A stretch of 64,000 bases of DNA, taken from NCBI GenBank assembly GCA_965279115.1, contig OZ257137.1, forward strand, positions 732,224 through 796,223, given 5' to 3'. This stretch comes from Burkholderiales bacterium. Its GTDB lineage: Bacteria; Pseudomonadota; Gammaproteobacteria; Burkholderiales; JAEUOS01. How positions within the stretch are numbered: the stretch's first letter is position 1; each line of letters starts with the position of its first letter. The notes under the pieces are model-generated. The model had not been told where the DNA came from, ran no database searches, and saw nothing but the letters and a program-made list of their open reading frames with translations. Positions 1-64,000 of this stretch are shown here, in pieces. A program made the position numbers and the translations under genes.

Positions 1-273
1 CACCTCAAGACTGGGGGCGAAGGCGGCAATCAGTGAGCCCGCGGCCAGCAGGGCCAGTCCGGTCAGGAGTACCCCTTTGCGGCCATAGCGGTCCGATAGC
101 GGCCCGTATATCAGCTGGAAAACGCCAAACGCGACCACGAACCCGCTGAAGGTCAGTTGCACCTGCGCCTGGCTTGCGCCGAACAAGGCGCCCCACTCCT
201 GCATGGAGGGCAGGCAGATCGTCATGGCGATCAGGCCGAAGGCGACCTGGGCAAGCAATAGGGCTAGGAGCAA
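1..273 (-). CDS. MFS transporter, Bcr/CflA-like drug/H+ antiporter (N-terminal part only; gene runs off the left edge)
   Basis: This frame is absent from the ORF track because it has no stop in the window. My minus-strand translation reads ..RRRSLLLLALLLAQVAFGLIAMTICLPSMQEWGALFGASQAQVQLTFSGFVVAFGVFQLIYGPLSDRYGRKGVLLTGLALLAAGSLIAAFAPSLEV. That is TM1, a loop and TM2 plus the MFS signature G-P-L-S-D-R-x-G-R-K. An in-frame TGA lies upstream, so only TTG 273, TTG 258 or ATG 225 can start it; the start is uncertain. Confidence 0.6.
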   Translation of the reverse strand, partial: MLLALLLAQVAFGLIAMTICLPSMQEWGALFGASQAQVQLTFSGFVVAFGVFQLIYGPLSDRYGRKGVLLTGLALLAAGSLIAAFAPSLEV

Positions 274-319
274 AAGGGAACGCCGCCGAAATGCCTGGGA
301 TAAATGTCGGGAGAAGACT

Positions 320-670
320 TCAAACCGGCTTGATACCGAAGATCACTCGTAACGCCACCGGAAACCAGATCGTCAACAGGCCGCTCACGACCCACAGCGG
401 CACGGTTATCAGCGGGTTGAGCTTGCTCGAGTTGAAGGCGTAGCCCATCAGGATCAACATCGCCGCTGGAACGCAGGCCACCAGCCACAGGATGGTCAGC
501 CACTTGGCTGGAACAAGGATGCTGCGTCTGGAAACAATGCCGTAGACAAGAAACACGATCGCAACCAGTAAGAGCGGCGCGAAGAAAATCAGGGCGAAGC
601 CGTAGCTCACGCCGGAAATCACCTCGGCATCCAATGCCTCGCTGGAAAGCAGTTTCATCAGGTCGTTCAT
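320..670 (-). CDS. small integral membrane protein, unknown family (116 aa, 3-4 predicted TM helices)
   Basis: ATG ORF with hydrophobic stretches VSYGFALIFFAPLLLVAIVFLVYGIV, WLTILWLVACVPAAMLILMGYAF and LITVPLWVVSGLLTIWFPVALRVIF. It lies 46 nt or more upstream of, and codirectional with, the MFS gene. Sampled lines are about 53-57% G+C against about 67% nearby. I recognise no family motif. Confidence 0.5.
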   Translation of the reverse strand: MNDLMKLLSSEALDAEVISGVSYGFALIFFAPLLLVAIVFLVYGIVSRRSILVPAKWLTILWLVACVPAAMLILMGYAFNSSKLNPLITVPLWVVSGLLTIWFPVALRVIFGIKPV

Positions 671-758
671 CTTCCTGCGCCTCCTTCAGAAGGAATGATA
701 GCCGGCCGGCGATGATTCCCGATCCCCGGGTTTCGGCCGGCCCGGGAGGCATCAGGGC

Positions 759-1460
759 TCACGCCGCGTCGCGCAACAGCCTCATGCGTTGCCGCTCCGC
801 ATTCGCCAGGTGCTGGCGCATCGCCTTGCGCGCCGCCGCGGCATCGCGCTTGCGGATCGCCTCCAGCACCGCCCGGTGTTCGGCAATGTTGTCGCGCTTG
901 CGGCCCCGGGTGACGAACAGCTCCTCGATGCGGGCATTGAGCGGCTGCCCGCCCTCCGCCCATAGACGTTCGATCACCAGCTTCAAGGCGCTGTTGGCGG
1001 AAGCCTCGGCGATGCACAGGTGAAATTCGCGGTCCGCCGCCGACTGCATGCGGTTGGCGCGCATGTCGGCGGCGAGACGCTCGAAGGCGCCTTCCAGCGC
1101 CTTCACCTGTGCCGGCGTGGCATTGCGCGCCGCCAGCGCCGCCGCCTCGCCCTCCACCAGCCGCCGGGTGCGCAGCACGTCGAAGGGCGAAATCTCCGCC
1201 GCCTTGCGCGCGCGCTGCGGCCGGCGCGGCGCCGCCGACACGTAGGCGCCGGAACCCACCTTGATGCTGATGCGCCCCTGCATTTCCAGCGCACCCAGCG
1301 CCTCGCGCAGTGAACTGCGCGATACCGAGAGCGACGTGGCCAGCTCGCGCTCCGCGGGCAGCCGCTCGCCAGGCTTGAAGGTGCCGGCCTCGATCTGGCG
1401 GACGATCTCGTCGGCGATGTGCTGGTAAAGCCGCGGTGCGGCGATGGGCTTGATGGGCAT
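759..1460 (-). CDS. GntR-family transcriptional regulator, FadR/FCD subfamily
   Basis: N-terminal winged HTH (LYQHIADEIVRQIEAGTFKPGERLPAERELATSLSVSRSSLREALGALEMQGRISIKVGSGAYV) followed by an all-helical FCD-like C-terminal domain. It is divergent from the sulfatase/Bug block. Confidence 0.9.
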   Translation of the reverse strand: MPIKPIAAPRLYQHIADEIVRQIEAGTFKPGERLPAERELATSLSVSRSSLREALGALEMQGRISIKVGSGAYVSAAPRRPQRARKAAEISPFDVLRTRRLVEGEAAALAARNATPAQVKALEGAFERLAADMRANRMQSAADREFHLCIAEASANSALKLVIERLWAEGGQPLNARIEELFVTRGRKRDNIAEHRAVLEAIRKRDAAAARKAMRQHLANAERQRMRLLRDAA

Positions 1461-1516
1461 GACGCGCCAGTCTGCCGTGACATGCCAGCACGGTCAAGCC
1501 ATGCTGCACTGCCGAA

Positions 1517-1558
1517 TTGACACTGCCAGGGGTGGCGCGTAAATTGGTTTGAAAACCA
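1517..1558 (+). promoter_or_regulatory. sigma70-like promoter (TTGACA-17 nt-TAAATT) overlapping a perfect 14-bp palindrome TGGTTTGAAAACCA; candidate GntR operator
   Basis: TTGACA at 1517-1522, a 17-nt spacer, TAAATT at 1540-1545. The palindrome occupies 1545-1558 (arms TGGTTT/AAACCA) and fits the generic GntR GT-Nx-AC operator shape. A GGAGGAG RBS at 1566-1572 precedes the ATG at 1579. Confidence 0.5.
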
Positions 1559-1578
1559 GACCAGCGGAGGAGACCTGA

Positions 1579-2550
1579 ATGCCGGCCATGCGCTTGCTGT
1601 TGGCGTTGTTTGCTTTTGCCGCGACGCTCCCCGATGCTGTACACGCACAGACGTTTCCTTCCAGGGCGGTGCGCTTCGTGGTGCCTTTCGCACCGGGCGG
1701 CCAGTCCGACGTGGTCGCGCGCACCGTGGGACAGAAGCTGGCGGAGCGCTGGGGCCAGCCGGTGGTCATCGAAAACAAGGCGGGTGCGGCCACCACCATC
1801 GGGGCGGATTTCGTCGCCAAGTCGCCGGCGGACGGTTACACCATCCTGCTGGCGCCGGCGCCCTTCGTCATCACCCAGTACGCCTACCCGAAACTCCCCT
1901 ATGACAGCCGGCGCGATTTCACGCCGGTGACCATGCTGGTGACCAACCCGCTGGTGGTCACGGTCAATCCGGCGCGGGTACCGGCAAAGACCTTCCCGGA
2001 ATTCGTCGCGCTTGCGAAGAAGGACCCCGGCAAGTTCACCTACGGCACGCCGGGCAACGGCAGCCTGCCGCACCTGGCGGTGGAACTGTTCCGCCTGCAG
2101 TCGGGCATCGACGTGCTGCATGTGCCCTACAAGGGCGGCGGCCCCGCGGTGCTGGACATGGTGGCCGGGCAGATCGCCTTCATGTTTGCGAGCCCGCTGG
2201 AAGTCATGCCCAACGTCAAGGCGGGCAAGCTCAATGTGCTGGGGGTCACCTCCGACAAGCGGGTGGCGTACTGGCCCGAGGTACCCACCCTCAAGGAAAG
2301 CGGTTTCAAGGACTACGAGGCCTACGCCTGGTTCGGCGTCACCGCGCCGGCGGCCACGCCGAAGGACATCGTCGCCAAGCTCAATGCCGATATCGTCGCG
2401 GTGCTGAAGTCGCCGGATGTATCCGAACGCCTGGCCGCGCAGGGGGCGGATGTAGCAGCCACCTCGATCGATGATTTCGGCCGCTTCCTTGCCGCAGAAC
2501 ACGCGCGCTGGTCCGCGGCGGTCAAGGCGGCCAATGTGGTTGTGCAGTAA
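1579..2550 (+). CDS. Bug/TctC-family periplasmic solute-binding protein (tripartite tricarboxylate transporter receptor)
   Basis: Signal peptide MPAMRLLLALFAFAATLPDAVHA, then family hallmarks FPSRAVRFVVPFAPGGQSDVVAR, VVIENKAGAATTIG and SPADGYT. Length 323 aa. Confidence 0.9.
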   Translation: MPAMRLLLALFAFAATLPDAVHAQTFPSRAVRFVVPFAPGGQSDVVARTVGQKLAERWGQPVVIENKAGAATTIGADFVAKSPADGYTILLAPAPFVITQYAYPKLPYDSRRDFTPVTMLVTNPLVVTVNPARVPAKTFPEFVALAKKDPGKFTYGTPGNGSLPHLAVELFRLQSGIDVLHVPYKGGGPAVLDMVAGQIAFMFASPLEVMPNVKAGKLNVLGVTSDKRVAYWPEVPTLKESGFKDYEAYAWFGVTAPAATPKDIVAKLNADIVAVLKSPDVSERLAAQGADVAATSIDDFGRFLAAEHARWSAAVKAANVVVQ

Positions 2551-2568
2551 GCCTGACAAGGAAACGAC

Positions 2569-4866
2569 GTGAGTGACTTGAAGACCTACCCGGAAGGCAC
2601 GCCGTTTACCGGCAAGATCGGCCGCACTGCCGCCACCTCGGAACCCGCATGGCCGCTGCCCGCCCAGGCCAAACCCGGTTCGCCCAACGTGCTGGTGTTC
2701 CTGTTGGACGATGTCGGCTTCGCGCAGTTGGGCTGCTACGGCTCGGACATCGCCACGCCCAACTTCGACCGCCTCGCCGCGGGCGGCTTGCGCTACCGCG
2801 ATTTCCACACCACCGCGATCTGCTCGCCGACCCGCGCTTGCCTGCTCACCGGCCGCAACCACCACTCCAACGGCGTGGGCATCATCCAGGAAATGGCCAC
2901 CGGCTACCCCGGCTACAACGGCATGGTGCCCAAGGAAAACGGCTTCCTCTCCGAAATGTTGCTGGCCCAGGGTTACGCGACCTTCGCCATCGGCAAGTGG
3001 CACCTCACCCTGGCCGGCGAATACGCCTCCGGGGCCTCCAAGGCACGCTGGCCGTTGTCGCGCGGGTTCGAGCGCTACTACGGCTTCATCGGCGGCAAGA
3101 CCAGCCAGTGGTCGCCCACCCTGATCCACGACAGCCACTACATCGCGCCGCCCTTCACTGGCGACGAGAGCTACCACCTCAATGCCGACCTGGCCGACCG
3201 CGCCATCGAATACCTGGTGGACCTGCGCACGGTGGCGCCGCAAAAGCCCTTCTTCATGTACTACTGCCTGGGTGCTGGCCATGCGCCGCACCAGGTGGAG
3301 CGCGAATGGATAGAGCGCTATCGCGGCCGCTTCGATTGCGGCTGGGACAAATGGCGCGAAGAGGTGTTCGCACGCCAATTGAAGATGGGCATCGTCCCGC
3401 CCGGCACGAAGATCGCGCAACGGCCCGACCAGGTCAAGGCCTGGGATTCGCTTTCAGCCGACGCCAAAAAGCTCTACGCCCGCCAGATGGAGGTCTACGC
3501 CGCCTTCCTCGAACAGACCGACCACCACATCGGCCGCGTCATCGACCACCTGGAACGCATGGGCGAGCTCGACAACACCATCATCATGCTCGCCTCCGAC
3601 AACGGCGCCTCCGCCGAAGGCGGCGAGCACGGCTCCTTCAACGAATGCCAGTTCCCCAACCGGGTCGAAGCCAGCATCGCGGACAACCTCAAGCACCTGG
3701 ACGAATGGGGCGGCATCAAGTCCTTCACCAATTACGCCTGGGGCTGGGCCTGGGCCGGCAACACCCCGCTGCGGCGCTGGAAGCGCTACCTGCACCAGGG
3801 CGGCATGAGCGACCCGCTGATCGTGCACTGGCCCAAAGGCATCAAGGCGCGCGGCGAGGTGCGCGGCCAGTACGCGCATGTGGTCGACATCACGCCCACC
3901 CTGCTCGACGCGCTGGGCCTGGAACCGCCGCGCGTGCTTAACGGCGTGACCCAACGGCCGCTGGAAGGCACCAGCTTCGCGCACACCTTCAACGACGCGG
4001 CCGTGCCGACGGCCAAGCAGGTGCAGTACTACGAGATGATCGGCTCGCGCGCCATCTGGATGGACGGCTGGAAGGCGGTGGTCGAGCAGCCGCAAGGCGA
4101 CTTCATGACCGAGGAAATGCTCGACGCGCAGAAGTGGGAGCTCTACCACGTGGCCAGCGACTTCTCCGAGAGCAACAACCTGGCCGACCGGCACCCCGAG
4201 AAATTGAAGGAGATGATCGAGCGCTGGTGGATAGAGGCCGGCAAATACAACGTGCTGCCGCTGGATTCGCGCATGCAGTTGCGCATGGGCGAGCGCAAGC
4301 CCTCCACCGTCTCGCAGGGCAACCGCCATGTGTACTACCCCGGCATGGCCGCGCAGTTCGAATACACCGCGGTAAACGTGAAGAACCGCTCGCACAGCAT
4401 CACCGCCGAGGTCGAGATCTCCGCCGCGGGCGCCGAAGGCGTGCTGCTGGCGCATGGCAGCTGGTTTGCCGGCTATTCGCTGTACGTGAAGAACCGCCGC
4501 CTCACCTACGTGCACAACTACCTGGGCCTCACCGAATACCGCGTCACCGCGACCGAAGATCTGCCCGCGGGCAAGGCAGTGCTGCAGTTGCGCTTCACCC
4601 GCACCGGCGAACACCAGGGGCGCGCCGCCCTGTTCGTCAACGGCCGGCAGGTGGGCGAAGGCGAGATCCCGCGCACCATTCCGGCGGTGATCGAAACCTC
4701 GGGCGAGGGCCTGTGCTGCGGCTACGACTCCGGCGTGCCGGTCACGGCGGACTACGTGTCGCCATTCCGCTTTACCGGGCGCATCGCGCAGGTGGTGGTG
4801 GAAACCGGCGAAGGCGCCGGCGTGGACGCCGAGGCGCAGGTGCGCACCGCGTTTTCCGACCAGTAA
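2569..4866 (+). CDS. type I (S1) arylsulfatase, long form with C-terminal extension (765 aa), no signal peptide
   Basis: GTG start after an AAGGA RBS. Contains LLDDVGF, the formylglycine motif CSPTRACLLTGRNHH (Cys codon 2821-2823) and GKWHL. The N-terminus MSDLKTYPEGTPFTGKIGRT is not signal-like. Confidence 0.9.
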   Translation: MSDLKTYPEGTPFTGKIGRTAATSEPAWPLPAQAKPGSPNVLVFLLDDVGFAQLGCYGSDIATPNFDRLAAGGLRYRDFHTTAICSPTRACLLTGRNHHSNGVGIIQEMATGYPGYNGMVPKENGFLSEMLLAQGYATFAIGKWHLTLAGEYASGASKARWPLSRGFERYYGFIGGKTSQWSPTLIHDSHYIAPPFTGDESYHLNADLADRAIEYLVDLRTVAPQKPFFMYYCLGAGHAPHQVEREWIERYRGRFDCGWDKWREEVFARQLKMGIVPPGTKIAQRPDQVKAWDSLSADAKKLYARQMEVYAAFLEQTDHHIGRVIDHLERMGELDNTIIMLASDNGASAEGGEHGSFNECQFPNRVEASIADNLKHLDEWGGIKSFTNYAWGWAWAGNTPLRRWKRYLHQGGMSDPLIVHWPKGIKARGEVRGQYAHVVDITPTLLDALGLEPPRVLNGVTQRPLEGTSFAHTFNDAAVPTAKQVQYYEMIGSRAIWMDGWKAVVEQPQGDFMTEEMLDAQKWELYHVASDFSESNNLADRHPEKLKEMIERWWIEAGKYNVLPLDSRMQLRMGERKPSTVSQGNRHVYYPGMAAQFEYTAVNVKNRSHSITAEVEISAAGAEGVLLAHGSWFAGYSLYVKNRRLTYVHNYLGLTEYRVTATEDLPAGKAVLQLRFTRTGEHQGRAALFVNGRQVGEGEIPRTIPAVIETSGEGLCCGYDSGVPVTADYVSPFRFTGRIAQVVVETGEGAGVDAEAQVRTAFSDQ

Positions 4867-4883
4867 ACGCCCGGGAGAGCCGC

Positions 4884-5855
4884 ATGAGAAAAACGTTCGC
4901 AAGCGTGCTGCTTGGCGCAACCGTGCTGGCCGGCGTGCTCATGCCGATGGGCGACGTCGTCGCCCAGCCCTACCCGTCAAAGCCGATCAAGCTGATCATC
5001 CCCTATGCCCCGGGCGGCAATACCGACATCGTCGCGCGCATCTTCGGGCAAAAACTGGGCGAGCGCATCGCCCAGCCGGTGGTGTTCGACAACCGCGGCG
5101 GCGCCACCGGCACGCTCGGGGTAGGCGTGGCCGCCAAATCGCCCGCCGACGGCTACACCATCGTCATCGGCGACCTGGGCTCGATGGTGATCGCCAACCA
5201 TGCCATCCCCAGCCTGCCGTATCACCCGCTCAAGGACCTGGCGCCGATCGGCCTGGTGACCGGCGTTTCGGTCGTGGTCACGGTCAACCCGCAATCGCCG
5301 GTGACGGGCTTCGAAGACCTGCTCGCCCGCGCCCGCGCCCAGCCTGGCAAGCTCACCTACGGCACCTCCGGCGTGGGTTCGCCCAGCCACATGGCCATGG
5401 AACTGGTGCAGTCGATGACCGGCGTCAGGCTGCTGCATGTGCCGTTCAAGGGCGGCGCGCAGGCGGTCACCGCCGTGATTGGCGGCCAGATCGACTTTCT
5501 GGTCGATGGCGCCGCCTTCGGCCAGGTCAAGGGCGGCCGCCTGAAGGCGATCGCCGTGACCGGCCCGCGCCTGCCGGCCCTGCCCGATACGCCCGGCATA
5601 GGCGAGACCATCAAGGGTTTCGAATTCACCAACTGGTGGGGCTTCCTGGCACCCGCCGGCACGCCGCCAGAGGCGATCAACCGGCTCAACGAGGAATTCA
5701 CGCAGATCGCTGCGCTGCCGGAGATCCGCGACCGCCTGAACGCCCTGGGGCTGGCGGCGCGCAGCGGCACACCGCAGCAATTCGCCGACCACCTCGCAAG
5801 CGAGACCGGGAAGATCGCCCGCATCGTCAAGGATGCCGCGATCAAGTTCGAATAG
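4884..5855 (+). CDS. Bug/TctC-family periplasmic solute-binding protein
   Basis: ATG 4884 gives MRKTFASVLLGATVLAGVLMPMGDVVAQPYPSKPIKLIIPYAPGGNTDIVAR. The track ORF 4134-5855 is an in-frame upstream extension that overlaps the sulfatase. Confidence 0.9.
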   Translation: MRKTFASVLLGATVLAGVLMPMGDVVAQPYPSKPIKLIIPYAPGGNTDIVARIFGQKLGERIAQPVVFDNRGGATGTLGVGVAAKSPADGYTIVIGDLGSMVIANHAIPSLPYHPLKDLAPIGLVTGVSVVVTVNPQSPVTGFEDLLARARAQPGKLTYGTSGVGSPSHMAMELVQSMTGVRLLHVPFKGGAQAVTAVIGGQIDFLVDGAAFGQVKGGRLKAIAVTGPRLPALPDTPGIGETIKGFEFTNWWGFLAPAGTPPEAINRLNEEFTQIAALPEIRDRLNALGLAARSGTPQQFADHLASETGKIARIVKDAAIKFE

Positions 5856-5871
5856 ACCACGAGACACCCAA

Positions 5872-7347
5872 ATGGCACAACGTCCCAACATCCTCTGGTA
5901 CTGCTCGGACCAGCAGCGCCACGACACCATCCGCGCGCTCGGCCAGCCGCACATCGAAACCCCCAATCTCGACGCCCTGTGCGCCAGCGGCGTGGCCTTC
6001 CGGCGCGCCTATACCCAGAGCCAGATCTGCACGCCGTCGCGGGCCAGCTTTCTCACCGGGCGCTACCCCGCCAGCCACCATGTGTACCGCAACGGCAATG
6101 CCTACTTCCCGGCGCACGAAAAGCTGGTCACCCGCCTGTTCGCCGACGCCGGCTACGATTGCGGGCTGGTCGGCAAGCTGCACCTGTCGGCCGCCAAGTA
6201 TTTCGAGCAGCGCCCGGACGACGGCTACCGCATGTTCCAGTGGAGCCACCACCCCACCCCGGACGCGGCGCGCGGCCACGACTACGAAAGCTGGTTGCGT
6301 TACGAGAAGAAGGTCGACCCGATCGAGCTGTACGCCTCCCACAACCAGTTCTGCGGCCCGGGCGTCGCCGCGCAGTACCACCAGACCACCTGGGTCTCGG
6401 AGATGGCGATCCGCTTCATCCGCGAGCAGCGCGACGGCCCCTGGCTGTTGTCGCTCAACCCCTTCGACCCGCACGCGCCCTTCGACGCGCCGCCTGAATA
6501 CCTGGCGAAGGTACGGGCGGAGTCGCTGCCCTTCCCTCTGTTCCGCGACAGCGATATCGAGCGCCAGAAGGCCTTTGTCGCCATCGACCAGCAGACCAAG
6601 GTGGCGGTCGATCCGCGGGTGCGCCGCGAGGGCAGCACGGTGGTCGAGCGCGAGCACGACCTGGTGGCCTCCAAGCCGCCGGATGCCTACGACGCGCTGG
6701 AAGTCAAGGCCAACTACTACGCCATGATCATGCTCATCGACGACCAGTTCAGGCGCATCGTCGACGCCCTGCGCGACAGCGGGCAGCTCGACAACACGCT
6801 GATCGTCTACATGAGCGACCATGGCGAGCTGCTTGGCGACCACGGCCTGATCCTCAAGGGCTGCCGGTTTTTTGAAGGCCTGGTGCACATCCCGATGATC
6901 TTTTCCTGGCCGGAGCGCTTTGCGAAAGGCGTGCAGAGCGAGGCGCTGGTTGAATCGGTCGATGTCGCCCCCACGCTGCTGGAAGCCGCCGGGCTGGCGG
7001 TGCCGGAATCGATGCAGGGCGCCTCGCTCATGCCCATCCTTGAAGGCCGCGCCGATCCGCACCACCACAAGGACCGCGTGATCTCGGAGTTCCACGACTC
7101 CATCGGCGGGCCGCGCCATACCGACCACACCCATGGCTCGATGGTGTTCGACGGTCGCTACAAGAGCGTGGTGTATCACGGCCACCAGGTAGGAGAACTC
7201 TACGACCTGCAGCAGGACCCCGGCGAATTCGACAACCTGTGGAACGACCCCGCCGCGCGTGAACTCAAGACCGAGCGCCTGAAAGCGCACCTGGACGCGA
7301 TGATGGCCACCGTGAGCGCGGGCCCGCCGCGCAGCGTGGCCTACTGA
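5872..7347 (+). CDS. type I sulfatase, short form (491 aa), no signal peptide
   Basis: Starts MAQRPNILWYCSDQQRHD. Formylglycine motif CTPSRASFLTGR (Cys codon 6028-6030), plus MSDHGE and DLQQDPGEFDNLW. Start chosen at ATG 5872, which lies inside track ORF 5833-7347. Confidence 0.9.
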   Translation: MAQRPNILWYCSDQQRHDTIRALGQPHIETPNLDALCASGVAFRRAYTQSQICTPSRASFLTGRYPASHHVYRNGNAYFPAHEKLVTRLFADAGYDCGLVGKLHLSAAKYFEQRPDDGYRMFQWSHHPTPDAARGHDYESWLRYEKKVDPIELYASHNQFCGPGVAAQYHQTTWVSEMAIRFIREQRDGPWLLSLNPFDPHAPFDAPPEYLAKVRAESLPFPLFRDSDIERQKAFVAIDQQTKVAVDPRVRREGSTVVEREHDLVASKPPDAYDALEVKANYYAMIMLIDDQFRRIVDALRDSGQLDNTLIVYMSDHGELLGDHGLILKGCRFFEGLVHIPMIFSWPERFAKGVQSEALVESVDVAPTLLEAAGLAVPESMQGASLMPILEGRADPHHHKDRVISEFHDSIGGPRHTDHTHGSMVFDGRYKSVVYHGHQVGELYDLQQDPGEFDNLWNDPAARELKTERLKAHLDAMMATVSAGPPRSVAY

Positions 7348-7366
7348 AACCACCGAGGAGAAATCC

Positions 7367-9592
7367 ATGACAGACCCCGCATTCGGCGGCAAGATCGGCC
7401 GCACCCGCGAGGAATCCACCCCCTGGTGGCCGGAGCGCAAGGAGGCGCAGAAAGGCAGCCCGAACATCGTCATCGTGTTCATGGACGACATGGGCTGGTC
7501 CGACCCCGGCTGCTACGGATCCGAGATCGACACGCCGCATATCAACGCGCTGGCCGCGCGCGGCGTGCGGCTCACCCACTACACCACCCACGCGATCTGC
7601 TCGCCGGCGCGCGCGGCCTTGCTCACCGGCTGCAACGCGCACGGCGTGGGCACCGGCTGGCTGGCCAACAACCATCCGGGCTACCCCGGCTACTCCGGCG
7701 AGATCCCGCTGGAAGCCGCCACCCTGCCCGAGACCCTGCGCGCCGCCGGCTACGAAACCATCATGGTCGGCAAGTGGCACAACACGCCGGCAGCCGACAA
7801 CGTGCCCGGCGGCTCCAAACACAACTGGCCCTCGCAGCGTGGGTTCGACACCTACTACGGCTTCATGGATGGCGAGACCAACCATTTCTTCCCGGCCCGG
7901 CTGATGCTCGGCAACCAGGTGCTGCCGGTCGACGAGTATCCGCGCGACTACTACACCGGCGACGACTGGATGGACCAGGGCATACGCTTCGTGCGCGAGT
8001 TGCGCGAGAGCAGCCCGCACAAGCCCTTCTTCCTCTACGTGGCCAACAACGCCATGCACGCCCCGCTGCAAGCCAAGCCCTCGGACATGGCCAAGTACAA
8101 GGGCAGGTACGACGCCGGCTGGACCGCCGCCCGCCAGGCGCGCCACCAACGCCAGATCGAGATGGGCCTGATCCCGCCGGATACCAAACTGCCGGCCTCC
8201 GACCCGCGCGTGCCGCAATGGGATGCCACCGATCCGGAGAACCGCCCGCTCTATGCGCGCCACATGGAAGCCTTTGCCGGCATGCTCGACAACGCCGACC
8301 AGAATGTCGGCAAGCTGGTGGCCTTTCTGGAATCGATAGGCGAGCTCGACAACACCATCATCCTGTTCTCTTCCGACAATGGCGGCACCGACGCCGGCGG
8401 CGAACACGGCATGGTGCAGAACAACCGTCGCTATTCCGGCCTGCCCACCCAGCCGCTGGCCGACGAGCGGCGCATGCTGGCGCAACTGGGCGGCCCGCAG
8501 AGCATTTCGCTCTATCCCACCGCCTGGGGCGAGGTGTCGAACACGCCCTTCCCCAGCTTCAAGACCTACACCGGCGGCGGTGGACGGCGGGTGTCCTTCA
8601 TCGCCTCCTGGCCGGCGCGGCTCAAGGACCGCGGCAGTATCCGCCGGCAGTTCATGCATGTCACCGACGTGATGCCGACCCTGCTCGACATGGCGGGGGT
8701 AGCGCGGCTTGAGACCAGCCATGGCAAGCCGGCACGTCCGCTCGATGGCAAGAGTTGCGCGCAGATGCTGCTGGAGGACGCACCCTCGCCGCGCAGCGAG
8801 CAGTACTACGAATGCTGGTCCAACCGTGCCTACTACCGCGACGGCTGGCTGGCGCGCTCGCTGCAGATCCGTGACCGGCCGATCGACATGGACAACTGGA
8901 CCCTGCACAACCTTGCGGAGGACTTTTCCGAATCCACCGACATCGCCGCGCAACATCCGGACAAGCTCAAGGAACTCATCGAGGCCTTCGATGCGGCGGC
9001 TTGGATGTACTTTGTCTACCCGCTCGACAACCGCGGCCGGCCGGGCAAGTTCAGCGACGTGCCGGCCTGGGCGCGCGAGCGCGCCAACCATCCGCGCCGC
9101 TTCCTGCCCGGGTCGCAGACCGCGCACCGCAGCGACGTGTTTCCCCTGGTGGGCAACCGCTCGTTCCGCATCCGCACCCGTTTCGAACAGCGCGCCGGCG
9201 ACGAAGGCGTGCTGTGGTCGCTGGGCGACATCATCGCCGGCATGGTGATGTATGTCGAAGCCGACCGCCTGAACTTTCACTACAACGGCTTTTCCGAGCC
9301 CGCCAATTTTCCGCCGGTCAACCTCGCACCCGGCGCACATGAGGCGGTGATCGAGTACGAGGCGCTCGGCAAGCGGCGCGGCCGGGGACGCCTGCTTCTC
9401 GACGGCGCCGAATGCATTGGCTGGACCGAACTTTCGCCCACCCTCATGCTCGGCCCCTTCGAAGGCATGGACGTGGGCCTGGACCGGCGCGCGCCGGTGT
9501 TCTGGGAACTCTACGAAAGACATGGCGCCTACCGGTACAGCGGTGCCATCGAGGATGTGTGGATCGACCCGGGCGAGCGCGCCACGGCATGA
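7367..9592 (+). CDS. type I arylsulfatase, long form (741 aa), no signal peptide
   Basis: A GAGGAG RBS precedes the start. N-terminus MTDPAFGGKIGRTREESTPWWP. Contains FMDDMGW, CSPARAALLTGCNAH (Cys codon 7598-7600) and GKWHN. It is a paralogue of 2569-4866. Confidence 0.9.
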   Translation: MTDPAFGGKIGRTREESTPWWPERKEAQKGSPNIVIVFMDDMGWSDPGCYGSEIDTPHINALAARGVRLTHYTTHAICSPARAALLTGCNAHGVGTGWLANNHPGYPGYSGEIPLEAATLPETLRAAGYETIMVGKWHNTPAADNVPGGSKHNWPSQRGFDTYYGFMDGETNHFFPARLMLGNQVLPVDEYPRDYYTGDDWMDQGIRFVRELRESSPHKPFFLYVANNAMHAPLQAKPSDMAKYKGRYDAGWTAARQARHQRQIEMGLIPPDTKLPASDPRVPQWDATDPENRPLYARHMEAFAGMLDNADQNVGKLVAFLESIGELDNTIILFSSDNGGTDAGGEHGMVQNNRRYSGLPTQPLADERRMLAQLGGPQSISLYPTAWGEVSNTPFPSFKTYTGGGGRRVSFIASWPARLKDRGSIRRQFMHVTDVMPTLLDMAGVARLETSHGKPARPLDGKSCAQMLLEDAPSPRSEQYYECWSNRAYYRDGWLARSLQIRDRPIDMDNWTLHNLAEDFSESTDIAAQHPDKLKELIEAFDAAAWMYFVYPLDNRGRPGKFSDVPAWARERANHPRRFLPGSQTAHRSDVFPLVGNRSFRIRTRFEQRAGDEGVLWSLGDIIAGMVMYVEADRLNFHYNGFSEPANFPPVNLAPGAHEAVIEYEALGKRRGRGRLLLDGAECIGWTELSPTLMLGPFEGMDVGLDRRAPVFWELYERHGAYRYSGAIEDVWIDPGERATA

Positions 9593-9605
9593 AAAGGAGC
9601 AGGCC

Positions 9606-10592
9606 ATGAATCAGCGACGCAGGGTTCTGGCGGGCGGTGCGGCGGCGACATGGCTGGCGCTCGGGTTGCCGCGTCACGCCATGGCGCAGGGCGCCGGCTA
9701 CCCCAATCGGCCGATCCGCATCGTCGTGCCCTTTCCGCCCGGCATTCCGCTCGACGTGATCCTGCGCGTGGTCGGACAGCGCCTTTCGACCAGCCTGGGC
9801 CAGCCGGTGGTGATCGAAAACAAACCCGGTGCAGGTGGCAATATCGGCACCGAGTTCGCGGCGCGCGCGCCGGCCGACGGCTACACTCTCCTGGGCACCA
9901 CCAGCGGCTTCGTGGCCAACCCCAGCCTTTTCAGCAAGGTCAGCTACGACCCGCAGAAGGATTTTGTTCCCGTCACCGGGCTGATCCGCACCCCGGCCGT
10001 GCTGGTGGTGGCGACGGACTCGCCGATCCGGTCCATCGACGAGCTCATCGCGCGCGCCAGGGCCAAGCCCGGAGGCCTGTCGTTCGCCTCGGGAGGCAAC
10101 GGGTCACTGGCGCATTTCTGCGGCGAATTGTTCAAGGCGGCCGCCGGCATCGAGGCGCTGCACACCCCCTACAAGGCGGCGCCCGACATCCTCAATTCGC
10201 TGTTGTCGAAACAGACCGACTATGCGTTCCCGGTGTTCGCCACCGCGCTCACCCACATCAAGGCGGGCAAGTTCCGCGCGCTCGCCGTCACTTCGCAGAA
10301 GCGCATGGCGCAGCTGCCAGACGCGCCGACCGTGCTCGAGGTGATGAAGGGCGGCTTCGACCTGGAATCCGAGAACGGCCTGGTGGTCGCGGCCGGCACA
10401 CCGCCCGACATCGTCGCTCGCCTGAACGCGGAGGTTGTGAAGATCCTGCGCGATCCGGCCGTGGCCGAGCCGATGGTCAACGCCGGCTTCGAGATGGTCG
10501 GCAGCACGGCGGCGGAATTCGGCGCGCGCATCGCCAAGGACGTGGCCCGGTATGCGGATATCGTCAAGCGCTCGGGCGCGAAGGTCGACTGA
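9606..10592 (+). CDS. Bug/TctC-family periplasmic solute-binding protein
   Basis: ATG 9606 gives MNQRRRVLAGGAAATWLALGLPRHAMAQGAGYPNRPIRIVVPFPPGIPLDVILR, then VVIENKPGAGGNIG and APADGYT. The N-region is Arg-rich (RRR). Confidence 0.9.
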   Translation: MNQRRRVLAGGAAATWLALGLPRHAMAQGAGYPNRPIRIVVPFPPGIPLDVILRVVGQRLSTSLGQPVVIENKPGAGGNIGTEFAARAPADGYTLLGTTSGFVANPSLFSKVSYDPQKDFVPVTGLIRTPAVLVVATDSPIRSIDELIARARAKPGGLSFASGGNGSLAHFCGELFKAAAGIEALHTPYKAAPDILNSLLSKQTDYAFPVFATALTHIKAGKFRALAVTSQKRMAQLPDAPTVLEVMKGGFDLESENGLVVAAGTPPDIVARLNAEVVKILRDPAVAEPMVNAGFEMVGSTAAEFGARIAKDVARYADIVKRSGAKVD

Positions 10593-10613
10593 ACTCTCCC
10601 AGGGAGAAGGCAC

Positions 10614-11591
10614 ATGGGCATCGCACGCATTCGTCTGTTTCTGGCCGCGGCATGTTTTTTCAACTGCGTGAGCGGGATGGCGCAATCTTCCGGCGACTAC
10701 CCCAACCGGGCGGTGCGCATGATCGTGCCGCAGGCCGCCGGCGGCGGGCTCGACGCTTCCACCCGGGTGATCGCCACCCGCCTGACCGAAAACCTCGGCC
10801 AGAGCATCGTCATCGAAAACCGCCCCAGCGCCGGCGGCATCGCCGGCATGGAAGCGGTGGCCAAGGCGGCACCCGACGGATATACGGTGCTGATGGCCTC
10901 GGCCACGGTGGCGCTCAACAACGCGCTGGGCATGAAGCTGCCCTACGACCTGGAGCGCGATTTCGCGCCGGTCTCGCTCGGGGTCTCGATCCCGATGCTG
11001 TTCGTCGCGCACCCGGCCAGCGCGTACAGGTCGCTCCGGGATGTGGTCGAAGATTCAAAGCGCCAAAGTGGCGGTGTGGCCGTCGCCATCGCCTCCATCG
11101 GCACGCTGCCGCACCTGCTCTCGGAGATGATGCGTTTCAAGACCGGCGCCAACCTGAACCTGATCTTTTACAAGGGCGCGGCGCCGGCCTCGCTTGACGT
11201 GCTGTCCGGCCAGATCCCGTTTTTCATCGATGCGATCAGCCCGGTGGGCACGCATGTGGCCGCCGGCAAGTTGCGCGCGCTGGCGCTGGCTGCGAAAGCC
11301 CGCTCGCCGCTTTTTCCCGATGTGCCGACGGTGGCCGAGCAAGGCATGCCGGACCTGGTCGGTGCCGCGTTCTACGGGCTGCTGGTCCCGGCCCGCACCC
11401 CGCCTGCGATCCAGCGGCGCCTGCACCAGGCGATGGTCGCCGCGCTCGCCCACCCCGAAGTGCGCGAACGGCTCCTGAAACAGGGCTACGAGATCCACGC
11501 CTCTACCGGCGAGGAGTACGCTGCGTACATGAAAAACGAGATCGGCCGCTGGTCGCCCGTGGTCAAGGCGGCGGGGATCAAGGCCGAGTAA
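10614..11591 (+). CDS. Bug/TctC-family periplasmic solute-binding protein
   Basis: Signal peptide MGIARIRLFLAAACFFNCVSGMAQS, then YPNRAVRMIVPQAAGGGLDASTR, IVIENRPSAGG and APDGYT. Confidence 0.9.
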   Translation: MGIARIRLFLAAACFFNCVSGMAQSSGDYPNRAVRMIVPQAAGGGLDASTRVIATRLTENLGQSIVIENRPSAGGIAGMEAVAKAAPDGYTVLMASATVALNNALGMKLPYDLERDFAPVSLGVSIPMLFVAHPASAYRSLRDVVEDSKRQSGGVAVAIASIGTLPHLLSEMMRFKTGANLNLIFYKGAAPASLDVLSGQIPFFIDAISPVGTHVAAGKLRALALAAKARSPLFPDVPTVAEQGMPDLVGAAFYGLLVPARTPPAIQRRLHQAMVAALAHPEVRERLLKQGYEIHASTGEEYAAYMKNEIGRWSPVVKAAGIKAE

Positions 11592-11617
11592 TCCGGTTGC
11601 GTAGAGGAGGGCGGGAC

Positions 11618-12622
11618 ATGAAAATGCAGCCAATTCGAGCCGCCGCGCGGCGCCTCGCGCTGTGGATGGCCGGCCTGCTGGCAGCGGCGCTGCCGCACAT
11701 CGCACCCGCGCAGGGCGGCGGCGCATGGCCGGCGCGGCCGATCCGCGTGATCGTCTCGTATGCGCCGGGCGGTGTCACCGACATCATCGCGCGCGCGGTG
11801 GCGCAACCCATGGGCGAGGCGCTGGGACAATCGGTCGTGGTGGAAAACCGGCCGGGTGCCGCCGGCGTGATCGGCACCGAACTGGTGGCCGCCGCGCCGC
11901 CCGACGGCCATACGCTGCTGATGTTCGTCGACGGCAACGCGATGATGCCCTCGGCGATTCGCAACCTGAAGCACGACCCGGTGAAAAGCTTCGCCCACAT
12001 CAGCCTGCTCGGACGCGGCTCGCTGGTATTGGTGGCCCATCCTTCGCTGCCGGTGGCGAACCTGCAGGATGTGATCCGCTACGGCCGTGCCAACCCCACC
12101 GCATTATCGTTCGCAACACCCGGAAAAAGCGGCCCGCAACATCTCGCCTTCGAAAGCATCAAGGCAAGCGCCGGTTTTTCCGCCGAGCACATTCCCTACA
12201 AGGGCGGCGGCCAGGCGATCGTCGACGTGGTGGCCGGGCAGGTCAAGCTTGGCATGCTGGGCATGGCGCCCGCGCTGCCGCATGTGAAAACCGGCAAGCT
12301 CAAGGCACTGGTGGTTACCAGCCGCGAGCGTTCGCGCCTGCTGCCGGAGGTGCCGACGGTGGCCGAATCCGGCATTCCCGGCTTCGAGATGGCGCAGTGG
12401 CAGGGCATGGTCGCACCCGCCGGCACCCCGCCGGAGATCCTTGCCCGGCTGCATGCGGAGCTGGTCAAGGCCATGCGCACTCCGGCGGTGATGGAACGAC
12501 TGGCCGCCATCGGCATGGACAATGCCACCAGCAGCAGCCCGGAAGACTTCACCCAGATGGTGCAGGTCGAGACCCGGCGCTTTCCCGAACTGTTCCGCAT
12601 TGCAGGCATCCAACCGGAGTGA
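11618..12622 (+). CDS. Bug/TctC-family periplasmic solute-binding protein
   Basis: ATG 11618 follows a GAGGAGG RBS; the track begins at TTG 11597. Contains WPARPIRVIVSYAPGGVTDIIAR, VVVENRPGAAG and PPDGHT. Confidence 0.85.
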   Translation: MKMQPIRAAARRLALWMAGLLAAALPHIAPAQGGGAWPARPIRVIVSYAPGGVTDIIARAVAQPMGEALGQSVVVENRPGAAGVIGTELVAAAPPDGHTLLMFVDGNAMMPSAIRNLKHDPVKSFAHISLLGRGSLVLVAHPSLPVANLQDVIRYGRANPTALSFATPGKSGPQHLAFESIKASAGFSAEHIPYKGGGQAIVDVVAGQVKLGMLGMAPALPHVKTGKLKALVVTSRERSRLLPEVPTVAESGIPGFEMAQWQGMVAPAGTPPEILARLHAELVKAMRTPAVMERLAAIGMDNATSSSPEDFTQMVQVETRRFPELFRIAGIQPE

Positions 12623-12626
12623 AACC

Positions 12627-14156
12627 ATGGGCAAAAAAACCAACATCCTGTTCATCACCTCCGACCAGCAGCGCGCCGACTGCTATGGCTTTGAAGGACG
12701 GCGGGTGAAGACCCCGCACCTCGACGAAATGGCACGCAACGGCACCCGCTTCTCGGCGGCCATCACGCCCAACCTGGTGTGCCAGCCCTCGCGCGCCTCC
12801 ATCCTCACCGGGCTGCTCCCGCTTACCCACGGCGTATCCGACAACGGCATCGACCTGCCGCCCGCGACAGGCGAAGCGGGCTACGGCGGCACCTTGTCCA
12901 AGGCCGGCTACGCCACCGCGCTGATCGGCAAGGCGCACTTCAGTACCTCGAACTGCTTCGAGCCCACCGGCACGCCGGAATGCACGGTGAGCTGCGCCAA
13001 CTATCCGGCCGACTGGCACGGCCCCTACATGGGGCTTGATCATGTGGAGATGATGCTCGAAGGGCACAACATGTTCCCGCCGATGAAGCCGCCGCTGGGC
13101 CACGCCTACGAGCGCTGGTACCACGCCGACGGCCGCGGCGAAGAGCGCACCGCCCTGTACCGCAAACGCCTGCCGCCGATCAGCGACGCCCACGAAACCT
13201 TCAACTCGGGCCTGCCGGTGGCCTGGCACAACTCCACCTGGATAGGCAATCGCACCATCGACTACCTGCGCGAGCATCGCGACGGCCCGTTCTGCCTGTG
13301 GGCCTCCTTTCCCGACCCGCACCACCCGTTCGATGCGCCCGACCCGTGGTGCTACATGCACTCTCCCGACGAGGTCGAGTTGCCGGTGCACGGCGCGATG
13401 GACCTCGAGCGCCGCCCGTGGTGGCATCGCGCCGCGCTCGAAGGCGTGCCGAAGATGGCCAACGAGCGCCTGCGCGCCTTCCGCGAGAAGTCCTCGCGCA
13501 CGCCGAAGCAGAGCGAGGCGCAGATGCGCGCGTTGATCGCCAACTACTACGGCATGATCTCCCTGATCGACCATCAGGTCGGGCGCATCCGCATCGCCTT
13601 GAACGACCTGGGCCTGGCCGAGAACACCCTGATCGTGTATTCCACCGACCATGGCGACTGGCTGGGTGACCACGGCCTGCTGCTCAAGGGGCCGATGGCA
13701 TACGAAGGCCTGCTGCGCGTCGGCATGCTTTTCGAAGGGCCGGGCGTGCCAAAGGGCAAGGTGGTGGCCGACCCGGTATCGACCCTCGACCTGCCGGCCA
13801 CTTTCTGTGACTACGCTGGCGTCTCCCTGCCCGGCAAGGTACACAGCCGTTCCCTCAAGCCGCTGATCGAAACCGACACCGCCACACGCGATTTCGCACT
13901 CTCCGAATGGGACCTGCGCGCCTCGCGCTGCGGCGTCGACTTGGCGCTGCGCACGGTGCGCACCAAAACCCGCAAGCTCACACTGGAGAAGAACAGCGGC
14001 GCCGGCGAACTCTATGACCTGGCCGAAGACCCGCACGAGATGGACAACCGCTTCGGCGACCCCGCCTATGCCAAGGTGCAACGCGAATTGATGGACATGA
14101 TCGCCAGCCGGCCGGACGACGCCTGCGCGCCATTGCCGCAGATCGGCATGGCTTGA
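12627..14156 (+). CDS. type I sulfatase, short form (509 aa), no signal peptide
   Basis: Starts MGKKTNILFITSDQQRAD. Formylglycine motif CQPSRASILTG (Cys codon 12780-12782), plus STDHGDWLGDHG and YDLAEDPHEMDN. It begins 4 nt after the preceding Bug stop and is a paralogue of 5872-7347. Confidence 0.9.
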   Translation: MGKKTNILFITSDQQRADCYGFEGRRVKTPHLDEMARNGTRFSAAITPNLVCQPSRASILTGLLPLTHGVSDNGIDLPPATGEAGYGGTLSKAGYATALIGKAHFSTSNCFEPTGTPECTVSCANYPADWHGPYMGLDHVEMMLEGHNMFPPMKPPLGHAYERWYHADGRGEERTALYRKRLPPISDAHETFNSGLPVAWHNSTWIGNRTIDYLREHRDGPFCLWASFPDPHHPFDAPDPWCYMHSPDEVELPVHGAMDLERRPWWHRAALEGVPKMANERLRAFREKSSRTPKQSEAQMRALIANYYGMISLIDHQVGRIRIALNDLGLAENTLIVYSTDHGDWLGDHGLLLKGPMAYEGLLRVGMLFEGPGVPKGKVVADPVSTLDLPATFCDYAGVSLPGKVHSRSLKPLIETDTATRDFALSEWDLRASRCGVDLALRTVRTKTRKLTLEKNSGAGELYDLAEDPHEMDNRFGDPAYAKVQRELMDMIASRPDDACAPLPQIGMA

Positions 14157-14184
14157 GCGGCTGGCGCGCAGCGCTGCAACGGCC

Positions 14185-15348
14185 ATGAAGATCGCCGACA
14201 TCGCCTACCGGGTTCTGCACGTAAGCGCCAAGACCAACTGGTCCTTCGTTGAACTGCGCACCGCTGACGGGCTCACCGGCTGGGGCGAATGCTCCCTCAA
14301 CGGCTGGGAGCCCTTGCAGCGCGAATATGCAAACAGCTGGTGGCCAGGCTTGATCGGCGCCGCGGTTGGCGACCTGGCCGCCACCCAGGCAATATGCGCG
14401 ATTCACCAGCACTCACCCGGCGGCCTGGTCGCGCATTCGATCAGGAGCGCGACCGAGCAGGCCTTGCTGGACGCGCTCGCGCAGGCGCGCGGGGTGCCCC
14501 TGTGGAAACTGCTGGGTCCCGCACTGCGCGACGCCGTCGAGGTATACGCCAACATCAACCGGGCCACCCAGCCGCGCACGCCGCAGGGTTTCGCCGCCAG
14601 CGCGCGGTTTGCGGTGGCGCAGGGATACCGGGCGATCAAGCTCGCCCCCTTCGATGGCGTGTTGCCGGCGAACGCCGAGACGGCTGACGGCGCGCGACTG
14701 ATCGCCGCCGCGCACGAGCGCATCCGCGCGGTGCGCGAGGCCGTTGGCGAGGGCGTGCGCGTGATGGTCGATTGCCACTGGCGGCTGACCCCGCGCACCG
14801 CGCGCGAAACGCTAGCCGCCTTGCGCGAGGTCAGGCTGCACTGGCTGGAATGCCCGATTTCCGAGCGCGGCTCGCAGCACGACGAGATTCTGGCCTTGCG
14901 TCGCATCGCCAACTCACAGGACGTGCGCCTGGCCGGCGCGGAAAAGGAGACCGAGGTGGAAGGCTTCCTCCCCTATCTTGAACGCGGCCTGTACGACACC
15001 ATCATGCCGGATGTGAAGTATTGCGGCGGTGTTGGCGCCCTGCTGCGCATAGCGCAGCTTGCCGAACGCCACGGTGTGCAGACCGCGCCGCACAATCCCA
15101 CCGGCCCGATTTGCAACTACGCCAGCGTGCATGCCTGCATGGTCGGCGCCGGCTGCGATTTCCTCGAACTGCAGGTAGGCGAGAGCGGCCTGTTCACCGA
15201 GGCAGTTGACGGGCGCTATCCGGAGTTCGTGGACGGGCACTTCAGGCAGCCGCAACAGGCGGGGATGGGCGCAGCGCTCAACCCGCAAGTGCTGGATGCA
15301 CATCCGTTCGCGGCGGTGAGCTTCGGGCTCGACCCGGCGCTGGGGTGA
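14185..15348 (+). CDS. enolase-superfamily enzyme (mandelate racemase/muconate lactonizing family; probable acid-sugar dehydratase)
   Basis: N-terminal capping domain (WSFVELRTADGLTGWGEC). Barrel motifs VMVDCHWRL, WLECPI, LAGAEKE, IMPDVKYCGGV and APHNPTGPI match the Asp/Glu/Glu metal ligands and catalytic His of this family. Confidence 0.85.
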   Translation: MKIADIAYRVLHVSAKTNWSFVELRTADGLTGWGECSLNGWEPLQREYANSWWPGLIGAAVGDLAATQAICAIHQHSPGGLVAHSIRSATEQALLDALAQARGVPLWKLLGPALRDAVEVYANINRATQPRTPQGFAASARFAVAQGYRAIKLAPFDGVLPANAETADGARLIAAAHERIRAVREAVGEGVRVMVDCHWRLTPRTARETLAALREVRLHWLECPISERGSQHDEILALRRIANSQDVRLAGAEKETEVEGFLPYLERGLYDTIMPDVKYCGGVGALLRIAQLAERHGVQTAPHNPTGPICNYASVHACMVGAGCDFLELQVGESGLFTEAVDGRYPEFVDGHFRQPQQAGMGAALNPQVLDAHPFAAVSFGLDPALG

Positions 15349-16388
15349 CGAGGCGGCCGGATCCCATGCAAACCCCACTTCCGGGAGACCCTCACGTGAC
15401 AATCGACTTGTCCTGCGCGGACCGCAAGCGGCGCAGGCTTTTGCTGGCCGCGACTGCGGCCGCACTCGCCCCGCGCGTAGCGCCGGCGCAGGAATATCCC
15501 TCGAAAACCATCCGCATCGTTTCGCCCTTCTCGCCCGGCGCGACCTCCGACCTGGTCGCCCGCGCGCTCGGTCCCGCCCTCGCCGCCGCCTGGGGTGTGG
15601 GCGTAGTGGCCGAGAACAAGCCCGGTGGCGGCAGCGTGGTGGGTGCGGACCTGGTCGCCAAGAGCGCACCAGATGGCCACACCTTGTTGGTGGCCGCCGC
15701 GGCCATCGGCGTAATCCCGGCGCTGCTGCCCAGGCTGCCCTTCGTGCCCTACAAGGACCTCTTGCCCATCACATTGGTGGGCACCGTGCCCTTCATGATG
15801 CTGGTGCACCCGTCAGTCCCGGCCAAAACCGTGCAGGAGTTCGTCGCTTACGCCAAGGCCAATCCCGGCAAGCTCAATTTCAGCTCCGGCGGCAATGGCA
15901 CCATCCCGCACATGGGCGGCGAGTTGCTGAAACTGCGCGCCGGCCTCGATATGACCCACGTGCCGTTCAAGGGCGGTGCCGATTCGCTGACAGCACTGCT
16001 TGGCGGCCAGGTGCAGATGACCATCGACGGCGGGCCGCACGTGATCGGCCACATCCGCTCGGGCGCGCTGCGCATGCTGGGCGTCGCGACCCTGCAGCGC
16101 CTGGCGGAATTTCCGAACACGCCCACCATCGCCGAATCCGGTTTCCCGAGTTTCGAAAGCAACGCCTGGCAATCCCTGTGGGTGACCGGCGGCACACCGG
16201 CACCGGTGGTGAAGAAGATCTCAACGGAGGTCATGCGCATCCTGCGCATGCCCGAGATGGTCGAGCGCCTGCGCGCCATGGGCGTGACAACGATCGGCGG
16301 CACGCCGGAAGAGGCGGAGACCTTCATCCGCGCCGAAACCACCAAATGGGGCGCTGTGATCAAGGCATCAGGAGCCAAGGCGGAATGA
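15345..16388 (+). CDS. Bug/TctC-family periplasmic solute-binding protein
   Basis: GTG 15345 overlaps the preceding TGA (GTGA). Alternative starts are ATG 15366 and GTG 15396. Contains DRKRRRLLLAATAAALAPRVAPAQEYPSKTIRIVSPFSPGATSDLVAR, ENKPGGG and APDGHT. Confidence 0.85.
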   Translation: MTRRPDPMQTPLPGDPHVTIDLSCADRKRRRLLLAATAAALAPRVAPAQEYPSKTIRIVSPFSPGATSDLVARALGPALAAAWGVGVVAENKPGGGSVVGADLVAKSAPDGHTLLVAAAAIGVIPALLPRLPFVPYKDLLPITLVGTVPFMMLVHPSVPAKTVQEFVAYAKANPGKLNFSSGGNGTIPHMGGELLKLRAGLDMTHVPFKGGADSLTALLGGQVQMTIDGGPHVIGHIRSGALRMLGVATLQRLAEFPNTPTIAESGFPSFESNAWQSLWVTGGTPAPVVKKISTEVMRILRMPEMVERLRAMGVTTIGGTPEEAETFIRAETTKWGAVIKASGAKAE

Positions 16389-17392
16389 GCGCGCCACTCG
16401 CGCGACGTTCCTTCGGCAAATGCGGCCTGACCATGCCGACGCTGGGCTTCGGCGCCAGCGGCATCGCCAAGACCGTACGTGAGGATGCCATCCACATCGT
16501 GCACGCGGCACTGGCCGCCGGCCTCGACCATGTGGACACCGCGCCCTTCTACGGACTGGGCGAAAGCGAGCGGCGCCTCGCGCCGGCGCTCGCCGCCGCT
16601 GGTCACCTGTTCACCCTTTCTACCAAGGTAGGACGCCTGATACGAAGCGGCAGCGACGGCGCGCCGCAATCGGTATTCGATTACTCCGAATCCGGGGCCG
16701 AAACCTCGCTGGCCGAGAGCCTGGCGCGTCTCGGGCGCGACCGCATCGACATGGCGATCCTGCATGACGTGAGCCAGCGCTTCCACGGCGAGCGTACCGA
16801 TGCGGTGTTCGATGAGGCCATGCAGGGCGCGTACCAGGCACTCACGCGCTGGCGCCGCGAGGGCCGGGTGCGTTCCATCGGCATAGGCGTCAACGATTGC
16901 CGCACCTGCCTGCGCGCCCTGCGCGAAGCGGACTTCGACTTCCTGCTGCTGGCCGGTCGCCTCACCCTGCTGGATCACGAGGACTTCGACGCAGTGCTGC
17001 CGGAGGCGCAGAAGCGCGGCGTCGGCGTGATCGCCGCGGCGCCGTTCAATTCCGGCATCCTCGCCATCGGCGCGCGATCTGACGCCACTTTCTTCTATCA
17101 GCCGGCGTCCCAGGAGATTCTCGATCGCACCCGGCGTATCGAGGCGGTGTGCGCGAGCCACCGCGTACCCCTGCCTGCCGCGGCGCTGCAATTTGCGCTG
17201 CTGCATCCGGCCGTGGGTTGCGTGCTGGCGGGCTATCGCAGCGTGGATGAAGTGCGGCAGAACGTCGCGCACGCAAGGCACGCAATCCCGAACGCGTTCT
17301 GGGAGGACTTGCGTGCTGCCGGGTTGTTGTCGGCGTCGGTGGCGCTGCCCGGAACCCCGGCCGGTGGCATGGCCCGCACTGCGGCCCAGTGA
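16385..17392 (+). CDS. aldo/keto reductase (aldose 1-dehydrogenase-like)
   Basis: ATG 16385 overlaps the Bug stop (ATGA). Contains LGFGASGI, LDHVDTAPFYGLGESERRL (AKR Asp/Tyr), STKVGR (Lys) and AAAPFNSGIL. The track ORF 16178-17392 is an upstream extension. Confidence 0.85.
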   Translation: MSAPLARRSFGKCGLTMPTLGFGASGIAKTVREDAIHIVHAALAAGLDHVDTAPFYGLGESERRLAPALAAAGHLFTLSTKVGRLIRSGSDGAPQSVFDYSESGAETSLAESLARLGRDRIDMAILHDVSQRFHGERTDAVFDEAMQGAYQALTRWRREGRVRSIGIGVNDCRTCLRALREADFDFLLLAGRLTLLDHEDFDAVLPEAQKRGVGVIAAAPFNSGILAIGARSDATFFYQPASQEILDRTRRIEAVCASHRVPLPAAALQFALLHPAVGCVLAGYRSVDEVRQNVAHARHAIPNAFWEDLRAAGLLSASVALPGTPAGGMARTAAQ

Positions 17393-17459
17393 TCGTCATG
17401 GTGATCAGGCCGGACGCGACCCGGGCAAACCGGAGGGTGCGGCGCATGAGAGGCGATCG

Positions 17460-17491
17460 CGGATGCGCCCGACCATGCGCATCCGGATTTT
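17460..17491 (+). terminator. rho-independent terminator candidate closing the 12-gene block
   Basis: Perfect 9-bp stem CGGATGCGC/GCGCATCCG (17460-17468 and 17477-17485) with an 8-nt loop, followed by GATTTTG. It lies 68 nt after the AKR stop. Confidence 0.6.
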
Positions 17492-17575
17492 GCCGTGCCG
17501 GCGCCAACCTGCGAGAATCCACAGGGTCGCGCATGACATTACCTTTCCAACCTGCGCTCCCATAGGAGGATATCC

Positions 17576-18019
17576 ATGAACACAGTTCAAAGCGCACTGG
17601 CCCAGAAGAGCGGCGCCATCATCCATGTCCGTTCCGACGACATGGTCGTCAAGGCCCTTCTGCAGATGCGGGACAATCGCGTCCGCTCGGTGCTCGTCAT
17701 CGATGAGGGAGTCCTGGTCGGCATCGTGACCCAGGGCGACTGCGCCATCAAGGTGCTGCTGCCGGGGCTCGATGCGAAACAGACGGTGGTCAGCCAGGTC
17801 ATGACGCGCAACCCCATGACTGTCAAGCTGGCAGACCCGCTGGAAGCTTGCATGAGCCTGATGGCCGCAAAGGGCTTTCGCCATCTGCCCGTACTGGACG
17901 AAGGCAAGGTCGTGGGCGTGATCTCCATCGGGGACGTCGTCAAGGACATCATCCGCGACCTGCAGCACAACGTGGGCGACCTGATGGGCTACATCATGAC
18001 TGACAGCCCCGGGGGCTGA
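17576..18019 (+). CDS. CBS-pair domain protein (stand-alone, 147 aa)
   Basis: A strong AGGAGG RBS precedes the start. Two CBS repeats are present (VRSVLVIDEGVLVGIVTQGD and FRHLPVLDEGKVVGVISIGD). Confidence 0.85.
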   Translation: MNTVQSALAQKSGAIIHVRSDDMVVKALLQMRDNRVRSVLVIDEGVLVGIVTQGDCAIKVLLPGLDAKQTVVSQVMTRNPMTVKLADPLEACMSLMAAKGFRHLPVLDEGKVVGVISIGDVVKDIIRDLQHNVGDLMGYIMTDSPGG

Positions 18020-18166
18020 CGGGCGGGTTCCCCTCGCAGCCATACCAGCCTTGCCGCGGGACCCATGGCCCCGGCCCATGCATTCCAATAGACTCCCGTG
18101 GCCAAACGCCAGGGCGATCCTTTCCTGCCCCGCGCCCTCGGCACCGCCCTCCCACCACGGAACACC

Positions 18167-18943
18167 ATGCACAACTACACCCAGCTCAAGATCACAACCG
18201 AAGGCCATGTCGCCGTTTTCACCATGGACAGCCCGCCGGTCAACGCGCTCACCCGCACCCTCAACGACGAGCTCACTCATGCCCTGGACTGGGTGTCCGA
18301 GATCGACGACATCCGCGTGGTGGTGCTCACCGGCGCGGGCAAGGTGTTCTGTGCCGGTGCCGACCTGAAGGGCCGCGCCGAGAACATCAAGGGCCCGGGC
18401 GACTTTCTGGCTCATTCGCGCCGCACACGCGAATGCTTTCACGCCATCCGCGAATGCGCCAAGCCGGTGATCGCCGCCATCAACGGCGCGGCACTCGGCT
18501 CCGGCGTCGCGATGGTGGCCTCGGCCGACATCATCTTGACCTCCGAGAAGGGCTCGCTGGGCCTGCCGGAGGTCGATGTGGGCCTGCTCGGCGGCTGCCG
18601 CCACGCGCAACGCCTGTTCAGCCATTCGCGCCTGCGCCGCATGATGCTGACCGGCTATCGTGTCCCCGGCCCGGAGTTGTACCGCCTGGGCATCGTCGAG
18701 GCCTGCACCACCCCGGAAGAGCTGATGCCGGCGGCCATGGAACTGGCGCAGACCATCGCCGCCAAGAGCCCGGTGTCCACCCGCATGGGCAAGCACACGC
18801 TCAACGTCATCGAGGACATGAGCCTGCGCGACGGCTACCGCTACGAGCAGGACATGACGGCGCAGATCGGCAAGACCGAAGACGCCAAGGAAGCCCAATT
18901 GGCCTTCAAGGAAAAGCGCACGCCGGTGTTCAAGGGTCGCTGA
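18167..18943 (+). CDS. enoyl-CoA hydratase/isomerase (crotonase) family protein
   Basis: Starts MHNYTQLKITTEGHVAVFTMDSPPVNAL. Contains VVVLTGAGKVFCAGADLK, AAINGAALGSG and LGLPEVDVGL. Start chosen at ATG 18167 inside track ORF 18098-18943. Confidence 0.85.
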   Translation: MHNYTQLKITTEGHVAVFTMDSPPVNALTRTLNDELTHALDWVSEIDDIRVVVLTGAGKVFCAGADLKGRAENIKGPGDFLAHSRRTRECFHAIRECAKPVIAAINGAALGSGVAMVASADIILTSEKGSLGLPEVDVGLLGGCRHAQRLFSHSRLRRMMLTGYRVPGPELYRLGIVEACTTPEELMPAAMELAQTIAAKSPVSTRMGKHTLNVIEDMSLRDGYRYEQDMTAQIGKTEDAKEAQLAFKEKRTPVFKGR

Positions 18944-18959
18944 TTTGCGAGGAAAGAAC

Positions 18960-19922
18960 ATGTTTGCCCGACTGCTGACTTCACTTCTGATCGCCGTCGC
19001 GGCGACTTGCGTACATGCGGCCTGGCCCGAAAAGCCGGTTCGCCTGATCGTACCCTTCCCCGCCGGCGGCGCGGCCGACTGGATGGCGCGCAGCTTTGTG
19101 CAGAAGCTTGGCGAAAGGCTCGGCCAGCCGGTGGCCATCGACAATCGCGGCGGCGGCGGTGGCGGTGTCGGCACCGAGGCAGCCAGCGTTGCCGCGCCGG
19201 ACGGTTACACCCTGTTGTTCGCCACCATGGGAACGATGACCATCAACCCGGCGCTCTACAAGAGCCTGCGCTACGACCCGGTCAAGAGTTTCGATCCGGT
19301 CTCGCTCACCCACAACGCGGTGAACATGCTGGTCGTGCACCCCGACGTGAAGGCCAACACGGTGGCCGAACTGGTGGCGCTGGCGCGCCGCAACCCGGGC
19401 CAGCTGACCTTTGCCTCCTCAGGCAACGGCACAACCAGCCATTTGTCGGGCGAGCTGTTCAAGAGCCTTACCGGAGTGGACATGGTGCATGTGCCCTACA
19501 AGGGCAGTGGACCGGCACTGACCGACTTTCTCGGCGGGCGCATTTCCATGATGTTCGACACCAGCTCCAACTTTGTCGAGCACATGAAGACCGGCCGCGT
19601 GCGTGCACTCGGCGTGACCAGCCGCAACCGCCTGGCCGCCATGCCGAACGTGCCCTCGATTTCCGAGACCCCTGGCCTTGCGGAGTTCGAGATGTCGCTA
19701 TGGCTGGGCGTGATGGCGCCGGCCGGCACGCCGAAAGAGATCATTGCCCGCCTCAACGCCGACCTGGTGGCCGTGATGAACACGCCCGAGATGGCGAAAG
19801 CGCTCACCCAGGCCGGCATCGAGCCGCGCACCTCCACCCCGCAGGAGTTCGCGGCGCTGATCAGGGCGGACATGGCGAAGTGGGCGGTGGTTGTCAAGCG
19901 CTCGGGCACGCAACTCGACTGA
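18960..19922 (+). CDS. Bug/TctC-family periplasmic solute-binding protein
   Basis: ATG 18960 follows a GAGGAAAG RBS; the track begins at TTG 18945. Contains MFARLLTSLLIAVAATCVHAAWPEKPVRLIVPFPAGGAADWMAR, DNRGGGGGGVG and APDGYT. Confidence 0.9.
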   Translation: MFARLLTSLLIAVAATCVHAAWPEKPVRLIVPFPAGGAADWMARSFVQKLGERLGQPVAIDNRGGGGGGVGTEAASVAAPDGYTLLFATMGTMTINPALYKSLRYDPVKSFDPVSLTHNAVNMLVVHPDVKANTVAELVALARRNPGQLTFASSGNGTTSHLSGELFKSLTGVDMVHVPYKGSGPALTDFLGGRISMMFDTSSNFVEHMKTGRVRALGVTSRNRLAAMPNVPSISETPGLAEFEMSLWLGVMAPAGTPKEIIARLNADLVAVMNTPEMAKALTQAGIEPRTSTPQEFAALIRADMAKWAVVVKRSGTQLD

Positions 19923-19958
19923 CAACAAGGCACGCAAAAGCGCGCCAACGGAGACAAG

Positions 19959-20936
19959 ATGAAACTCGCACTTCGCCGCCTGGCCACCCTGCTTGCGTTC
20001 CATCTGCTTGCTGCGGCACCGCTGTCACATGCGCAAGCCTGGCCGGACCGGCCGGTGCGCATCATCAACCCCTACGCGGCCGGCGGGCCTTCCGACCTGG
20101 TGGCTCGCCAGCTGGCGGAAGGGCTTTCCACCGAGCTTGGGCAGCGCTTCATCGTCGAGTCGAAAGCCGGCGGCGGCACGGTGATTGGCGCGTCCTTCGT
20201 CGCCAAGGCACCGGCTGACGGCTATACCCTGCTGCTGGCCACGGTCGCCCCGCTGGTGGTGCAACCGGCCATCAGCACCAGCCTGCCCTACGACGCCGCG
20301 CGCGATTTCGCCTTTGTCGGCATGTTCGCCACGGTTCCGAACCTGATTGCCGTGCATCCCTCGGTGCCCGCTTCCAACGTCAAGGAATTGATCGCCCACG
20401 CGGCGAAGAACCCTGGCAAGCTCAACTACGCCTCGGCTGGCGTCGGCACCGGTCCGCACCTGGGCGGCGAGCTGTTCTCGCGCATGGCCAACGTGAAGAT
20501 GACCCACGTGCCCTACGCCGGCGCGGCGCCGGCCGTGCTGGGCGTGCTGGGCGGGCAGGTGGAGGTGTCGTTCATCAACATCACGCCGCAGTTGCAGCAC
20601 GTCAGGACGGGCAAACTGCGCGCCATCGCCATCGGCAGCCGCCAGCGCTCCAGCCTGTTGCCGGACGTGCCCACAGTGGCCGAAGCCGGTTTGCCGGGTT
20701 TCGTGTCGGAGTCCTGGAACGGCATCGTCGCGCCGGCCGGCACGCCGCGCGCCAGCATCGAGAGGCTCTCCGCCGCCATGGCCAAGGTGATGGGCAGCGC
20801 CAAAGTGAAGGAGGCGTTGGCCCCGCTGGGCGCGGAGGTCACGCAGTCCGGGCCGGAGGAGTTCGCGGCCTACGTGAAGGAAGACGAAAGGCAACTGGTG
20901 CCGATCATCAAGAGCTTGGGGCTGACCAGCAACTGA
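19959..20936 (+). CDS. Bug/TctC-family periplasmic solute-binding protein
   Basis: Signal peptide MKLALRRLATLLAFHLLAAAPLSHAQA, then WPDRPVRIINPYAAGGPSDLVAR, VESKAGGG and PADGYT. Confidence 0.9.
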   Translation: MKLALRRLATLLAFHLLAAAPLSHAQAWPDRPVRIINPYAAGGPSDLVARQLAEGLSTELGQRFIVESKAGGGTVIGASFVAKAPADGYTLLLATVAPLVVQPAISTSLPYDAARDFAFVGMFATVPNLIAVHPSVPASNVKELIAHAAKNPGKLNYASAGVGTGPHLGGELFSRMANVKMTHVPYAGAAPAVLGVLGGQVEVSFINITPQLQHVRTGKLRAIAIGSRQRSSLLPDVPTVAEAGLPGFVSESWNGIVAPAGTPRASIERLSAAMAKVMGSAKVKEALAPLGAEVTQSGPEEFAAYVKEDERQLVPIIKSLGLTSN

Positions 20937-20974
20937 CCTGCAAGTACGCGGCGTACTGACGGGGGCCGCTTAAA

Positions 20975-21295
20975 TCAGGCCATCACCATCTGCATGCGCA
21001 CTTCGACCTTCAGCGCGCGCTTGATGGCGGCGAATACCGCCGAGATATTGCTCATGGTCGGGTTACCCGACTTGGACAGCATCCGGTGCAGACTCTTGGC
21101 CGGCTTGTGGATTTCTTCTGCAAGCGCCTCGAAACCAACGGTCGCGTTGACCAGATCACGCAGTATCAGCTTGGCCGACTCCGGTTCACCATTGACGAAC
21201 AGGGTGATGGCTTCATCCAGCAGCGCCTGCGCAAAAGCAGGATCACTCTGCACGCGAGCCGCCACGGTCTCCTTGAAATTGCGGGTCAGCGCCAT
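20975..21295 (-). CDS. addiction-module antidote protein (HigA-like XRE-type HTH antitoxin)
   Basis: ATG 21295 lies 2 nt after the toxin stop. Sequence MALTRNFKETVAARVQSDPAFAQALLDEAITLFVNGEPESAK..., with HTH region SLHRMLSKSGNPTMSNISAVFAAIKRAL. The track ORF starts 17 codons further upstream, inside the toxin gene. Confidence 0.75.
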   Translation of the reverse strand: MALTRNFKETVAARVQSDPAFAQALLDEAITLFVNGEPESAKLILRDLVNATVGFEALAEEIHKPAKSLHRMLSKSGNPTMSNISAVFAAIKRALKVEVRMQMVMA

Positions 21296-21297
21296 AT

Positions 21298-21636
21298 TCA
21301 CTTTCCTTGTTTGAGGGTTGACTTGCGGCGCTTGTAGTCGTCCCACAGCACCACCGCTCGGTCGATGTCTTGTTGCTGGCGCTTCTTGGTGCCGCCGCCA
21401 ATCAGGATGATGATTTTCATGCCGTCCTTGCCGAGGTAGACGCGCAGTCCTGGGCCCCAGTCAATCTTGTATTCGCCGATGCCACGGAACCATTCCACAT
21501 TGGACAGGTTACCCAGTTCCATCCGGCTCACGGCGACTCGTACCTTTGCCGCCGCCGCCGCATCCAGCGATCCAAACCATTGTGCAAAGGGGCTATCGCC
21601 CTCAGGCAGCAGCAACTCTTTGATCTGGTAGCTCAC
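21298..21636 (-). CDS. addiction-module killer protein (RelE/ParE-fold, HigB-like toxin)
   Basis: Contains SPFAQWFGSLDAAAAAKVRVAVSRMELGNLSNVEWFRGIGEYKIDWGPGLRVYLGKDGMKIIILIGGGTKKRQQQDIDRA, which is typical of this toxin family. The start is either GTG 21636 or TTG 21675 and is not resolved. Confidence 0.75.
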   Translation of the reverse strand: MSYQIKELLLPEGDSPFAQWFGSLDAAAAAKVRVAVSRMELGNLSNVEWFRGIGEYKIDWGPGLRVYLGKDGMKIIILIGGGTKKRQQQDIDRAVVLWDDYKRRKSTLKQGK

Positions 21637-21684
21637 GCACCCAATGGTAACACAAACGTTCCCTTTTGCGCACAACCACCTTGA

Positions 21685-22662
21685 TCAGTCAGCCTTCGCG
21701 CCGGTCTTCTTCACCAGCTCCGCCCACTTGGGCAACTCCGCACGGATCAGCGCGGTGAATTCGGCCGGGGTGCTGATGGTCGGCTCCACCCCCAGTGCGG
21801 TGAGTTGCGCGCGCAAGGCCGGTGTGGCCAGGGCGCGAGTGAGGGCTGTATGCAACGTGGTGACGACATCGGCAGGCAACCCCGCCGGCCCGAGCACGCC
21901 CAGCCAGTTGGATACGTCGTAACCCTTGAGTCCCGCCTCGGCAATGGTCGGCACGCCCGGCAGCACGCTCAGGCGGGATCTGGACGTCACCGCCACCGCG
22001 CGCACCTTGCCGGAACGGATATGTTCGTCGTAGACGGTGAAGGAATCGAAAGTCATGTCGAGCCGCCCGGCCAGGAGGTCGGTGAGCAGCGGCGCGCTGC
22101 CCTTGTAGGGCACATGCAGCATCTCCACCCCCGCCATGCTGGCGAAGAGCGCACCGGCCAGATGGCTGGAACTGCCGTTGCCGGCCGAGCCGTAGGACAG
22201 GCCGCCGCTGCGGGTCTTCGCCAGCGCGATGAGTTCGGTCACTGTCCTTGCGGCAACCGTTGGATGCACCACCAGTACGCGCGGCGTCAGGTGCGTCACG
22301 CTGACCGGAGTGAAGTCCTTCAGCGGGTCGTAGGGCAATTTGGCATGCAGTGCCGGGTTGATGCTCAGGATGCCCATGGTGGCGAAGAACAGGGTGTATC
22401 CGTCCGCGGGCGCCTTGGCCACCGCCTCGGCAGCCGGAATGCCGCCTGCGCCGCCCCGGTTCTCGATCACCACCTGCTGGCCCAACTCGATAGCCAGGCG
22501 CTGCGCCATGCCGCGCGACATGAAGTCCGCCGCACCACCCGGCGGGAACGGCACCATCAGGCGGATCGGCCGCTCGGGCCACGCCGCATGTACCGGCAGT
22601 CCTGCTACCGCACCCAGAAACACCGCCATCGCCAGCGCCATGCATTGCAAAAGCTTGATCAT
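21685..22662 (-). CDS. Bug/TctC-family periplasmic solute-binding protein
   Basis: ATG 22662 gives MIKLLQCMALAMAVFLGAVAGLPVHAAWPERPIRLMVPFPPGGAADFMSR, then ENRGGAGG and PADGYT. The track ORF carries a 45-codon upstream extension. Confidence 0.9.
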   Translation of the reverse strand: MIKLLQCMALAMAVFLGAVAGLPVHAAWPERPIRLMVPFPPGGAADFMSRGMAQRLAIELGQQVVIENRGGAGGIPAAEAVAKAPADGYTLFFATMGILSINPALHAKLPYDPLKDFTPVSVTHLTPRVLVVHPTVAARTVTELIALAKTRSGGLSYGSAGNGSSSHLAGALFASMAGVEMLHVPYKGSAPLLTDLLAGRLDMTFDSFTVYDEHIRSGKVRAVAVTSRSRLSVLPGVPTIAEAGLKGYDVSNWLGVLGPAGLPADVVTTLHTALTRALATPALRAQLTALGVEPTISTPAEFTALIRAELPKWAELVKKTGAKAD

Positions 22663-22832
22663 CCCTTGTCTCCCCTCCCGGTACTTTAGGCCATGCACCG
22701 CAGTCTCGTCACCTTGAGTGTCGCCAAGGCTGCTATGCGCGGCCACGTATGCCAGTGTTGCTTCTGCAAAGCCTAGGCAGCAGACGCGCCTGCGCATACA
22801 GTCCGGAGAATGGAAACATCGTCAGCAAGCTC

Positions 22833-24065
22833 ATGAACCCGCCCAACGCCGCCCCGCTTTCGCACGTGAAGGTTCTGGACCTGAGCCGCATCCTCGCCGC
22901 GCCCTGGGCCGGGCAGATCCTCGCCGACCTGGGTGCCGACGTCATCAAGGTCGAGCGCCCCGGCGCCGGCGACGATACCCGCGCCTGGGGCCCGCCCTTC
23001 CTCAAGGACGTCGACGGCAATGACACGAAGGAAGCAGGCTACTTTCTCGCCGTGAACCGCGGCAAGCGCTCGATCACCGTAAGCCTCGACAAACCCGAAG
23101 GCCAGAAAATCGTGCGCGAACTGGCGATGCACGCCGACATCGTGCTGGAGAACTACAAGGCCGGAACGCTCGCGCGTTACGGACTCGACGAAGCCTCGCT
23201 GCGCGCCCTCAATCCGCGCCTGATCTATTGCTCGGTGACCGGCTTCGGCCAGACCGGTCCGCGGCGCGACCAGGTGGCCTACGACTTCCTGATCCAGGCC
23301 ATGGGTGGCCTCATGAGCGTGACAGGCGAGGCCGACGGCAAGCCTGGCGCCGGGCCGCAGAAAGTGGGCGTGCCCATCGTCGACCTGATGACCGGCATGT
23401 ACACCGCCGTGTCGGTACTGGCCGCACTGGCGCGGCGCAACGAATGCGGGCGCGGCGATTTCATCGATATCGGCATGCTCGACGTGCAGGTGGCCTCACT
23501 CGCCAACCAGGCGATGAACTACCTGGTCTCGGGCAAGGTGCCCAAACGCAACGGCAACGCCCACCCCAACATCCAGCCGCAGGATGTCTATTCCTGCGCC
23601 GATGGCGACGTGATCCTGGTGGTCGGCAACGACGCCCAGTTCGTCAAGCTGTGCGCGGCCCTCGACCACCCGGAATGGGCGCTGGACGCGCGCTTCTCGG
23701 CCAACCCGCAGCGCATCGCCCACCTGGCGGAACTCTCCACCCTGCTGCGCGCGGCCTTTGCGCAGTGGCCTCGCGCCAGGCTCATCGCCGCGCTGGATGA
23801 GGCCGGCGTGCCGTGCGGCGCCATCAACTCGGTGGCCGACGTGTTCGAGGACCCGCAGGTAAAGGCGCGCGGCATGTTGCGCCACGTACCGCACCCGAGC
23901 GGCGTCGACGCGCCACAGGTGGCAAGCCCGATGCGCTTTGCGGAAGCCGCATCCCCATCCATGGCCGCACCGCCGCTGCTCGGGCAACACAGCGATGCCA
24001 TCCTCGCCGAACTGGGTTATGACAGCGCGCGCATCGCCACCTTGCGCGCGCAGGGAGTGATCTGA
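22833..24065 (+). CDS. family III CoA-transferase (CaiB/BaiF type)
   Basis: Starts MNPPNAAPLSHVKVLDLSRILAAPWAGQILADLGADVIKVERPGAGDDTR. Contains GKRSITVSL, ENYKAGTLARYGL and VPIVDLMTG (catalytic Asp region). Start chosen at ATG 22833. Confidence 0.85.
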   Translation: MNPPNAAPLSHVKVLDLSRILAAPWAGQILADLGADVIKVERPGAGDDTRAWGPPFLKDVDGNDTKEAGYFLAVNRGKRSITVSLDKPEGQKIVRELAMHADIVLENYKAGTLARYGLDEASLRALNPRLIYCSVTGFGQTGPRRDQVAYDFLIQAMGGLMSVTGEADGKPGAGPQKVGVPIVDLMTGMYTAVSVLAALARRNECGRGDFIDIGMLDVQVASLANQAMNYLVSGKVPKRNGNAHPNIQPQDVYSCADGDVILVVGNDAQFVKLCAALDHPEWALDARFSANPQRIAHLAELSTLLRAAFAQWPRARLIAALDEAGVPCGAINSVADVFEDPQVKARGMLRHVPHPSGVDAPQVASPMRFAEAASPSMAAPPLLGQHSDAILAELGYDSARIATLRAQGVI

Positions 24066-24674
24066 ATGCTCAAGCTCCACTGGTCGCCGAAGTCGCCCTA
24101 TGTGCGCAAGGTGATGATCTGCGCCCGCGAACTCGGCGTGCTGGACCGTCTTGAACTGGTGCGCTCGGTCGCGGCCATGACCAAGCCGAACGAACGCCTC
24201 ATGCAGGACAACCCGCTGTCAAAAATTCCCACCCTGGTGCTCGACGACGGCCTGGTGCTGTTCGACTCGGCCGTCATCTGCGAGTACCTGAACGACCTCG
24301 CGGCCGGGCCGCTTTTCCCGCAGCAGGGACGCAACAAGTGGCTCGCGCTGCGCTGGCACGCCTTCGGCGATGGCCTGCTCGACGCCCTCATCCTGTGGCG
24401 CAACGAGCGCGAGCGTGAGGTGCCGCTGCCGGTGTTGATGGAGGCATTCGACCTGAAGGTGAAATCGTCGCTGGCCAGGCTCGATGGCGAAGCGCAGTCG
24501 CTTGGCGACACACCCTTGTGCATAGGCCACGTGGCAGTGGCCTGCGCACTGGGCTATATCGACTACCGCTTCGACGGGCTCGGCTGGCGCGCGCTGGCGC
24601 CGCGGCTGGCGGCCTGGCATCAGACCATTCGCGAGCGTCCGTCCTACAGCGCCACCGAACCGGTCGAAGGCTGA
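24066..24674 (+). CDS. glutathione S-transferase family protein
   Basis: The ATG directly abuts the CoA-transferase stop. Contains SPKSPYVRKVMI and KIPTLVLDDGLVLFDSAVICEYL (thioredoxin-fold GSH site), followed by a helical C-terminal domain. Confidence 0.85.
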   Translation: MLKLHWSPKSPYVRKVMICARELGVLDRLELVRSVAAMTKPNERLMQDNPLSKIPTLVLDDGLVLFDSAVICEYLNDLAAGPLFPQQGRNKWLALRWHAFGDGLLDALILWRNEREREVPLPVLMEAFDLKVKSSLARLDGEAQSLGDTPLCIGHVAVACALGYIDYRFDGLGWRALAPRLAAWHQTIRERPSYSATEPVEG

Positions 24675-24699
24675 AGCGGACCGGCTGCGGCCGGCCGGG

Positions 24700-25665
24700 C
24701 TAATCCAGCCTGATGTTGCCGGCCTTGATCACCGCCGCCCATTTGGCGGATTCGGCCTGCATGAGCTGACGGTATTCCTCGCCGGTGGTGGTGGCGGGCA
24801 GCGCACCCTGCTTGATGATCGCATCGCGCACCTCGGGCAGCTTGACCGTCTCGACCAATGCCGCGTGGAATTTCGCGACGATATCGGGCGCAATGCCGGC
24901 CGGCATGATGATGCCGTAGTTGGACTCCACCAGGATGCGCGGGTAACCGAGTTCGGTCGCGGTCGGCACATTGGGCAAGAGGTCAATGCGCTGCGGCGTC
25001 TCGATGGCGAGCGCGCGCAGGCGCCGCGCATTGATCAGCGGCAGCACCCCGGAGAGGTCGCCGGCGAAGATCTGCACCTCGTTGCCGAGCAGCGCGGTGA
25101 TCGCCGGGGCCGCGCCCTTGTAAGGCACATGCACGATCTCGATGCCGGCTTCCTGGCGCAGCAGTTCGCCGCCCAGGTGCGGCGTGGTGGCGTTGCCGGC
25201 CGAACCGTAGTTGTACTTGCGTGGCGCCGCCTTGGCCGCCGCGATGAGTTCCGGCAGCGTGCCTTCCTTCGCCTCGGCATTGTTGACGATCACCTGCGGC
25301 ACCCGCGCCACCAGCGACACATAGGCGATCTTCTGCGCGTCATACGGCAGCTTCATCAGGTGCGGCAGCGAGGTGATCCCGCCCGGCGTGCCCATGCCGA
25401 AGGTGTAGCCGTCGGGCGCGGCCTTGATGGTGGCGTCCATGCCGATGGTGCCGCTGGCGCCGGCCTTGTTCTCGATGGTGATGGGTTGGCCGAGTTTCGC
25501 CCCCAGCGCCGGCGCCACCGCGCGCGCCAGCATGTCGACCGGACCGCCCGGCGGATAGTTGACGATCAGGCGGATCGGCCGCGCCGGCCATGCCTGCGCG
25601 AGGGCATCAGGCATCGCTGCAAGCGTCGCCAGCAGGGCCGCTGCAAGGGCGATTGTTGTCTTCAT
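24700..25665 (-). CDS. Bug/TctC-family periplasmic solute-binding protein
   Basis: Signal peptide MKTTIALAAALLATLAAMPDALAQA, then WPARPIRLIVNYPPGGPVDMLAR, IENKAGASG and APDGYT. Confidence 0.9.
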   Translation of the reverse strand: MKTTIALAAALLATLAAMPDALAQAWPARPIRLIVNYPPGGPVDMLARAVAPALGAKLGQPITIENKAGASGTIGMDATIKAAPDGYTFGMGTPGGITSLPHLMKLPYDAQKIAYVSLVARVPQVIVNNAEAKEGTLPELIAAAKAAPRKYNYGSAGNATTPHLGGELLRQEAGIEIVHVPYKGAAPAITALLGNEVQIFAGDLSGVLPLINARRLRALAIETPQRIDLLPNVPTATELGYPRILVESNYGIIMPAGIAPDIVAKFHAALVETVKLPEVRDAIIKQGALPATTTGEEYRQLMQAESAKWAAVIKAGNIRLD

Positions 25666-25699
25666 GTCCCGGTCTCCTTTGTTGTGGTTTGCTGCGTAT

Positions 25700-26269
25700 T
25701 CACGCCACGCCGCGCCGCTGCGGCAGCGGGAATGCGGGTTCCACGCCTTCGGGCAGTGGAATCTCGTGGGCGTTCAGTGTCATGGCCACCATGGTGTAGT
25801 AGCCCACCAGGGCGGTGAGTTCGACCACGGTGCGCTCGCCGAAGCGTTCGAGCACCCGCGCGTAGGTGGCATCGCTTACCGAGCGGGTACGCCCCAGCTC
25901 AAGCGCGTGGCGATAGACGAGCTCGTCGTCGCCCTGCAATCCCGGATCAGACCCGGCGAGGATGGCCTCGATGATCGCGGCCTCGATGCCCGCCTTCTCG
26001 GCCTCCTTGCGATGCGCGTACCACTCGAAGGGCGAGTCGCAGCAGCGCGCGGTGACCAGGATGGCGATCTCGGACAGGCGCGGTGGCAACGTCGTGCGGT
26101 AGCGCAGCAGTTCCCCCAACGCCTGCCAGCGGTCCGCCAGTTCCGGGTTGTGGATGGCGGCACGCAACGGCCCCTGCACCCGGCCGCGCGGGCCCGAGAC
26201 CACCTTGTTGTAGACCGCCAGTTGCTCGGCGTTCATGTCTTCCGGGGCGGGCAGCGTGACTCTGGGCAT
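25700..26269 (-). CDS. carboxymuconolactone decarboxylase (CMD/AhpD-like) family protein
   Basis: Starts MPRVTLPAPEDMNAEQLAVYNKVVSGPRG. Contains EIAILVTARCCDSPFEWYAHRKEA and VELTALVGYYTMVAMTLNA, which are typical of the CMD family. Confidence 0.8.
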   Translation of the reverse strand: MPRVTLPAPEDMNAEQLAVYNKVVSGPRGRVQGPLRAAIHNPELADRWQALGELLRYRTTLPPRLSEIAILVTARCCDSPFEWYAHRKEAEKAGIEAAIIEAILAGSDPGLQGDDELVYRHALELGRTRSVSDATYARVLERFGERTVVELTALVGYYTMVAMTLNAHEIPLPEGVEPAFPLPQRRGVA

Positions 26270-26371
26270 GGGGTTGCGGCGAACGGCGTCGTATGCGAGG
26301 CCGCAAGCTTATCGCCGGGGCCGACCTTGCGCCTACCGTCGAGGCGGCATGCCTGCTATGCCGGGGCGGAA

Positions 26372-27376
26372 CTATCGCTTGGGTACCGGCCCGCTACGCC
26401 ACATGCCATCACGCGCCATGCTGCCGACCATGTCGACAATTTCCCGCGCCACCGCGGCCACTGCGCGCCCCGGCCCCTTGGAACGCGCTGTCGCCATGGA
26501 TATGGTGCGTTGCAAGGTGGGGTTGACGATGGGCGCAGCCTGCAGGCGACCGTCGGCAACCTCCTGCCATACCGCGTGCAGCGGCAACACGGTGTACAGG
26601 CGTTCGTTGGCCACCAGCGACTTCATCAGGGGCAGCGAATCGGCCTCGATCACCGGCGCCAGGGTGATGCGTTGCGCACGGGCAGTGGCGTCGAGCGCGT
26701 TGCGCAGGCCGTTGGGTGCGCCCGGCAGGATGAAGGGCAGTTCGTCGAGAGCGCTGAACTCGACGCGTTCGCCGGAAGTACGCTTGTCTCCGGCAGCGCC
26801 GATCAGGTAGCTGTCCACGGTGGCGAGCGATTGTTCATGTTCCGGCAGGGAGGCGCCATAGCGGTACAGGATGGCGATGTCGATGCGCGCGTCGGCCAGC
26901 CATTCCTCCACCTGACCGCTGGAGCCCTCGAGGATGCGCAGCCGCACCGCCGGATGCGCCGCGCGGATGCGGGTGAACAGCCGCCCCACCAGGGGATTCG
27001 CGATCGAGGGCAAGGATCCGACGGTGACCTGCCCGGCAGGCTCGCGGGCCTCGCCGCGCACCTCGTTCTCGAGTTGTTCCGCGTCCTCGAGCAGCATCTT
27101 CACGTGCGGGAAAATCCGCTCGCCCACCTCGGACAAGGAAACGCCGCGCCCGGTGCGGTTGAACAGGCGCGCGCCGCAATCGCGCTCCATGGCGTTCAAC
27201 TGGCGCGACAGCAGCGACTGGTTGCTGTCAAGGAAGATCGCTGCCCGCGTCAGGCTGCCAAGTTCCGCGATGGCCAGGAAGGTGCGCCACTTGTTGAGAT
27301 CGGCGGCGATGTCGAGGCGGATGGTGGTCGGCTTTGGCGCGGGCATGGGCTCAGGGCGCACTGCGGGGAGGGGCAT
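26372..27376 (-). CDS. LysR-family transcriptional regulator
   Basis: HTH region LNKWRTFLAIAELGSLTRAAIFLDSNQSLLSRQLNAMERDCGARLFNRTGRGVSLSEVG, then a substrate-binding-like C-terminal domain. ATG 27346 is an equally plausible start. Confidence 0.85.
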   Translation of the reverse strand: MPLPAVRPEPMPAPKPTTIRLDIAADLNKWRTFLAIAELGSLTRAAIFLDSNQSLLSRQLNAMERDCGARLFNRTGRGVSLSEVGERIFPHVKMLLEDAEQLENEVRGEAREPAGQVTVGSLPSIANPLVGRLFTRIRAAHPAVRLRILEGSSGQVEEWLADARIDIAILYRYGASLPEHEQSLATVDSYLIGAAGDKRTSGERVEFSALDELPFILPGAPNGLRNALDATARAQRITLAPVIEADSLPLMKSLVANERLYTVLPLHAVWQEVADGRLQAAPIVNPTLQRTISMATARSKGPGRAVAAVAREIVDMVGSMARDGMWRSGPVPKR

Positions 27377-27517
27377 TATCGGTCATGTCGGGCGGGGACC
27401 TGCGCCTGGAACCGGGCGTTTCATACCTGCTATATGCTGCACGCCCCTGACAAGGCCGCCACGCCCGGCATACTGTGTCAGTCCGTGCAAATGTCGCCCC
27501 CTGGAGATCCATCGCGC

Positions 27518-28708
27518 ATGTCCCACTCAGACGCTCCCGCCGCGCCCCGGCCCCCCGGCAACGGGCCGCTCGCCGGCTATGTGATCCTCGACCTCACCCG
27601 CGTGCTTGCCGGTCCCTATTGCACGATGATCCTGTGCGATCTGGGCGCCACGGTGATCAAGGTGGAGCAACCCGGCACGGGCGACGATTCGCGCGGTTTC
27701 CTGCCCTTCATCAACGGAGAGTCCGCGTTTTTCGCTTCCGTGAACCGCGGCAAGAAATCGATCGCGCTTGACCTCAAGATCGCGGGAGACCGCGCGATTT
27801 TCGAATCGCTGCTGGCGCGCGCCGATGTGCTGGTGGAGAACTTCCGGCCCGGTGTGCTCGACAAGATCGGCTATGGCTGGTCGCACCTCGAGGCCCGCTA
27901 CCCGCGCCTGGTGCTGGCGTCGATCTCCGGTTTCGGCCAGACCGGCCCGTATCGCGAAAAGGGCGCCTATGACCCGGTGGTGGTGGCCATGAGCGGCCTG
28001 ATGAGCATTACCGGCTTTCCGGGCATGCCGCCGGCGCGGCCCGGCACCTCCATCGGCGACCTTGCGGCGGCACTGTTCGCGGCCAACGGCATCCAGGCGG
28101 CGCTGCTGCAACGCGCGCGCACCGGGCGCGGCTGCCAGATCGACGTGGCCATGCTGGAATGCCAGATCGCGCTGCTCGAAATGGGCATCGCACGCACCCT
28201 GGCCGACGGCGTCTCGCCCGGACCGCTCGGCGCCGGCCACCCCGGCTCCGCGCCTTACGACGCATTCCGCGCGGCCGACGGGTACCTGGTGATCTGCGCC
28301 GGCACCGACGGGTTGTTCGCCGCGTTCGCCAAACTGCTGGGTTTCCCCGAATGGATCGCCGACCCCCGCTTCGTTGACCGCAAGTCACGCGTGGCCAACC
28401 AGGCGATCCTCAAGACCGCCATCGAAGCCCGGCTTGCCGAACATCCGGTGACCGAATGGCTGCATCGCCTGGACCGCGCCGGCATCCCGGCCGGGCCGGT
28501 CAACGACATCGCGGCGATGATGTCCGACCCGCAGGTCCTCGCGCGCGGGGTGATCCTGGACATCGCCGGCAGCCCGGGGCAGAAAGCCGCCGCCACGCCG
28601 CTGCTGCTGGGTGGTGCCGCGTATCCGCAAAACCTGCCGCCGGCGCCCGCGCTGGACGGAAACCGCGACGAGATCCTGCGTTTCGCGGCCGCCGGCGCGA
28701 CGCGTTAA
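27518..28708 (+). CDS. family III CoA-transferase (CaiB/BaiF type), second paralogue
   Basis: Starts MSHSDAPAAPRPPGNGPLAGYVILDLTRVLAGPYCTMILCDLGATVIKVEQPGTGDDSR. Contains GKKSIALDL, ENFRPGVLDKIGY and TSIGDLAA. Only the last ~396 codons of track ORF 25559-28708 are taken as real. ATG 27491 is an alternative start. Confidence 0.85.
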   Translation: MSHSDAPAAPRPPGNGPLAGYVILDLTRVLAGPYCTMILCDLGATVIKVEQPGTGDDSRGFLPFINGESAFFASVNRGKKSIALDLKIAGDRAIFESLLARADVLVENFRPGVLDKIGYGWSHLEARYPRLVLASISGFGQTGPYREKGAYDPVVVAMSGLMSITGFPGMPPARPGTSIGDLAAALFAANGIQAALLQRARTGRGCQIDVAMLECQIALLEMGIARTLADGVSPGPLGAGHPGSAPYDAFRAADGYLVICAGTDGLFAAFAKLLGFPEWIADPRFVDRKSRVANQAILKTAIEARLAEHPVTEWLHRLDRAGIPAGPVNDIAAMMSDPQVLARGVILDIAGSPGQKAAATPLLLGGAAYPQNLPPAPALDGNRDEILRFAAAGATR

Positions 28709-28768
28709 CATCGGGAGCCGCGAGCCCTCCGGCAACGGCGCGACTTCGGTAGCGCATCTTCCATTCCA

Positions 28769-29944
28769 TTGCCCGCCACCTTGACCACGCCTTCGCCCTG
28801 GCGCGCCCATGCGCCTTTCTACCTGTGCGCGCTGGTGTGGAACTTCGGCCTGGGCATGACCCATCCGCTGATTCCGCTTTACGCGGATTCGCTCGGCATG
28901 TCCGGCGTGGCCATCGGCACGCTGATCTCGCTGCCGGTGGTGTTGCAGATCATGCTGAGCCTGGCCGGCGGCGCCTTTACCGACCGGCTTGGCGGGCGCA
29001 TGCTGATACTCGCATCCTGCCTGCTGATGTGCGTCGGCGCCACCACGTATTCACAATCGGCCACTTTCGGCCTGATGTTCGGCGCGCAGATCGTGATGGT
29101 GATGTCGCGCGCCATGTTCTGGCCGGCCACCTGGACCATCGCGTCGAGCCTGCCCGGGTCACGCAGCGTCGAATTGGGGCGCCTGAACGCCATGACCAAC
29201 TTCGGGCAGATCGCCGGCACCCTGGTCGCCGGCGTGTCGATCGCCGCTGCTGGTTTTTCCAACAGCTTCCTCATCCTGGCCGGGGTGGGCCTGCTTTCCT
29301 TCGGCCTGATGACCGGCCACCAAGGGGCGCGACCGGCCGCCAGCGGCGCACCATTCGCGCCGCTGGAACGCTATGGCCGCCTGATCCGCCTGCGGCCGAT
29401 GCTGTTCATCATGATGTGCGCCTACATCTCGGCGCTGCCGTTCTCGCTGTCGGTCTCGTTCTATCCGCTGCTGTTCGAGGCCTATGGATATCGCCATGAG
29501 GTGAACGGTTTCATCCTGAGCCTGCGCGGCATCGGCGCGGCGGTGGCGGGCCTCATGGTCGCGCGCCACCTGAGCTTCACGATGAAGGGGCCGGTGGCGT
29601 TCTGGTCGGCGATATCGGTGGCCTTCGCGATCGGCATGGTCGGCACGCTTGACAACCTGCCCGCGGTCGGGGTGCTGCTCTTTCTTGTGGGACTGGGCTC
29701 CGGGCTGATGTCGCTCAACTTCCAGCTCATGGTCGCCGAAGTCAGTGCCGCCGAGGATCGCGGTTCGGCCAACGCACTCGGCGGGGTGGGCTGGGGTTTT
29801 TCGCACCTGAGCACGCCCATCCTGATGGGATTCCTGCGCGACAACCTGGGCATCGAGCGTGCGTTCATGATCCTTTCGGTGATCGTGCTCGTTTGGGCGG
29901 GTGGGCTCGCCCTCCTGCACCGCTGGGCGTTTGCCCGAAAATAG
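28769..29944 (+). CDS. MFS transporter
   Basis: About 12 hydrophobic segments and the MFS loop motif FTDRLGGRMLIL. The track start is TTG 28769, and the true start is uncertain. Confidence 0.8.
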   Translation: MPATLTTPSPWRAHAPFYLCALVWNFGLGMTHPLIPLYADSLGMSGVAIGTLISLPVVLQIMLSLAGGAFTDRLGGRMLILASCLLMCVGATTYSQSATFGLMFGAQIVMVMSRAMFWPATWTIASSLPGSRSVELGRLNAMTNFGQIAGTLVAGVSIAAAGFSNSFLILAGVGLLSFGLMTGHQGARPAASGAPFAPLERYGRLIRLRPMLFIMMCAYISALPFSLSVSFYPLLFEAYGYRHEVNGFILSLRGIGAAVAGLMVARHLSFTMKGPVAFWSAISVAFAIGMVGTLDNLPAVGVLLFLVGLGSGLMSLNFQLMVAEVSAAEDRGSANALGGVGWGFSHLSTPILMGFLRDNLGIERAFMILSVIVLVWAGGLALLHRWAFARK

Positions 29945-30012
29945 TCCCGCATGCCGCCGCGACCGCCTTCACGAACGCGCGTCCCGTACGCGCCCCTCCC
30001 AAGGAAAACGCA

Positions 30013-31041
30013 ATGACCAACCCAAAGGTTCCCCCCTTGCGCATCGGCATTCTCGGCTGCGCCAACATCGCCCGCCAGTTTGCGGCGGCGGTCGCGCCCG
30101 GCGGGTGGGGCCGCATCGAGGCGGTGGCCAGCCGCAACGCCGACACTGCCGCCGCCTTCGCGGCTGCCTGCGGCATTGCCCGCCATCATGGCAGCTACGA
30201 AGCCCTGCTGGCCGATCCCGCTATCGACACCATCTACATTCCCCTGCCCAACACCATGCATGCGGAGTGGGCCATCAAGGCCGCCCGGCATGGCAAGCAT
30301 CTGCTGTGCGAGAAGCCGCTCGCCACCAGCCTTGCCGACGCGGTGGCCATGTTCGCGGCGGCGCGAGAGGCGGGGGTCATGTTGCTGGAAGCCTACCCCT
30401 ACTGGTTCCAGCCGCAGACGCGCGACATGCTGAACCTGCTCAATGGCGGCGCGATCGGCGAGGTACGGCTGATGCAGGCCGCGTTCGGCTTTGCCTTGCA
30501 GAACCCTGAAGGCAACATCCGCATGAACCCGCACCTGGGCGGTGGCGCCCTGCTTGATGCGGGCAGCTACCCCTTGAGCCTGATCCGCCTGGTGATGGGC
30601 TGCGCGCCCGCGCGCGTGACGGCGCATGCGCGCCCCGCCCCCACCGGCGTGGACATCGGCATGATGGCAACCCTCGAGTACCGCGACGGCCGCTATGCGC
30701 AGATGTCGTGCGCGATGGACGTGGCCAACCACCGCCGCGCCACCATCATGGGGACCCAGGGCACCATCGAGACCGAATACATCAACCACCCGTCCGTGGA
30801 GGTGCCGAGCCAGATGCGCATCCGCCACGGCGTGGCCAACACCATCCCGTTCGAGGAGATCCACTCCGCGCCGGGCAGCGGCTTCGCCTATTGCGTCGAA
30901 GCCTTTGCACGTATCGTGGCGGCGCGCGATTTCGATGCCATCGAGCGCGCTGCGAAAGCAAGCCTGGATATCGCCGCCACCCTTGAGGCGATCGCCCAGG
31001 GCGCCCGGTCCGGCCGGCCGATTGACGTCCGGAGCGCGTGA
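30013..31041 (+). CDS. Gfo/Idh/MocA-family NAD(P)-dependent oxidoreductase
   Basis: Starts MTNPKVPPLRIGILGCANIARQF (Rossmann fold). Contains IDTIYIPLPNTMHAEWAIKAARHGKHLLCEKPLA (EKP motif). Start at ATG 30013 after an AAGGAAA RBS. Confidence 0.85.
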   Translation: MTNPKVPPLRIGILGCANIARQFAAAVAPGGWGRIEAVASRNADTAAAFAAACGIARHHGSYEALLADPAIDTIYIPLPNTMHAEWAIKAARHGKHLLCEKPLATSLADAVAMFAAAREAGVMLLEAYPYWFQPQTRDMLNLLNGGAIGEVRLMQAAFGFALQNPEGNIRMNPHLGGGALLDAGSYPLSLIRLVMGCAPARVTAHARPAPTGVDIGMMATLEYRDGRYAQMSCAMDVANHRRATIMGTQGTIETEYINHPSVEVPSQMRIRHGVANTIPFEEIHSAPGSGFAYCVEAFARIVAARDFDAIERAAKASLDIAATLEAIAQGARSGRPIDVRSA

Positions 31042-31067
31042 TCGCCGCCCGCGGCAATCACGCGCTC

Positions 31068-31093
31068 AAAAAAAGAGGCGGACAAGCCGCCTC
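31068..31093 (-). terminator. rho-independent terminator (minus-strand orientation)
   Basis: On the minus strand the sequence reads GAGGCGG-CTTGT-CCGCCTC followed by TTTTTTT (stems at 31075-31081 and 31087-31093; A-tract at 31068-31074 on the plus strand). It lies 25 nt after the stop of small ORF 31118-31303. Confidence 0.65.
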
Positions 31094-31117
31094 AAGTCGT
31101 CTCCTCCTCAGGAGCAA

Positions 31118-31303
31118 TCAGTACGCGATGCCGATGGGCATGCCAGGCAACAAGTCGGTCCGGATCACACTACCGCTCGGCGACGGCACGTCCGGCGCAT
31201 CCCAATGCGGGCAATGGTACCTGCCCGCAGCATGGAGATCGATCATCGGCATCGATGCGACCACCGGCAATACGTGGTGCCAGAACGACCGTTTGGGCTT
31301 CAA
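31118..31303 (-). CDS. small hypothetical protein (44-61 aa), unknown family
   Basis: The ORF is MKPKRSFWHHVLPVVASMPMIDLHAAGRYHCPHWDAPDVPSPSGSVIRTDLLPGMPIGIAY, with TTG at 31303 or ATG at 31252. About 47 of 60 third codon positions are G or C, as in genuine genes here. It is followed directly by the terminator above. I recognise no homology. Confidence 0.35.
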   Translation of the reverse strand: MKPKRSFWHHVLPVVASMPMIDLHAAGRYHCPHWDAPDVPSPSGSVIRTDLLPGMPIGIAY

Positions 31304-31532
31304 AGCGGCAACGGTCGTCCCCGAGCAGCGGGACAGTTTTCAATTATCGATCACCTTCATGGTGCGCAATCGCAATGCCATTAGGAAAGAAGAAGCGAGC
31401 GTATATACCCCTACAATTGGCGTATATAAGTGTGAATACGTATGTCCTTGCCGCGGCTTTCACACATAATCCGCCGGAATCAACGCGGACGACGGGAAAG
31501 CCGTCACGTTCCGTCAGGCAAAACCGGGTCAG

Positions 31533-33740
31533 ATGCTCGATACCACCATTGAATCGCCGCAGACCAATGCGCCACGGGCCGCGGACCGGCGCGGCCGCGC
31601 TTCGATGCAATGGCTGCTTGCCGCACTGATCGCGGCAACCGCGCTGCCATTGATCGCGCTCCTGGGCTACCAGATGGTCCGCGAGACGCGGTCCGACATT
31701 GACGCGGCGCGCAGTCTCGTGCGCGGTTTGGCGGAGGTAACCGCCAACGATTCCGCCACGGCGATCAACAAGATCGAACGCACCGTACGCCTGCTCGCCC
31801 AGCGTCCGATGGTGCGCAGCCTGGACCCGGACAAATGCGATCCGGTGCTGGAAGAACTCCGCGGGTTCGAGCGCAATTTCAACAACGTCGTCACCTTCGA
31901 CGCCGCCGGCGACCGGATCTGCTCCGCGCTGCGCCCGGCCGGCAAGGCGCCGCCAAATGTCAGCACCTCGCGCTGGTTCCAGCGTCTGGTTTCCAGCAAC
32001 GACATCGTGATCAGTTCGCCGCAAATAGGCGCCTACTCGGGCCGCTGGATCGCGATCCTCGCGCATCCGGTCCGCGATCCGGGTGGAAACGTGGCCGGCG
32101 CCGTGGCGGTGGCGATCGACCTGGCCGCCTTCCAGCCGGTGGCCACCGCGGCACTGCCGCCCGGCGGCGTGATGGGAATCATCAACGGCGAGGGCATGAT
32201 CGTCACGCGGCTGAGCCAGGCCGAGGAATCCATCGGCCGGAATGTGGCCGACACCAACCTCGGCAGGGCGGTGCTCGGCGGCGCGGCGAACACCGAAGTG
32301 ATCACGGGGAACGACGGGATCGAGCGCCTGTACGCCTATCAGCCCATCGCGAAATCCGGCTGGTTCGTCACCGTTGGCGTGCCGACCGAACTGGTGCTGG
32401 CAAGGGCACGTCAGAGCGCATGGCGCAACGGCCTGGGTGCGCTGCTGGTGATCGCCCTGGCGGCGCTCCTGGTCGCGCGCACCTATCGCCGCATCGCTGT
32501 CCCATTGCTGGCCCTGCACGACACGGCGCGCGCCATATCCGAGGGTGACCGCACCCGTCGTGCGCCGGTCGGCGGGCCATCCGAGCTCGCTGAAGTCGCC
32601 ACCACCTTCAATCGCATGATGGAGCGCATCCCGCAGATCGAAGGCGCCCTCAGTGAGCGCGAGGAGCAGTACCGGCGATTGTTCCTGGCTTCACCGGACG
32701 CCATCGTGGTCACCTCGGCGGGGCGAATCGAGATGGCAAACCCCGCCGCCGTCGACCTGTTCGGTGCCGGTATGGAGGGCGACGTCATAGGCCGCATGCT
32801 GATTGATTCGATCCACCCCGATTTCCGGGCGCGGGCGAAGTCCCGACTCGGCAGTGCCGCGCCCGAATCACGCGACCTGCGTGTCACCGAACTCGACATC
32901 CTGCGCGCCAACGAAAACCGCGCCACTGTCGAATTGATGGCACTCCCTTTCTCGTACGACGGCAATCCTGCAGTGCTGTGCATTTTCAAGGACATCTCGG
33001 ACCAGCGGCGCCTGGAACGTGAGGTCCTCGCGCATCGGGCGGAAGCCGAGCGCCTGGTCAATCAACTCGTCGCGCAGCAGACGGCAGCGGCCATCGCGCA
33101 TGAACTCAACCAGCCGCTGGTCGCCGTGTCCGCCTACAGCGAAGCCGCATTGGCGATGGTGCGCAATGGCGATCCGCAGGCCGAAAAACTGGCGCAGGCG
33201 CTTGAAGGCGCGGCCAGCCAGGCGCAGCGCGCCGGAAGAACCCTGCATGAGCTGCTGGATTTCCTGCACAAGAGCGACGCCGGTTCCGAGCCTGTCGACC
33301 TCAACGAAGTCGTCAACGACGCTGTCGCCGCCACGCTTGCCGGCAGCCCGGTCCGTTTCCTGCCCGAGATCTCGCTCGCCGCGCTGCCGCCGGTCCTCGC
33401 AAACCGCAACCAGTTGCAACGGGTACTGTCAAACCTGCTGCAGAACGGCATCGACGCAATGCAAGCGAGTGGTACATCGCCCGATTTGTTCAAGCTGGAG
33501 GTCCGCACCGCGCGCGTCGGCGACATGGCGCAGGTGACTGTACGCGACCACGGACCCGGCCTGGACGATCACGCCCGAAACCGCTTGTTCGAGCCATTCT
33601 TCACCACCAAGCCGCACGGTATCGGCCTGGGGCTCACCATCAGCCGCGCCCTGATCGAAAGCCACGGGGGCCGCATGTGGCACGACAGCAACGAGGCGAC
33701 CGGCGGTGCCTTCCATTTCACCCTTCCGCTCACGACATGA
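31533..33740 (+). CDS. sensor histidine kinase: periplasmic dCache-like domain, TM, HAMP, PAS, HisKA, HATPase
   Basis: TM1 is WLLAALIAATALPLIALLGY and the periplasmic region is about 270 aa. TM2 is LGALLVIALAALLVA, followed by HAMP (IAVPLLALHDTARAISEGD...FNRMMERI) and PAS (YRRLFLASPDAIVVTSAGRIEMANPAAVDLFG). H-box AIAHELNQPL, N-box LLQNGIDAM, G-boxes DHGPGL and GIGLGL. ATG 31605 is an alternative start. Confidence 0.9.
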   Translation: MLDTTIESPQTNAPRAADRRGRASMQWLLAALIAATALPLIALLGYQMVRETRSDIDAARSLVRGLAEVTANDSATAINKIERTVRLLAQRPMVRSLDPDKCDPVLEELRGFERNFNNVVTFDAAGDRICSALRPAGKAPPNVSTSRWFQRLVSSNDIVISSPQIGAYSGRWIAILAHPVRDPGGNVAGAVAVAIDLAAFQPVATAALPPGGVMGIINGEGMIVTRLSQAEESIGRNVADTNLGRAVLGGAANTEVITGNDGIERLYAYQPIAKSGWFVTVGVPTELVLARARQSAWRNGLGALLVIALAALLVARTYRRIAVPLLALHDTARAISEGDRTRRAPVGGPSELAEVATTFNRMMERIPQIEGALSEREEQYRRLFLASPDAIVVTSAGRIEMANPAAVDLFGAGMEGDVIGRMLIDSIHPDFRARAKSRLGSAAPESRDLRVTELDILRANENRATVELMALPFSYDGNPAVLCIFKDISDQRRLEREVLAHRAEAERLVNQLVAQQTAAAIAHELNQPLVAVSAYSEAALAMVRNGDPQAEKLAQALEGAASQAQRAGRTLHELLDFLHKSDAGSEPVDLNEVVNDAVAATLAGSPVRFLPEISLAALPPVLANRNQLQRVLSNLLQNGIDAMQASGTSPDLFKLEVRTARVGDMAQVTVRDHGPGLDDHARNRLFEPFFTTKPHGIGLGLTISRALIESHGGRMWHDSNEATGGAFHFTLPLTT

Positions 33741-34351
33741 AAACCGCTGCGACCGTGTACGTGATCGATGACGATTCCGCCGTGCGCGATTCGCTGGTGA
33801 TGCTGCTTGAACAACATGGCTTGCGGGCGGTCGCTTACCCGGGCGCGGCGGCGTTTCTGCAATCGGTGCCGCCCACCGCGCCCGGCTGCGCCGTCATTGA
33901 CGTTCGCATGCCCGGCACGGACGGCCTTGAGTTGCAGGAGCAGATGACCCGGCGCGGCTTCCTTCTCCCCGTCGTGATCCTAACCGGCCATGGCGACATT
34001 CCCATGAGTGTCAAGGCGATTCGCCGTGGTGCAGTCAACTTTCTCACCAAACCGGTCTCGGCCGGCGCGCTGGTCCATGCGGTGCATGAGGCACTGGAAG
34101 AAGGCGAGCGCGCCTACCGTGCAGCCGGCGAAGTCCAGTCCGCCGGCGCGCGGCTGGCCAGCCTGACGACGCGGGAAAGCGAGGTGATGGGGCTGGCGCT
34201 GCAAGCCTTGCCCAACAAGGAGATCGCCCGCCAATTGGGCATCAGCCATCGTACCGTCGAAGTCCATCGGGCCCGCCTGATGCACAAGACCGGCGCGCAG
34301 ACCCTGCTGGAACTGGCGCGCCTGGTGGAAGCAACGCAGCAGCGGTCCTGA
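33737..34351 (+). CDS. response regulator, FixJ/NarL family (REC + LuxR-type HTH)
   Basis: The ATG overlaps the kinase stop (ATGA). REC domain: VYVIDDDSAVRDSL and AVIDVRMPGTDG. HTH: LTTRESEVMGLALQALPNKEIARQLGISHRTVEVHRARLMHK. Confidence 0.9.
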   Translation: MKTAATVYVIDDDSAVRDSLVMLLEQHGLRAVAYPGAAAFLQSVPPTAPGCAVIDVRMPGTDGLELQEQMTRRGFLLPVVILTGHGDIPMSVKAIRRGAVNFLTKPVSAGALVHAVHEALEEGERAYRAAGEVQSAGARLASLTTRESEVMGLALQALPNKEIARQLGISHRTVEVHRARLMHKTGAQTLLELARLVEATQQRS

Positions 34352-34409
34352 CGACCGGCTGTTCTTTCGCCGGCACGGGAAAAGCGGGCCGATAGGCGAC
34401 AATGGGCGC

Positions 34410-35255
34410 ATGAAGACCCCCAAGCGCCTGCAGTCCCTGCTCGAGGAAGGCCTGATCGACGATGTCGTTCGCCAGCTGATGAGCGGCAAGGAAGCCACGG
34501 TCTACGTGGTGCGCAGCGGCGACGATACGCTATGCGCCAAGGTGTACAAGGAAGCCACCCAGCGCAGCTTTCGCCAAGCGGTGGACTACACCGAGAACCG
34601 TCGGGTCAAGAACAGCCGCCAGGCGCGCGCCATGGCCAAGGGCACGCGCTTCGGGCGGCAGGCGCAGGAGGAGGCCTGGCAGAGTGCAGAGGTGGATGCC
34701 CTGTATCGCCTCGCCGCCGCCGGCGTGCGCGTGCCGGTGCCGCACAACTTTTTCGAGGGCGTCCTGCTGATGGAACTGGTGGTCGACGAGCATGGCGACG
34801 CCGCACCGCGGCTCAATGATGTGCTCTTCACCACCGAGGCCGCGATGGGGCACCACGCCACCCTGATACGCGACGTGGTGCGCATGCTGTGCGCGGGCGT
34901 CGTGCACGGCGACCTGTCGGAATTCAACATCCTGCTGGCCGCCGACGGTCCGGTCATCATCGACCTGCCTCAGGCGGTGGACGCCGCGGGCAACAACCAC
35001 GCCAGTCGCATGCTGTTGCGCGACGTGCAGAACCTGCGCGATTTCTTCGGTCGTTACGCGCCCGAATTGCTGACAACCGAGTATGGCCACGAGATCTGGG
35101 ATCTCTACGCACGCGGCCTGCTTACCCCCGAGACCAAGCTGGCGGGTCTCTACGAGGCGCCTTCCGGGCCTGTTGATGTGGGCAGCGTGCTCGATGTCAT
35201 CGAAGATGCCGCGGCCGAGGAAGCCGCGCGACTGCTGCGCATTTCGGCCGTCTAG
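34410..35255 (+). CDS. RIO1-like atypical serine protein kinase
   Basis: Contains GKEATVYVV...CAKVYK (ATP-binding Lys), VHGDLSEFNILL (RIO catalytic loop) and VIIDLPQAV (metal-binding Asp). Confidence 0.85.
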   Translation: MKTPKRLQSLLEEGLIDDVVRQLMSGKEATVYVVRSGDDTLCAKVYKEATQRSFRQAVDYTENRRVKNSRQARAMAKGTRFGRQAQEEAWQSAEVDALYRLAAAGVRVPVPHNFFEGVLLMELVVDEHGDAAPRLNDVLFTTEAAMGHHATLIRDVVRMLCAGVVHGDLSEFNILLAADGPVIIDLPQAVDAAGNNHASRMLLRDVQNLRDFFGRYAPELLTTEYGHEIWDLYARGLLTPETKLAGLYEAPSGPVDVGSVLDVIEDAAAEEAARLLRISAV

Positions 35256-35282
35256 GCGCGTCGCCGGCGCCCGCCCGGGCGC

Positions 35283-36518
35283 TCACGCAGAAAAGCGTCC
35301 ATCCGCACCCAGCGGCAGGTAGGGGTGCGCCCGCGTGCGGGCCGCATCGACCTCCAGTACCGCCCGCCCGAGGGCGGCCAGGAACGGCAAGCCGGTTTCC
35401 CGGTACTCGTAGCGGCCGTCGTTGAGGACATCATCTTCATTGACGTAAAGCGAGGCGGACAGAAAGAACTCCGCGCCGCGCGTGGTATCGCAGACATATG
35501 CGCAATCGGCCAGGTAACCGAACGAGCGCCCCACCTTGTTGAACGAACGCACGCCTGCAGGCAACGCCTGCGCGCCACCGCCGCCCACCAGGTACTTGGC
35601 ATGTGACGGGGGATAGGCGCGTTCATCGTAGAGCGGGTCGGCGCATTCCGCCGGCAACATGCCCATGCATTGCCGCAGATACTGGTGGGCCGCCGCATCA
35701 AGGCGAAAGCGCCGCGCCGGCGCGACCGCCTCGGGCATGACGATGGCCATGAGCATGGCGTGCGCCTCGTCGAGCGGCATGAAATTGCTGTCCGAGAAAT
35801 CGTGCGGACCCGGTATGGTCTTGCGGCCATCCACCCAGGCGCGCCCCTTGTGCGCCCGACCGTGCGGGAAGGCGCGCACCTCGACCGTGGTCGCGGCATC
35901 GACGCGCGCGAGGACCTCGCGCCTGGCATCGACAAACTCGCTCATGCCGCTAGCCCGGTTTTCGGCAGGGGAACATGGCGCGATGCGCGCGATGATGCGG
36001 CTCATCGGACAGCCCATGTCCGAGAGCCGCGCATGGATGCGGTCCTGGCCGAGCAGGTCATACAGGCGGTTGAAGGGTTCGTTTTCGCTGGCCACGAACA
36101 TGCGGCGAATGGAGCGCGCCACCGATTCAGGCTGGAGAGTGGTGCGCGGCCAACAACGTGGCTGGCCGCGTTGCACGATAAGCGAGTCGCGTCCGACGCC
36201 GCGCTGCGCGAATTCGGCCACCCGCTCCAGCGCCAGCGCGGCGACCGGCAGTTTGACCAGGCTGGCCGGGGCGAACCAGCGCTCGGGAACGACGCCGTGG
36301 CGGATATGCGTCAATTGCGGAGCAGCGCCGGGACGTCGGTCGATGCGGGTGTAGATCACCTGTAGTTCAAAGCGCGGGTCACGCCAGATGTCGGCCATGC
36401 CCGCGCCGGTCGCGCCGCGGATCGCATCCAGCGCATTGACGGCGCCGGTGACGGCCGGCCAAACCGCCGGCGCTGCCGCCATGCCGGCCACTGCGCGGAG
36501 AAACCGGCGCCGGTTCAC
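35283..36518 (-). CDS. exported serine hydrolase with beta-lactamase/transpeptidase-like fold (Tat signal)
   Basis: The GTG start overlaps the upstream stop (GTGA). Twin-arginine leader MNRRRFLRAVAGMAAAPAVWPAVTGA. Contains S-x-x-K (FAPASLVKLP), S-x-N-like VASENEPFN and K-x-G-like FNKVGRSFG. The subclass cannot be determined by eye. Confidence 0.75.
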   Translation of the reverse strand: MNRRRFLRAVAGMAAAPAVWPAVTGAVNALDAIRGATGAGMADIWRDPRFELQVIYTRIDRRPGAAPQLTHIRHGVVPERWFAPASLVKLPVAALALERVAEFAQRGVGRDSLIVQRGQPRCWPRTTLQPESVARSIRRMFVASENEPFNRLYDLLGQDRIHARLSDMGCPMSRIIARIAPCSPAENRASGMSEFVDARREVLARVDAATTVEVRAFPHGRAHKGRAWVDGRKTIPGPHDFSDSNFMPLDEAHAMLMAIVMPEAVAPARRFRLDAAAHQYLRQCMGMLPAECADPLYDERAYPPSHAKYLVGGGGAQALPAGVRSFNKVGRSFGYLADCAYVCDTTRGAEFFLSASLYVNEDDVLNDGRYEYRETGLPFLAALGRAVLEVDAARTRAHPYLPLGADGRFSA

Positions 36519-37675
36519 CGCATCGACACCTGCCGCGCGGTATTGGTTGCGGCGCGCTTCTCGAACACCTGCAGGTTGCTGCTGCCGGGACGGTGGCTGT
36601 AGCCAATACCGGAATCAAGCGGATGCGCGTTGCGCGCGTAGGCCTCGCGCAACGCGTCCTGGCGGCGCTCCTTGAACAGCGCGATCGGCCGGGAATACGA
36701 ACCGTACAGGCGGCCATTCCATTGCGTCGATGCATAGGCGGTGAAGGGGATCCCCGAGTCGTCCTGCAGCACCATGCTGGCCCGCTCCAGCACCAGGCTG
36801 CGCGCGACGCTGAACTCGGCGCGATGCAAAAGGTAGGAGGCGGCTTTCAGGAACACCGGTCCGGCGCCCAGGGAGCGCACATGGCGCTCCACTTGTGGCG
36901 TTCTGGCCAGCGCGCGATCGCTCAGGTCGGCCTGCAGGTAGACCAGTTCGCGCGTGGCCGGCTTGCCCGGCTCGGCCAGTTGCAGGCGTACCCCGCCAAT
37001 GCCGCCGTGCTGCGCCATGCCCATGCACAGCGCGCCGTCTTCGTTCAGGTGGACGGCGTCGACCGCGCGCACGTCAAAGCCGCCGCGCGCCGCCATGGCC
37101 ATCATGATCGGTGCCACGCCGGCCAGCTTGCCGCGCTTCAGGTCTTCTTTCATGGCGTTGGTACGGAAAAAGCTCAGGCGCAAGAGGGTCGACATCGACT
37201 GGCGCAGCTGCGCCAGGCTCGCTGCCGCCTGTGCTTCATTCATCTGCGGCCATGCCGGTGCCGTGCCCGGGTCTTCCAGGCCGATCAGGAGGTAACGCGG
37301 CGCGCGCGGAAAAAGGGTGTGCGCGTACATGAAATCGGGGCCGCTGAATGGGTAATACAGCGGGCCGCGCGATCCTTCGAGCGCGTCGACCTCGCGTTCC
37401 GAAAATCCGCGCCACAAGGCAAGCGCCCGCTCGCGGGTGCGCGCCCAGTTCACATCCATGGCCGCGGCATGTGTTCGCCAGAAGCCTGTCGCGCTGATCT
37501 CGCTGCCGTGTACCCCGGTCGGCCGCATGCCGGCCAGCAGGCGGCCGTTGGCCTGCATGACTTCCGCCGCTTCCGCCGCCGGCGTCGAAGGTGCAACGCA
37601 CGCTGCCGGCGCGGCGCTGGCGGCAAGCATGGAGACGCCCAGGGCAAGGGCTGCAAAAGCACGCGGGATGGTCAT
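36515..37675 (-). CDS. exported hypothetical protein, unknown family (386 aa)
   Basis: ATG 37675 gives a Sec-type signal peptide MTIPRAFAALALGVSMLAASAAPAA. The codon usage is G+C-rich. Conserved-looking segments include GPLYYPFSGPDFMYAHTLFP and VFLKAASYLLH, but I recognise no family. The track ORF adds 27 upstream codons. Confidence 0.65.
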   Translation of the reverse strand: MTIPRAFAALALGVSMLAASAAPAACVAPSTPAAEAAEVMQANGRLLAGMRPTGVHGSEISATGFWRTHAAAMDVNWARTRERALALWRGFSEREVDALEGSRGPLYYPFSGPDFMYAHTLFPRAPRYLLIGLEDPGTAPAWPQMNEAQAAASLAQLRQSMSTLLRLSFFRTNAMKEDLKRGKLAGVAPIMMAMAARGGFDVRAVDAVHLNEDGALCMGMAQHGGIGGVRLQLAEPGKPATRELVYLQADLSDRALARTPQVERHVRSLGAGPVFLKAASYLLHRAEFSVARSLVLERASMVLQDDSGIPFTAYASTQWNGRLYGSYSRPIALFKERRQDALREAYARNAHPLDSGIGYSHRPGSSNLQVFEKRAATNTARQVSMR

Positions 37676-37813
37676 GGTCGCAAAGTCCAAAGTTGGGCGC
37701 CGCCAGCGGGCGCAGGCTCCAGGCCTTTCAAGCATCCCACAACAACGCCTAGGCAATCGCCCAAAAAGGCGTACGAAACACCTGCCTGCGGCGAAACGAT
37801 CGCGACAGGCGGC

Positions 37814-39346
37814 TCACGCCGATTCGCCCCGCGTGCGCCGCATGCCCGCATCCAGCGGGTAGATCGGCCGCCGGACCCGCTCGAAACTGAAGATGGCGTT
37901 GTCCGAACTCGTGACACCCGGCCCCGCGCACGGCACCACGGCGGCAGCCAAGGGCTCGAACACCGGGCGGAAATACATGCGCGACTTGAGCAGCAGAAAG
38001 CGAGCAGCGCGGGGATCGATGCCGACCGACTCGAAACAGCCGATATCGAGTGGCTCCTGCGGCTGCGAGGTCACCACGATCTGCGCGCGGCCGGTATCGA
38101 GCACGGCAGTGCGGCCCATGAAAAGCCGGTCGCCGGTGAAGATGGGGCCGGTGACGACATACTCGCCATCGCTGATCACCCGCACCCGGCCGGTCAGTTC
38201 GAGCGGCACAGGATTGGGCACGCCGATGCGCGGCATTGGCGTCTTGTTGCCCAGTTTCACCGTCACCTCGGCACCGATGCCGGCGGCCGCCATCTGCGCC
38301 ACGACCTGCGGGTCGCAGGTGGGGCCGACGACGATGCCCTCGAAACCGGCCTCGAGCGCAGCGCGCAGCACATCGATGGTGTCGCAGGTACCGCCGGACA
38401 TGACGTTGTCGCCGTGGTCCATGAGGATCACCGGCTTGCCATTGGCCTTTTCCGCCGCCTTGCGCGCACGCGCGATGGACTGCGCCAGCGACTCCTGGCG
38501 GAAGATGAATCCGGCGCGGCGCGACCAGAGGAAATCGGCGCCCCACTCGGCGGTGCGCTGCGCCAGCGCCGCAGCACCACGTCGCCTGGCGTCGGCCACC
38601 ACCACCACGCTCATGCCGGCGTCCGGCGTGTCGGCCTGCGGGAAGCCGCCGAACACGCTGCAGGCAAGGATGCCGGGATCGCGCTCGCGCCACCTGGCGC
38701 CTTCCAGCGCCGCCTTCATGGCGCCCAGGTTGGTATTCATGCCGAGCGTCTGGGCCAGCACGCGCGCGTGGGCATAGCCGATCACGGGCTTGATCCGGCC
38801 GTCGAGCATATCGAACAGCAGCCGGCCGGCGTGCTCGCCGGTTTCGTACATGTCGATGTGCGGATAGGTCTTGAAGCCGACGATGATGTCGGCGTTGTCG
38901 ACGATCTTGCGGCTGATGTTGCCGTGCAGGTCCAGCGCAACGGCCAGTGGCGTGGCGGGGGCTATGGCGCGGATGCGTTCGAGCAGGTCGCCCTCGCCGT
39001 CCGGGCTGTTCTCGGCCACCATGGCGCCGTGCAGGTCCAGCAGGATCGCGTCGCAGCCGCGCGCCACGGCCGCGCAGATGGTGTCGCACATGTGGGTGTA
39101 GGCGGCAGCCTCGACGGGAGCGCTCGGGTAGGCCATGCCGGCCAGCGGGGTTTCGATCTCGCAGCCGCGCGCTTCGGCCAGCGCGAGGAAGGCGCCCATG
39201 GCGACACGCGCGCCGGTCATGGCGCGGCGGGCGTCGGCGCCATAGTAGGGCCCCTTGCCATTGCCGGTGCCGAAGGCGGCCAGCGGCGTGGGCACCGGTG
39301 AGAAGGTGTTGGTTTCGTGCTGCATGCGGGCGATGACAACGCGCAT
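37814..39346 (-). CDS. M81-family metallopeptidase (MlrC-like)
   Basis: The N-terminus MRVVIARMQHETNTFSPVPT is the MlrC N-terminal-domain hallmark. Also contains AILLDLHGAMV and ILMDHGDNVMSGG. No signal peptide. An AGGAGG RBS precedes the start. Confidence 0.85.
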   Translation of the reverse strand: MRVVIARMQHETNTFSPVPTPLAAFGTGNGKGPYYGADARRAMTGARVAMGAFLALAEARGCEIETPLAGMAYPSAPVEAAAYTHMCDTICAAVARGCDAILLDLHGAMVAENSPDGEGDLLERIRAIAPATPLAVALDLHGNISRKIVDNADIIVGFKTYPHIDMYETGEHAGRLLFDMLDGRIKPVIGYAHARVLAQTLGMNTNLGAMKAALEGARWRERDPGILACSVFGGFPQADTPDAGMSVVVVADARRRGAAALAQRTAEWGADFLWSRRAGFIFRQESLAQSIARARKAAEKANGKPVILMDHGDNVMSGGTCDTIDVLRAALEAGFEGIVVGPTCDPQVVAQMAAAGIGAEVTVKLGNKTPMPRIGVPNPVPLELTGRVRVISDGEYVVTGPIFTGDRLFMGRTAVLDTGRAQIVVTSQPQEPLDIGCFESVGIDPRAARFLLLKSRMYFRPVFEPLAAAVVPCAGPGVTSSDNAIFSFERVRRPIYPLDAGMRRTRGESA

Positions 39347-39404
39347 CGGGAGGCCTCCTGTCGGGTCGCGGTGGATTATGTCAGCATGGCCGCGGGCGCT
39401 GCGT

Positions 39405-40310
39405 TCAGCCCTTGCGCGCGGGCGGTCGTGTCGCCAGGAAAATGCCGGGCAGGATCAGCGCGGCGCCGACAAAGTGGAAAGGGCGTATCGCTTCACCCAG
39501 CACCGACCAGGCCAGGCCCGCCGAGTACAGCGGGCCGAGATACAGCACCACGCCCACGCGCGCCGCGCCGAGTTCGCGCTGCATGAAGGAATAGGAAAGA
39601 TAGGCGCCTACGCCGGGAAATACCGCCAGCGCGACCATGTAACCCAGCGTCGTCAAGGTCATGGCCGTGGGCATGTAGGCGAACGCCTCGACGATGGTGA
39701 AAGGCACCAGGATCAAGACCCCTGCCCAGCAGGTGAGCGCCAGTCGCGCGATGTTGCCAAAGACGGTCGGCCAGGCCTTGAGCAGCAACGCATAGATGGT
39801 CCATGACAAGGCGGCGGTCAGGATCCACAGGTCACCGACGGTGAACTCCACGTTTGCCAGCGCCCCCCATTGCCCCTTCAACACCACATGCAGCACGCCG
39901 GCCAGCGCCAGCGCGACGCCGGACGCCTGGGCCATGCCCATGCGCTCCTTGAGGGCGAACGTGGAAACGAGTGCGATCAGCACCGGAGAGATCGCATACA
40001 GGAGGCCGATGTTGGTGGCCGACGTGGTGCGCGCGCCGATGTACACAAAGGCACCGCAGATCCACATGCCGAGCAGGCCGAACACCAGCAACTGACGCGC
40101 TTCCTTGCGGATCGCGGCACGGTTGGCGGAGATTTCGTTCCAGGACAAGGCGGTCAGGATCACCGCCGCCAGGAACCAGCGACCGAGCGCCAGGGCATGC
40201 GGCGCCACTGTCGCCACGGCGGAGCGGGCCACCAGGTAATTCACTCCCCACAGCGCCGGCGTGACGAACAACAGGATGTAGGCGAGGCGCAGTTTTCGGG
40301 CGGGGGTCAA
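39405..40310 (-). CDS. DMT-superfamily transporter (EamA domain pair)
   Basis: Ten hydrophobic segments. Contains LRLAYILLFVTPALWGVNYLVARSA and LLAVFPGVGAYLSYSF. The track start TTG 40370 lies inside the T-tract of a terminator, so I moved the start to TTG 40310. The start remains uncertain. Confidence 0.7.
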   Translation of the reverse strand: MTPARKLRLAYILLFVTPALWGVNYLVARSAVATVAPHALALGRWFLAAVILTALSWNEISANRAAIRKEARQLLVFGLLGMWICGAFVYIGARTTSATNIGLLYAISPVLIALVSTFALKERMGMAQASGVALALAGVLHVVLKGQWGALANVEFTVGDLWILTAALSWTIYALLLKAWPTVFGNIARLALTCWAGVLILVPFTIVEAFAYMPTAMTLTTLGYMVALAVFPGVGAYLSYSFMQRELGAARVGVVLYLGPLYSAGLAWSVLGEAIRPFHFVGAALILPGIFLATRPPARKG

Positions 40311-40358
40311 GCGTCTGTCGCGGGTCGGGGTTGCAGGGCGGTCGCAAGCTGCGCCCGC

Positions 40359-40394
40359 ACACAAAAACAAAACGGGGCGCCTTGCAAGCGCCCC
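40359..40394 (-). terminator. rho-independent terminator after the aminotransferase gene
   Basis: On the minus strand the sequence reads GGGGCGC-TTGCAAG-GCGCCCC followed by GTTTTGTTTTTGTGT. It begins 25 nt after the stop at 40420. Confidence 0.7.
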
Positions 40395-40419
40395 GCTTCG
40401 GATTGTAAAGCGGTGAAGG

Positions 40420-41748
40420 TCAGTCGATCGTCGCCAGCACTTCCGAAATGGTCGAAAAGATGCGGTCGATTTGCGCCTTTTCGACGATCAGCGGCGGCGA
40501 AACCGCGATGATGTCGCCGGTAGTGCGCACCAGGAGGCCTTTGGCGAAGCACTTGGTAAGCGCCTCGTAGGCGCGCTTGCCGGCGGCGCCGGGACGCGGC
40601 TCCATCTCGATGCCGGCCACCAGGCCGTAGTTGCGGATGTCGATCACATGCCGCGCGCCCTTGAGCGCATGCGCCGCCTGCTCGAAGTACGGGGCGAGTT
40701 CGCCGGCGCGCTGGAACAGCTGCTCGCGCTCATACAGGGCCAGCGTGGCATTGGCCGCCGCGCAGGCCACCGGGTGGGCCGAGTAGGTGTAGCCGTGCAT
40801 GAACTCCATGCCGCCTTCGGGCGTGGCTTCGATGATGGCGTCGTGCACTTCCTGCTTGATGGCAACGGCGCCCATCGGGATGGTGGCGTTGTTGATCGCC
40901 TTGGCCATGGTCATGATGTCGGGCTTGACGCCGAAGGCGTCGTAGGCGAACGCGCCGCCCAGGCGGCCGAAGCCGGTGATGACCTCGTCGAATATGAGCA
41001 GAATGCCGTGCTTGTCGCAGATGGAGCGCAGCTTCTCCAGGTAGCCCTTGGGCGGCAGCAGCACGCCGGTGGAACCGGCCATCGGCTCGATGATCACCGC
41101 GGCGATGTTGGAAGCGTCGTGCAGGGCGACGATACGCTCGAGTTCGTCGGCGAACTCGGCGCCGAAAGCCGGCTGGCCCTTCGAGAACGCGTTGCGCTTG
41201 ATGTCGTGGGTGGCCGGCAGGTGGTCCACGCCCGGCAGCATGCTGTTGCCGAACACCTTGCGGTTGCCCGGGATGCCGCCGACGCTCATGCCGCCGAAGT
41301 TGACGCCGTGGTACGAGCGCTCGCGGCCGATGAAGCGGGTGCGACCGGTGTCGCCACGCGCGCGGTGGTAGGCCAGCGCGATCTTGAGGGCGGTGTCGGC
41401 CGACTCGGAACCCGAGTTGGTGAAGAAGATGCGGTTCAGCCCCGGCGGGGTGATGGCAGCCAGGCGGCTGGCGGTCTCGAACGCGAGTGGGTGGCCCATC
41501 TGGAACGAGGGTGCGAAATCCATGCGCGCCACCTGCTCCTGAACCGCCTTGACGATCTCGTCCCGGCAATGGCCGGCCGCCACGCACCACAGCCCGGCGC
41601 AGCCGTCGAGCACTTCGCGGCCGTCGGGCGTCTTGTAGTACATGCCCTTGGCTTCGGACAACAGGCGCGGCGCCTGCTTGAACTGGCGGTTGGCGGTGAA
41701 CGGCATCCAGAACGATGCGAGGTCCTGCTGCAGGTCGGTCATGTCCAT
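40420..41748 (-). CDS. class III aminotransferase (omega-amino acid/beta-alanine--pyruvate transaminase-like)
   Basis: ATG 41748 follows a GAGGAG RBS. Contains MDMTDLQQDLASFWMPFTANRQFKQAPRLL, FFTNSGSESADTALK, LLIFDEVITGFGRLG and the Lys region DIMTMAKAINN. Confidence 0.85.
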   Translation of the reverse strand: MDMTDLQQDLASFWMPFTANRQFKQAPRLLSEAKGMYYKTPDGREVLDGCAGLWCVAAGHCRDEIVKAVQEQVARMDFAPSFQMGHPLAFETASRLAAITPPGLNRIFFTNSGSESADTALKIALAYHRARGDTGRTRFIGRERSYHGVNFGGMSVGGIPGNRKVFGNSMLPGVDHLPATHDIKRNAFSKGQPAFGAEFADELERIVALHDASNIAAVIIEPMAGSTGVLLPPKGYLEKLRSICDKHGILLIFDEVITGFGRLGGAFAYDAFGVKPDIMTMAKAINNATIPMGAVAIKQEVHDAIIEATPEGGMEFMHGYTYSAHPVACAAANATLALYEREQLFQRAGELAPYFEQAAHALKGARHVIDIRNYGLVAGIEMEPRPGAAGKRAYEALTKCFAKGLLVRTTGDIIAVSPPLIVEKAQIDRIFSTISEVLATID

Positions 41749-41768
41749 GGCGAACTCCTCTTCGAAAG

Positions 41769-41840
41769 ATGCCTCTATCTTAGGCATGGCAAATGCACTT
41801 GAGCGCCGATTTGCCGCATAATCATGCGGGATTCCCGCAT
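41769..41840. promoter_or_regulatory. array of ATGC(C/G)-type inverted repeats in the aminotransferase/AsnC divergent region; candidate operator
   Basis: ATGCCT-N7-AGGCAT at 41769-41787. CCGCAT-N4-ATGCGG at 41814-41829. A 17-bp palindrome ATGCGGGAtTCCCGCAT at 41824-41840, 15 nt before the AsnC ATG. Confidence 0.45.
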
Positions 41841-41854
41841 TTGACGGCAATTAA

Positions 41855-42331
41855 ATGAAAAAATCCCGCACCATCGCACTTGACGATCTGGATCGCCGCC
41901 TGCTGGCCCTCCTGCAGCAAGATACCGCCGTCACCGCCGAGCACCTTGGATCGCAAATCGGCCTGTCCGCCTCTTCGGTGCAACGGCGCATCAAACGCCT
42001 GCGCGCCACCGGCGCGATCCGGCGCGAAGTGGCCATCGTCAATACCGACGCGATCGGCAAGCGCATGACCTTCATCGTCGGCGTGAAGGTGGATTTCGGC
42101 CAGAAGGCCGGCGTCGATGCCCTGCAACGCAAGCTGCTGGCCGATCCGCGCACCCAGCAGGCCTACTACGTGACCGGTGAGGTCGACCTCATGCTGGTGG
42201 TGGTGGTGCAGGACATGCAGGACTACGACAACTGGTCCAAGACCCTGCTGCTTTCCTCCCCCGCGATGCTGCGCTTCCAGTCCAATGTGGTGATCGAGGG
42301 CCTGCGCGTCGGGCTGGCGATTCCGCTTTAA
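41855..42331 (+). CDS. Lrp/AsnC-family transcriptional regulator
   Basis: Contains LDDLDRRLLALLQQDTAVTAEHLGSQIGLSASSVQRRIKRL (HTH) followed by a RAM/ACT-like C-terminal domain (YYVTGEVDLMLVVVV). Confidence 0.9.
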   Translation: MKKSRTIALDDLDRRLLALLQQDTAVTAEHLGSQIGLSASSVQRRIKRLRATGAIRREVAIVNTDAIGKRMTFIVGVKVDFGQKAGVDALQRKLLADPRTQQAYYVTGEVDLMLVVVVQDMQDYDNWSKTLLLSSPAMLRFQSNVVIEGLRVGLAIPL

Positions 42332-42406
42332 GCCGGCGCCAGCCTGGTGCTGGTGCAAAAACTGCTTGATTGGTGTCATCCCATCGCGATTTCCGGAGCC
42401 CTTGAC

Positions 42407-43411
42407 ATGCACCATCGCCCGAAACCCCTCTTCCGTCGACGATTTGTCGCTGCAATGGCAGCCGCATGCGCCGCCGGCCATCCGCTCCTGGCGCACGCGC
42501 AAGGCTATCCCGCCCGCCCGCTGCGCATCGTCGTGCCGTTTCCGCCCGGCGGCAGCACCGACCTGCTGGCGCGCCGCATCGGCGAAGCCCTGTCCAAATC
42601 GCTGGGCCAACCGGTCGTGGTGGAGAATCGCCCGGGCGCCGGCGGCACGACAGGCGCGGACGCGGTCGCCAAATCGGCGCCTGATGGCTACACCCTGCTG
42701 ATGGGCGTGACAGGCAGCAACGCCATCGCGGCGAGCCTGTACCCGAAGTTGCCGTACAACCCGCTAACGGACTTCGCGCCCATCACCCAGGTGGTGTCCG
42801 CGCCGCTGGTGCTGGTAGTGAGCGCCGCATCCGGCATCAAGTCGGTGCGCGAATATGCAGGCGCCGCGAAGGCCACGCCGCTCACCTACGCCTCACCGGG
42901 CAACGGCACCTCCATGCACCTGGCAGGCGAACTCTTCGCCCAGGCCGCGCAAGTGAAGCTAACCCATGTGCCCTACAAGGGCAGCGCCGCCGCGCTCAAC
43001 GACACCCTGGCAGGCACGGTGCAGTCCATGTTCGGCGATTTCCTGGTGGTGCTGCCGCAAATCCGCGCGGGCAAATTGTTGCCATTGGGGGTGACCTCGG
43101 GGCGCCGCCATCCGCTTCTGCCCGACGTGCCCACCATTGCCGAGGCCGGCGCTGGCGTCGGCGGACTAGGAACGCTGGAAGCGGCCTCCTGGCAAGGGCT
43201 CTTCGCGCCGGCCGGCACGCCACGCGACGTCGTCGCACGCCTCAATGCCGAAGTGAACAAGGCACTCGACAGCGCCGAGATCAAGGGCTTTTTCAGCCCG
43301 CAGGGCTTTATCGTCGGCGGCTCCACACCGGAACAGTTCAAGACACTGGTCGAGACCGAAGTCGCCAAGTGGGGCCGCATCGTGAAAGCCGCCGGCGTGG
43401 TGGCCGAATAG
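42407..43411 (+). CDS. Bug/TctC-family periplasmic solute-binding protein
   Basis: ATG 42407 gives MHHRPKPLFRRRFVAAMAAACAAGHPLLAHAQGYPARPLRIVVPFPPGGSTDLLAR, then ENRPGAGG and APDGYT. Confidence 0.9.
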   Translation: MHHRPKPLFRRRFVAAMAAACAAGHPLLAHAQGYPARPLRIVVPFPPGGSTDLLARRIGEALSKSLGQPVVVENRPGAGGTTGADAVAKSAPDGYTLLMGVTGSNAIAASLYPKLPYNPLTDFAPITQVVSAPLVLVVSAASGIKSVREYAGAAKATPLTYASPGNGTSMHLAGELFAQAAQVKLTHVPYKGSAAALNDTLAGTVQSMFGDFLVVLPQIRAGKLLPLGVTSGRRHPLLPDVPTIAEAGAGVGGLGTLEAASWQGLFAPAGTPRDVVARLNAEVNKALDSAEIKGFFSPQGFIVGGSTPEQFKTLVETEVAKWGRIVKAAGVVAE

Positions 43412-43459
43412 GCTGCGTCGGCTCAACAACGACCGCTTGTACTTCCACAGGTTCCCGCC

Positions 43460-43485
43460 CTTACACCCTCTTACACTCGCTTACG
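43460..43485 (+). repeat. three direct CTTAC(A/G) repeats at exact 10-bp spacing upstream of the OMP gene
   Basis: CTTACAccctCTTACActcgCTTACG, starting at 43460, 43470 and 43480. A fourth CTTACA at 43550-43555 abuts the RBS. Confidence 0.5.
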
Positions 43486-43567
43486 GACATCGACGCACTC
43501 CCGCATTTCTAATGCCCGTGTGGCCTTGATATGCCACATGACACTTGGACTTACAGGAGAACAACGC

Positions 43568-44227
43568 ATGTTCGTCAAAAGCAAAGCAGCAATCGCCGCC
43601 GGCTTCGCCAGCACCCTGACCCTGGCCCTGACCGTGGCGGCCCCTCAGGCACGCGCAGCCGACAACGAAGGCTGGTACGGCGGCTTGAACCTGGGGCGCA
43701 GCCACCTGGGACTTACCGGCAGCGAACTCGACAACCGCTTCGGCGCGCAGGGGATCACATCCTCGTCATCGCTCGAGCGGCGCGATACCGCCTACTCGCT
43801 GGTGGGCGGCTACCAGTTCAACCGCAACTTCGCGCTCGAAGGCAGCTACGTCAATCTCGGACGCTTCAATTATCAGGCCACCACCACGGCACCGGCCGCC
43901 GGATCGATCACCGGGCGCTACGGCGTGCGCGGCTTCGGCGTCTCGGCTGTGGGCATCGTGCCGCTGCAGCAGGGGTTCTCCATCTACGGCAAGGCAGGAT
44001 TGCTGCTCGCGAGTACCGAACTCGATGCAAGCCCGAGCGCAGGCATCACCACTGGCTCCTCCAGCGGCCGCTCAAGCAGCGGCAGCTTCGGTTTCGGGCT
44101 CTCCTATGACTTCACCAGGAACATCGTCGGCAAGGCGGAGTGGAACCGCTATACCCGCGTGGGTGACAGCAATACCGGGCGCGGCGATGTCGATCTCTAC
44201 ACGGTGGGGGTGGCGTACAAGTTCTGA
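43568..44227 (+). CDS. small outer-membrane beta-barrel protein (OmpA-like/OmpW-like 8-strand type)
   Basis: An AGGAGA RBS precedes the start. Signal peptide MFVKSKAAIAAGFASTLTLALTVAAPQARA. Alternating amphipathic strands (WYGGLNLGRS, YSLVGGYQF, LEGSYVNLG) and a C-terminal YTVGVAYKF ending in Phe. Confidence 0.8.
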   Translation: MFVKSKAAIAAGFASTLTLALTVAAPQARAADNEGWYGGLNLGRSHLGLTGSELDNRFGAQGITSSSSLERRDTAYSLVGGYQFNRNFALEGSYVNLGRFNYQATTTAPAAGSITGRYGVRGFGVSAVGIVPLQQGFSIYGKAGLLLASTELDASPSAGITTGSSSGRSSSGSFGFGLSYDFTRNIVGKAEWNRYTRVGDSNTGRGDVDLYTVGVAYKF

Positions 44228-44833
44228 TCAACCAGCCTGGGCGTAACGCTTCTTCGACTCCCGGATCATCTCGAGCAACGCCTTGGCCGGATCGCGCCCC
44301 TCCGCCTTGGCGCGTTCCTTGGTTTCCACCCACAGCTTGAGATCGGCTTCGCCCTGCTTGGCATGGCGGTTCCAGTCCGGGTCGATCGGCGTGGTCAGCT
44401 CCAGGCGGATGCCGTTGGGGTCGTGGAAGTAGATGCTCTCGATCATGCCTTTGTGGTCGATCGGGCCGATCACCTCGACGTTGTTTTCCTTCAACCATGC
44501 CAGCCAGCGCCGCACCTCGGCCTGGTTTTCCACCCACAGTGCGCAGTGGTTGAAGGTGTCGTAGGCAGGGTGCGTGGACTTGGCCGCCGGCGGCAGATCG
44601 GTGCATTCGAAGAAGGCGATGGTCGAGCCGTCGCCCATGCGGAAGAAGATGTGGAAGTAGGGAAAGTTCTCGCCGGTGGAAGGCACATGGTCATCGAAGA
44701 TGGTGCTGGCCAGTTCCATGCCCAGAACGCGCGTGTAGAAGTCCGCGGTGGCCGCCACGTCGTGGGTCACATAGGCCAGATGGTTGAGCATTTTCGGCAC
44801 CAGGCCGGCGGGGCGGTTCGTGGGGCGGTTCAT
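44228..44833 (-). CDS. VOC-family protein (glyoxalase/extradiol dioxygenase fold)
   Basis: ATG 44833 follows a GGAGA RBS. Contains MLNHLAYVTHDVAATADFYTRVLGMEL, HIFFRMGDGSTIAFFE, NHCALWV and IYFHDPNGIRLEL. An alternative ATG at 44869 overlaps the upstream stop (ATGA). The track ORF 44228-45286 is an upstream extension. Confidence 0.8.
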   Translation of the reverse strand: MNRPTNRPAGLVPKMLNHLAYVTHDVAATADFYTRVLGMELASTIFDDHVPSTGENFPYFHIFFRMGDGSTIAFFECTDLPPAAKSTHPAYDTFNHCALWVENQAEVRRWLAWLKENNVEVIGPIDHKGMIESIYFHDPNGIRLELTTPIDPDWNRHAKQGEADLKLWVETKERAKAEGRDPAKALLEMIRESKKRYAQAG

Positions 44834-44865
44834 CGCAGGGGTCTCCAGTGAAGTGGGGCGCGCGC

Positions 44866-45900
44866 TCATGCCACGGCGCCGGCGTCGACGCGCTCGGCCA
44901 CGGCGGGCATGACTTGTTCGGCGAACAGGCGCATCGAACGTTCGACATTGGCCTTGGGCATGGCGCCGAAGTTGTGCAAGGTGGCCACATGGCGCACGCC
45001 CATCTCGTGCAAGCGCGCCACCTTGGCCGCCACCGTGTCCACCGAGCCGAACAGGCAGATGCCGTTGGCGAGGATGTCTTCGTAGAAATGCTTCTTGGCG
45101 TAAAGCCGGGTGTCGACATACAGGTCGTAGGCGGCCTTGCACTGTTGCTTGGCCTCTTCGTCGCTGTCGGCCACATAGGTGTGCAGGGTGAAGACATGGT
45201 CGTCGTCCTCCGCCGGCAAGCCCGCCTCGGCACGGCCGCGCCGGTACTCGGCGAGCATGGTGCCGATGTCCTCGAAGTCCTTGCACGAGGCATAGGGCAC
45301 GGTGAAGATGCGGTTGCCCTGTTTGCCCACATGGTAGGCCGCCTCGCGCGCGAGAATGGCCACATGGATGGGCGGCAGCCGACCCGCATGCGGCAGCACG
45401 TTCAGCGCCACCTTGTCAGACTTCGAAAACTTGCCCTGGTAGGAAAGCGTTTCGCCGGCCATCAGGCGCTTGACGATGTCGAGGTTCTCGTTGAAGCGGT
45501 CGCGCTTCTCGGCCGGTTGCGCATCGAAGCCGGTGAACTCGTGGCTCAGATAGCCGGAGCCGACACCAAATACCAGCCGGCCGCCGCTCATCATGTCGAG
45601 CATCGAATAACTCTCGGCGATGCGCCGCGGATCATGAAAGGTGAGGATGGAAATCGCCGAGCCGAGGCGGATCCTGCGCGTGCGTTGCGCCAGGGCGGAG
45701 AGCAGCACCACGGGGTCGGGTACCACGCCGTACTGGTGGAAGTGATGCTCGGCGCAGAAGAAGGTGTCGTAGCCGAGGCTCTCGCCCAGTTCGCATTGCT
45801 GCATCACCTGCTCGTAGAGCTGCGGGATGCTGCGGCCGAGGTCGGGATGGTGGTCGTTGACGGAAAAAACCGAGTACAGCAGAGGTGCCGGGGCGGTCAT
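44866..45900 (-). CDS. luciferase-like (LLM class) flavin-dependent oxidoreductase
   Basis: Starts MTAPAPLLYSVFSVNDHHPD. Contains YDTFFCAEHHFHQYGVVPDP and GGRLVFGVGSGYLSHEF. Start chosen at ATG 45900. Confidence 0.8.
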   Translation of the reverse strand: MTAPAPLLYSVFSVNDHHPDLGRSIPQLYEQVMQQCELGESLGYDTFFCAEHHFHQYGVVPDPVVLLSALAQRTRRIRLGSAISILTFHDPRRIAESYSMLDMMSGGRLVFGVGSGYLSHEFTGFDAQPAEKRDRFNENLDIVKRLMAGETLSYQGKFSKSDKVALNVLPHAGRLPPIHVAILAREAAYHVGKQGNRIFTVPYASCKDFEDIGTMLAEYRRGRAEAGLPAEDDDHVFTLHTYVADSDEEAKQQCKAAYDLYVDTRLYAKKHFYEDILANGICLFGSVDTVAAKVARLHEMGVRHVATLHNFGAMPKANVERSMRLFAEQVMPAVAERVDAGAVA

Positions 45901-46034
45901 CTGGTTCGTCTCCACTGGCGTGGCCGCTTGCGATTGCGGCTTATGGTTGGATTGTGCGAGACTGATTCTACATTTCACAAAACTGCTGCGTTGCAACCTT
46001 GCAAATGCGGCCCGAGACCCCGGAGGAGACTGCA

Positions 46035-47027
46035 GTGCGAATATTTCGTTCGTCGACCTTTCTTGCCAATCTTGCCCGGCTGCTGGCGGCCGGCGCGCTC
46101 ACCTGGGGCGCCGCCGCATTGGCGCAAACCTATCCGTCCAAACCCATCAACTGGGTGGTCGGCTTTCCGCCCGGCGGCGGCGCCGATGCCGTGACCCGCA
46201 TGGTGGCGGCCAAGATGTCGCAGAATATGGGGCAAAGCATCGTGGTGGAAAACCGGCCCGGTGCCAGCGCCATCATCGCCACGCAGTACGTGGCGCAGGC
46301 GCCGGCTGACGGCTATACGGTGCTCAGCGCCGAGCAAGGCGCCCTGGTCTACAACAGCGCGTTGTTCTCCAAGCTGCCCTACGACGCCGCGCGCGACCTG
46401 ACTGCCGTTTCCAACATGATCCGCGCGCCGCTGCTGCTGGTGGTGCACCCGTCGTATCCCGCCACCGACCTGAAGTCATTCATCGAGGGCGCCAGGCGGC
46501 AACCGGGCAAGCTCAACTACGCTTCCCCGGGCAAGGGTCTGGCGCACAGCCTGGCGATGGAGATCTTCAAGGTAAAGGCCGGACTCGACATCGCCGACAT
46601 CACCTACAAGGGACTCGGACCCGCCACCCAGGACGTGCTGGCGGGGCAGGTGCCGATCGGCGTGATCGACACGGTGGTGGCGACCCAGCATATCCGCGCC
46701 GGCAAGCTTCGCGCGCTGGCGGCGTTTTCCAACACCCGCCTGGCGGTGCTGCCAGATGTGCCCACCACCACCGAGCTTGGCTACCCCGACCTCGACATCG
46801 CGCCCATCGTCGGCATGGTGGTGCCAAGCAAGACCCCGCGCGAGATCGTCAATCGGCTTGGCATGGAAGTGGCCAGGGCGGTGCGCGACCCCGAGGTCAA
46901 CAAGAAGCTCACAGACCTGGGCCTGGAGGTAATCGGCAATACACCGGAGCAGTTCGCCGCGTACATCGATGACGAGACCAAACGCCGCCTGCCGGCGATC
47001 CGGGCGTTGAACATCCGGCTGGACTAA
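46035..47027 (+). CDS. Bug/TctC-family periplasmic solute-binding protein
   Basis: GTG 46035 follows a GGAGGAG RBS; the track begins at ATG 45999. Contains LARLLAAGALTWGAAALAQTYPSKPINWVVGFPPGGGADAVTR, ENRPGASA and PADGYT. Confidence 0.85.
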   Translation: MRIFRSSTFLANLARLLAAGALTWGAAALAQTYPSKPINWVVGFPPGGGADAVTRMVAAKMSQNMGQSIVVENRPGASAIIATQYVAQAPADGYTVLSAEQGALVYNSALFSKLPYDAARDLTAVSNMIRAPLLLVVHPSYPATDLKSFIEGARRQPGKLNYASPGKGLAHSLAMEIFKVKAGLDIADITYKGLGPATQDVLAGQVPIGVIDTVVATQHIRAGKLRALAAFSNTRLAVLPDVPTTTELGYPDLDIAPIVGMVVPSKTPREIVNRLGMEVARAVRDPEVNKKLTDLGLEVIGNTPEQFAAYIDDETKRRLPAIRALNIRLD

Positions 47028-47082
47028 CTGCGCGCCGGCCAGTCGCGCCGTCGCCTGAGCGCGCGGCGCGGCGGTGGCCCCA

Positions 47083-48342
47083 CTAGCCGCGATTGGCGCG
47101 GCGCAGGGCCGCATGCAGCAACACATTGATACCCGGCACGGTTTCCTCCAGCCCGGCATGCTCGTGATTGTTGTGGGTAATGCCATCGCGGCAGGGTGTG
47201 AAGATCATGGCGGTCGGCGCCACCTTGGCGATGTGATACGCGTCGTGCCCGGCCTGGCTGGCGATGTCCAGGGTCGGCACGCCAAGGGAAGCTGCGGTAT
47301 CGCGCACCAGCCCGACCATCCCGGCATCGAAGATATCGGCGCCCCAGTGCCATTCATCGAACACCTTCATTTCGCAGTTGGATCGCTGCGCGCAATCGGC
47401 CAACGCGGCCATGAACTCGGTACGCATCGCGTCCGCAACGGCCGGATCGTCGTGCCGGACATCCCCGGTGAATTGCGCGTAGTCGGAGAGGATGCCGGGC
47501 TTGTTGGGCCAGGCGTGAATCCGCGCGGCCGTGCCCTTGCCGCCAGTTGCGTGATACTTCCAGCCGATATCGTTGACGGCCACCGCCAGCATCGCCGCAC
47601 CGACCAGCGCGTTCCTGCGCTTGTCCATCGGCCATGGGCCGGTGTGGGCAGTTTCGCCCAGCACATCGATGATGAAGCCGTGCGCGGTATAGCCGTGCGT
47701 GACCACGCCCACCGGGACCTTGCGTGCATCGAGTTCCGGCCCCTGCTCGATATGCAGTTCGAAATAGCTGTCCAGCGCGCGGCCGCCCACCGGTACCGGG
47801 CCGAGATAACCGATGCGCTGCAGTTCCGCGCCGATGGTGGCACCGTCATCCGCCTGGCGTGCGTAGACCCACTCGACCGGATGCACGCCGGCAAAGGCCG
47901 CCGAGCCCACCATCGGCGGCGAGAAACGGGCGCCCTCCTCGTTCATCCAGACCGCCACTTCGATGGGACGACGGGTCTGGATGGCGCGGTCGTTGAGCGT
48001 GCGCACCACCTCGAGCGCCGCCAGCACGCCGACGATGCCGTCGTAGCGCCCGCCGTTGATCTGGGTGTCCAGATGCGAACCCAGCACCACCGGCGGCAAC
48101 GATTCGTACTCACCCCGGCGCCGGGCGAAGATGTTGCCGACAGCGTCCACCGTAACGCCCATTCCGGCCTCGCGACACCAGGCGCAGAACTCGTCGCGCA
48201 TCTGCTTGTCCGCATCGGTGAGCGCCACGCGGGCGAGCCCGCCGGGCCGGCCAACACCAATCTGCGCGGAGCGCTCGATGGTGAACCAGAACCGCGAGGC
48301 ATCGATGCGCAAATCCGCCAATACGTAGGTGCCCTGCTCCAT
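47083..48342 (-). CDS. M20-family Zn amidohydrolase (hydantoinase/carbamoylase-type: N-carbamoyl-amino-acid / allantoate amidohydrolase-like)
   Basis: ATG 48342 follows a GGAGGA RBS. Contains DAVGNIFARRRG, VVLGSHLDTQINGGRYDGIVGV, WMNEEGARF and FTPCRDGITHN. Confidence 0.85.
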   Translation of the reverse strand: MEQGTYVLADLRIDASRFWFTIERSAQIGVGRPGGLARVALTDADKQMRDEFCAWCREAGMGVTVDAVGNIFARRRGEYESLPPVVLGSHLDTQINGGRYDGIVGVLAALEVVRTLNDRAIQTRRPIEVAVWMNEEGARFSPPMVGSAAFAGVHPVEWVYARQADDGATIGAELQRIGYLGPVPVGGRALDSYFELHIEQGPELDARKVPVGVVTHGYTAHGFIIDVLGETAHTGPWPMDKRRNALVGAAMLAVAVNDIGWKYHATGGKGTAARIHAWPNKPGILSDYAQFTGDVRHDDPAVADAMRTEFMAALADCAQRSNCEMKVFDEWHWGADIFDAGMVGLVRDTAASLGVPTLDIASQAGHDAYHIAKVAPTAMIFTPCRDGITHNNHEHAGLEETVPGINVLLHAALRRANRG

Positions 48343-48344
48343 GA

Positions 48345-49376
48345 TCAATCCTCCAGAAGTGCCCGGACGGCGTTTTCGATAAAGGCGGCGTCCTCCGGCG
48401 CCTGGAACGGATTGCCGGCGCGATGCCCCCATATCGACGGAATCGGCTTGAGTTCGGCCCGGGCCAGGTGCGGCAACTCGCGGCGATTGTCCTCGATGCG
48501 AAAGTAAAGGTCATGATCTCCCGGCATCAGCAGCACCCGCGCGCGGATCGAATTGAGCGCCTTGGGCAGGTCGCCGCCGAAATCCGCGTGCGCGCCGATG
48601 TCGCCGTTCTGCCAGGTCCAGAGTTGCGCCAGCAGGTCCTCCGGGGCGCGGCGAGCATAGTTGGCCTCCCAACTGCGCACCAGGAAGTCTTCCAGCGAAG
48701 AGAAGCCGATACCGCGCCACACCTCCTCGCGGTAAAACTCCTGCGACAACGCCCAGCCGGCATACACCCTGCCCATGGCGCGGAATCCGCGCACCGGCTT
48801 CGCCGTGAACATGCCATCGTTGTAGGCGGGGTCGGCCGTCAGCGCGGCGCGCACCCCTTCGAGGAACACCGCGTTGTGCGGCGCGCAGCGCGCCGAGCCG
48901 CACACCACAGCGATGCGCTCGACCAGGTCGGGAAACGCCACCGCCCAGTGATAAGCCTGCATGGCGCCCATCGACCAGCCATAAACCAGCTTCACCTTCG
49001 CGATGCCGAACACTTCCGCCAGCAGCCGCTGCTGCACCCGCACCGCATCGTGATAGGTCACATCGGGGTAGCGATCGCCCACCAGCGGCCACGGCGTGTT
49101 CGAGGGTGATGAGGACAACCCGTTGCCAAACAGGTTGGGAATGATCACGAAGTACTTCGCAGGATCGAGTGCGCCGCCGGACCGCACCAGCCACTGCGTG
49201 TCGTAGTGCTGCGCCGCGAACGAAGTCGGATAGACGATCACGTTCGAACGGTCGGCATTGAGGGTGCCGAACGTCTTGTAGGCGATTTTCATGGCCGGAA
49301 ACGTGCGTCCGGATTGCAGGACGACATCGCCTGCGTCATAGATGCGATAGTCCGCCTGGGTGGCGATGGTGGTCAT
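48345..49376 (-). CDS. alpha/beta-fold hydrolase/acyltransferase, homoserine O-acetyltransferase (MetX)-like
   Basis: Starts MTTIATQADYRIYDAGDVVLQSGRTFPAMKIAYKTFGTLN. The nucleophile elbow is YGWSMGAMQAY. Also contains LLMPGDHDLYF and WGHRAG (His). Confidence 0.75.
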   Translation of the reverse strand: MTTIATQADYRIYDAGDVVLQSGRTFPAMKIAYKTFGTLNADRSNVIVYPTSFAAQHYDTQWLVRSGGALDPAKYFVIIPNLFGNGLSSSPSNTPWPLVGDRYPDVTYHDAVRVQQRLLAEVFGIAKVKLVYGWSMGAMQAYHWAVAFPDLVERIAVVCGSARCAPHNAVFLEGVRAALTADPAYNDGMFTAKPVRGFRAMGRVYAGWALSQEFYREEVWRGIGFSSLEDFLVRSWEANYARRAPEDLLAQLWTWQNGDIGAHADFGGDLPKALNSIRARVLLMPGDHDLYFRIEDNRRELPHLARAELKPIPSIWGHRAGNPFQAPEDAAFIENAVRALLED

Positions 49377-49489
49377 GGCGCAAGACTCGGGAGACGAAAA
49401 CGGGACACCATGATAGCGCCCGCAGTGCACGGCCGTGCGCTGCGGGCAGGGGCAACCCGGACACCCCTCCCGGGGCATCCGTATGGCCT

Positions 49490-50323
49490 TTAGTGCGACA
49501 TCAGCACCGGCACCGTCATTTCCTTGAGGATGGTGCGGGTCACGCCGCCGAGCACGAGTTCACGCAGGCGCGAGTGGCCATAGGCGCCCATCACCAGCAG
49601 GTCGGCGCCCAGGTCGGAGATGCGCGACAACAAGAGCGACCCGACATCTATGCCGGCCGTGCGTTCCTGGGAGACCTCGACCTTGACACCGTGCCGCGCG
49701 AGGTAGAGCGCGATATCCGCACCCGGTGTCTCGCCATGCCCGCCCGAACCGGGATTCGCGTCGCCTACGATCACGGTGACGCGCTTGGCACGCTTGAGCA
49801 GGGGCAATCCGTCAGTAACCGCGCGCGTCGACTCCTTGGTGGCGCTCCAGGCCACCACGGCATGCTCGCCGAAGGTCGGGAAACTGCCCGCGTATGGAAT
49901 CATCAGCGTGGGGCGGCCCGCCGCGAGAATGGCGTGATCCGGGAAGTCGCGCTGCTCGGGCCCGTCGACCTTGTCGGCATCCGCCTGGCCTAGGACAACC
50001 AGGTCCGCATAGCGTGCGCTGGTGGCAAGGCCGTGAACCGGATCACCCGAAAGACGGCGCACTTCCACACTGGATAGTCCTTCGCGGCGCGCGATGGCTT
50101 CAAACGCCTCGCCCGACGCGATGGCGTCGGCTTCGGCACGCTGCAGTTGGGCACGCGCGACTTCCTCACCCAGATGGGCGCGCACATAGGGCGGCAGGCG
50201 GGTGATATCCACGTGGGAAAGGCCGGTAAGGTGCGCACCGGATTCCTGGGCGAGCTTGATGGCGGCGTCGGCCGGCGCACTGCGCTTGGGATCGAGCCAC
50301 ACTGTGATGGACTTGTATGACAT
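49490..50323 (-). CDS. universal stress protein, tandem UspA-domain type (277 aa)
   Basis: ATG 50323 gives MSYKSITVWLD. The first domain ends DLVVLGQ. The second has VVAWSATKES...ADLLVMGAYGHSRLRELVLGGVTRTILKEMTVPVLMSH (the G-2x-G-9x-G-S/T ATP motif). Confidence 0.85.
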   Translation of the reverse strand: MSYKSITVWLDPKRSAPADAAIKLAQESGAHLTGLSHVDITRLPPYVRAHLGEEVARAQLQRAEADAIASGEAFEAIARREGLSSVEVRRLSGDPVHGLATSARYADLVVLGQADADKVDGPEQRDFPDHAILAAGRPTLMIPYAGSFPTFGEHAVVAWSATKESTRAVTDGLPLLKRAKRVTVIVGDANPGSGGHGETPGADIALYLARHGVKVEVSQERTAGIDVGSLLLSRISDLGADLLVMGAYGHSRLRELVLGGVTRTILKEMTVPVLMSH

Positions 50324-50393
50324 GGTTGGCCTTTCTTTCTTGCGTTTGTTGGATTGCCGATGCCATAGATTGACATCGGCAAGAAAGCCCACA

Positions 50394-50407
50394 TTGATCG
50401 ATATCAA
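50394..50407. promoter_or_regulatory. perfect FNR/Anr-type box TTGAT-CGAT-ATCAA
   Basis: TTGATCGATATCAA matches the consensus TTGAT-N4-ATCAA exactly. Its centre lies about 77 nt upstream of the usp ATG (50323, minus strand) and 135-200 nt upstream of the divergent methyltransferase gene. Confidence 0.6.
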
Positions 50408-50534
50408 ACAAGCGGATGCGCGCCAGCCGATGCAATGCGCGGGGGCCTTGGCACTGTCCGCCTGCCTGCGGGTGAGTCTCCCGTGATGCTGAGCGTGAGA
50501 GAATTTCCCGCGCACTGAAGTTCATGGCCGGAAA

Positions 50535-51437
50535 ATGGGAGCAAACGGCAAATCCAGGCCGCGGCACAGCCACTTGCAGCAGCCAACCCGGGAGAATCAC
50601 TTGGATACACAAAAGGCCGGCGTCGTCCGTTTCTACGACACCCATCCCATCAATGAGGACGAGATCCTGGCCAAGCTGCGCGCGCGCGGCGATGACCCGG
50701 ACAATCTCACCCAGGACCAGCTCAAGGACTTCGACCAGGACCACTATGGCGGAATCGACGTCGTCGACGCGTTGGCCGATCGCGCCGGCATCGGGCCCGG
50801 ACTCCATGTGCTCGACGTGTGCAGCGGCATGGGCGGCCCGGCGCGCTGGCTGGCCCATCGCATCGGCTGCCGCGTCACTGGCCTGGATTTCACCCTTTCG
50901 CGGGTGGAAGCGGCCGAACGCCTGACCCGGCGCGTGGGGCTCGCCGATCGCGTGGACTTTCGTCACGGCGACGCGACCGCGATGCCGTTCGAGGCAAATG
51001 GTTTCGACATCGTCATCAGCCAGGAGGCCTGGTTGCATGTGCCTGACAAGCCTGCGGTTATCGCCGAATGCGCGCGCGTCCTGAAAGCCGGCGGCACCCT
51101 CGCGTTTACCGACGTGACCTTGCGGGTGCCGCTGACAGCGGACGAGGAGTCGCGCATGGGTGCCGAGATGCATGCGCCCGGCGTGGCCTCCGTGGATCGC
51201 TACCTCGCCCTGTTGCGGGACAACGGCTTGCAGATGCGCGGCAACGAGGACTTGTCAGCCATGTGGACCGACACCCTGGTCAAGCGCCTGGCAATGTACC
51301 GCGGCTTGCGCGACACCACGGTTGCCAAATTCGGCGAAGCGCATTTCGCCGCCTGGGACCATACCTACAGCTTTTTTGTCGGCCTGTTCTCGGCAGGCAA
51401 GCTGGGTGGCGCGCGCATCGTGGCAAACAAGCCCTGA
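50535..51437 (+). CDS. class I SAM-dependent methyltransferase
   Basis: Motif I is VLDVCSGMGGPARWLA. Also contains VTGLDF, DATAMPFEANGFDIVISQEA and LKAGGTLAFTD. The track start is ATG 50535. TTG 50601, preceded by GGGAGA-5 nt, is an attractive alternative start. Confidence 0.8.
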   Translation: MGANGKSRPRHSHLQQPTRENHLDTQKAGVVRFYDTHPINEDEILAKLRARGDDPDNLTQDQLKDFDQDHYGGIDVVDALADRAGIGPGLHVLDVCSGMGGPARWLAHRIGCRVTGLDFTLSRVEAAERLTRRVGLADRVDFRHGDATAMPFEANGFDIVISQEAWLHVPDKPAVIAECARVLKAGGTLAFTDVTLRVPLTADEESRMGAEMHAPGVASVDRYLALLRDNGLQMRGNEDLSAMWTDTLVKRLAMYRGLRDTTVAKFGEAHFAAWDHTYSFFVGLFSAGKLGGARIVANKP

Positions 51438-51463
51438 TCCAAAGCTCCACCAAACACGCCTCA

Positions 51464-52042
51464 ATGAGCCCGATCACGCATATCCTCGTCGGATGGACCG
51501 CCCTGGAAAGGGCTCTGCCCAACCGGCGTGACAAGGCCATCGTGGCCACGGCCGGCGTGCTGCCTGACCTGGACGGGCTGGGCATCGTGATCGACTTTGC
51601 CACCAGAACCCTGGGCCTTGCGGAAACCGACTACTACCAGACGTTCCACAGGCTATACGGCCACGGCCTCGCGGCGGCGCTGGTGTTCGCGTTCATTGCT
51701 TATGCCGTAGCACATCGCCGGTTGATGACGGCAGCGTTGTCATTGGTCGCGGTCCACCTGCACTTCGCCTGCGATCTGTTGGGCTCGCGCGGCAACGGCC
51801 CGGACGACATCTGGGGCATCTGGTATTTCGCGCCGTTTTCCACCGCCCACGAGATCGCCTGGTCCGGACAATGGCCACTGGTAGGCTGGCAGAACATGCT
51901 CATCACCGCCGTGCTGATCGCGATCACCCTGGAACGGGCATCGCGCCGCGGATATTCGCCGCTGGTGATACTGAGTCCGGCTGCCGATCGTGAACTCGTC
52001 GCCGTCCTGCGCAAGTGGCGCGGCATTCAAAGCGACCGGTAA
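51464..52042 (+). CDS. membrane-bound metal-dependent hydrolase, YdjM/DUF457-like
   Basis: Starts MSPITHILVGWTALE. Contains AGVLPDLDGLG, HRLYGHGL and AVHLHFACDLLGS, with several TM segments. The track ORF 51068-52042 is an upstream extension over the methyltransferase gene. Confidence 0.7.
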   Translation: MSPITHILVGWTALERALPNRRDKAIVATAGVLPDLDGLGIVIDFATRTLGLAETDYYQTFHRLYGHGLAAALVFAFIAYAVAHRRLMTAALSLVAVHLHFACDLLGSRGNGPDDIWGIWYFAPFSTAHEIAWSGQWPLVGWQNMLITAVLIAITLERASRRGYSPLVILSPAADRELVAVLRKWRGIQSDR

Positions 52043-55000
52043 GTCTCCCATACCTTGGTCAGGCGCTTGACCGACACCGGCATCGGGGTGCGCAGTTCCT
52101 GCGCGAACAGCGAAACCCGCAATTCCTCCAGCAGCCAGCGGAATTCCTCGAGACGCGGATCCATCGAGCCTGCACGCGCCAATTCGATCATGCGCCGTTG
52201 CCATGCCTGAGCCAACGGGGTGAATTCGGCCGTCAGTCGCGTATCTCGTGCCGGGTCGGCGCGCAGCTTGTCGATCCGCACCGAGATCGCCTGCAGGTAA
52301 CGCGGCATATGCGCCAGCCGTTCGTAGGGCAACGCGACGATGAAATCCTTGGGCAGCAGGCGCTGCATCTGCGCCGCGATGTCCTGGGCGGCAGCCGTGA
52401 AGGCCTTGGCGCCCACCAGCTTTTTCTGCATCGCCTGATGCGCCTCGAGCACGCGGGTGATGAGCCCGGTGATTTCCTGGGCGATGAGCGACAGGCGCGC
52501 GCGCCCTTCGTCGCGCCGCTTTGCAAACTCGGCTTCGCTGCGCGGTAGCGGCGTGGCCAGACAGGCGCGGCGGAGGGCGGCCTCGATCAGTTGCGTCACC
52601 AGTTCGCGCTCGCCGCCGAAAGGTGCATACATGAGGCCGATGGCACGAACGTTGAGGTTTTTTTCCAGAAAGCGGATCTGGTCCACCAGCGCCAGGCGCA
52701 GCAGGCGCGCAAGGCCCTTGATATGCGCGACGCCCGCGGCGCCCGGTTCATCGAACAACTCCACGTTGACGGCGCCGCCGGTATCGACCAGCGCCGGATA
52801 GCCGATCAGCGCACCGACTTCGACAATTTCTTCGAGTTCGCCGAAATCCCACTGGGTACGCCCCTCGTGCAGTACGCGCCCGGGCAGCGCAGCGGCTTTT
52901 GCGTCGGTGCGTGCCGCCCCGCTGGCGGGAGCCGTGCCGCCACCGAGTTTTGCGCGCGCCGTGTTGGCGAAACTGGCGGTTGCGCGGTCGGCATGTGCCG
53001 CACGCAGTTGCACGAGGTTGCGGCCCATGTCGAGCTGGCGGCCATGCTCGTCGACCACCTTGAAATTCATCACCAGATGCGTCGGCACGGTTTCCAGCTT
53101 GAAGGCATCCACAGGCACCACGACCGCGGTCTTCTCGCGAATCCAGCGTCCCAGCGCAGTTGCCATGGTGCCCGCCGGCACGGCCTCGCCGGAATGCGCG
53201 GCCGCGAAGCCGGTGGCGAAATCCGGCAAGGGTACGCAGCCGCGCCGGAGTTTCTGCGGCAAGGACTTGAGCAGCGCCAGCGCCTTTTCCTTGCGCATGC
53301 CCGGCACCAGCCAGTCGCACCGGTCTGCGTCGACCTGATTGAGGGCCGCCAGCGGCACAGTCGCGGTCACACCATCGCGCGGCGAGCCTGGTTCAAAGTG
53401 ATAGGAAAACGCGAACTCGATCGGCCCGGCCGACAGGCGCGCCTTCTTGGGAAACAGGTCCGTGGTGATGCCCGCCGCCTCGTGGCGCATCAAGTCGTCG
53501 CGCTTGAGGAATAGCTGCTTCGGGTCTGCACGCTCGGCTTCCTTGCGCCAGATCTCGAAGGTGGTGCCGTCGACCACCCGCGCGGGAATGACCGCGTCGT
53601 AGAACGCATATATCAGCTCATCGTCGACCAGCACGTCGGGGCGGCGCGACTTGTGCTCGAGTTCCTCGATCTCGCGGGTCAGGCGTTGGTTGTGGGTGAA
53701 AAACGGCGCGCGGGTCTCGATTTCGCCCGCCACCAGCGCGCCGCGAATGAACAGCTCACGTGCATGCTTCGGGTCCACCTTGGCGTACTCGATGCGCCGC
53801 TGGGTGTAGACCGGAATGCCGTAAAGGGTCGCGCGTTCCAGCGCCATTGGACGGGTGGCGTTCTTCTCCCAGCGCGGGTCGTGCCAGGAGCGCTTGAGCA
53901 GATGCGCCCCGGCTTCTTCCAGCCATTGCGGGTCGATGTTGGCGAGGGTGCGCGCATACAGGCGGGTGGTCTCGACCAGTTCGGCGGCCATCACCCACTT
54001 GCCGGCCTTGCGGCCGAGTGAAGAGCCGGGGTGTGGATAGAAGCGGATGCCGCGCGCGCCCAGATAGTGCGCTTCGGCATCGCTTTTCAGACCGATGTTG
54101 CCCAACAGGCCGGTGAGCAGCGCGCGATGGATCTGTTCGTGGTTGGCCGGCTTTTCGCTGATGCGCCAGCCCTGCTCCTCGGCGAGCTGGACCAACTGGC
54201 TGTGCACGTCGCGCCACTCGCGCATGCGACGCACGGAAAGAAAGTTCTTCTGACAGGCCGCCGCGAGCTTGCGGTTGGTCAACTCGTCGCGCGCCTCCTC
54301 GAAAAACGCCCACAGCTTGAGGTAGCCGGCAAACTCGGACTTCTCGTCCTTGAAGCGCGCATGCGCCTGGTCGGCGGCGGCCTGGCGTTCGAGCGGGCGG
54401 TCGCGCGGGTCCTGAACCGACAAGGCAGAGGCGATGATGAGCAGTTCGGCCAGCGCCTGGCGGTCCCGTCCACCCAGGATCATGCGCCCGATGCGCGGGT
54501 CGAGCGGCAACCGCGAAAGCTCCTGACCCGTGGGTGTAAGCAGGTTGTCTTCGCCGAGGGCGCCGAGTTCCTGCAATAGCTGGTAACCGTCGGCGATCGC
54601 CTTCGGCGGCGGCGCTTCCAGAAACGGAAACGCCTCGATCTCCCCCAGCTTGAGCGATTTCATGCGCAGGATCACCGACGCCAGCGAGGAGCGCAGGATC
54701 TCCGGGTCGGTGAAGCGCGGACGGGCGGTGTAGTCCGTCTCGCCGTACAAGCGGATGCAGATGCCGGCGGCGACCCGGCCGCATCGTCCGGCGCGCTGGT
54801 TGGCCGCAGCCTGCGAGACCTTCTCGACCTGCAACTGCTCGACCTTGTTGCGATAGCTGTAGCGCTTGACGCGCGCCAGGCCGGTGTCGATGACGAAGCG
54901 TATGCCCGGCACGGTGAGGGACGTTTCCGCCACATTGGTGGCCAGCACCACGCGCCGCAACGCGCCGCCTGGCTTGAAGATGCGCTCCTGATCCTGCGCG

Positions 55001-55863
55001 GAAAGCCGCGCATAGAGCGGCAGTATCTCCAGTGGGGTACGGGTACCGGTCGCGTGGCGCGAGAGCAGGTCGGCGGTGTCGCGTATCTCGCGCTCGCCGG
55101 GCAGGAAGATCAGGATATCGCCACGCCCCGCGATGGCGCACTCGTCGACTGCGTCGACGATGGCGTCCTCGATGTCGCGTTCCTCGTCTTCGGCCATGTC
55201 GGGGTGGCGTACCGGACGGTAACGCACTTCCACCGGATACAGGCGTCCGGACACTTCGATCACCGGCGCCGGACCGCGGGCCGACTCGAAATGCCGCGCG
55301 AATCGATCGGCGTCGATGGTGGCCGAGGTGACGATCAGCTTGAGGTCCGGCCGGCGCGGCAGCAGCTGCTTGAGGTACCCCAGCAGAAAGTCGATGTTGA
55401 GCGAGCGCTCATGCGCCTCGTCGATGATGAGGGTGTCGTAGGCCTTGAGGTCGGGGTCGCCCTGGGTTTCCGCCAGAAGTATGCCGTCGGTCATGAGCTT
55501 GACGTAGGAGTCGCGCCCGACCTTCTCGTTGAAGCGGATCTTGTAGCCCACGGCCGTTCCAAGCTCGGTGCCCAGCTCCTGCGCGATGCGCGCTGCGGTG
55601 GCGCGTGCGGCGATGCGCCGCGGCTGGGTGTGGCCGACCAGCCCGGCGATGCCGCGCCCGAGCTCGAGGCAGATTTTCGGCAACTGGGTGGTCTTGCCTG
55701 AGCCGGTCTCGCCGCAGACGATCACCACCTGGTGGTCACGGATGGCCGCCGCGACGTCGGTGCGCCTGGCCGAGACCGGCAAGTCCTCCGGATAGGTGAT
55801 CGCCGGCAGGCGCGCCACGCGCGCGGCCTGCGCCGCGGGGGAGAGTGATGGGAGGCGCGACAT
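52027..55863 (-). CDS. hrpA: ATP-dependent RNA helicase HrpA (DEAH-box)
   Basis: Length 1278 aa. Contains VVIVCGETGSGKTTQLPK (Walker A), IIDEAHERS (DEAH), TNVAETSLT and QRAGRCGR, plus the long HrpA-specific C-terminal region. Confidence 0.95.
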   Translation of the reverse strand: MSRLPSLSPAAQAARVARLPAITYPEDLPVSARRTDVAAAIRDHQVVIVCGETGSGKTTQLPKICLELGRGIAGLVGHTQPRRIAARATAARIAQELGTELGTAVGYKIRFNEKVGRDSYVKLMTDGILLAETQGDPDLKAYDTLIIDEAHERSLNIDFLLGYLKQLLPRRPDLKLIVTSATIDADRFARHFESARGPAPVIEVSGRLYPVEVRYRPVRHPDMAEDEERDIEDAIVDAVDECAIAGRGDILIFLPGEREIRDTADLLSRHATGTRTPLEILPLYARLSAQDQERIFKPGGALRRVVLATNVAETSLTVPGIRFVIDTGLARVKRYSYRNKVEQLQVEKVSQAAANQRAGRCGRVAAGICIRLYGETDYTARPRFTDPEILRSSLASVILRMKSLKLGEIEAFPFLEAPPPKAIADGYQLLQELGALGEDNLLTPTGQELSRLPLDPRIGRMILGGRDRQALAELLIIASALSVQDPRDRPLERQAAADQAHARFKDEKSEFAGYLKLWAFFEEARDELTNRKLAAACQKNFLSVRRMREWRDVHSQLVQLAEEQGWRISEKPANHEQIHRALLTGLLGNIGLKSDAEAHYLGARGIRFYPHPGSSLGRKAGKWVMAAELVETTRLYARTLANIDPQWLEEAGAHLLKRSWHDPRWEKNATRPMALERATLYGIPVYTQRRIEYAKVDPKHARELFIRGALVAGEIETRAPFFTHNQRLTREIEELEHKSRRPDVLVDDELIYAFYDAVIPARVVDGTTFEIWRKEAERADPKQLFLKRDDLMRHEAAGITTDLFPKKARLSAGPIEFAFSYHFEPGSPRDGVTATVPLAALNQVDADRCDWLVPGMRKEKALALLKSLPQKLRRGCVPLPDFATGFAAAHSGEAVPAGTMATALGRWIREKTAVVVPVDAFKLETVPTHLVMNFKVVDEHGRQLDMGRNLVQLRAAHADRATASFANTARAKLGGGTAPASGAARTDAKAAALPGRVLHEGRTQWDFGELEEIVEVGALIGYPALVDTGGAVNVELFDEPGAAGVAHIKGLARLLRLALVDQIRFLEKNLNVRAIGLMYAPFGGERELVTQLIEAALRRACLATPLPRSEAEFAKRRDEGRARLSLIAQEITGLITRVLEAHQAMQKKLVGAKAFTAAAQDIAAQMQRLLPKDFIVALPYERLAHMPRYLQAISVRIDKLRADPARDTRLTAEFTPLAQAWQRRMIELARAGSMDPRLEEFRWLLEELRVSLFAQELRTPMPVSVKRLTKVWETYRSL

Positions 55864-55957
55864 AGGGCGCGGATTCTAGCCGAGCGTGACTCGCGCGCCA
55901 CGCAAACCGTGCCTGGCGGCGAAATTTCCTCGCGCGCGCCGCTGGCGGCCATATAAA

Positions 55958-57370
55958 ATGAACTGCCACCCACGCCGCCGGACAACGAACTTGCCGCCGC
56001 CCATCCGCCCGCATCACACCGCCGATTTTGTCACCTGGTTCCGCTCGGCCGCGCCGTGGCTGCATGCCTTTCGCGGCAAGACCTTCGTCATCGCCTTCGG
56101 CGGCGAGATCGTCGAATCGGGACAGGTGGAGTCGCTCACCCAGGACATCAACCTGCTCACCTCGATCGGCATTCGCGTGGTGATCGTGTGCGGCTCGCGT
56201 CCTCAGATCAACGCTGCGTTGGCGGCGCGTGGCTTGACCACCGACTTCCAGCATGGCTTGCGCATCACGCACCCAAAGGCGATGGATTGCGTCAAGGAGG
56301 CGGTGGGCCGCTTGCGCATCGAATTCGAGCAGCGTTTTTCCTTCGGCCTGCCCAACACCCCGATGGCGCAGTCGGAAGGCGTGCGCCTGATGAGCGGCAG
56401 CCTCATCACCGCGCAGCCGGTGGGTGTGATCGATGGGCTCGACTTCCAGTTTTCCGGCAATGTGCGCGATATCGACGCCGAGACCATCCACCACGCACTC
56501 AGCAACGGCGACATCGTGCTCCTGACGCCGATCGGCTATTCGCCCACCGGCGAGGCGTTCAACCTGATGATGGAGGACGTGGCCGCCAGCGTGGCCATCG
56601 CGCTCGATGCCGAAAAGCTCATCTTCCTGATCGACGCCGCCGGGCTGCCCCCCCTGCCCGGCGCCAAGACCAAGCGCGCCAGGGCGCAGGAAATTTCCCG
56701 CGAACTCGCCGCCGCCGAGGCCGAAATGCTGTTCAAGGCGGCGGCGCAATCTCCGGAACTCTCCGGCATGAGCGATGACACCCTGCGGGCGCTGGATGCG
56801 ACCGTGCGCGCCTCCAAGGGCGGGGTGGCGCGCACGCACCTGATTCCGCGTGAAACCGATGGCGCGCTCCTGATGGAACTGTTCTCCTACGGCGGCATCG
56901 GCACCATGATCACCGAGGCCGGTCTCGAGACCATGCGTGACGCCACCATCGAGGACGTCGGCGGTGTATTGAAGCTGATAGAACCCCTGGAAGCCGACGG
57001 CACGCTGGTGCGTCGCGGACGCGAGAAGCTGGAAGCCGAGATCGGCCAGTTCAGCGTGATCGACCATGACGGCGTGATCGCCGGCTGCGCGGCGCTCTAC
57101 CCGTTCTCGCGCGAAGGGCTGGCCGAGATGGCCTGCTTCGTGGTGTCGCCCGGCTACCGCGGCCGCAACTACGGCGAGCAATTGCTTTCGCGCATGGAAG
57201 CCAAGGCGCGGCAGTTCCGCATCAAGCGCCTGTTCGTCCTGACCACGCGCACGGCGCACTGGTTCATCGAGCACGGCTTTGTCGAAGGCAGCCTCGATGA
57301 GTTGCCCGAGGCCAGGCAGAAGCTCTACAACTTCCAGCGCCAGTCGAAAATCTTCCTCAAGAAGCTCTGA
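55958..57370 (+). CDS. argA: amino-acid N-acetyltransferase (N-acetylglutamate synthase)
   Basis: Contains FVTWFRSAAPWLHAFRGKTFVIAFGGE and IRVVIVCGSRPQI (AAK domain), with a C-terminal GNAT domain (YRGRNYGEQLL). The start is uncertain: ATG 55958 has no RBS, and GTG 55886 or TTG 55991 are possible. Confidence 0.85.
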   Translation: MNCHPRRRTTNLPPPIRPHHTADFVTWFRSAAPWLHAFRGKTFVIAFGGEIVESGQVESLTQDINLLTSIGIRVVIVCGSRPQINAALAARGLTTDFQHGLRITHPKAMDCVKEAVGRLRIEFEQRFSFGLPNTPMAQSEGVRLMSGSLITAQPVGVIDGLDFQFSGNVRDIDAETIHHALSNGDIVLLTPIGYSPTGEAFNLMMEDVAASVAIALDAEKLIFLIDAAGLPPLPGAKTKRARAQEISRELAAAEAEMLFKAAAQSPELSGMSDDTLRALDATVRASKGGVARTHLIPRETDGALLMELFSYGGIGTMITEAGLETMRDATIEDVGGVLKLIEPLEADGTLVRRGREKLEAEIGQFSVIDHDGVIAGCAALYPFSREGLAEMACFVVSPGYRGRNYGEQLLSRMEAKARQFRIKRLFVLTTRTAHWFIEHGFVEGSLDELPEARQKLYNFQRQSKIFLKKL

Positions 57371-57445
57371 GCACCGTACTGAGCGAGCGCGCGTCGCCGC
57401 GTAAACTACGGGTTTTCAGTTTCCGATTTTTCTGGAGAGCAACAA

Positions 57446-57718
57446 ATGGCTCGAATGGTTCAATGCGTCAAGCTCGGTCGCGAAGGCGAGGGGCTCGATT
57501 TTCCGCCCTATCCGGGCGAACTCGGCAAGAAGGTATGGGAAGGCATTTCGAAGGAGGCATGGGGCATGTGGCTCAAGCACCAGACCATGCTGATCAACGA
57601 AAACCGCCTGTCGGGCGCGGACCCGCGCGCGCGCAAATACCTGATGGAGCAGGCCGAGAAATTCCTCTTCGAAGGCAGCGCCGACGCCGCGTCGGGCTAC
57701 GTGCCGCCTGCCGCCTGA
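57446..57718 (+). CDS. yggX: oxidative damage protection / Fe(2+)-trafficking protein YggX
   Basis: Starts [55 protein letters not shown], a near-canonical YggX sequence. Confidence 0.9.
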
Positions 57719-57731
57719 GAGCCCGCAGGCT

Positions 57732-58400
57732 TCAGGCGCCACCCGCGCGCATGGTCTTGACTCCGTCGGCGGTGCCGAGCAGCAACACGTCGGCGCCGCG
57801 CCGGGCAAACAGGCCCACCGTCACCACGCCGATGATCTGATTGATCTGCGTCTCCATCGCCACCGGGTCGGCAATGGAGAGCCCGGCGACATCGAGGATT
57901 TCGTTGCCGTTGTCGGTGACAAACCCCGCACGCAGCGTGGGCTTGCCACCCATGGCTGCCAGGGCGCGAGCAACGTGTGAACGCGCCATCGGAATGACCT
58001 CGACCGGCAGCGGGAACCGGCCCAGCTGTGCGACCAGCTTGGTTTGGTCGGCAATGCAGACAAAACGCTTCGCCACGGCTGCCACGATCTTTTCGCGCGT
58101 GAGCGCGCCGCCGCCGCCCTTGATCATTGCCAGGCTCGCGGTCACCTCGTCGGCACCATCGACATAGACCGGAATGTCATCGACGTCGTTCAAGTCCAGC
58201 ACGCGGATGCCGTGACCGGCGAGGCGCTCCGCACTGCGCACGGAACTGGCCACCGCGCCCCTGATGCGGTCACGCATCTTGGCGAGTTCGTCAATGAAAA
58301 GGTTGGCGGTGGAACCGGTGCCGACCCCCACGATGGCGTCGGGCACGACATGCTTGATCGCCTCGCGCGCGACGGCGGCCTTGAGTTCGTCCTGGGTCAT
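57732..58400 (-). CDS. rpiA: ribose-5-phosphate isomerase A
   Basis: Starts [18 protein letters not shown]. Contains [38 protein letters not shown] and [12 protein letters not shown], which is collinear with E. coli RpiA. Start at ATG 58400. Confidence 0.95.
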
Positions 58401-58407
58401 GGCAGAC

Positions 58408-59160
58408 CTATTTCGCGGCTTCGTTGATCGCGGCTTCCAGTTGCGCCAGCGAAATTGCGCCGGGTATGCGGCGGCCATTCGCGAGGAACAGTGTCGGCGT
58501 GGCATTGACCCGCATTTTCTGGCCCAGCGCCTGCACGCTCTCGATCGGGTTGTCGCACGCACCGGAACCCGAAGGCGGCTGTCCCCTGAGCATCCAGTCG
58601 TTCCATGACTTGAGCTTGTCGGCGGAGCACCACACGGCCTTGGACTTCACCACCGAATCGGGGGACAGGATCGGATACAGATAGATGTAGATGGTGGCGT
58701 CGGGGATCTTCGCCAGCGTTTCGCGCTCGAATTTCTTGCAGTAGCCGCAATTGGGGTCGGCGAAGTAAGCCAGCTTGCGCTTGCCGCTGCCGTTGACCTG
58801 CTTGATGCTGGAAGCCACCGGCAGGTCATCGAATCTGATCGCGGAGAGCTTGTCGATGCGCTCCTGGGTGAGATTTTCCATGGTCTTGCCGTCGAGCACG
58901 TTGCCATGGAACAGGTAGGTCACCCTCTCGTCGGTGTAGATCACCTCGCCGCCGACGCGCACCTCGAACAACCCAAAGAATGGCGTACGGGTAACACCAT
59001 CGATCACCGTGCCAGGCCGCATGCGCGATTCCAACAGGCGCTTGATGTTGGCTTCCGGCCCGCCGATCTTGAGCGGCTCCTTCGAGGTTTCCTGAGCGAA
59101 AGCAAACGCTGCAACGAAAAACGCCAGGCAAGCGCCGGCGAAGGAAAAGGTTCTGGTCAT
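58408..59160 (-). CDS. dsbC: thiol:disulfide interchange protein, DsbC/DsbG family
   Basis: Signal peptide [22 protein letters not shown]. Has an N-terminal dimerisation domain and a thioredoxin fold with [12 protein letters not shown] (CGYC). Start at ATG 59160, with ATG 59172 also possible. Confidence 0.85.
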
Positions 59161-59227
59161 GTTGGGGCCCATGGTTTGGTCTGCCTGCACCCTTCTTGCG
59201 GACGATCCGGTGCGGTCAGCCTTCGTA

Positions 59228-60418
59228 TTATCCGCGAATCGCGCCGCGGACGATGATTTTGGGTATGACCGGCAAGCGGCCGGCAAGGTTCAATCCGAAG
59301 TTGCGCAGATTGCGGGCGACCGGGTGCTCAAGCGCGAAAAGCCTGGCCATGCCGTGGGTGACGGCATGCATTTCCGCCAGCGCCGCCTTGCGGGCGCGCT
59401 CGTACGCACGCAAGACCAGCGGGTCGCCGCAATCGCGCGCGCCAGCAAGCGCTGCGCACAGGCGCGCGCAATCCCCGAAACCAAGGTTGAGGCCCTGCCC
59501 CGCCAGAGGATGCAGGACATGCCCGGCATCCGCCACCAGGGCAAGGCGCGCTCCGATCAAGCGATTCGCACGCTGGTTTCGCAACGGAAACGCCGCGGGC
59601 GCGCCAATGCAGGTCAACCTGCCGAGCTTGTGCATGCCGGCCTGCGCAACCCGCGCAGACAATGCTTCCCCGTCCAGTCCGACCAACTCGCCGGCAAACG
59701 CGGTACTGACCGACCACACCATGGAAATGCAGTTGTCGGGCAGCGGCAGCCACGCAAGGATGCCGGACGCGCCATCTTCCTCCACGCGGAACCATTGCGA
59801 CGCGATGTTGTGGTGCGGCTTTTCGCAGCGGAAGTTCGCGACCACCGCGCTTTGCCGGTAGTCGAAGTGTTCGACCGCTATGCCGGCATGCTCCCGCACC
59901 CAGGATCGACCACCGTCGGCGCCAACCACAAGTTCCGACTCGATGACACGGCCGTCCGCGAGAATGATGCGCGCCTCGTCGGCGTTCGCTTCAAGCGAGG
60001 CTACCTGAACCGGACGCAGAACCTCAAGCGATGCCGAAAAACGCGCCGCGTCCGCCAGCACGCGGGAAAGCTCGCGCTCCTCGACGATGGTGCACAACTC
60101 GCCTATGCCGGCCCTGTACGCCGACAAGTCCAGCCCGGGCGAGAGCGTCGTGGCCTGGTCACCATAGACCTGCATGTCGTAAACAGGCGCAATCCGCGTC
60201 GGGTCGAGCGCGCCCCACATCTTCGTATGTGCCAGCCAGACCGCCGAGGCCGGACTGATGGCGTAGATGCGGGCGTCAAATTCACCGGCGGGCAAGGGAG
60301 CGTGCTGTGGCGCAGGGCGAGCATCCAGGACTACAACGCGCCTGCCCGCCTGGGAAAGCGCCAGACCGAGGGCCATTCCCGACAGCCCCGCCCCGATGAT
60401 TGCAACGTCGTGTCTCAC
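59228..60418 (-). CDS. UbiH/UbiF/VisC/COQ6-family FAD-dependent ubiquinone-biosynthesis hydroxylase
   Basis: GTG start. Contains HDVAIIGAGLSGMALGLAL (FAD GxGxxG), LVADAGHVLHPLAGQGLNLG and DCARL. Confidence 0.85.
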   Translation of the reverse strand: MRHDVAIIGAGLSGMALGLALSQAGRRVVVLDARPAPQHAPLPAGEFDARIYAISPASAVWLAHTKMWGALDPTRIAPVYDMQVYGDQATTLSPGLDLSAYRAGIGELCTIVEERELSRVLADAARFSASLEVLRPVQVASLEANADEARIILADGRVIESELVVGADGGRSWVREHAGIAVEHFDYRQSAVVANFRCEKPHHNIASQWFRVEEDGASGILAWLPLPDNCISMVWSVSTAFAGELVGLDGEALSARVAQAGMHKLGRLTCIGAPAAFPLRNQRANRLIGARLALVADAGHVLHPLAGQGLNLGFGDCARLCAALAGARDCGDPLVLRAYERARKAALAEMHAVTHGMARLFALEHPVARNLRNFGLNLAGRLPVIPKIIVRGAIRG

Positions 60419-60569
60419 GTCGGCAAGGATACCTTAGCGGGGTTTCGAAGAGGCTAACCAAAGTCGCGCGGCCTAACCGGCGTAAACACTTCCTTGATGA
60501 ATCGACCGGCTTCGCCGGCGATTCAGATCAGATCAATCCGGAAAAAAGCAGGTTTGTACTTTTTTCCGC

Positions 60570-61592
60570 TCAGAGGATCGGGTGCGCCCTAACGTAAACC
60601 TTTTCTTCCTTCATGGTGCGGCCGAGCAGCTTGACCATGGCGTACACGGCTTCGATATGCGCCACCGAAACATCGACGGTGTTGCCCAGTTCGATCACCG
60701 CGCCTACCAGGGCGTCGATCTCGGGATCGCGCCCGGCCTCGATGTCCTGCAGCATGGAAGTCTTGTGCTTGCCGACCTTCTCGGCCCCCGCGATGCGGCG
60801 GTCGATGTCGACGCGGAACGCCACCCCGAGTTTGGCCGCCACTTCTTCGGCCTCCTTCATCATCTTGCGCGCGAGCTCGCGCGTCAGCGGGTACTGGCAA
60901 ATGTCGACCAGCGTCGAGTGGGTGAGCGCCGAGATCGGATTGAAGGTGAGATTGCCCCATAACTTGAGCCAGATTTCCGAGCGGATCGAAGGCAGGACCG
61001 GCGACTTGAATCCAGCGCCGACCAACACCTCGGATACCCGCTTCACGCGCTCGCTCTCCAGGCCGCCCATCGATGCATCGAGTTCGCCCACCGGAAAGCG
61101 CTCGCCTTCGATATGCCGGATCACGCCCGGCGCGGCGATCTCGGCTGCCGGGTAGACCACGCAGCCGATCAGGCGGCGCGGATCGATGGCAGCGGCGATG
61201 CGCCCGGTCGGATCGACGGATGCGACGGTCTTGCCTTCGTGCAGGCCGCCATGGCGCTGGAAATACCACCAGGGAATGCCGTTCTGCATCGGCAGGATCA
61301 GAGTGTCGTCATGGCAGAGCGACGGCAGGTCATCGACAACGGGTTCGACCTGATGGGCTTTCATGCCAAGGATCACCAGGTCCTGCGGACCTGCATCCGG
61401 GATGCGGTCGGTCGCCTTGATGTCGCGCGCCACAAATTCCTGGCCATCGTGCATCTGCAGCGTCATGCCATTGGCCTTGATCGCCGCGAGATTGGCGCCA
61501 CGTGCGATCAATGTGACTTCGTGTCCCGCCAATGCCAGCTTGACACCCAACAACCCACCGATCGAGCCGGCGCCCACCACGCAGATTTTCAT
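60570..61592 (-). CDS. 2-dehydropantoate 2-reductase (ketopantoate reductase, PanE/ApbA family)
   Basis: ATG 61592 gives MKICVVGAGSIGGLLGVKLALAGHEVTLIAR. Contains ILPMQNGIPWWYF and KTSMLQDIEAGR. Confidence 0.8.
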   Translation of the reverse strand: MKICVVGAGSIGGLLGVKLALAGHEVTLIARGANLAAIKANGMTLQMHDGQEFVARDIKATDRIPDAGPQDLVILGMKAHQVEPVVDDLPSLCHDDTLILPMQNGIPWWYFQRHGGLHEGKTVASVDPTGRIAAAIDPRRLIGCVVYPAAEIAAPGVIRHIEGERFPVGELDASMGGLESERVKRVSEVLVGAGFKSPVLPSIRSEIWLKLWGNLTFNPISALTHSTLVDICQYPLTRELARKMMKEAEEVAAKLGVAFRVDIDRRIAGAEKVGKHKTSMLQDIEAGRDPEIDALVGAVIELGNTVDVSVAHIEAVYAMVKLLGRTMKEEKVYVRAHPIL

Positions 61593-61849
61593 CGTGCAAA
61601 TTCCCCGGGTCGGGTGGGACGAATCACCTCTTGGCTTCCGCATATCTTGCGGAAGCCGATGTCGCTTCCCGACCGCACAATTTTGTGAAGACCTCCGATA
61701 ATACGCAAAAAATTGTGCGCCGCACAGTAAATTTACAGAAATTAGTCTTTGATTTTATTAAATAAATGCTTACTTTTTGAGATTTGTGCCGTGATGCAAC
61801 ACGCAGTTTCGCTGTGCCTTCGCTTGCACTCCTTGCACGCAAAGATGGT

Positions 61850-61878
61850 TTGACACCGGACAGGCCATCGGCCATAAT
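61850..61878 (+). promoter_or_regulatory. sigma70 promoter for the tRNA gene (TTGACA-17 nt-CATAAT) with a G+C-rich discriminator
   Basis: TTGACA at 61850-61855, a 17-nt spacer, CATAAT at 61873-61878, then CCGCCGCCTCGCG. The tRNA starts at 61908. Confidence 0.65.
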
Positions 61879-61907
61879 CCGCCGCCTCGCGAGATCTCGC
61901 GTGCCAC

Positions 61908-61984
61908 GGCGATTTAGCTCAGTCGGTTAGAGCAACGGAATCATAATCCGCGGGTCCGGGGTTCGAATCCCTGAATCGCCACCA
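61908..61984 (+). tRNA. tRNA with CAU anticodon (elongator tRNA-Met; lysidine-modified tRNA-Ile2 not excluded)
   Basis: A 77-nt cloverleaf folded by hand. Acceptor GGCGATT/AATCGCC, D arm GCTC-AGTCGGTTA-GAGC, anticodon arm ACGGA-ATCATAA-TCCGC (A27:C43 mismatch), variable loop GGGTC, T arm CGGGG-TTCGAAT-CCCTG, and an encoded 3' ACCA. Confidence 0.9.
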
Positions 61985-62106
61985 AATTCAGCCATAAAAA
62001 TCGTCCGGACTGCGCACTGCCGTGCGCCAGCAACGCTTCCGGCCGGTGTGGAATTGCGCCGAGGTCGACGGGTGGTTGGCGCGATGAATGATAAAATCAG
62101 GCGCTT

Positions 62107-62445
62107 ATGTCCAAGTTCATTCGCCTGCTGTGTGCTGCACTCTGCGTGAGTTTCACGTTCAGTGCGGTGGCGCAAGTCCAGCGGATCGTGTCGATCCCGG
62201 CTGCCGCGAAACGCGCCACCTTCATCTTCAGCGGAGGGCCGGATGTGCTTGTCGACGGGCGTGCAGCGCGGCTTGCGCCCGGTGCACGCATATTCGACCG
62301 CAACAATTACCTGCAGATGCATGGCGCCGTCACCGGCACCCTCAGGGTCAAGTACCTGCTCGAGGCCACCACGGGACTGGTCCAGTCCGTATGGATCCTG
62401 ACTGACGAGGAAATCGCCACGCCCGACCCGGTACCGCCTAAATAG
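62107..62445 (+). CDS. small exported hypothetical protein (112 aa)
   Basis: Signal peptide [23 protein letters not shown]. The codon usage is G+C-rich. I recognise no family. Confidence 0.6.
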
Positions 62446-62507
62446 CCGTGTCCGCGCGAGCGGACCTTCGATTCGCAGCCCCGCTCAACAACGGTTACCT
62501 GCACACC

Positions 62508-63839
62508 ATGCCGAAAAAGCTCTATATCAAGACCTTCGGCTGCCAGATGAACGAGTACGACTCGGACAAGATGGCAGACGTTCTGGGCGCTTCAGATGCG
62601 CTCGAAAAAGCCGAGACGCCGGAAGAGGCGGATGTCATCCTGTTCAATACCTGCTCGGTGCGCGAGAAGGCGCAGGAGAAGGTGTTTTCCGACCTTGGAC
62701 GGGCGCGCCTGCTCAAGCAGCAGAATCCGGCGCTCATCATCGGGGTGGGTGGCTGTGTTGCCAGCCAGGAAGGCGCGGCGATCGTGGCGCGCGCGCCCTA
62801 CGTCGACGTCGTCTTCGGCCCGCAAACCCTGCATCGCCTGCCGGAACTGATCCGCCAGCGCCGCGCCACCGGCACGCCGCAAGTCGACATTTCCTTTCCT
62901 GAAATCGAAAAGTTCGACAACCTGCCTGCTGCGCGCACCGACGGCGCCACCGCGTTTGTTTCAATCATGGAAGGCTGCTCAAAATATTGCAGCTTCTGTG
63001 TCGTGCCGTATACCCGTGGCGTGGAAATCTCGCGCGACTTGGACGGTGTGCTCACCGAGATTGCCGGACTCGCGCAACAGGGCGTACGCGAAGTCACCTT
63101 GCTGGGGCAGAATGTCAACGCCTACCGTGGCGCCACCGCGGACGGCGAGATCGCCGACTTCGCGCTGCTGATCGAATACGTGGCCGAAATCCCGGGAATC
63201 GAACGCATTCGCTACACCACCTCGCACCCCAAGGAAATGACCGAGCGCCTGATCGGCGTCTATGCGCGGGTGCCGAAGCTGGTGTCGCAGCTTCACCTGC
63301 CCGTGCAGGCCGGCAGCGACCGGGTATTGGCGGCGATGAAACGCGGTTACACCGTGCTGGAGTACAAATCCATCATCCGCCGCCTGCGCGCGGTGCGCCC
63401 GGACCTGTCGCTTTCGACCGACTTCATCGTCGGTTTCCCGGGTGAGACGGAAGCGGACTTCGAAGCCACGATGCAACTGATCGAAGACGTCGGATTCGAT
63501 GGCGCGTTCAGCTTCCTGTATTCGCGCCGGCCGGGCACACCGGCCGCCGACCTGTCCGACGACACGCCGCACGAGATCCGGCAGCGGCGCCTGGCTCGCT
63601 TGCAATCCCGCGTCGAGGAACAGGCTGCCGCCTTGAGCCGTGCCATGGTCGGCAAGGTCGAGCGCGTGCTCGTCGAAGGCGCGTCCCGCAAGGATGCCAG
63701 CGAACTGCGTGGCCGCACTGCAAACAATCGGGTCGTCAATTTCGCCGGCCATGCGCGCCTGGTCGGCGAGCTCGTCGATGTCACCATCACGGCCGCACTG
63801 CCGCATTCGCTGCGCGGCGAAATCGTCACCGTCGACTGA
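62508..63839 (+). CDS. miaB: tRNA-2-methylthio-N6-dimethylallyladenosine synthase MiaB (radical SAM)
   Basis: Starts [22 protein letters not shown] (UPF0004 Cys). Contains [14 protein letters not shown], the radical-SAM motif [11 protein letters not shown] and a TRAM C-terminus. Start at ATG 62508. Confidence 0.95.
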
Positions 63840-63851
63840 GGCATATCAACG

Positions 63852-64000
63852 TTGGCACGCCCCTCCAGAGAACTGCGATTCGAACCGGCCGACAACCGGC
63901 GGCTATCCAACCTGTGCGGTCCGCTCGACGCCAACCTGCGCCAGATCGAAGTGGCGCTTGACGTCAGCATCACGCGGCGCGGCGAGCGCATGACCGTGCG
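63852..64000 (+). CDS. PhoH-like ATPase (YbeZ-like), 5' end only
   Basis: My translation from TTG 63852 is LARPSRELRFEPADNRRLSNLCGPLDANLRQIEVALDVSITRRGERMTV. It is collinear with the YbeZ N-terminus (..LEPADNARLLSLCGPFDDNIKQLE..). It runs off the right edge, and miaB-ybeZ synteny is conserved. Confidence 0.7.
   Translation, partial: MARPSRELRFEPADNRRLSNLCGPLDANLRQIEVALDVSITRRGERMTV

Follow-up and report, generated by a model that had tools for sequence, protein, structure and literature searches.

Uptake of sulfate esters followed by their hydrolysis inside the cell is known from the ats system of Pseudomonas aeruginosa and P. putida, in which a single binding protein of the ABC system AtsRBC captures the ester in the periplasm and, after import, a single cytoplasmic PAS/AtsA-like formylglycine sulfatase cleaves it under CysB/SftR sulfate-starvation control; the classical designation of PAS-type enzymes is aryl-sulfatase, but what they cleave in nature is not known (PMC5066984). 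Receptors of the Bug/TctC family belong to complete TTT systems, such as those for citrate (TctCBA), sulfolactate (SlcHFG), galactarate/glucarate (TctABC), terephthalate (TphC-TpiBA) and alginate oligosaccharides, or, in Betaproteobacteria, occur as orphans next to catabolic enzymes with no local TctAB (PMC5812351, PMC5994714). TTT systems import sugar acids including galactarate and glucarate (PMC5812351) and also alginate oligosaccharides (PMC13390454), which provides precedent for sugar-acid and organosulfur ligands, while a TTT receptor for a sulfate ester was not found reported in our literature search. Clustering of several S1 sulfatase subfamilies with uptake and sugar-catabolic genes is typical of the sulfatase PULs of Bacteroidota and of the marine carrageenan, ulvan, porphyran and fucoidan regulons. 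Non-phosphorylative sugar routes (L-fucose, L-rhamnose and D-galactonate type) lead from an aldose 1-dehydrogenase via a lactonase to an enolase-superfamily aldonate dehydratase. In SAR202, sulfatase, enolase-superfamily and COG0667 oxidoreductase paralogue expansions (COG4948, COG0667, COG3119) co-occur (PMC6946804, PMC10444878) and growth demonstrated non-phosphorylative sugar catabolism (PMC10444878), although the sulfatase link there is a genome-wide correlation and not an operon.

The locus analysed here, part of a 64-kb stretch of Burkholderiales DNA (the window), is built from familiar families whose combination in one cluster is uncharacterised, and a literature search found no published characterisation of such a cluster, in line with the first-pass annotation. 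Twelve tightly packed plus-strand CDS (G1 to G12, 1579-17392) encode six TctC/Bug receptors, four Cys-type formylglycine sulfatases, one enolase-superfamily enzyme and one aldo/keto reductase (AKR). These assignments, already proposed in the first-pass annotation, were confirmed by Pfam with four matches to Sulfatase PF00884 (E 1e-38 to 1e-60), six to TctC PF03401 (E 1e-58 to 1e-77), MR_MLE_N and MR_MLE_C, Aldo_ket_red (PF00248), and GntR plus FCD for a minus-strand gene at 759-1460. The GC3 of each CDS (0.82-0.90) is a signature of real genes, and the spacing held as well, with intergenic gaps of 18, 17, 16, 19, 13, 21, 26, 4 and 28 nt plus overlaps, and Shine-Dalgarno sequences at the short gaps. 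Two 4-nt overlaps are seen as annotated; there is probably only one, as an ATG at 15366 is the more likely start of G11 than the GTG at 15345, because the homologue in locus L074 is called there (340 aa), which leaves a 17-nt gap and therefore a single 4-nt overlap in the block. A promoter scan of positions 1-19000 found no plus-strand promoter-like match inside the block and a terminator scan no intergenic terminator-like match; the twelve genes are probably co-transcribed as one operon.

Upstream, the divergent regulator gene (759-1460, minus strand; GntR E 7e-20, FCD E 1.7e-27) belongs to the FadR subfamily and scores under every NCBIfam equivalog cut-off, with ExuR, LldR, UxuR and NanR as nearest families; its position is kept, at 62-77% identity, in six related loci (L004, L008, L011, L044, L055, L071). 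A sigma70-type promoter on the plus strand (1517-1545) consists of TTGACA (1517-1522), a 17-nt spacer and TAAATT (1540-1545), matches the consensus at 10 of 12 positions, and is the sole plus-strand sigma70-like match in positions 1-19000. While this confirms the promoter described earlier, the accompanying palindrome, previously ended at 1558, reaches 1563: the 19-bp inverted repeat TGGTTTG-AAAAC-CAGACCA (1545-1563) overlaps the -10 box and the start site. Alignment of seven orthologous intergenic regions showed TTGACA to be invariant and TAAATT to be kept in six, with a variable spacer sequence, and phylogenetic footprinting of the seven loci gave the family consensus TGGTCTG-N5-CAGACCA for the repeat; -35, -10 and repeat are conserved while neighbouring bases drift. 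FadR-like GntR proteins bind sites of the TGGT...ACCA type, and the repeat is a candidate operator of the GntR/FCD regulator.

All four sulfatases contain the CxPxR motif. The two long enzymes, G2 (2569-4866, plus strand, 765 aa, GTG start, CSPTR; PF00884 E 1e-60) and G5 (7367-9592, plus strand, 741 aa, CSPAR; E 3e-49), resemble the ats enzyme, with G2 residues 38-554 matching P. aeruginosa AtsA (1hdh) at E 3e-83 and G5 matching 7all (E 2e-81) and 1hdh (E 6e-78). Unlike AtsA, they carry an additional C-terminal part, in G2 an extension of about 210 aa behind the PAS/AtsA-like catalytic domain and in G5 a LamG/ConA-like beta-sandwich (aa 545-741), for which a domain model (pLDDT 86.8) retrieved CBM40 and laminin-G domains as top Foldseek matches; the C-terminal domain of the long sulfatases is thus predicted to have a carbohydrate-binding-module/laminin-G fold. 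The short enzymes are G4 (5872-7347, plus strand, 491 aa, CTPSR; PF00884 E 3e-51, SGSH_C E 1e-26), with 7oz8, 4upl/4upi/4uph and the PMHs 2vqr/2w8s as nearest structures, and G9 (12627-14156, plus strand, 509 aa, CQPSR; PF00884 E 2e-38, SGSH_C E 4e-16), whose 90% cluster has 61 members and whose orthologues are 84-92% identical. None of the four can carry a signal peptide, because the in-frame upstream codons are few (only four open codons for G2) or hydrophilic and the maximum KD12 over the first 50 residues is at most 1.2. Together with the hydrophobic leaders ending in A-x-A|Q in all six Bug proteins, this bears out the earlier distinction between leaderless sulfatases and exported receptors, and supports a cytoplasmic location of the former and a periplasmic one of the latter. 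Paralogue identities are low (G2/G5 37%, G4/G9 33%, Bugs 30-40%), and such old paralogues would therefore have distinct specificities. An FGE gene was not detected in the 64-kb window.

The receptors, all on the plus strand, mostly carry the canonical carboxylate pincer motifs of the family. G1 (1579-2550, 323 aa, PF03401 E 3e-77, leader end VHA|Q) shows the canonical motif PFAPGGQSD and is closest in the PDB to BugE (2dvz) and the terephthalate binder 8hka, while G3 (4884-5855, 323 aa, E 3e-58, leader present) has a motif, PYAPGGNTD, which is invariant among orthologues. G6 (9606-10592, 328 aa, E 1e-66, RRRVL leader), the conserved partner of G5, deviates with the non-canonical pincer PFPPGIPLD, its subfamily having G-[IVT]-P instead of G-G. 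They are joined by G7 (10614-11591, 325 aa, E 3e-59), which is duplicated in L002, L008 and L044, by G8 (11618-12622, 334 aa, E 4e-74), separated from G9 by 4 nt, and by G11 (15366-16388, 340 aa, or 347 aa if started at GTG 15345; E 6e-69). Although the window holds 12 TctC genes, neither TctA nor TctB genes were found in it, and transport would therefore depend on distal membrane components. Orphan Bugs are taken in the field to work with distal TctAB, a coupling that has rarely been demonstrated. Compared with other TTT or orphan Bug systems, it is unusual for one operon to interleave six receptors with four sulfatases.

Homologous loci show that the block is a genuine cluster, kept by uncultured Burkholderiales of fresh water and soil: the regulator and G1-G9 are syntenic, at 70-92% amino acid identity, in at least 10 independent assemblies (L002, L004, L008, L011, L044, L055/L051, L071, L074 and L075 among them) from streams, lakes and soils. 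The first-pass annotation had proposed looking for the same gene order in other Burkholderiales; it holds for this core, whereas the part downstream of G9 varies. G5 has more than 3600 homologues, and further afield the G5-G6 pair persists to 55-64% identity in L016, L018, L019, L021 and L050. Complete TctC-TctB-TctA sets lie directly beside G5 orthologues in L001, L005, L007, L022 and L057 (Alphaproteobacteria, Ectothiorhodospiraceae) and within 8 kb of one in L080. A census of 118 ORFs at 20 non-syntenic loci counted TctC 12 times, extra sulfatases 9, MR_MLE 8, SDR 4 and TctA, TctB and the TauD family 3 times each; enolase-superfamily genes were thus among the commonest neighbours, and L016, L018 and L050 show a triad of G5-like sulfatase, G6-like Bug and enolase-superfamily gene. 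By contrast, the G5 homologues of L037, L045 and L079 stand alone among housekeeping genes.

The variable 3' part runs from the enolase-superfamily gene G10 (14185-15348, plus strand) via the Bug gene G11 (15345/15366-16388) to the reductase gene G12 (16385-17392, plus strand). G10 (387 aa; MR_MLE_C E 7e-46, MR_MLE_N E 1e-10) is galactonate-dehydratase-like, but its score for NCBIfam galactonate dehydratase is 145 bits (cut-off 311), and it stays below every other equivalog cut-off as well. It is present in L074 and L075, while in L071 and L051 an AcnX dehydratase and a hydrolase take its place; its homologues at 56-66% pair solely with a TctC, and sulfatase neighbours are missing from its more distant homologues. 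By this distribution, G10 is a lineage-specific insert outside the conserved unit. G12 (335 aa, PF00248 E 1e-40) falls into the aldose-1-dehydrogenase clade, its best PDB matches being the L-galactose dehydrogenases 9w6y and 7lh6, and its homologues are named D-threo-aldose 1-dehydrogenase by JGI. The terminal Bug-reductase pair is retained across lineages: a G12 orthologue (70%) closes the L071 block, preceded by a Bug 86% identical to G11, and G12 homologues (41-43%) lie beside G5 orthologues in L001, L014, L015 and L033. In some other lineages an Amidohydro_2 lactonase-type gene joins the block, and L081 combines an AKR with genes for an SGL lactonase and an acid-sugar kinase and with a sulfatase-TctC pair. 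The dehydratase/oxidoreductase step postulated earlier thus gains from the recurrence of MR_MLE and AKR genes beside such sulfatases, while its enolase component is specific to a lineage.

Taken together, the observations of the first-pass annotation are confirmed and its interpretation is partly supported. We propose, with about an even chance of being right, that the block is a substrate-inducible, GntR/FCD-repressed operon for using several small sulfate esters through uptake, cytoplasmic desulfation and oxidative sugar or sugar-acid catabolism. Each periplasmic receptor would bind a single anionic sulfated ligand and pass it to TctA/TctB components presumably encoded elsewhere in the genome; one receptor per sulfatase is suggested by the pairs G1-G2, G3-G4, G5-G6 and G8-G9. 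The four cytoplasmic sulfatases, two PAS/AtsA-like with the lectin-fold domain and two short, would then hydrolyse the ester to sulfate and an alcohol, whose carbon skeleton, most likely an aldose or sugar acid, could be oxidised by G12 to a lactone or acid and dehydrated by an interchangeable module, here G10; the direction of the AKR reaction and an inducing ligand of the regulator are part of the same proposal. Comparative genomics supports the functional link between sulfatases, TTT uptake and dehydratase-oxidoreductase genes. The imported substrates are most likely several small sulfated sugars or sugar acids; of these, the sulfated organic acids named earlier are one option, and sulfated neutral sugars are at least as likely, given the AKR of aldose-1-dehydrogenase type and the Tagaea locus (L015), where the genes of the two long sulfatases come after a sugar ABC transporter of CUT1 type. 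The pairing, in the PDB, of exo-L-galactose-6-sulfatase 7lha with L-galactose dehydrogenase 7lh6 parallels the sulfatase and AKR of the block, which, unlike PULs, has no SusC/SusD, glycoside hydrolases or lyases, has sulfatases predicted to be cytoplasmic and not exported, and resides in freshwater and soil hosts. Compared with the non-phosphorylative routes the pathway is incomplete, as a lactonase, a KD-sugar dehydrogenase, a downstream aldolase and a sulfate exporter were not seen in the window.

The main rival, possible yet clearly less probable, is that uptake and cytoplasmic desulfation serve to provide sulfate to assimilate where fresh water or soil is poor in it, as Pseudomonas atsA/atsRBC does, with the AKR and enolase genes as incidental neighbours. 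AtsA, which the long sulfatases resemble, is a sulfate-starvation enzyme (PMC5066984), the related assemblies originate from streams, lakes and soils, the block has no sulfate exporter, and the core G1-G9 contains no carbon-catabolic enzyme, being followed in L004 only by one more sulfatase and a Bug; moreover, the G5 homologue of L080 lies in a sulfur-scavenging context with TauD, an SsuA/NMT1-type ABC system and a GntR/FCD regulator. However, the local regulator with its conserved candidate operator is of the GntR/FCD and not the CysB/SftR LysR type, cys, ssu and tau genes are absent from the window, and Cys plus Met content (3.33% in the block vs 3.52% in the remainder of the window) reveals no sulfur-sparing composition. 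The retained AKR-Bug pair and the repeated recruitment of dehydratase and lactonase-type genes likewise argue against this rival.

It is doubtful that the substrates are instead carboxylated aromatic sulfate esters (sulfated phenolic acids, flavonoid- or bile-acid-type conjugates) handled by the same mechanism with no involvement of sugars. This would suit the S1_4 'arylsulfatases' closest to G2 and G5, the similarity of G1 to BugE and terephthalate-binding TTT receptors, and the aromatic carboxylates among characterised Bug ligands (PMC5812351, PMC8556258), but ring-cleavage and aromatic-catabolic genes are absent in and beside the block, the accessory genes encode enzymes of aldose dehydrogenase, acid-sugar dehydratase and lactonase types, the predicted C-terminal fold is lectin-like, and the long sulfatases of L015 follow a sugar-type system. 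The PMH-type clade is notoriously promiscuous, and G4 and G9 match 2vqr and 2w8s (E 1e-40, 1e-33) and NCBIfam PehA (176-218 bits); that the sulfatases, or some of them, in fact hydrolyse phosphonate monoesters or phosphodiesters, in a block for phosphorus or xenobiotic ester metabolism, is nevertheless very unlikely, as the PehA scores lie far under the cut-off of 900, the true sulfatases 7oz8, 4upl and 6pt4 score equally or better, both genes share an operon with two PAS-type sulfatases, and no pho or phn genes are nearby. We give equally little credence to the Bug genes being sensors or orphan paralogues accumulating in a Bug-rich genome with no delivery to the sulfatases: the count of TctC genes without TctAB would fit, both tandem arrays and orphan Bugs occur often, and the latter may act in sensing (PMC5994714), yet specific pairings of Bug and sulfatase persist between widely diverged orthologues, other classes have the same sulfatase in an operon-like row with TctC-TctB-TctA, and the short gaps with Shine-Dalgarno sequences speak for coupling.

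At the 3' end of the block, a plus-strand hairpin with a 9-bp GC stem and an 8-nt loop followed by TTTT (17460-17491) may act as a weak intrinsic terminator. The terminator scan missed it because its T-tract has only four T (fewer than five), and neither its 3' arm nor its T-tract is kept in L074 and L075, the closest relatives, which weakens the earlier description of a hairpin with a T-tract; the fold itself (17460-17485) stands, with a minimum free energy of -36.6 kcal/mol (z = -2.7).

Twelve plus-strand genes, numbered G1 to G12 in order, were called between positions 1579 and 17392 from the ORF listing, translation and codon-position GC (GC3 0.82–0.90). They are separated by gaps of 18, 17, 16, 19, 13, 21, 26, 4 and 28 nt, reproducing all nine lengths given in the first-pass annotation, and most of them are preceded by GGAG-type ribosome sites. 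Pfam searches bore out the families assigned there: four PF00884 sulfatases (G2, 2569–4866, 765 aa; G4, 5872–7347, 491 aa; G5, 7367–9592, 741 aa; G9, 12627–14156, 509 aa), six Bug/TctC receptors of PF03401 (G1, 1579–2550; G3, 4884–5855; G6, 9606–10592; G7, 10614–11591; G8, 11618–12622; G11, 15345–16388), an enolase-superfamily enzyme with MR_MLE_N and MR_MLE_C domains (G10, 14185–15348) and a PF00248 aldo/keto reductase (AKR; G12, 16385–17392). A gene with GntR and FCD domains lies divergently on the minus strand (759–1460). The block closes with the order enolase, Bug and AKR, in which G11 probably starts at ATG 15366, 17 nt past the enolase stop, since the 94%-identical homologue in the related locus L074 is called in this way (L-numbers denote homologous loci in other assemblies).

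The sole plus-strand sigma70-like match within positions 1–19000 was TTGACA-17-TAAATT at 1517–1545. Alignment of seven orthologous intergenic regions between the regulator and the first gene revealed an invariant TTGACA and a TAAATT retained in six of the seven, while spacer and flanks drift; the same alignment showed conservation of an inverted repeat, TGGTCTG-N5-CAGACCA (1545–1563, one mismatch). That −35 box, −10 box and inverted repeat stand out as a footprint amid drifting bases argues well for a genuine promoter whose −10 box and start site are overlapped by a repressor site, and the proposal of a sigma70-like promoter with a palindrome ahead of the block was thereby strengthened. With a GntR winged helix-turn-helix, an FCD domain and a candidate palindromic operator at the −10 box, the regulator belongs to the FadR/FCD subfamily of the GntR family, whose FadR-type members such a repeat would suit. 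The idea that no internal promoter or terminator splits the block agrees with the scan of 1–19000, which gave no intergenic plus-strand terminator-like site within the block and no promoter match besides that at 1517–1545; terminator-like matches in the region were fewer (9) than expected from shuffles (13.3). Rfam detected no riboswitch or other RNA family within the block, and its sole match in the window was a tRNA at 61908–61981. Only half of the claim of a hairpin with T-tract after the last gene stood: the hairpin (17460–17485, followed by TTTT) folds well, but its 3' arm and T-tract are altered in the closest relatives (L074 and L075). Because of this lack of conservation, the hairpin was not relied on to mark the end of the operon. 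Unlike the diverged hairpin, the adjoining non-coding stretch 17500–17575, upstream of a CBS-domain gene (17576–18019), is nearly invariant relative to L074 and L075 and may serve the following unit as promoter or leader.

All four sulfatases scored far above the Pfam gathering score of 25 (132.8–205.9 bits), and their translations contain Cys-type S1 formylglycine motifs of the form CxPxR-xxxLTG (CSPTRACLLTG, CTPSRASFLTG, CSPARAALLTG and CQPSRASILTG). Among the window genes scanned, no gene of the formylglycine-generating enzyme (FGE) type was seen, nor were a sulfate exporter or cys/ssu genes. As had been claimed, none of the four carries a signal peptide: their N-termini are not hydrophobic, and the in-frame stretches upstream comprise only 4–45 hydrophilic codons and hence leave no room for one. 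G2 and G5 (37% identical) matched Pseudomonas aeruginosa AtsA (1hdh) with E 3e-83 over residues 38–554 and E 6e-78 over residues 31–541, respectively. Since 1hdh belongs to SulfAtlas S1_4 (PMC5066984), both are provisionally assigned to this PAS/AtsA-type subfamily by their closest characterised relative across the catalytic domain. G4 and G9 (33% identical) are not of the PAS/AtsA type; they fall below every NCBIfam equivalog cut-off and are nearest to short cytoplasmic-type S1 enzymes (7oz8, 4upl/4upi/4uph and 6pt4) and to the phosphonate monoester hydrolases (PMHs) 2vqr and 2w8s. Both G2 and G5 extend by about 200 additional C-terminal residues lacking any Pfam match (8999–9589 on the plus strand in G5, aa 545–741; ~4230–4863 in G2). 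For the G5 segment, AlphaFold predicted a LamG/ConA-like beta-sandwich (pLDDT 86.8), whose best PDB matches were sialic-acid-binding CBM40 and laminin-G domains at a TM of ~0.55. In a cytoplasmic 'arylsulfatase', such a predicted lectin-fold domain would be unexpected. For one gene, a long sulfatase, more than 3600 close homologues were found.

The six Bugs, which share 30–40% pairwise identity, scored 197.9–260.1 bits for PF03401 against a cut-off of 27. The N-terminal leaders ascribed to them were recovered in every case as a hydrophobic leader ending in A-x-A|Q, with an RR motif in three. In characterised receptors, the domain-1 'pincer' P-F-x-A-G-G-x-x-D holds the ligand carboxylate via two waters (PMC5812351). 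Its G-G-x-x-D part is retained in G1, G3, G7 and G8 and deviates in G6 (G-I-P-L-D) and G11 (G-A-T-S-D), both changes being conserved in the respective orthologues. In G6, the constant Bug partner of the G5-type sulfatase, P-F/Y-P-P/A-G-[IVT]-P/A-x-D at aa 42–50 replaces the near-ubiquitous motif and is conserved down to 55% identity, as seen among the orthologues in L003, L004, L010, L011, L016, L018, L019, L021, L050, L051, L056, L071 and L074. The altered pincer may reflect a different anchoring of the anionic group of the ligand. Searching the 64-kb window by tblastn with TctA and TctB of L001 yielded neither membrane subunit, leaving its 12 TctC genes without a complete tripartite tricarboxylate transporter (TTT).

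G10 possesses both MR_MLE domains and is galactonate-dehydratase-like. It reached only 145.5 bits for the D-galactonate dehydratase equivalog (NCBIfam PRK14017, cut-off 311), and its best PDB match, to structural-genomics entries, had only E 2.5e-27; by sequence, G10 is an enolase-superfamily member and not an established galactonate dehydratase. As AcnX takes the place of G10 in L071 and both families contain such enzymes, cis-3-hydroxy-L-proline dehydratase was also considered and, at 27.6 bits against an NCBIfam cut-off of 500, was kept as a lead only. The enolase was dismissed as the pathway-defining gene, given that most syntenic loci lack it and that its homologues at 56–66% identity adjoin only TctC, without a sulfatase. 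G12 scored 140.1 bits for PF00248 (cut-off 24), L-galactose dehydrogenases make up its top five PDB matches (E 8e-28 to 2e-19), and its homologues bear the JGI name D-threo-aldose 1-dehydrogenase. On the basis of these closest characterised relatives, G12 is assigned to the aldose-1-dehydrogenase clade of AKRs.

Genomes scanned with G5 yielded 69 loci, of which nearly all belong to MAGs from streams, lakes and soil. The gene order proposed as worth seeking elsewhere is indeed shared: the regulator and G1–G9 are syntenic at 70–92% identity in L002, L004, L008 (without G4), L011 (to G7), L044, L055 together with L051, and L071, and in L074 and L075 the synteny extends to all twelve genes. After G9, both L071 (16873–22226) and L051 (5870–8051) continue with a Bug, the large and small AcnX subunits and an alpha/beta hydrolase; L071 then proceeds to orthologues of G11 (86%) and G12 (70%), and L051 ends within AcnX. 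L004 carries an extra sulfatase and Bug at this point, and in L044 an Amidohydro_2 (lactonase-type) gene lies between G7 and G8 (15192–16100). AcnX with the hydrolase, standing where the window has its enolase, and Amidohydro_2 look like non-orthologous replacements of a dehydratase or lactonase step. Because the content after G9 varies by lineage, we take the conserved unit to be the regulator, G1–G9 and the Bug–AKR pair plus an exchangeable dehydratase/lactonase-type module.

Beyond these syntenic loci, G5 orthologues (70–86%) directly follow a TctC-TctB-TctA set in L001, L005, L007, L022 and L057, so that the complete TTT missing from the window does occur beside orthologous sulfatases, and in Tagaea (L015) they follow a CUT1-type sugar ABC system. 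L016, L018 and L050 share a triad of G5 orthologue, G6-like Bug and enolase-superfamily gene, and AKR homologues of 41–43% identity lie near G5 orthologues in L001, L014, L015 and L033. Among the neighbours of 20 non-syntenic loci, 118 ORFs in all, Pfam assignments counted TctC 12 times, sulfatase 9, MR_MLE 8, SDR and ABC permease 4 each, and TctA, TctB and TauD 3 each. The MR_MLE share of ~6–7% exceeds the 2.8% of CDS that is the highest genome-wide proportion reported among prokaryotes (PMC10444878). In L081 (1–10954), a 69% AKR homologue is accompanied by an SGL lactonase, a RuBisCO-like protein, a DUF1537 acid-sugar kinase, a GntR/FCD regulator and a divergent sulfatase–TctC pair. This gene set is similar to those of oxidative sugar pathways of the apiose or tetronate type. 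L080 (1–14053) combines a 69% G5 homologue with an SsuA/NMT1-type ABC system, a PLP decarboxylase, TauD, two TctC genes, a GntR/FCD regulator and TctB-TctA, a context that looks like organosulfur scavenging in that lineage. In L037, L045 and L079, G5 homologues stand alone among housekeeping genes; as the last of these, from Chloroflexota, has no sugar or transport neighbours, the SAR202 parallel remains a genome-level analogy.

The best-supported reading, for which we infer transport, substrates, co-transcription and enzyme directions from the genomic facts, is uptake followed by cytoplasmic desulfation and then oxidation and dehydration. Several distinct small sulfate esters would enter by a binding-protein-dependent route through a distal TctAB, the four formylglycine sulfatases would hydrolyse them in the cytoplasm, the aldose-1-dehydrogenase-type AKR would oxidise the released skeleton, and an interchangeable dehydratase would then dehydrate it, with the GntR/FCD repressor governing the whole block. 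The accessory genes point to sugar or sugar-acid substrates, given the aldose dehydrogenase, acid-sugar dehydratases, lactonase-type hydrolases, predicted lectin-fold domain and the sugar ABC system of a sister locus. Known TTT systems already include some for sugar acids (PMC5812351, PMC13390454). The main rival holds that the same machinery scavenges sulfur, and is supported by the similarity to AtsA, a core with no carbon-catabolic enzyme, the context in L080 and the low-sulfate habitats. Against it stand the candidate GntR operator, the retention of AKR and dehydratase genes, and a protein composition in which no sulfur-sparing depletion was seen, the latter being a weak test. Three minor alternatives concern the substrates and the coupling. 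G1 is closest to BugE and terephthalate-binding receptors, and aromatic sulfated carboxylates are one such option; PMH-type non-sulfate esters are another, and the third is that the Bugs are orphans uncoupled from the sulfatases.

Compared with known systems, uptake and desulfation as proposed here would be alike in working logic to the Pseudomonas ats system, but the block has no AtsRBC-type ABC components in or beside it, and its regulator is of the GntR/FCD type rather than CysB/SftR. It would also work similarly to pairings of orphan Bugs with catabolic enzymes. It is not a polysaccharide utilization locus of the Bacteroidota type, as SusC/SusD, exported CAZymes and exported sulfatases are all absent among the window genes. 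Full-text searches of open-access papers and bioRxiv turned up nothing linking sulfatases with TTT/Bug receptors and nothing describing this cluster, in line with the earlier statement that no characterised pathway of this composition was known. Families and logic are familiar, whereas this widely conserved combination of them is uncharacterised. Hundreds of betaproteobacterial Bug/TctC receptors exist, most without known ligand, and the natural substrates of the huge family of PAS-type cytoplasmic sulfatases are likewise unknown; the receptor–sulfatase pairing in a conserved operon offers concrete, cloneable pairs for screening. Sulfate esters are a major organic sulfur pool in soils and fresh water, and the block could reveal a route for their uptake and mineralisation inside cells, as opposed to by exo-enzymes. 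That the six Bugs include the first sulfate-ester-specific TTT receptors, with the altered pincer of the G6 subfamily perhaps holding a sulfate group rather than a carboxylate, within a multi-substrate organosulfate catabolic operon, strikes us as a tentative and rather unlikely prospect. If true, freshwater and soil Burkholderiales would live on sulfated sugar monomers set free from the polymers of algae or plants, and functions would be assigned to orphan Bugs and to a very large, so far uncharacterised class of long cytoplasmic lectin-fold 'arylsulfatases'. If the block merely scavenges sulfur by known chemistry, the outcome would be of use for annotation but no discovery.

Downstream, positions 17576–27376 hold a second Bug-rich island (CBS protein, enoyl-CoA hydratase, four TctC, CoA-transferase III, GST, CMD-family protein and LysR regulator), which is syntenic in L074 and probably forms a CoA-dependent cluster of its own for acid catabolism. 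As housekeeping genes follow this island in the right part of the window, the region was taken to be chromosomal; a search for known plasmids gave only unrelated short matches, so that the window matches no known plasmid. In L071 and L004 an MFS transporter adjoins the GntR gene; its 77% homologue in the window lies at 28769–29944, 11 kb downstream of the block. A different MFS/sugar transporter, present with its N-terminus (1–273, minus strand), is cut off by the left edge of the window. Further to the right, the minus strand of 35283–39346 encodes an MlrC-like M81 peptidase (DUF1485 and MlrC_C) next to a 413-aa ORF without Pfam match and an ORF with weak similarity to beta-lactamases; in L001, too, the sulfatase has an MlrC-like gene in its vicinity.

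Follow-up and report, generated by a model that had tools for sequence, protein, structure and literature searches.

The features of the sulfatase locus in the window, the whole stretch of 64 kb of DNA that was analyzed, are listed in Table 1. Four open sulfatase genes, two long (L1, L2) and two short (S1, S2), lie in the order Bug-L1-Bug-S1-L2-Bug-Bug-Bug-S2, as had been read from the sequence, and the intervening genes all encode TctC-family (PF03401) proteins. The 12 genes that begin with Bug1 and end with the aldo/keto reductase are on one strand with intergenic gaps of only −4 to 28 nt, and for this reason they probably form a single operon and transcript of about 16 kb (1579–17392). The promoter scan revealed one good promoter-like site, upstream of Bug1, and nine internal terminator-like sites were found, against 10.4 expected in shuffled sequence.

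Table 1. Features of the sulfatase locus (positions in the window)
Feature	Position	Strand	Evidence and remarks
GntR/FCD-family transcription regulator	759–1460	−	Divergent from operon; Pfam GntR E 7e-20, FCD E 2e-27
Promoter-like TTGACA-17-TAAATT, then directly inverted repeat TGGTTTG-AAAAC-CAGACCA (likely GntR/FCD operator)	1517–1563	+	Promoter scan 10/12
Bug1, TctC-family periplasmic solute-binding protein	1579–2550	+	PF03401 E 3e-77; N-terminal hydrophobic signal-like segment
L1, long Cys-type sulfatase, 765 aa	2569–4866	+	GTG start; PF00884 E 1e-60; CSPTR nt 2821
Bug2, TctC-family binding protein	4884–5855	+	PF03401 E 3e-58
S1, short Cys-type sulfatase, 491 aa, "D-Q" metal-site type	5872–7347	+	PF00884 E 3e-51; SGSH_C E 1e-26; CTPSR nt 6028
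L2, long Cys-type sulfatase, 741 aa	7367–9592	+	PF00884 E 3e-49; CSPAR nt 7598
Bug3, TctC-family binding protein	9606–10592	+	PF03401 E 1e-66; RRR-containing signal-like N-terminus
Bug4, TctC-family binding protein	10614–11591	+	PF03401 E 3e-59
Bug5, TctC-family binding protein	11618–12622	+	PF03401 E 4e-74
S2, short Cys-type sulfatase, 509 aa, "D-Q" metal-site type	12627–14156	+	PF00884 E 2e-38; SGSH_C E 4e-16; CQPSR nt 12780
Enolase-superfamily (MR_MLE) enzyme, acid-sugar-dehydratase-like	14185–15348	+	MR_MLE_C E 7e-46; MR_MLE_N E 1e-10
Bug6, TctC-family binding protein	15345–16388	+	PF03401 E 6e-69; 4-nt overlap with each neighbor gene
Aldo/keto reductase, aldose-1-dehydrogenase-like	16385–17392	+	PF00248 E 1e-40; ends same-strand run

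Homologues of the GntR regulator (57–76% identity) occupied the same divergent position in loci L003, L007, L010, L043, L054, L079, and L081. When intergenic regions were aligned, the −35 and −10 elements and the palindrome TGGTCTG-N5-CAGACCA were conserved in seven distinct related loci; the window contains a single TGGT-N6-ACCA. The inverted repeat by the promoter is likely the GntR/FCD operator, and the regulator probably represses the operon through this palindrome, which overlaps the promoter.

All four sulfatases are of the Cys type, with intact active sites and PF00884 Sulfatase matches (E 2e-38 to 1e-60). A six-frame scan of the 64 kb found the extended signature C-x-P-x-R-xxx-L-T-G in these four proteins and in no other. 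The S1 start fits the length of database homologues that are 95–98% identical, and the S2 start that of database homologue(s) 94% identical. No signal peptide was found in any of the four; they are predicted to be cytoplasmic and the Bug proteins to be exported.

The whole of PAS (AtsA of P. aeruginosa, PDB 1hdh, SulfAtlas S1_4) aligns to the catalytic domains of L1 (residues ~38–554, E 3e-83) and L2 (~31–541, E 6e-78); the best-scoring solved chain for L2 was 7all, an "arylsulfatase" (E 2e-81). The catalytic residues of PAS (DD, Cys/FGly, R, K-x-H, H, D-N, K) are all kept in both proteins, and in L1 they align to D47, D48, C85, R89, K-W-H, H, D-N, and K. L1 and L2 also resemble PAS in being of the Cys type without a signal peptide, and by sequence similarity their catalytic domains can be described as PAS-like (S1_4-like). 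Unlike the 536-aa PAS, both have a conserved N-terminal extension of 30–37 aa (F-x-G-K-I-G-R-T...P-x-W-P) and a C-terminal β-sandwich of ~210 aa of the concanavalin-A/laminin-G type, CBM40-like (~555–765 in L1; ~545–741, ConA/LamG-like, in L2). The C-terminal extension that the sequence-only reading had noted in the long pair is real and lies within the full-length L1–L2 alignment. An AlphaFold2 model of residues 530–741 of L2 had a pLDDT of 89.3, and its Foldseek matches were to domains of the CBM40 and laminin-G types (E 5e-7 to 1e-5). The genomic setting also differs from that of PAS, being a GntR/TTT operon and not the ats sulfur-starvation cluster. In favor of a link to sugars, a preprint (bioRxiv 10.1101/2020.11.20.392076) describes S1_4 as containing true carbohydrate sulfatases acting on 3S-Gal and 6S-Gal; the 3S-Gal sulfatase BT4683 of Bacteroides thetaiotaomicron belongs to it, and the paper describing that enzyme cites 7all.

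S1 and S2 matched, at E 1e-33 to 2e-47, members of the short sulfatase/phosphonate-monoester-hydrolase (PMH) group within the alkaline-phosphatase superfamily: 7oz8, 4uph ("sulfatase"), 4upi and 4upl (each a "sulfatase family protein"), 2vqr (from R. leguminosarum), and 2w8s (the PMH of B. caryophylli). They share with this group a length of ~500 aa and the pattern D-Q...C-x-P-x-R...K-x-H...H-x-P...D-H-G...K, although they are not closely related to any single member. The nearest solved relatives of S1 were 7oz8, 4upl/4upi/4uph, and 2vqr (E 1e-40 to 2e-47), and those of S2 were 6pt4, 4upi, and 4upl (E 7e-40 to 2e-37). Both are of the "D-Q" type and lie near the SpAS/phosphonate-monoester-hydrolase group. 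Neither protein passed an NCBIfam equivalog cut-off; S1 and S2 scored 256 and 224 bits against the arylsulfatase PRK13759 model (cut-off 481) and 179 and 186 bits against the choline sulfatase model (cut-off 433). One or both could instead be mainly phosphonate-monoester or phosphodiester hydrolases that use the same formylglycine site, since the phosphonate monoester hydrolases 2vqr, 2w8s, and 4upk are among the solved relatives and the PehA model matches S1 (218 bits) and S2 (176 bits). We regard this as very unlikely, because these scores are far under the PehA cut-off of 900 bits, the sulfatases 7oz8, 4upl, 4upi, 4uph, and 6pt4 score equally well or better, and the operon partners of S1 and S2 are sulfatases.

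It had been proposed from the sequence that an ancestral long-plus-short unit, with its Bug genes, was duplicated and that the copies diverged into L1/S1 and L2/S2. Part of this stands: the operon holds a pair of paralogues for each of two architectural classes, the N-termini common to each pair are visible in the alignments, and L1–L2 (37% identity, residues 13–750 versus 6–739, E 9e-160) and S1–S2 (33%, E 5e-69) show clear full-length homology, while long and short enzymes share only 23–25% identity. The duplicated module itself is not supported. In neighbor-joining trees on corrected identities, where divergence is deep (1.2–1.4 substitutions per site), L1 and L2 were not sisters. Among 112 full-length long sulfatases, L2 ranked 76th among the neighbors of L1, with about 75 other clusters nearer. 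The L1 and L2 clades each had 100% bootstrap, and their pairing as sisters was recovered in 0 of 100 replicates; with their orthologues, such a pairing would need a bipartition of 21 taxa, whereas the smallest side containing both held 71, and across the 100 replicates its minimum was 45. In the short-family tree, whose outgroup sample was small and opportunistic, the S1 and S2 clades likewise had 100% and an exclusive S1+S2 group appeared in 3 of 100 bootstraps.

Each of the four proteins has orthologues at 60–90% identity in other bacterial classes or phyla, far closer than its partner in the operon, which indicates that the paralogue splits long predate the operon. L1 orthologues (71–93% identity) occurred in Beta- and Alphaproteobacteria; L2 orthologues with ≥63% identity formed at least 120 clusters in Burkholderiales, Hyphomicrobiaceae, Chloroflexota, Gammaproteobacteria, and Opitutae. 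S1 likewise had at least 120 clusters with ≥63% identity and was also matched in 80 metagenome loci (49–85%), and at least 120 clusters reached ≥68% for S2. Each enzyme falls into a separate orthologue group, so that the four are non-redundant, as had been suggested, and by these comparisons each represents an ancient lineage of its own with a wide distribution. The Bug genes of the operon, six in all, do not pair either, being mutually 29–40% identical and no closer to each other than to other Bug genes of the window.

The synteny of other genomes points the same way. The full operon was found only in close Burkholderiales MAGs, over the whole GntR-to-S2 span in L003 and L043 and in part in L001, L007, L010, and L054. 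Elsewhere its pieces occur separately: L1 and L2 are adjacent without S1 in three Alphaproteobacteria loci (L011, L012, L014), a Hyphomicrobiaceae MAG has L1-TctC-TctB-TctA-L2-MR_MLE, GntR-Bug1-S1 stands alone in 11 metagenome loci, and L112 has an ABC transporter between the short genes (S1-SBP_bac_5-permease-permease-S2). Co-occurrence was partial: of 14 well-flanked loci with L2, 5 also had L1, and of 22 with S1, 2 also had S2. In five loci (L074, L075, L076, L079, L080) L1 and S1 orthologues adjoin or have only Bug2 between them, as a duplicated pair would predict; however, the L1/S1 order varies between loci, in other genomes L1 accompanies L2 and S1 accompanies S2, and three Bug genes separate L2 from S2 here. 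The long pair already contradicts duplication of the unit, which we consider extremely improbable. Since each sulfatase lineage is old and widespread, the cluster appears to have been assembled from separate pieces, and the operon is best read as a mosaic of the pre-existing units GntR-Bug-S1, L1+L2, and S2 with an enolase-type gene, with no long-plus-short duplication in situ.

At least six TctC-family genes occur in the window besides the six of the operon. Pfam searches of most of its large ORFs found no TctA or TctB, and the same searches with an FGE motif scan found no formylglycine-generating enzyme in the window; sulfatase maturation and membrane transport should thus depend on loci beyond it. 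This arrangement resembles the TTT systems with "orphan" Bug/TctC proteins in Burkholderiales, and the orthologous L1/L2 pair of the Hyphomicrobiaceae MAG flanks a complete TctCBA set. For most characterized TTT systems the cargo is a carboxylate and not a sugar, and the link to sulfate-ester substrates is proposed here, with none found in the literature searched. The six periplasmic proteins would capture related small sulfated organic anions for transfer to TctAB membrane components whose genes lie elsewhere.

The most likely function of the operon, under repression by the GntR/FCD regulator, is uptake of small sulfated organic anions, which may be sulfated sugars, followed by their desulfation in the cytoplasm. 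The four formylglycine-dependent enzymes would cleave sulfate esters there and would differ from one another in positional or substrate specificity. The earlier proposal that several sulfate groups are removed, or that the substrates form a related family, is still reasonable, because two classes of non-redundant enzymes with intact sites are probably encoded in one operon.

The products would pass to the aldo/keto reductase and to the MR_MLE enzyme. L-galactose dehydrogenases took all of the top five places among solved relatives of the reductase (E 8e-28 to 2e-19). The MR_MLE enzyme scored best against the NCBIfam models for galactonate (145 bits versus a 311 cut-off), gluconate, and mannonate dehydratases; a search for a close solved relative of it gave none (best E 2.5e-27). 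Pairing of a reductase with a dehydratase fits an oxidative, non-phosphorylative sugar route, and our best guess for the substrates is therefore sulfated monosaccharides or sulfated sugar acids. The operon is hypothetically assigned to the oxidative non-phosphorylative aldose pathways (such as the L-fucose/L-galactose type), which it resembles in having an aldose-1-dehydrogenase-like and an MR_MLE dehydratase-like enzyme, but both matches are distant and below curated cut-offs, and lactonase, kinase, and aldolase genes were not found in the operon.

The enzymes could also be sulfate-starvation-induced arylsulfatases like Pseudomonas atsA, which free sulfate from soil aryl or alkyl esters whatever the carbon skeleton. 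PAS, described as a sulfur-scavenging enzyme (PMC5066984), is the best-characterized relative of the long enzymes, and related loci derive from soil and freshwater MAGs. However, a GntR/FCD regulator with a conserved operator is typical of substrate-specific catabolic control. The aldose-dehydrogenase-like reductase and the enolase-superfamily dehydratase are translationally coupled in the operon, sulfur supply alone would hardly call for as many as six distinct binding proteins, and Pfam found no sulfate or sulfonate transporter genes nearby. Scavenging is thus unlikely, and we hold with reasonable confidence to a mosaic 12-gene operon for import, cytoplasmic desulfation, and possibly sugar oxidation.

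As a further link to sugar acids, the 1.58 Mb of sulfatase-anchored loci contained 18 enolase-superfamily genes. However, those adjoining sulfatases in different loci are not orthologous (the window MR_MLE enzyme is 28% identical to that of the Hyphomicrobiaceae MAG), although in the loci whose coordinates were compared (L004/L072, L006, L015, L017, L049, L088, L100, and L145) each follows closely after a sulfatase gene, or the Bug gene that goes with it, and is read in the same direction.

The probable sulfatase operon spans positions 1579-17392 of the window, which has a GC content of about 66%, and consists of twelve genes, all on the + strand and closely spaced, with intergenic gaps of -4 to 28 nt. 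A scan of the operon revealed no internal terminator signals above chance. Two long (L1, 765 aa; L2, 741 aa) and two short (S1, 491 aa; S2, 509 aa) sulfatases are encoded, together with six TctC-family solute-binding proteins (PF03401; Bug1-Bug6). The coordinates, motif positions, N-terminal similarities and gene order described in the sequence-only reading were all borne out by open reading frames (ORFs), alignments and Pfam searches.

Coordinates of the sulfatase operon, its control region, further Bug genes of the window, and two clusters of orthologues in other genomes
Feature	Coordinates	Strand	Remarks
GntR/FCD regulator	759-1460	-	divergent from the operon
Promoter-like TTGACA-17-TAAATT	1517-1545	+	promoter scan
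Palindrome TGGTTTG-AAAAC-CAGACCA	within 1517-1563, with the promoter-like site		directly 3' of the promoter-like site
Bug1	1579-2550	+	
L1	2569-4866	+	
Bug2	4884-5855	+	
S1	5872-7347	+	
L2	7367-9592	+	
Bug3, Bug4, Bug5	9606-12622	+	
S2	12627-14156	+	
Enolase-superfamily gene	14185-15348	+	
Bug6	15345-16388	+	
Aldo/keto reductase	16385-17392	+	
Further TctC/Bug genes	18945-19922; 19959-20936; 42332-43411; 45966-47027		
Further TctC/Bug genes	~21685-22821; ~24700-25773	-	
L1-TctC-TctB-TctA-L2-MR_MLE (enolase superfamily)	4516-13404 of locus L072		Hyphomicrobiaceae MAG JBJXDZ010000068.1
S1 and S2 orthologues (60% each) flanking SBP_bac_5 and two ABC permeases	5983-12571 of locus L112		WLWD01000751.1

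All four sulfatases matched PF00884 with 133-206 bits (cut-off 25) and carry signatures of the Cys type (CSPTRACLLTG, CTPSRASFLTG, CSPARAALLTG and CQPSRASILTG); the window holds no other C-x-P-x-R-xxx-L-T-G. Catalytic residues were checked in the numbering of the Pseudomonas arylsulfatase PAS (PDB 1hdh): D13, D14, R55, K113, H115, H211, D317, N318 and K375. A residue-by-residue alignment to 1hdh showed that L1 keeps every one of them, and in a four-way alignment L2 had the same pattern as L1 at the catalytic positions. In S1 and S2, D-Q replaces D-D and D-H-G replaces D-N-G; the D-Q and D-H are also seen in solved short sulfatases and in phosphonate monoester hydrolases. The matches of S1 and S2 to solved enzymes were diffuse (E 1e-33 to 2e-47); among them are 7oz8, 4upl/4upi/4uph, 6pt4 and two phosphonate monoester hydrolases, 2vqr and 2w8s. 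By sequence, a role of S1 or S2 as a phosphonate monoesterase is possible but not favoured. None of the four proteins reached the equivalog cut-off of any of four NCBIfam models: the best scores were 256 bits for arylsulfatase PRK13759 (cut-off 481), 186 for choline-sulfatase TIGR03417 (433), 218 for PehA NF045661 (900) and 120 for the Mn-dependent arylsulfatase NF052527 (850). By sequence, the four fall within known sulfatase groups, as members yet to be characterised.

All four lack both an N-terminal hydrophobic segment and a twin-arginine motif, and the sulfatases are thus predicted to be cytoplasmic; the catalytic domain of S1 and S2 begins at residue 4-5. The six Bug proteins have signal-like N-termini and are therefore predicted to be periplasmic. 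Neither a domain nor a motif of a formylglycine-generating enzyme was found in the window (Pfam on the scanned ORFs, and a motif scan).

The catalytic domains of the long sulfatases aligned end to end with 1hdh (E 3e-83 for L1, 6e-78 for L2) and matched 7all (E 5e-73 and 2e-81, respectively); the next-best solved relatives gave only 1e-34 (L1) and 9e-44 (L2). PAS belongs to SulfAtlas subfamily S1_4 (PMC5066984). A preprint that describes the carbohydrate sulfatases BT4683 (3S-Gal) and BT3487 (6S-Gal) assigns both to S1_4 and cites entry 7ALL (bioRxiv 10.1101/2020.11.20.392076); because of this citation, we assumed that 7all is BT4683. Unlike PAS, L1 and L2 have an extra C-terminal domain, which extends about 200-210 residues past the PAS-like part. 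A confident AlphaFold2 model of L2 residues 530-741 (pLDDT 89.3, pTM 0.80) predicts a beta-sandwich, and its best PDB matches in Foldseek were CBM40 sialic-acid-binding modules and laminin-G/LNS domains (E 5e-7 to 1e-5, TM about 0.5). The two extensions are homologous: that of L1 is 28% identical to the C-terminal fragment of L2, and the L1-L2 alignment reaches the ends. No named Pfam domain was detected in the C-terminal extension at E up to 0.01.

The long architecture is very common. In a full HMMER scan, L1 matched the representatives of 4,460 clusters (50% identity) with E values of 1e-30 or better, and the best 150 of these were mostly 740-800 aa long and matched L1 to about residue 745-760. 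The nearest cluster representatives are named generically as "arylsulfatase", and a literature search on long arylsulfatases with a ConA-like domain gave nothing specific. The formylglycine-dependent acesulfame sulfatase of Shinella was also considered and set apart by its description, since it lies in a plasmid amidase cluster, a context different from that of this operon. L1 and L2 also share a hydrophilic N-terminal extension, F-x-G-K-I-G-R-T...S-x-P-x-W-P (2569-2680 and 7367-7460), which precedes the catalytic domain and recurs in the L2-homologue consensus, and which PAS lacks.

The sequence-only reading had proposed that an ancestral pair of one long and one short sulfatase was duplicated and then diverged. 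Identity is 37% between L1 and L2 and 33% between S1 and S2. We built a neighbour-joining tree (100 bootstraps) of 112 full-length long sulfatases, comprising L1, L2, 7 L1 orthologues, 12 L2 orthologues and 91 other representatives of 50%-identity clusters. Bootstrap support was 100% for the clade of L1 orthologues and also for that of L2 orthologues. L2 ranked only 76th of 112 among the neighbours of L1, and ten non-orthologous representatives were nearer to L2 than L1 is. The smallest split uniting L1 and L2 contained 71 taxa, with a minimum of 45 over 100 replicates, where a sister pairing would give 21; L1 and L2 are thus not each other's closest lineages in the long family. In the short family, the S1 and S2 clades were each recovered in 100% of the bootstraps, and S1 plus S2 were exclusive in 3 of 100; this tree is the weaker evidence because its comparators were just 11 other short paralogues from the fetched loci.

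Each sulfatase has its own wide set of orthologues. Those of L2 fill at least 120 clusters (built at 90% identity) that are 63% or more identical to L2, with named matches in Burkholderiales, Hyphomicrobiaceae, Acetobacteraceae, Chloroflexota, Gammaproteobacteria, Gemmatimonadota and Opitutae. At least 120 clusters were found for S1 (63% or more, plus 80 metagenome loci at 49-85%) and for S2 (68% or more), and L1 orthologues are 90-93% identical to L1 when they come from Burkholderiales MAGs and 71-76% when they come from Alphaproteobacteria. The Bug genes do not follow a duplicated module either: the six of the operon are 29-40% identical to one another, with no pairing among them, which is no closer than their 33-45% identity with four Bug genes that the window carries outside the operon.

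The order from GntR to S2 is intact in two uncultured Burkholderiales MAGs (L003, L043) and partial in four others (L001, L007, L010, L054), where contig ends or gene loss limit the comparison. In Alphaproteobacteria, L1 and L2 orthologues adjoin without S1 (L011, L012, L014, L004), and the long-sulfatase system is seen most clearly in its minimal form in the Hyphomicrobiaceae locus L072. The commonest context of S1 orthologues, seen in 11 loci, is GntR on the - strand followed by Bug1 and S1 with no other sulfatase of the window near; in a few loci L1 stands before or after S1. Nine loci without long sulfatases have S1 and S2 orthologues about 5 kb or less apart. Co-occurrence is partial, as L1 was found with L2 in 5 of 14 well-flanked loci and S2 with S1 in 2 of 22. 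An obligatory link between L1 and L2 was rejected, given that L076 and L079 have L1 without L2 and many L2 orthologues occur without L1.

A conserved unit of one long and one short sulfatase was not recovered; other genomes have L1+L2, S1+S2 or S1 alone, and like-with-like pairs are at least as frequent as long-plus-short pairs. The long-family trees, the Bug identities and the synteny thus leave the duplicated module unsupported. The pattern is one of combinatorial shuffling of old lineages, and in the operon of the window the units GntR-Bug1-...-S1, L1/L2 and S2-enolase appear to have been fused. A modest but clear conclusion is that multi-sulfatase clusters in these bacteria were assembled by recombination of old lineages, not by local duplication; therefore, paralogue pairs in one operon should not be taken as recent duplicates. 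In L072 a divergent short-chain dehydrogenase lies alongside the operon, and in L112 an IS66 transposase is found about 2.5 kb upstream of the S1-ABC-S2 cluster.

Upstream of Bug1, the -35 and -10 elements and TGGTCTG-N5-CAGACCA are kept in the aligned GntR-Bug1 intergenic regions of seven distinct related loci (L003, L007, L010, L043, L054, L079, L081). The form TGGT-N6-ACCA was discarded as the conserved operator, as it is not kept as such in orthologous loci. Operators of GntR/FadR-family repressors are of the type T-x-GT...AC-x-A. The palindrome of the window fits this type and is probably the operator of the GntR/FCD regulator, which would repress at the transcription start and would likely be relieved by a substrate or product.

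No TctA or TctB was found among the window ORFs scanned with Pfam, an "orphan Bug" pattern; in L072, the orthologues of L1 and L2 enclose TctB and TctA. Import would presumably depend on membrane subunits of a TctCBA (TTT) transporter encoded elsewhere. A literature search on TTT-linked sulfatases gave nothing specific. Outside the operon, at least six further TctC/Bug genes occur within 18945-47027, with neighbours that include CoA-transferase III, GST, enoyl-CoA hydratase and a luciferase-like monooxygenase.

The five best solved relatives of the reductase are all L-galactose dehydrogenases (E 8e-28 to 2e-19), and the enolase-superfamily protein is nearest to models of galactonate, gluconate and mannonate dehydratases, below their cut-offs. 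These relatives suggest that the substrates are sulfated monosaccharides or sugar acids, which would be desulfated and then enter an oxidative aldonate route. The 149 fetched sulfatase-anchored loci (1.58 Mb) contain 18 enolase-superfamily genes, which looks like more than the genome-wide frequency. Where coordinates were compared (L004/L072, L006, L015, L017, L049, L088, L100, L145), each of these genes follows directly 3' of a sulfatase, or of the Bug gene that goes with it, in the same orientation. The enolase-superfamily genes do not form one orthologous group; the pair that was compared, from the window and the Hyphomicrobiaceae locus, is 28% identical.

From the gene content, it is likely that several related small sulfated anions are imported and desulfated in the cytoplasm, and a set of four non-redundant enzymes for related substrates would be a reasonable arrangement. 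The assignment to sugars is a tentative hypothesis, possible though doubtful. Sulfur scavenging under sulfate starvation is another possible role of the operon, but it fits poorly with the type of regulator and with the coupled catabolic genes. Importer-flanking pairs such as L1-TctCBA-L2 and S1-ABC-S2, often with an enolase-superfamily gene next to them, and the L-galactose-dehydrogenase-like reductase that the window adds to this pattern, also raise a bolder reading that we consider unlikely. It supposes an undescribed pathway in which a pair of paralogous sulfatases, encoded on either side of an importer, would act in the cytoplasm and remove sulfate stepwise from small, multiply sulfated sugars or sugar acids bound for an oxidative aldonate route. 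Soil and freshwater Proteobacteria would then use TTT/Bug binding proteins for sulfate esters, and the like-with-like pairs could be obligate sequential partners, even hetero-oligomers.

Sulfate esters make up a large share of soil organic sulfur. To our knowledge, few natural substrates have been assigned to bacterial sulfatases of the PAS-like and short "D-Q" types. The sulfatase groups are known, and the operon context was not found described in the literature searched. With four enzymes, six binding proteins, a regulator with its candidate operator and two downstream enzymes, the operon offers a testable set for finding substrates.

Some loci differ in gene content. In L003 (16752-19800), the S2 orthologue (92%) is directly followed by a second S2-like gene (58%), a paralogue that the window lacks. 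The L2 match of L007 (10001-12734) covers 734 residues over 2734 nt and no S1 match lies between Bug2 and L2, which suggests an insertion, frameshift or assembly problem, plus loss of S1, in this MAG. In MAG-204 (L070), an extra 506-aa sulfatase (1805-3325, - strand), missed by the S1/S2 similarity filter, lies just past GntR on the opposite strand and is accompanied by TctC, a short-chain dehydrogenase and an enoyl-CoA hydratase.

Follow-up and report, generated by a model that had tools for sequence, protein, structure and literature searches.

A large unnamed family of exported proteins linked by gene adjacency and fusion to LAT-type permeases, and facultatively paired with beta-lactamase-fold serine hydrolases

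The locus studied here, in a 64-kb stretch of DNA (hereafter the window), contains a gene for a 386-aa exported protein whose stop codon overlaps the start codon of a serine hydrolase gene. A previous description (the sequence-only reading) had found no recognisable family for the protein and had proposed that it is probably a functional or physical partner of the hydrolase, for example in substrate presentation, inhibition/immunity or maturation.

A family without a model

The gene and its leader are located as follows:
36515..37675, minus strand: coding sequence of the exported protein (386 aa), which belongs to a large unnamed family (open reading frame, homologue clusters, AlphaFold model)
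37601..37675, minus strand: Sec-type signal peptide, residues 1 to ~25, MTIPRAFAALALGVSMLAASAAPAA (hydrophobic N-terminus, low pLDDT)

Translation from the ATG at 37675 on the minus strand yielded 386 aa with the N-terminus MTIPRAFAALALGVSMLAASAAPAAC, and all the peptide segments cited in the previous description were found in it. The longest open reading frame would start at a TTG (37756); homologues at 80-93% identity start at the position of the ATG, which favours this codon. A word-indexed search returned 587 homologues, an exhaustive search returned about 3,380 clusters at 50% identity from many phyla, and the family alignment contains 23 invariant columns. These results indicated that the gene is real and not a GC-rich shadow reading frame. 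A scan for promoters and terminators gave no signal exceeding shuffled expectation.

Searches of curated libraries bore out the absence of a recognisable family. The 386-aa protein had zero matches in Pfam and NCBIfam at E up to 1, zero matches in PADLOC, and only noise in PDB sequence searches using either the single sequence or a profile (best E=0.065). When 50 diverse homologues were compared with Pfam, no family was matched by more than two of them, and a literature search on the signature motifs of the family found nothing. The family is therefore previously unnamed, with no Pfam or NCBIfam model at present, and it merits a model of its own for annotation; the Methylosinus fusion WP_246659694.1 reveals an inconsistency among present gene calls for its members.

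The proposed Sec-type leader was supported by a hydrophobic N-terminus with a maximum 10-residue Kyte-Doolittle score of 2.17, which was modelled by AlphaFold with low pLDDT. A hydrophobic N-terminal signal was present in 199 of the 206 full-length family members, and 41 of these 199 also carry a lipobox-like cysteine. From these signals, the family protein is predicted to be periplasmic, and a lipoprotein or membrane-anchored in many relatives.

Neighbours and fusion partners

The hydrolase gene and its junction with the family gene lie at the following positions:
35283..36518, minus strand: exported serine hydrolase of 411 aa with a class A beta-lactamase fold, a facultative partner (PF13354, Foldseek)
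36515..36518, minus strand: GTGA junction, overlap of the family stop and the hydrolase start (sequence; relatives)

The TGA at 36515-36517 overlaps the GTG at 36516-36518 (sequence ...atgcGGTGAaccgg), and the GTG start is supported since close homologues of the hydrolase start identically (MNRRRF). The overlap noted previously was kept in relatives at about 60-65% identity: the same four bases overlap in L001 (63% identical, best segment) and L083 (60% identical), and in L023, L032 and L037 the two genes likewise overlap or abut. The downstream product matched PF13354 (E=1.5e-7), and its structural model (pLDDT 91.3) retrieved many class A beta-lactamases in Foldseek with probability 1.0 and target-normalised TM of 0.6-0.72. 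In both hydrolase alignments (A2 and A3) S86-x-x-K89 and S144 are invariant, and N146 of S144-x-N146 is so in A2 and nearly so in A3. The domain match, the SxxK and SxN motifs and the predicted fold confirmed its assignment as a serine hydrolase of class A beta-lactamase fold. It shares the fold and both motifs with canonical class A beta-lactamases, but is about 140 residues larger, and the lysine of the KTG motif is not conserved across its family, which has (N)-x-V-G330-x-S-x-G334 in place of the K-T/S-G box; no NCBIfam beta-lactamase model was matched. Its N-terminus, MNRRRFLRAVAG (MNRRRFLR), common to L001 and L083, fits by eye the twin-arginine consensus S/T-R-R-x-F-L-K; the Pfam TAT_signal match (E=0.022, 15.1 bits) was under the 22.7-bit cut-off, and distant hydrolase homologues have Sec or lipoprotein signals in place of the twin-arginine one.

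Of 80 family loci, 14 have a PF13354 hydrolase gene as the next gene downstream in the same orientation; these loci come from several phyla, and the stop codon of the first gene often overlaps the start codon of the second. Reciprocally, a family member lies directly upstream in 22 of 52 hydrolase loci, in which the family and a permease were the only broadly conserved neighbours. The pairing is real, but facultative in both directions: the hydrolase is missing from that position at 66 of the 80 family loci, the family is missing at 30 of the 52 hydrolase loci, and a relative 74% identical (L081), in which the family gene is retained in otherwise syntenic surroundings, has no hydrolase gene at all. 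More than half of the family loci have no adjacent beta-lactamase-fold gene. Two other groups with this fold, both PF00144, adjoin the family in cyanobacteria and Verrucomicrobiota, one group in 9 loci and the other in 8; their transcription is convergent, and part of this adjacency may be due to synteny within clades.

Of the earlier proposal, the functional link to the hydrolase was supported by a recurrent but optional adjacency. That the protein would act solely as a dedicated hydrolase partner (inhibitor, immunity protein, chaperone or substrate presenter), with no role alone, is very unlikely. The conserved four-base overlap and the 22 hydrolase loci with an upstream family gene would agree with such a partner; the loci where either gene occurs without the other do not, nor do the fusions, which join the family to permeases and cell-wall-binding domains and never to a hydrolase in the 20 long members scanned. 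Because the pairing is facultative and a permease is the commoner partner, the distribution is at odds with a dedicated role in inhibition, immunity or maturation.

On the other side of the family gene a metallopeptidase gene was located:
37814..39346, minus strand: M81/MlrC-like metallopeptidase gene, context only (Pfam DUF1485 + MlrC_C)

This gene is on the same strand and 138 bp upstream of the family gene, and it is kept upstream in the 74% identical relative. The short gap, the common strand of all the genes, and the conservation in that relative of the order aminotransferase-EamA-M81-family would suit a peptide-degradation operon in which the family acts with the M81 peptidase, an EamA exporter and a class III aminotransferase. 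Nevertheless, M81 was absent from all 80 wider family loci and from L083, so the linkage was considered local synteny of one Burkholderiales subclade and M81 was rejected as a partner. By inspection, the M81 protein has no signal peptide, which would place it in a different compartment from the family protein. We consider the operon explanation highly unlikely. No riboswitch or leader was detected in 11 operon loci or in the 30-44 kb region of the window, and no regulator or riboswitch pointing to a ligand was found.

The commoner partner, overlooked by the sequence-only reading, is a LAT-type amino-acid permease of the APC superfamily. It lies directly upstream of the family gene and on the same strand in 47 of the 80 family loci, from many phyla, as against 14 of 80 for the hydrolase. 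Among solved structures, the partner permease is closest to the bacterial LAT BasC (E=3.7e-47) and to the light chains of human heteromeric amino-acid transporters (HATs; SLC7). In two lineages, the two proteins are fused (P0142 and P0262), in the order permease, extra hydrophobic segment, family domain. P0142 is encoded identically in three assemblies with its reading frame unbroken across the junction, and its permease half shares 46% identity with a permease encoded next to a family gene in a cyanobacterium. Other members are fused to periplasmic domains, SPOR (P0248, P0183) or ExbD/TolR (P0222), in keeping with export of the family, and tandem arrays place two or three family paralogues beside a single permease. 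About one third of the family loci have no adjacent permease, including the present one, where no LAT permease occurs within the 64-kb window. By adjacency and fusion, the family is genetically associated with LAT permeases.

Such an arrangement recalls the solute-binding proteins of TRAP (DctP-type) and TTT (TctC-type) transporters, which are likewise exported or lipid-anchored, adjoin and occasionally fuse with a secondary transporter, and show paralogue expansion beside one transporter. Unlike them, the family lacks a Venus-flytrap bilobal fold, its fold matches being methyltransferases, and no solute-binding Pfam family was matched consistently among 50 members (one matched SBP_bac_5 at E=0.011). 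We know of no APC transporter that depends on a solute-binding protein.

The likeness to SLC3 heavy chains (CD98hc, rBAT) was also considered. Both are extracytoplasmic proteins with an enzyme fold that go with a permease of the LAT subfamily (SLC7-type), in the case of the family by genes alone. The family could accordingly be a non-catalytic ancillary ectodomain subunit of bacterial LATs, a functional analogue of the heavy chains that would attach to the permease from the periplasmic side to stabilise, localise or regulate it; the link to the hydrolase would then be secondary. The tight same-strand adjacency at 47 loci, the covalent fusions through an extra transmembrane segment in two lineages, the LAT subfamily of the partner and the tethering suggested by the SPOR and TolR-like fusions are consistent with this role. 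Furthermore, according to the literature heavy subunits are known only from metazoans, where those of the human transporters are thought to have originated, and bacterial LATs work unaided (PMC6472337), which leaves this role without a known bacterial competitor. Against it, all invariant residues are intact in lineages without an adjacent permease, this window included, and two or three paralogues per permease are more readily expected of enzymes or binders than of a subunit in 1:1 ratio. The family alignment has no invariant cysteine that could form a conserved disulfide to a light chain; the SLC3 fold is glycosidase-like and that of the family methyltransferase-like, with no glycosidase (GH13-like) match by sequence or fold. 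We regard an ancillary subunit as unlikely, an assessment to which the position of the invariant residues (below) also contributes.

Predicted fold and invariant residues

The motifs that bear on the fold are the following:
37334..37354, minus strand: invariant motif Y108-P-F-S-G-P-D114, loop straight after the first core beta-strand (alignment, model)
37274..37276, minus strand: invariant Glu134 (GLE), two residues past the second core strand, 127-132 (alignment, model)
36836..36847, minus strand: K277-A-A-S280 (LKAASYL motif), straight after strand 272-276 (alignment, model)
36752..36763, minus strand: invariant D305-D306-S307-G308 (QDDSGIP motif), straight after strand 299-304 (alignment, model)

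The structural comparison proposed in the previous description gave a confident AlphaFold model (pLDDT 88.8, pTM 0.88). Its fold matches in the PDB and BFVD were weak (TM-scores 0.23-0.46) and almost all to class I methyltransferases. PPM1/LCMT, which are carboxyl methyltransferases, gave the lowest E-values, and TPMT gave the highest probability (0.97). On these weak matches, the family core is predicted to be a Rossmann-like fold of the class I methyltransferase type.

Y108, F110, G112 and D114 are invariant in the family alignment, and S111 and P113 nearly so; in the model this motif begins one residue before strand 106-109 reaches its C-terminal end and finishes five residues past it. K277 and A279 are also invariant, and S280 and Y281 nearly invariant. 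Altogether, 12 of the 23 invariant residues are modelled at or near the ends of four core strands, between -1 and +6 relative to the C-terminal end, and Y108/G112/D114, E134, K277 and D305-D306-S307 line a predicted crevice at the C-terminal edge of the parallel strands. In methyltransferase-type folds, this crevice is the usual site of small-ligand binding or turnover. Glu134 would occupy the position of the ribose-binding acid of such folds, an equivalence by position only. That the invariant polar residues are predicted to gather in a ligand crevice and not over a broad surface argues against a docking subunit. High residue invariance as such would also agree with a purely structural docking surface. 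The D-S-G of the QDDSGIP motif was also considered as an aspartic-protease signature, and this was dismissed since the fold is alpha/beta and not a beta-barrel.

Like the class I methyltransferases PPM1/LCMT-1, TPMT, DOT1L and NNMT, the family protein is predicted to have a Rossmann-like core of alternating strands and helices, with a conserved loop past strand 1 and an invariant acid past strand 2. Unlike them, it has a large helical extension at the N-terminus and a beta-hairpin insertion (residues 201-248) and is exported, and it shows no sequence or profile similarity to them. Motif I (E/D-x-G-x-G-x-G) after strand 1 is absent from the family, the loop after strand 106-109 being the invariant F-S-G-P-D with a single glycine. 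Sequence homology to TPMT was rejected: with hhalign, the family profile gave a probability of 0.4% against human TPMT (sequence identical to PDB 2bzg) and of 0.15% against a shallow, mostly mammalian profile of 12 TPMT sequences. A likeness seen by eye between PLCGK...GVEIS (TPMT, whose P-L-C-G-K loop is atypical) and PFSGP...GLEP (family) had no statistical support. To our knowledge, the compartment that receives the family protein is not known to contain SAM, and its exported location argues against access to this cofactor.

These comparisons bear on a further explanation, in which the family would be a SAM-dependent (carboxyl) methyltransferase acting in the periplasm, the LAT permease would export SAM in exchange for SAH, and the hydrolase would be a methylesterase, so that a reversible mark would be set on cell-wall or envelope carboxylates. 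Members of the APC superfamily carry SAM or S-methylmethionine (yeast Sam3/Mmp1, E. coli MmuP), and family VIII esterases have the beta-lactamase fold. The MmuP model matched the partner permease weakly. The methyltransferase fold matches, the acid ending strand 2, the glycine-containing loop past strand 1 as in SAM binders, the SPOR fusions that indicate peptidoglycan, and the obligatory exchange carried out by LATs (PMC6472337) would all suit this cycle. Nevertheless, the TM-scores are low, similarity to methyltransferases is missing at the sequence level (no Pfam match; below 1% in hhalign against TPMT) as is the canonical GxGxG, the lineage of the window has no proposed SAM supplier, and no precedent for periplasmic SAM chemistry or periplasmic methyltransferases was found in the literature searched. 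Such a cycle is quite improbable; if true, it would be the first SAM-dependent chemistry described for the Gram-negative periplasm.

A candidate role in amino-acid handling

Since the family adjoins and fuses with LAT permeases and often adjoins a beta-lactamase-like hydrolase, it is probably an unrecognised component of amino-acid handling at the outer face of the inner membrane. More specifically, we tentatively propose (probability about 0.4) that in the periplasm the family protein binds an amino-acid-type ligand or converts it chemically, as part of a system for exchanging and processing amino acids. Three modules would make up this system: the serine hydrolase of beta-lactamase fold would cleave an amide or ester of an amino-acid-containing substrate, the family protein would act on or capture the product, and the LAT-type exchanger would carry this product across the membrane. 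All three genes stand together as an operon in Hymenobacter, for example. The SPOR and TolR-like fusions may point to cell-wall or peptide-derived material as the substrate. In the window, the system would be represented by the family-hydrolase pair only, probably translationally coupled, with any permease encoded outside the 64 kb. The weak fold matches (TM at most 0.46) give no chemistry, which counts against the three-part system, as do the loci with no adjacent permease or beta-lactamase-fold gene and the negative search for a riboswitch or regulator that would indicate the ligand.

The human SLC7 transporters are modelled by stand-alone bacterial LATs such as BasC and SteT. The present results show that the genes of a widespread subgroup of bacterial LATs adjoin those for a conserved extracytoplasmic domain with a predicted enzyme fold, and that permease and domain are fused in two lineages. 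This association suggests that bacteria have an as yet unrecognised mode of amino-acid exchange, in which processing or capture of substrate at the outer face of the membrane may be coupled to the exchanger, with a possible tie to cell-wall turnover through the beta-lactamase-fold hydrolases and SPOR targeting. If the domain were instead an ancillary subunit, it would be the first bacterial counterpart of a heavy subunit of heteromeric amino-acid transporters. In either case, a family of this size gains a testable context, as does the subfamily annotated as 'class A beta-lactamase-related serine hydrolases'.

Start, overlap and extent of an unnamed protein family

Read from ATG 37675, the minus-strand ORF that ends at 36515 encodes a protein of 386 residues with the N-terminus MTIPRAFAALALGVSMLAASAAPAAC. 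The mechanical longest ORF starts at TTG 37756; the ATG, which had been chosen in the sequence-only reading, is the better start because homologues of 80–93% identity begin at its position. The sequence also bears out the reported overlap between the stop codon of this gene (TGA, 36515-36517) and the GTG start (36516-36518) of the downstream hydrolase gene. The same 4-base overlap was found in loci L001 and L083, and the GTG start is credible since these two close homologues share the N-terminal residues MNRRRF. A 902-aa ORF (36593-39301, plus strand), antisense to the family gene and to the upstream M81/MlrC-like metallopeptidase gene (37814-39346), was rejected as a gene, its Arg-, Ala- and Gly-rich composition being typical of a high-GC shadow frame.

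The view that the protein had no recognisable family stood up to all searches: Pfam, NCBIfam and PADLOC gave no match, PDB queried with the sequence and with the profile returned only noise, and in a Pfam scan of 50 diverse homologues each Pfam family was matched by at most two members. A word-indexed search recovered 587 matches, all unnamed or annotated as "hypothetical protein", the family being found in at least 587 species genomes, and an exhaustive profile search gave 3,380 clusters at 50% identity. Members occur in Burkholderiales, other Proteobacteria, Cyanobacteria, Bacteroidota, Verrucomicrobiota, Spirochaetota, Acidobacteriota and others. The family has no curated model, and the literature that could be searched does not describe it. 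Its alignment contains 23 invariant columns, within the motifs YPFSGPDF, GLE, SFFRT, LKAASYL, QDDSGIP and GIGY. The protein is exported: a hydrophobic segment was seen at the N-terminus of 199 of the 206 full-length members (41 of those with a lipobox-like cysteine).

Association with LAT-type permeases

Eighty family loci from species-representative genomes were compared, and all neighbouring ORFs were grouped by homology. The commonest neighbour was an APC amino-acid permease gene: in 47 of the 80 loci it was the next gene upstream, in the same orientation, and in 51 it lay within 5 kb. The median gap was about 260 bp, and stop and start codons overlapped in some loci, such as L032. In the window, no LAT (L-type amino-acid transporter) permease adjoins the family gene. 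The family-adjacent permease matches Pfam AA_permease_2, and its best NCBIfam model is the LAT subfamily. Among solved proteins BasC, a bacterial LAT, is its closest relative (E=3.7e-47); next come the human heteromeric amino-acid transporter (HAT) light chains b0,+AT, LAT2, y+LAT1/2, xCT, Asc-1 and LAT1, whereas CAT-type and AdiC-type transporters scored far lower. Two to three tandem family paralogues lie behind one LAT-type permease in five verrucomicrobial loci (L020, L033, L045, L066 and L071) and also in L037, which suggests diversified ligand specificity.

Two independent permease fusions were found among the long family members, P0142 (809 aa) and P0262 (762 aa), both consisting of an N-terminal LAT-type permease, an additional hydrophobic segment and the family domain. 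P0142 (RefSeq WP_246659694.1, Methylosinus) is encoded identically in three assemblies, in an unbroken reading frame with no stop at the permease/family junction (L086 5001-7430, GCA_018887255.1). Its gene calls are inconsistent: the RefSeq entry is an 809-aa "APC family permease", and GenBank MBU3887089.1 and TRL37415.1 hold only the C-terminal 369 aa, as "hypothetical protein". Since its permease half shares 46% identity over 426 residues with the family-adjacent permease of a cyanobacterium, fused and unfused systems use one permease subgroup. The LAT-type core has 12 transmembrane segments and a cytoplasmic C-terminus; the extra segment after it would therefore place the fused family domain outside, consistent with the signal peptide that the unfused proteins carry. 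Other fused domains were SPOR, at the C-terminus of P0248 and P0183, and an ExbD/TolR periplasmic domain in P0222; these are periplasmic cell-wall- or envelope-associated domains.

An optional serine hydrolase partner

The 411-aa partner, named "serine hydrolase" in databases, matches PF13354. Its confident model (pLDDT 91.3) resembles class A beta-lactamases (probability 1.0, target-normalised TM 0.6-0.72, 12-19% identity); unlike these, it is about 140 residues larger, and instead of the K-T-G box its family has N-x-V-G-x-S-x-G, without a conserved lysine. SxxK (S86/K89) is invariant and SxN is conserved (S144 invariant, N146 invariant or nearly so). C122 and C182, invariant in an 18-sequence alignment, possibly form a disulfide. 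The N-terminus MNRRRFLR is twin-arginine-like, with a Pfam TAT_signal score below threshold; such a leader occurs in the window clade only, and distant members carry Sec or lipoprotein signals.

This hydrolase family was encoded directly downstream of the family gene, on the same strand, in 14 of the 80 loci (Burkholderiales, Hymenobacter, Flavobacterium, other Bacteroidota, Rhodanobacteraceae and a deltaproteobacterium), and was otherwise arranged in three more. Two separate clusters of PF00144 proteins (class C / DD-peptidase type) were convergent downstream, in nine cyanobacterial and eight verrucomicrobial loci. The reciprocal comparison used 52 hydrolase-family loci in metagenome contigs that extended 1.2 kb or more upstream of the hydrolase gene. 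In 22 of them (42%) the next gene upstream, in the same orientation, was a family member, preceded in 21 by the permease; family and permease were the only broadly conserved hydrolase neighbours. These counts indicated that permease, family protein and hydrolase form a genuine conserved module, and that the family-hydrolase pairing in the window is not due to chance. Both this module and the permease-family fusion appear to be previously undescribed. One locus, L027 (JBPBQJ010000106.1, labelled as a Janthinobacterium lividum MAG), has the gene order of Hymenobacter L036 (TsaB-like, DUF2480, permease, family, hydrolase and the start of a 16S rRNA gene) and is probably a misbinned Hymenobacter contig.

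The surroundings of the pair were compared with those of close relatives. On the far side of the hydrolase gene the window contains:

31533-33740, plus strand: PAS/HAMP-type sensor histidine kinase (by inspection)
33677-34351, plus strand: response regulator, apparently LuxR-type (by inspection)
34410-35255, plus strand: bacterial RIO-type kinase (PF01163, E=1e-41), convergent to the hydrolase gene

P0005, a member with 74% identity (L081 8001-9570, L082 1607-3203), shows the same aminotransferase-EamA-M81-family order as the window. Its family gene runs directly into the convergent RIO kinase gene, which in the window (34410-37675 compared) sits just past the hydrolase gene, so the hydrolase gene is simply absent in this relative. 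Close relatives thus differ cleanly in having or lacking it. The gene pairing noted in the sequence-only reading is genuine, but optional. Its suggestion that the family protein serves as inhibitor, immunity or maturation partner of the hydrolase fits the distributions of the two families poorly and is improbable. A role within an M81 operon, which the local gene order might evoke, fits no better and is very improbable: none of the 80 wider loci has an M81/MlrC peptidase gene beside the family gene, and L083, a 60% relative, lacks it and has the overlapped pair. The M81 gene was rejected as a conserved partner and attributed to local synteny.

Predicted fold and proposed role

AlphaFold2, given a 50-sequence alignment, produced a confident model of the family protein (pLDDT 88.8, pTM 0.88). 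Foldseek found no strong match in PDB (best E=2.8e-3, TM 0.23-0.46); the matches were almost all class I SAM-dependent methyltransferases (PPM1/LCMT-1, TPMT, DOT1L, NNMT), with TPMT at a probability of 0.97. In the viral library BFVD, a DOT1-domain protein (probability 0.96) and many other methyltransferases were matched. In the model, twelve of the 23 invariant residues are found at positions -1 to +6 relative to the C-terminal end of one of four strands:

Y108, F110, G112, D114: at or just after strand 106-109 (Y108 inside it)
E134: after strand 127-132
K277, A279, L282: after strand 272-276
D305-G308: after strand 299-304

In Rossmann-like folds these strand ends form the standard ligand or cofactor crevice. 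The modelled core appears to be Rossmann-like, of methyltransferase type, and its crevice is highly conserved. Sequence homology with methyltransferases was not demonstrable, as hhalign gave the family profile a probability of 0.4% against human TPMT (a sequence identical to PDB 2bzg) and 0.15% against a 12-sequence TPMT profile; the canonical GxGxG loop is missing. A periplasmic SAM-dependent carboxyl-methylation cycle, comprising a SAM/SAH exchanger, methyltransferase and methylesterase, would suit the fold matches to carboxyl methyltransferases, but is improbable given that sequence evidence and precedent in the searched literature are both absent.

The genetic partners of the family are, commonest first, a LAT-type exchanger (adjacent or fused), three kinds of beta-lactamase-fold serine hydrolase and domains that bind the cell wall. 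We infer, with a probability of about 0.4, that the family protein works at the outer face of the inner membrane on an amino-acid-type ligand, which it would bind or transform. Its place would be between a hydrolase and the exchanger: the hydrolase would release the ligand from amide or ester linkage, and the exchanger would transport it after the family protein had acted. In broad kind, it would belong with the accessory or processing proteins that secondary transporters have outside the cytoplasm; the window itself holds the family-hydrolase pair only. The main rival casts the family protein as an ancillary, non-catalytic subunit of LATs in bacteria, by analogy with metazoan SLC3 heavy chains. 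Such a subunit would be new, because heavy chains are reported as first appearing in metazoans, and LATs of bacteria are regarded as working on their own (PMC6472337). This reading is unlikely, since the family keeps all its invariant residues without an adjacent permease, as in the window, its conserved residues sit in a crevice, and tandem paralogues exist.

Both hhalign runs aligned family residues 192-215 (~37031-37102), the helix-strand MAMAARGGFDVRAVDAVHL, to TPMT alphaA-beta2 (MKWFADRGHSVVGVEIS), a non-significant match outside the expected YPFSGPD/GLE segment; the alignment might point to another Rossmann-like beta-alpha-beta unit there. The best structural match across libraries was A0A5K0U891 in BFVD (E=1.8e-5, probability 1.0, TM 0.38), an uncharacterised giant-virus protein from Yasminevirus sp. 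GU-2018 which, at 393 aa, is similar in size to the family protein and could be a distant relative.
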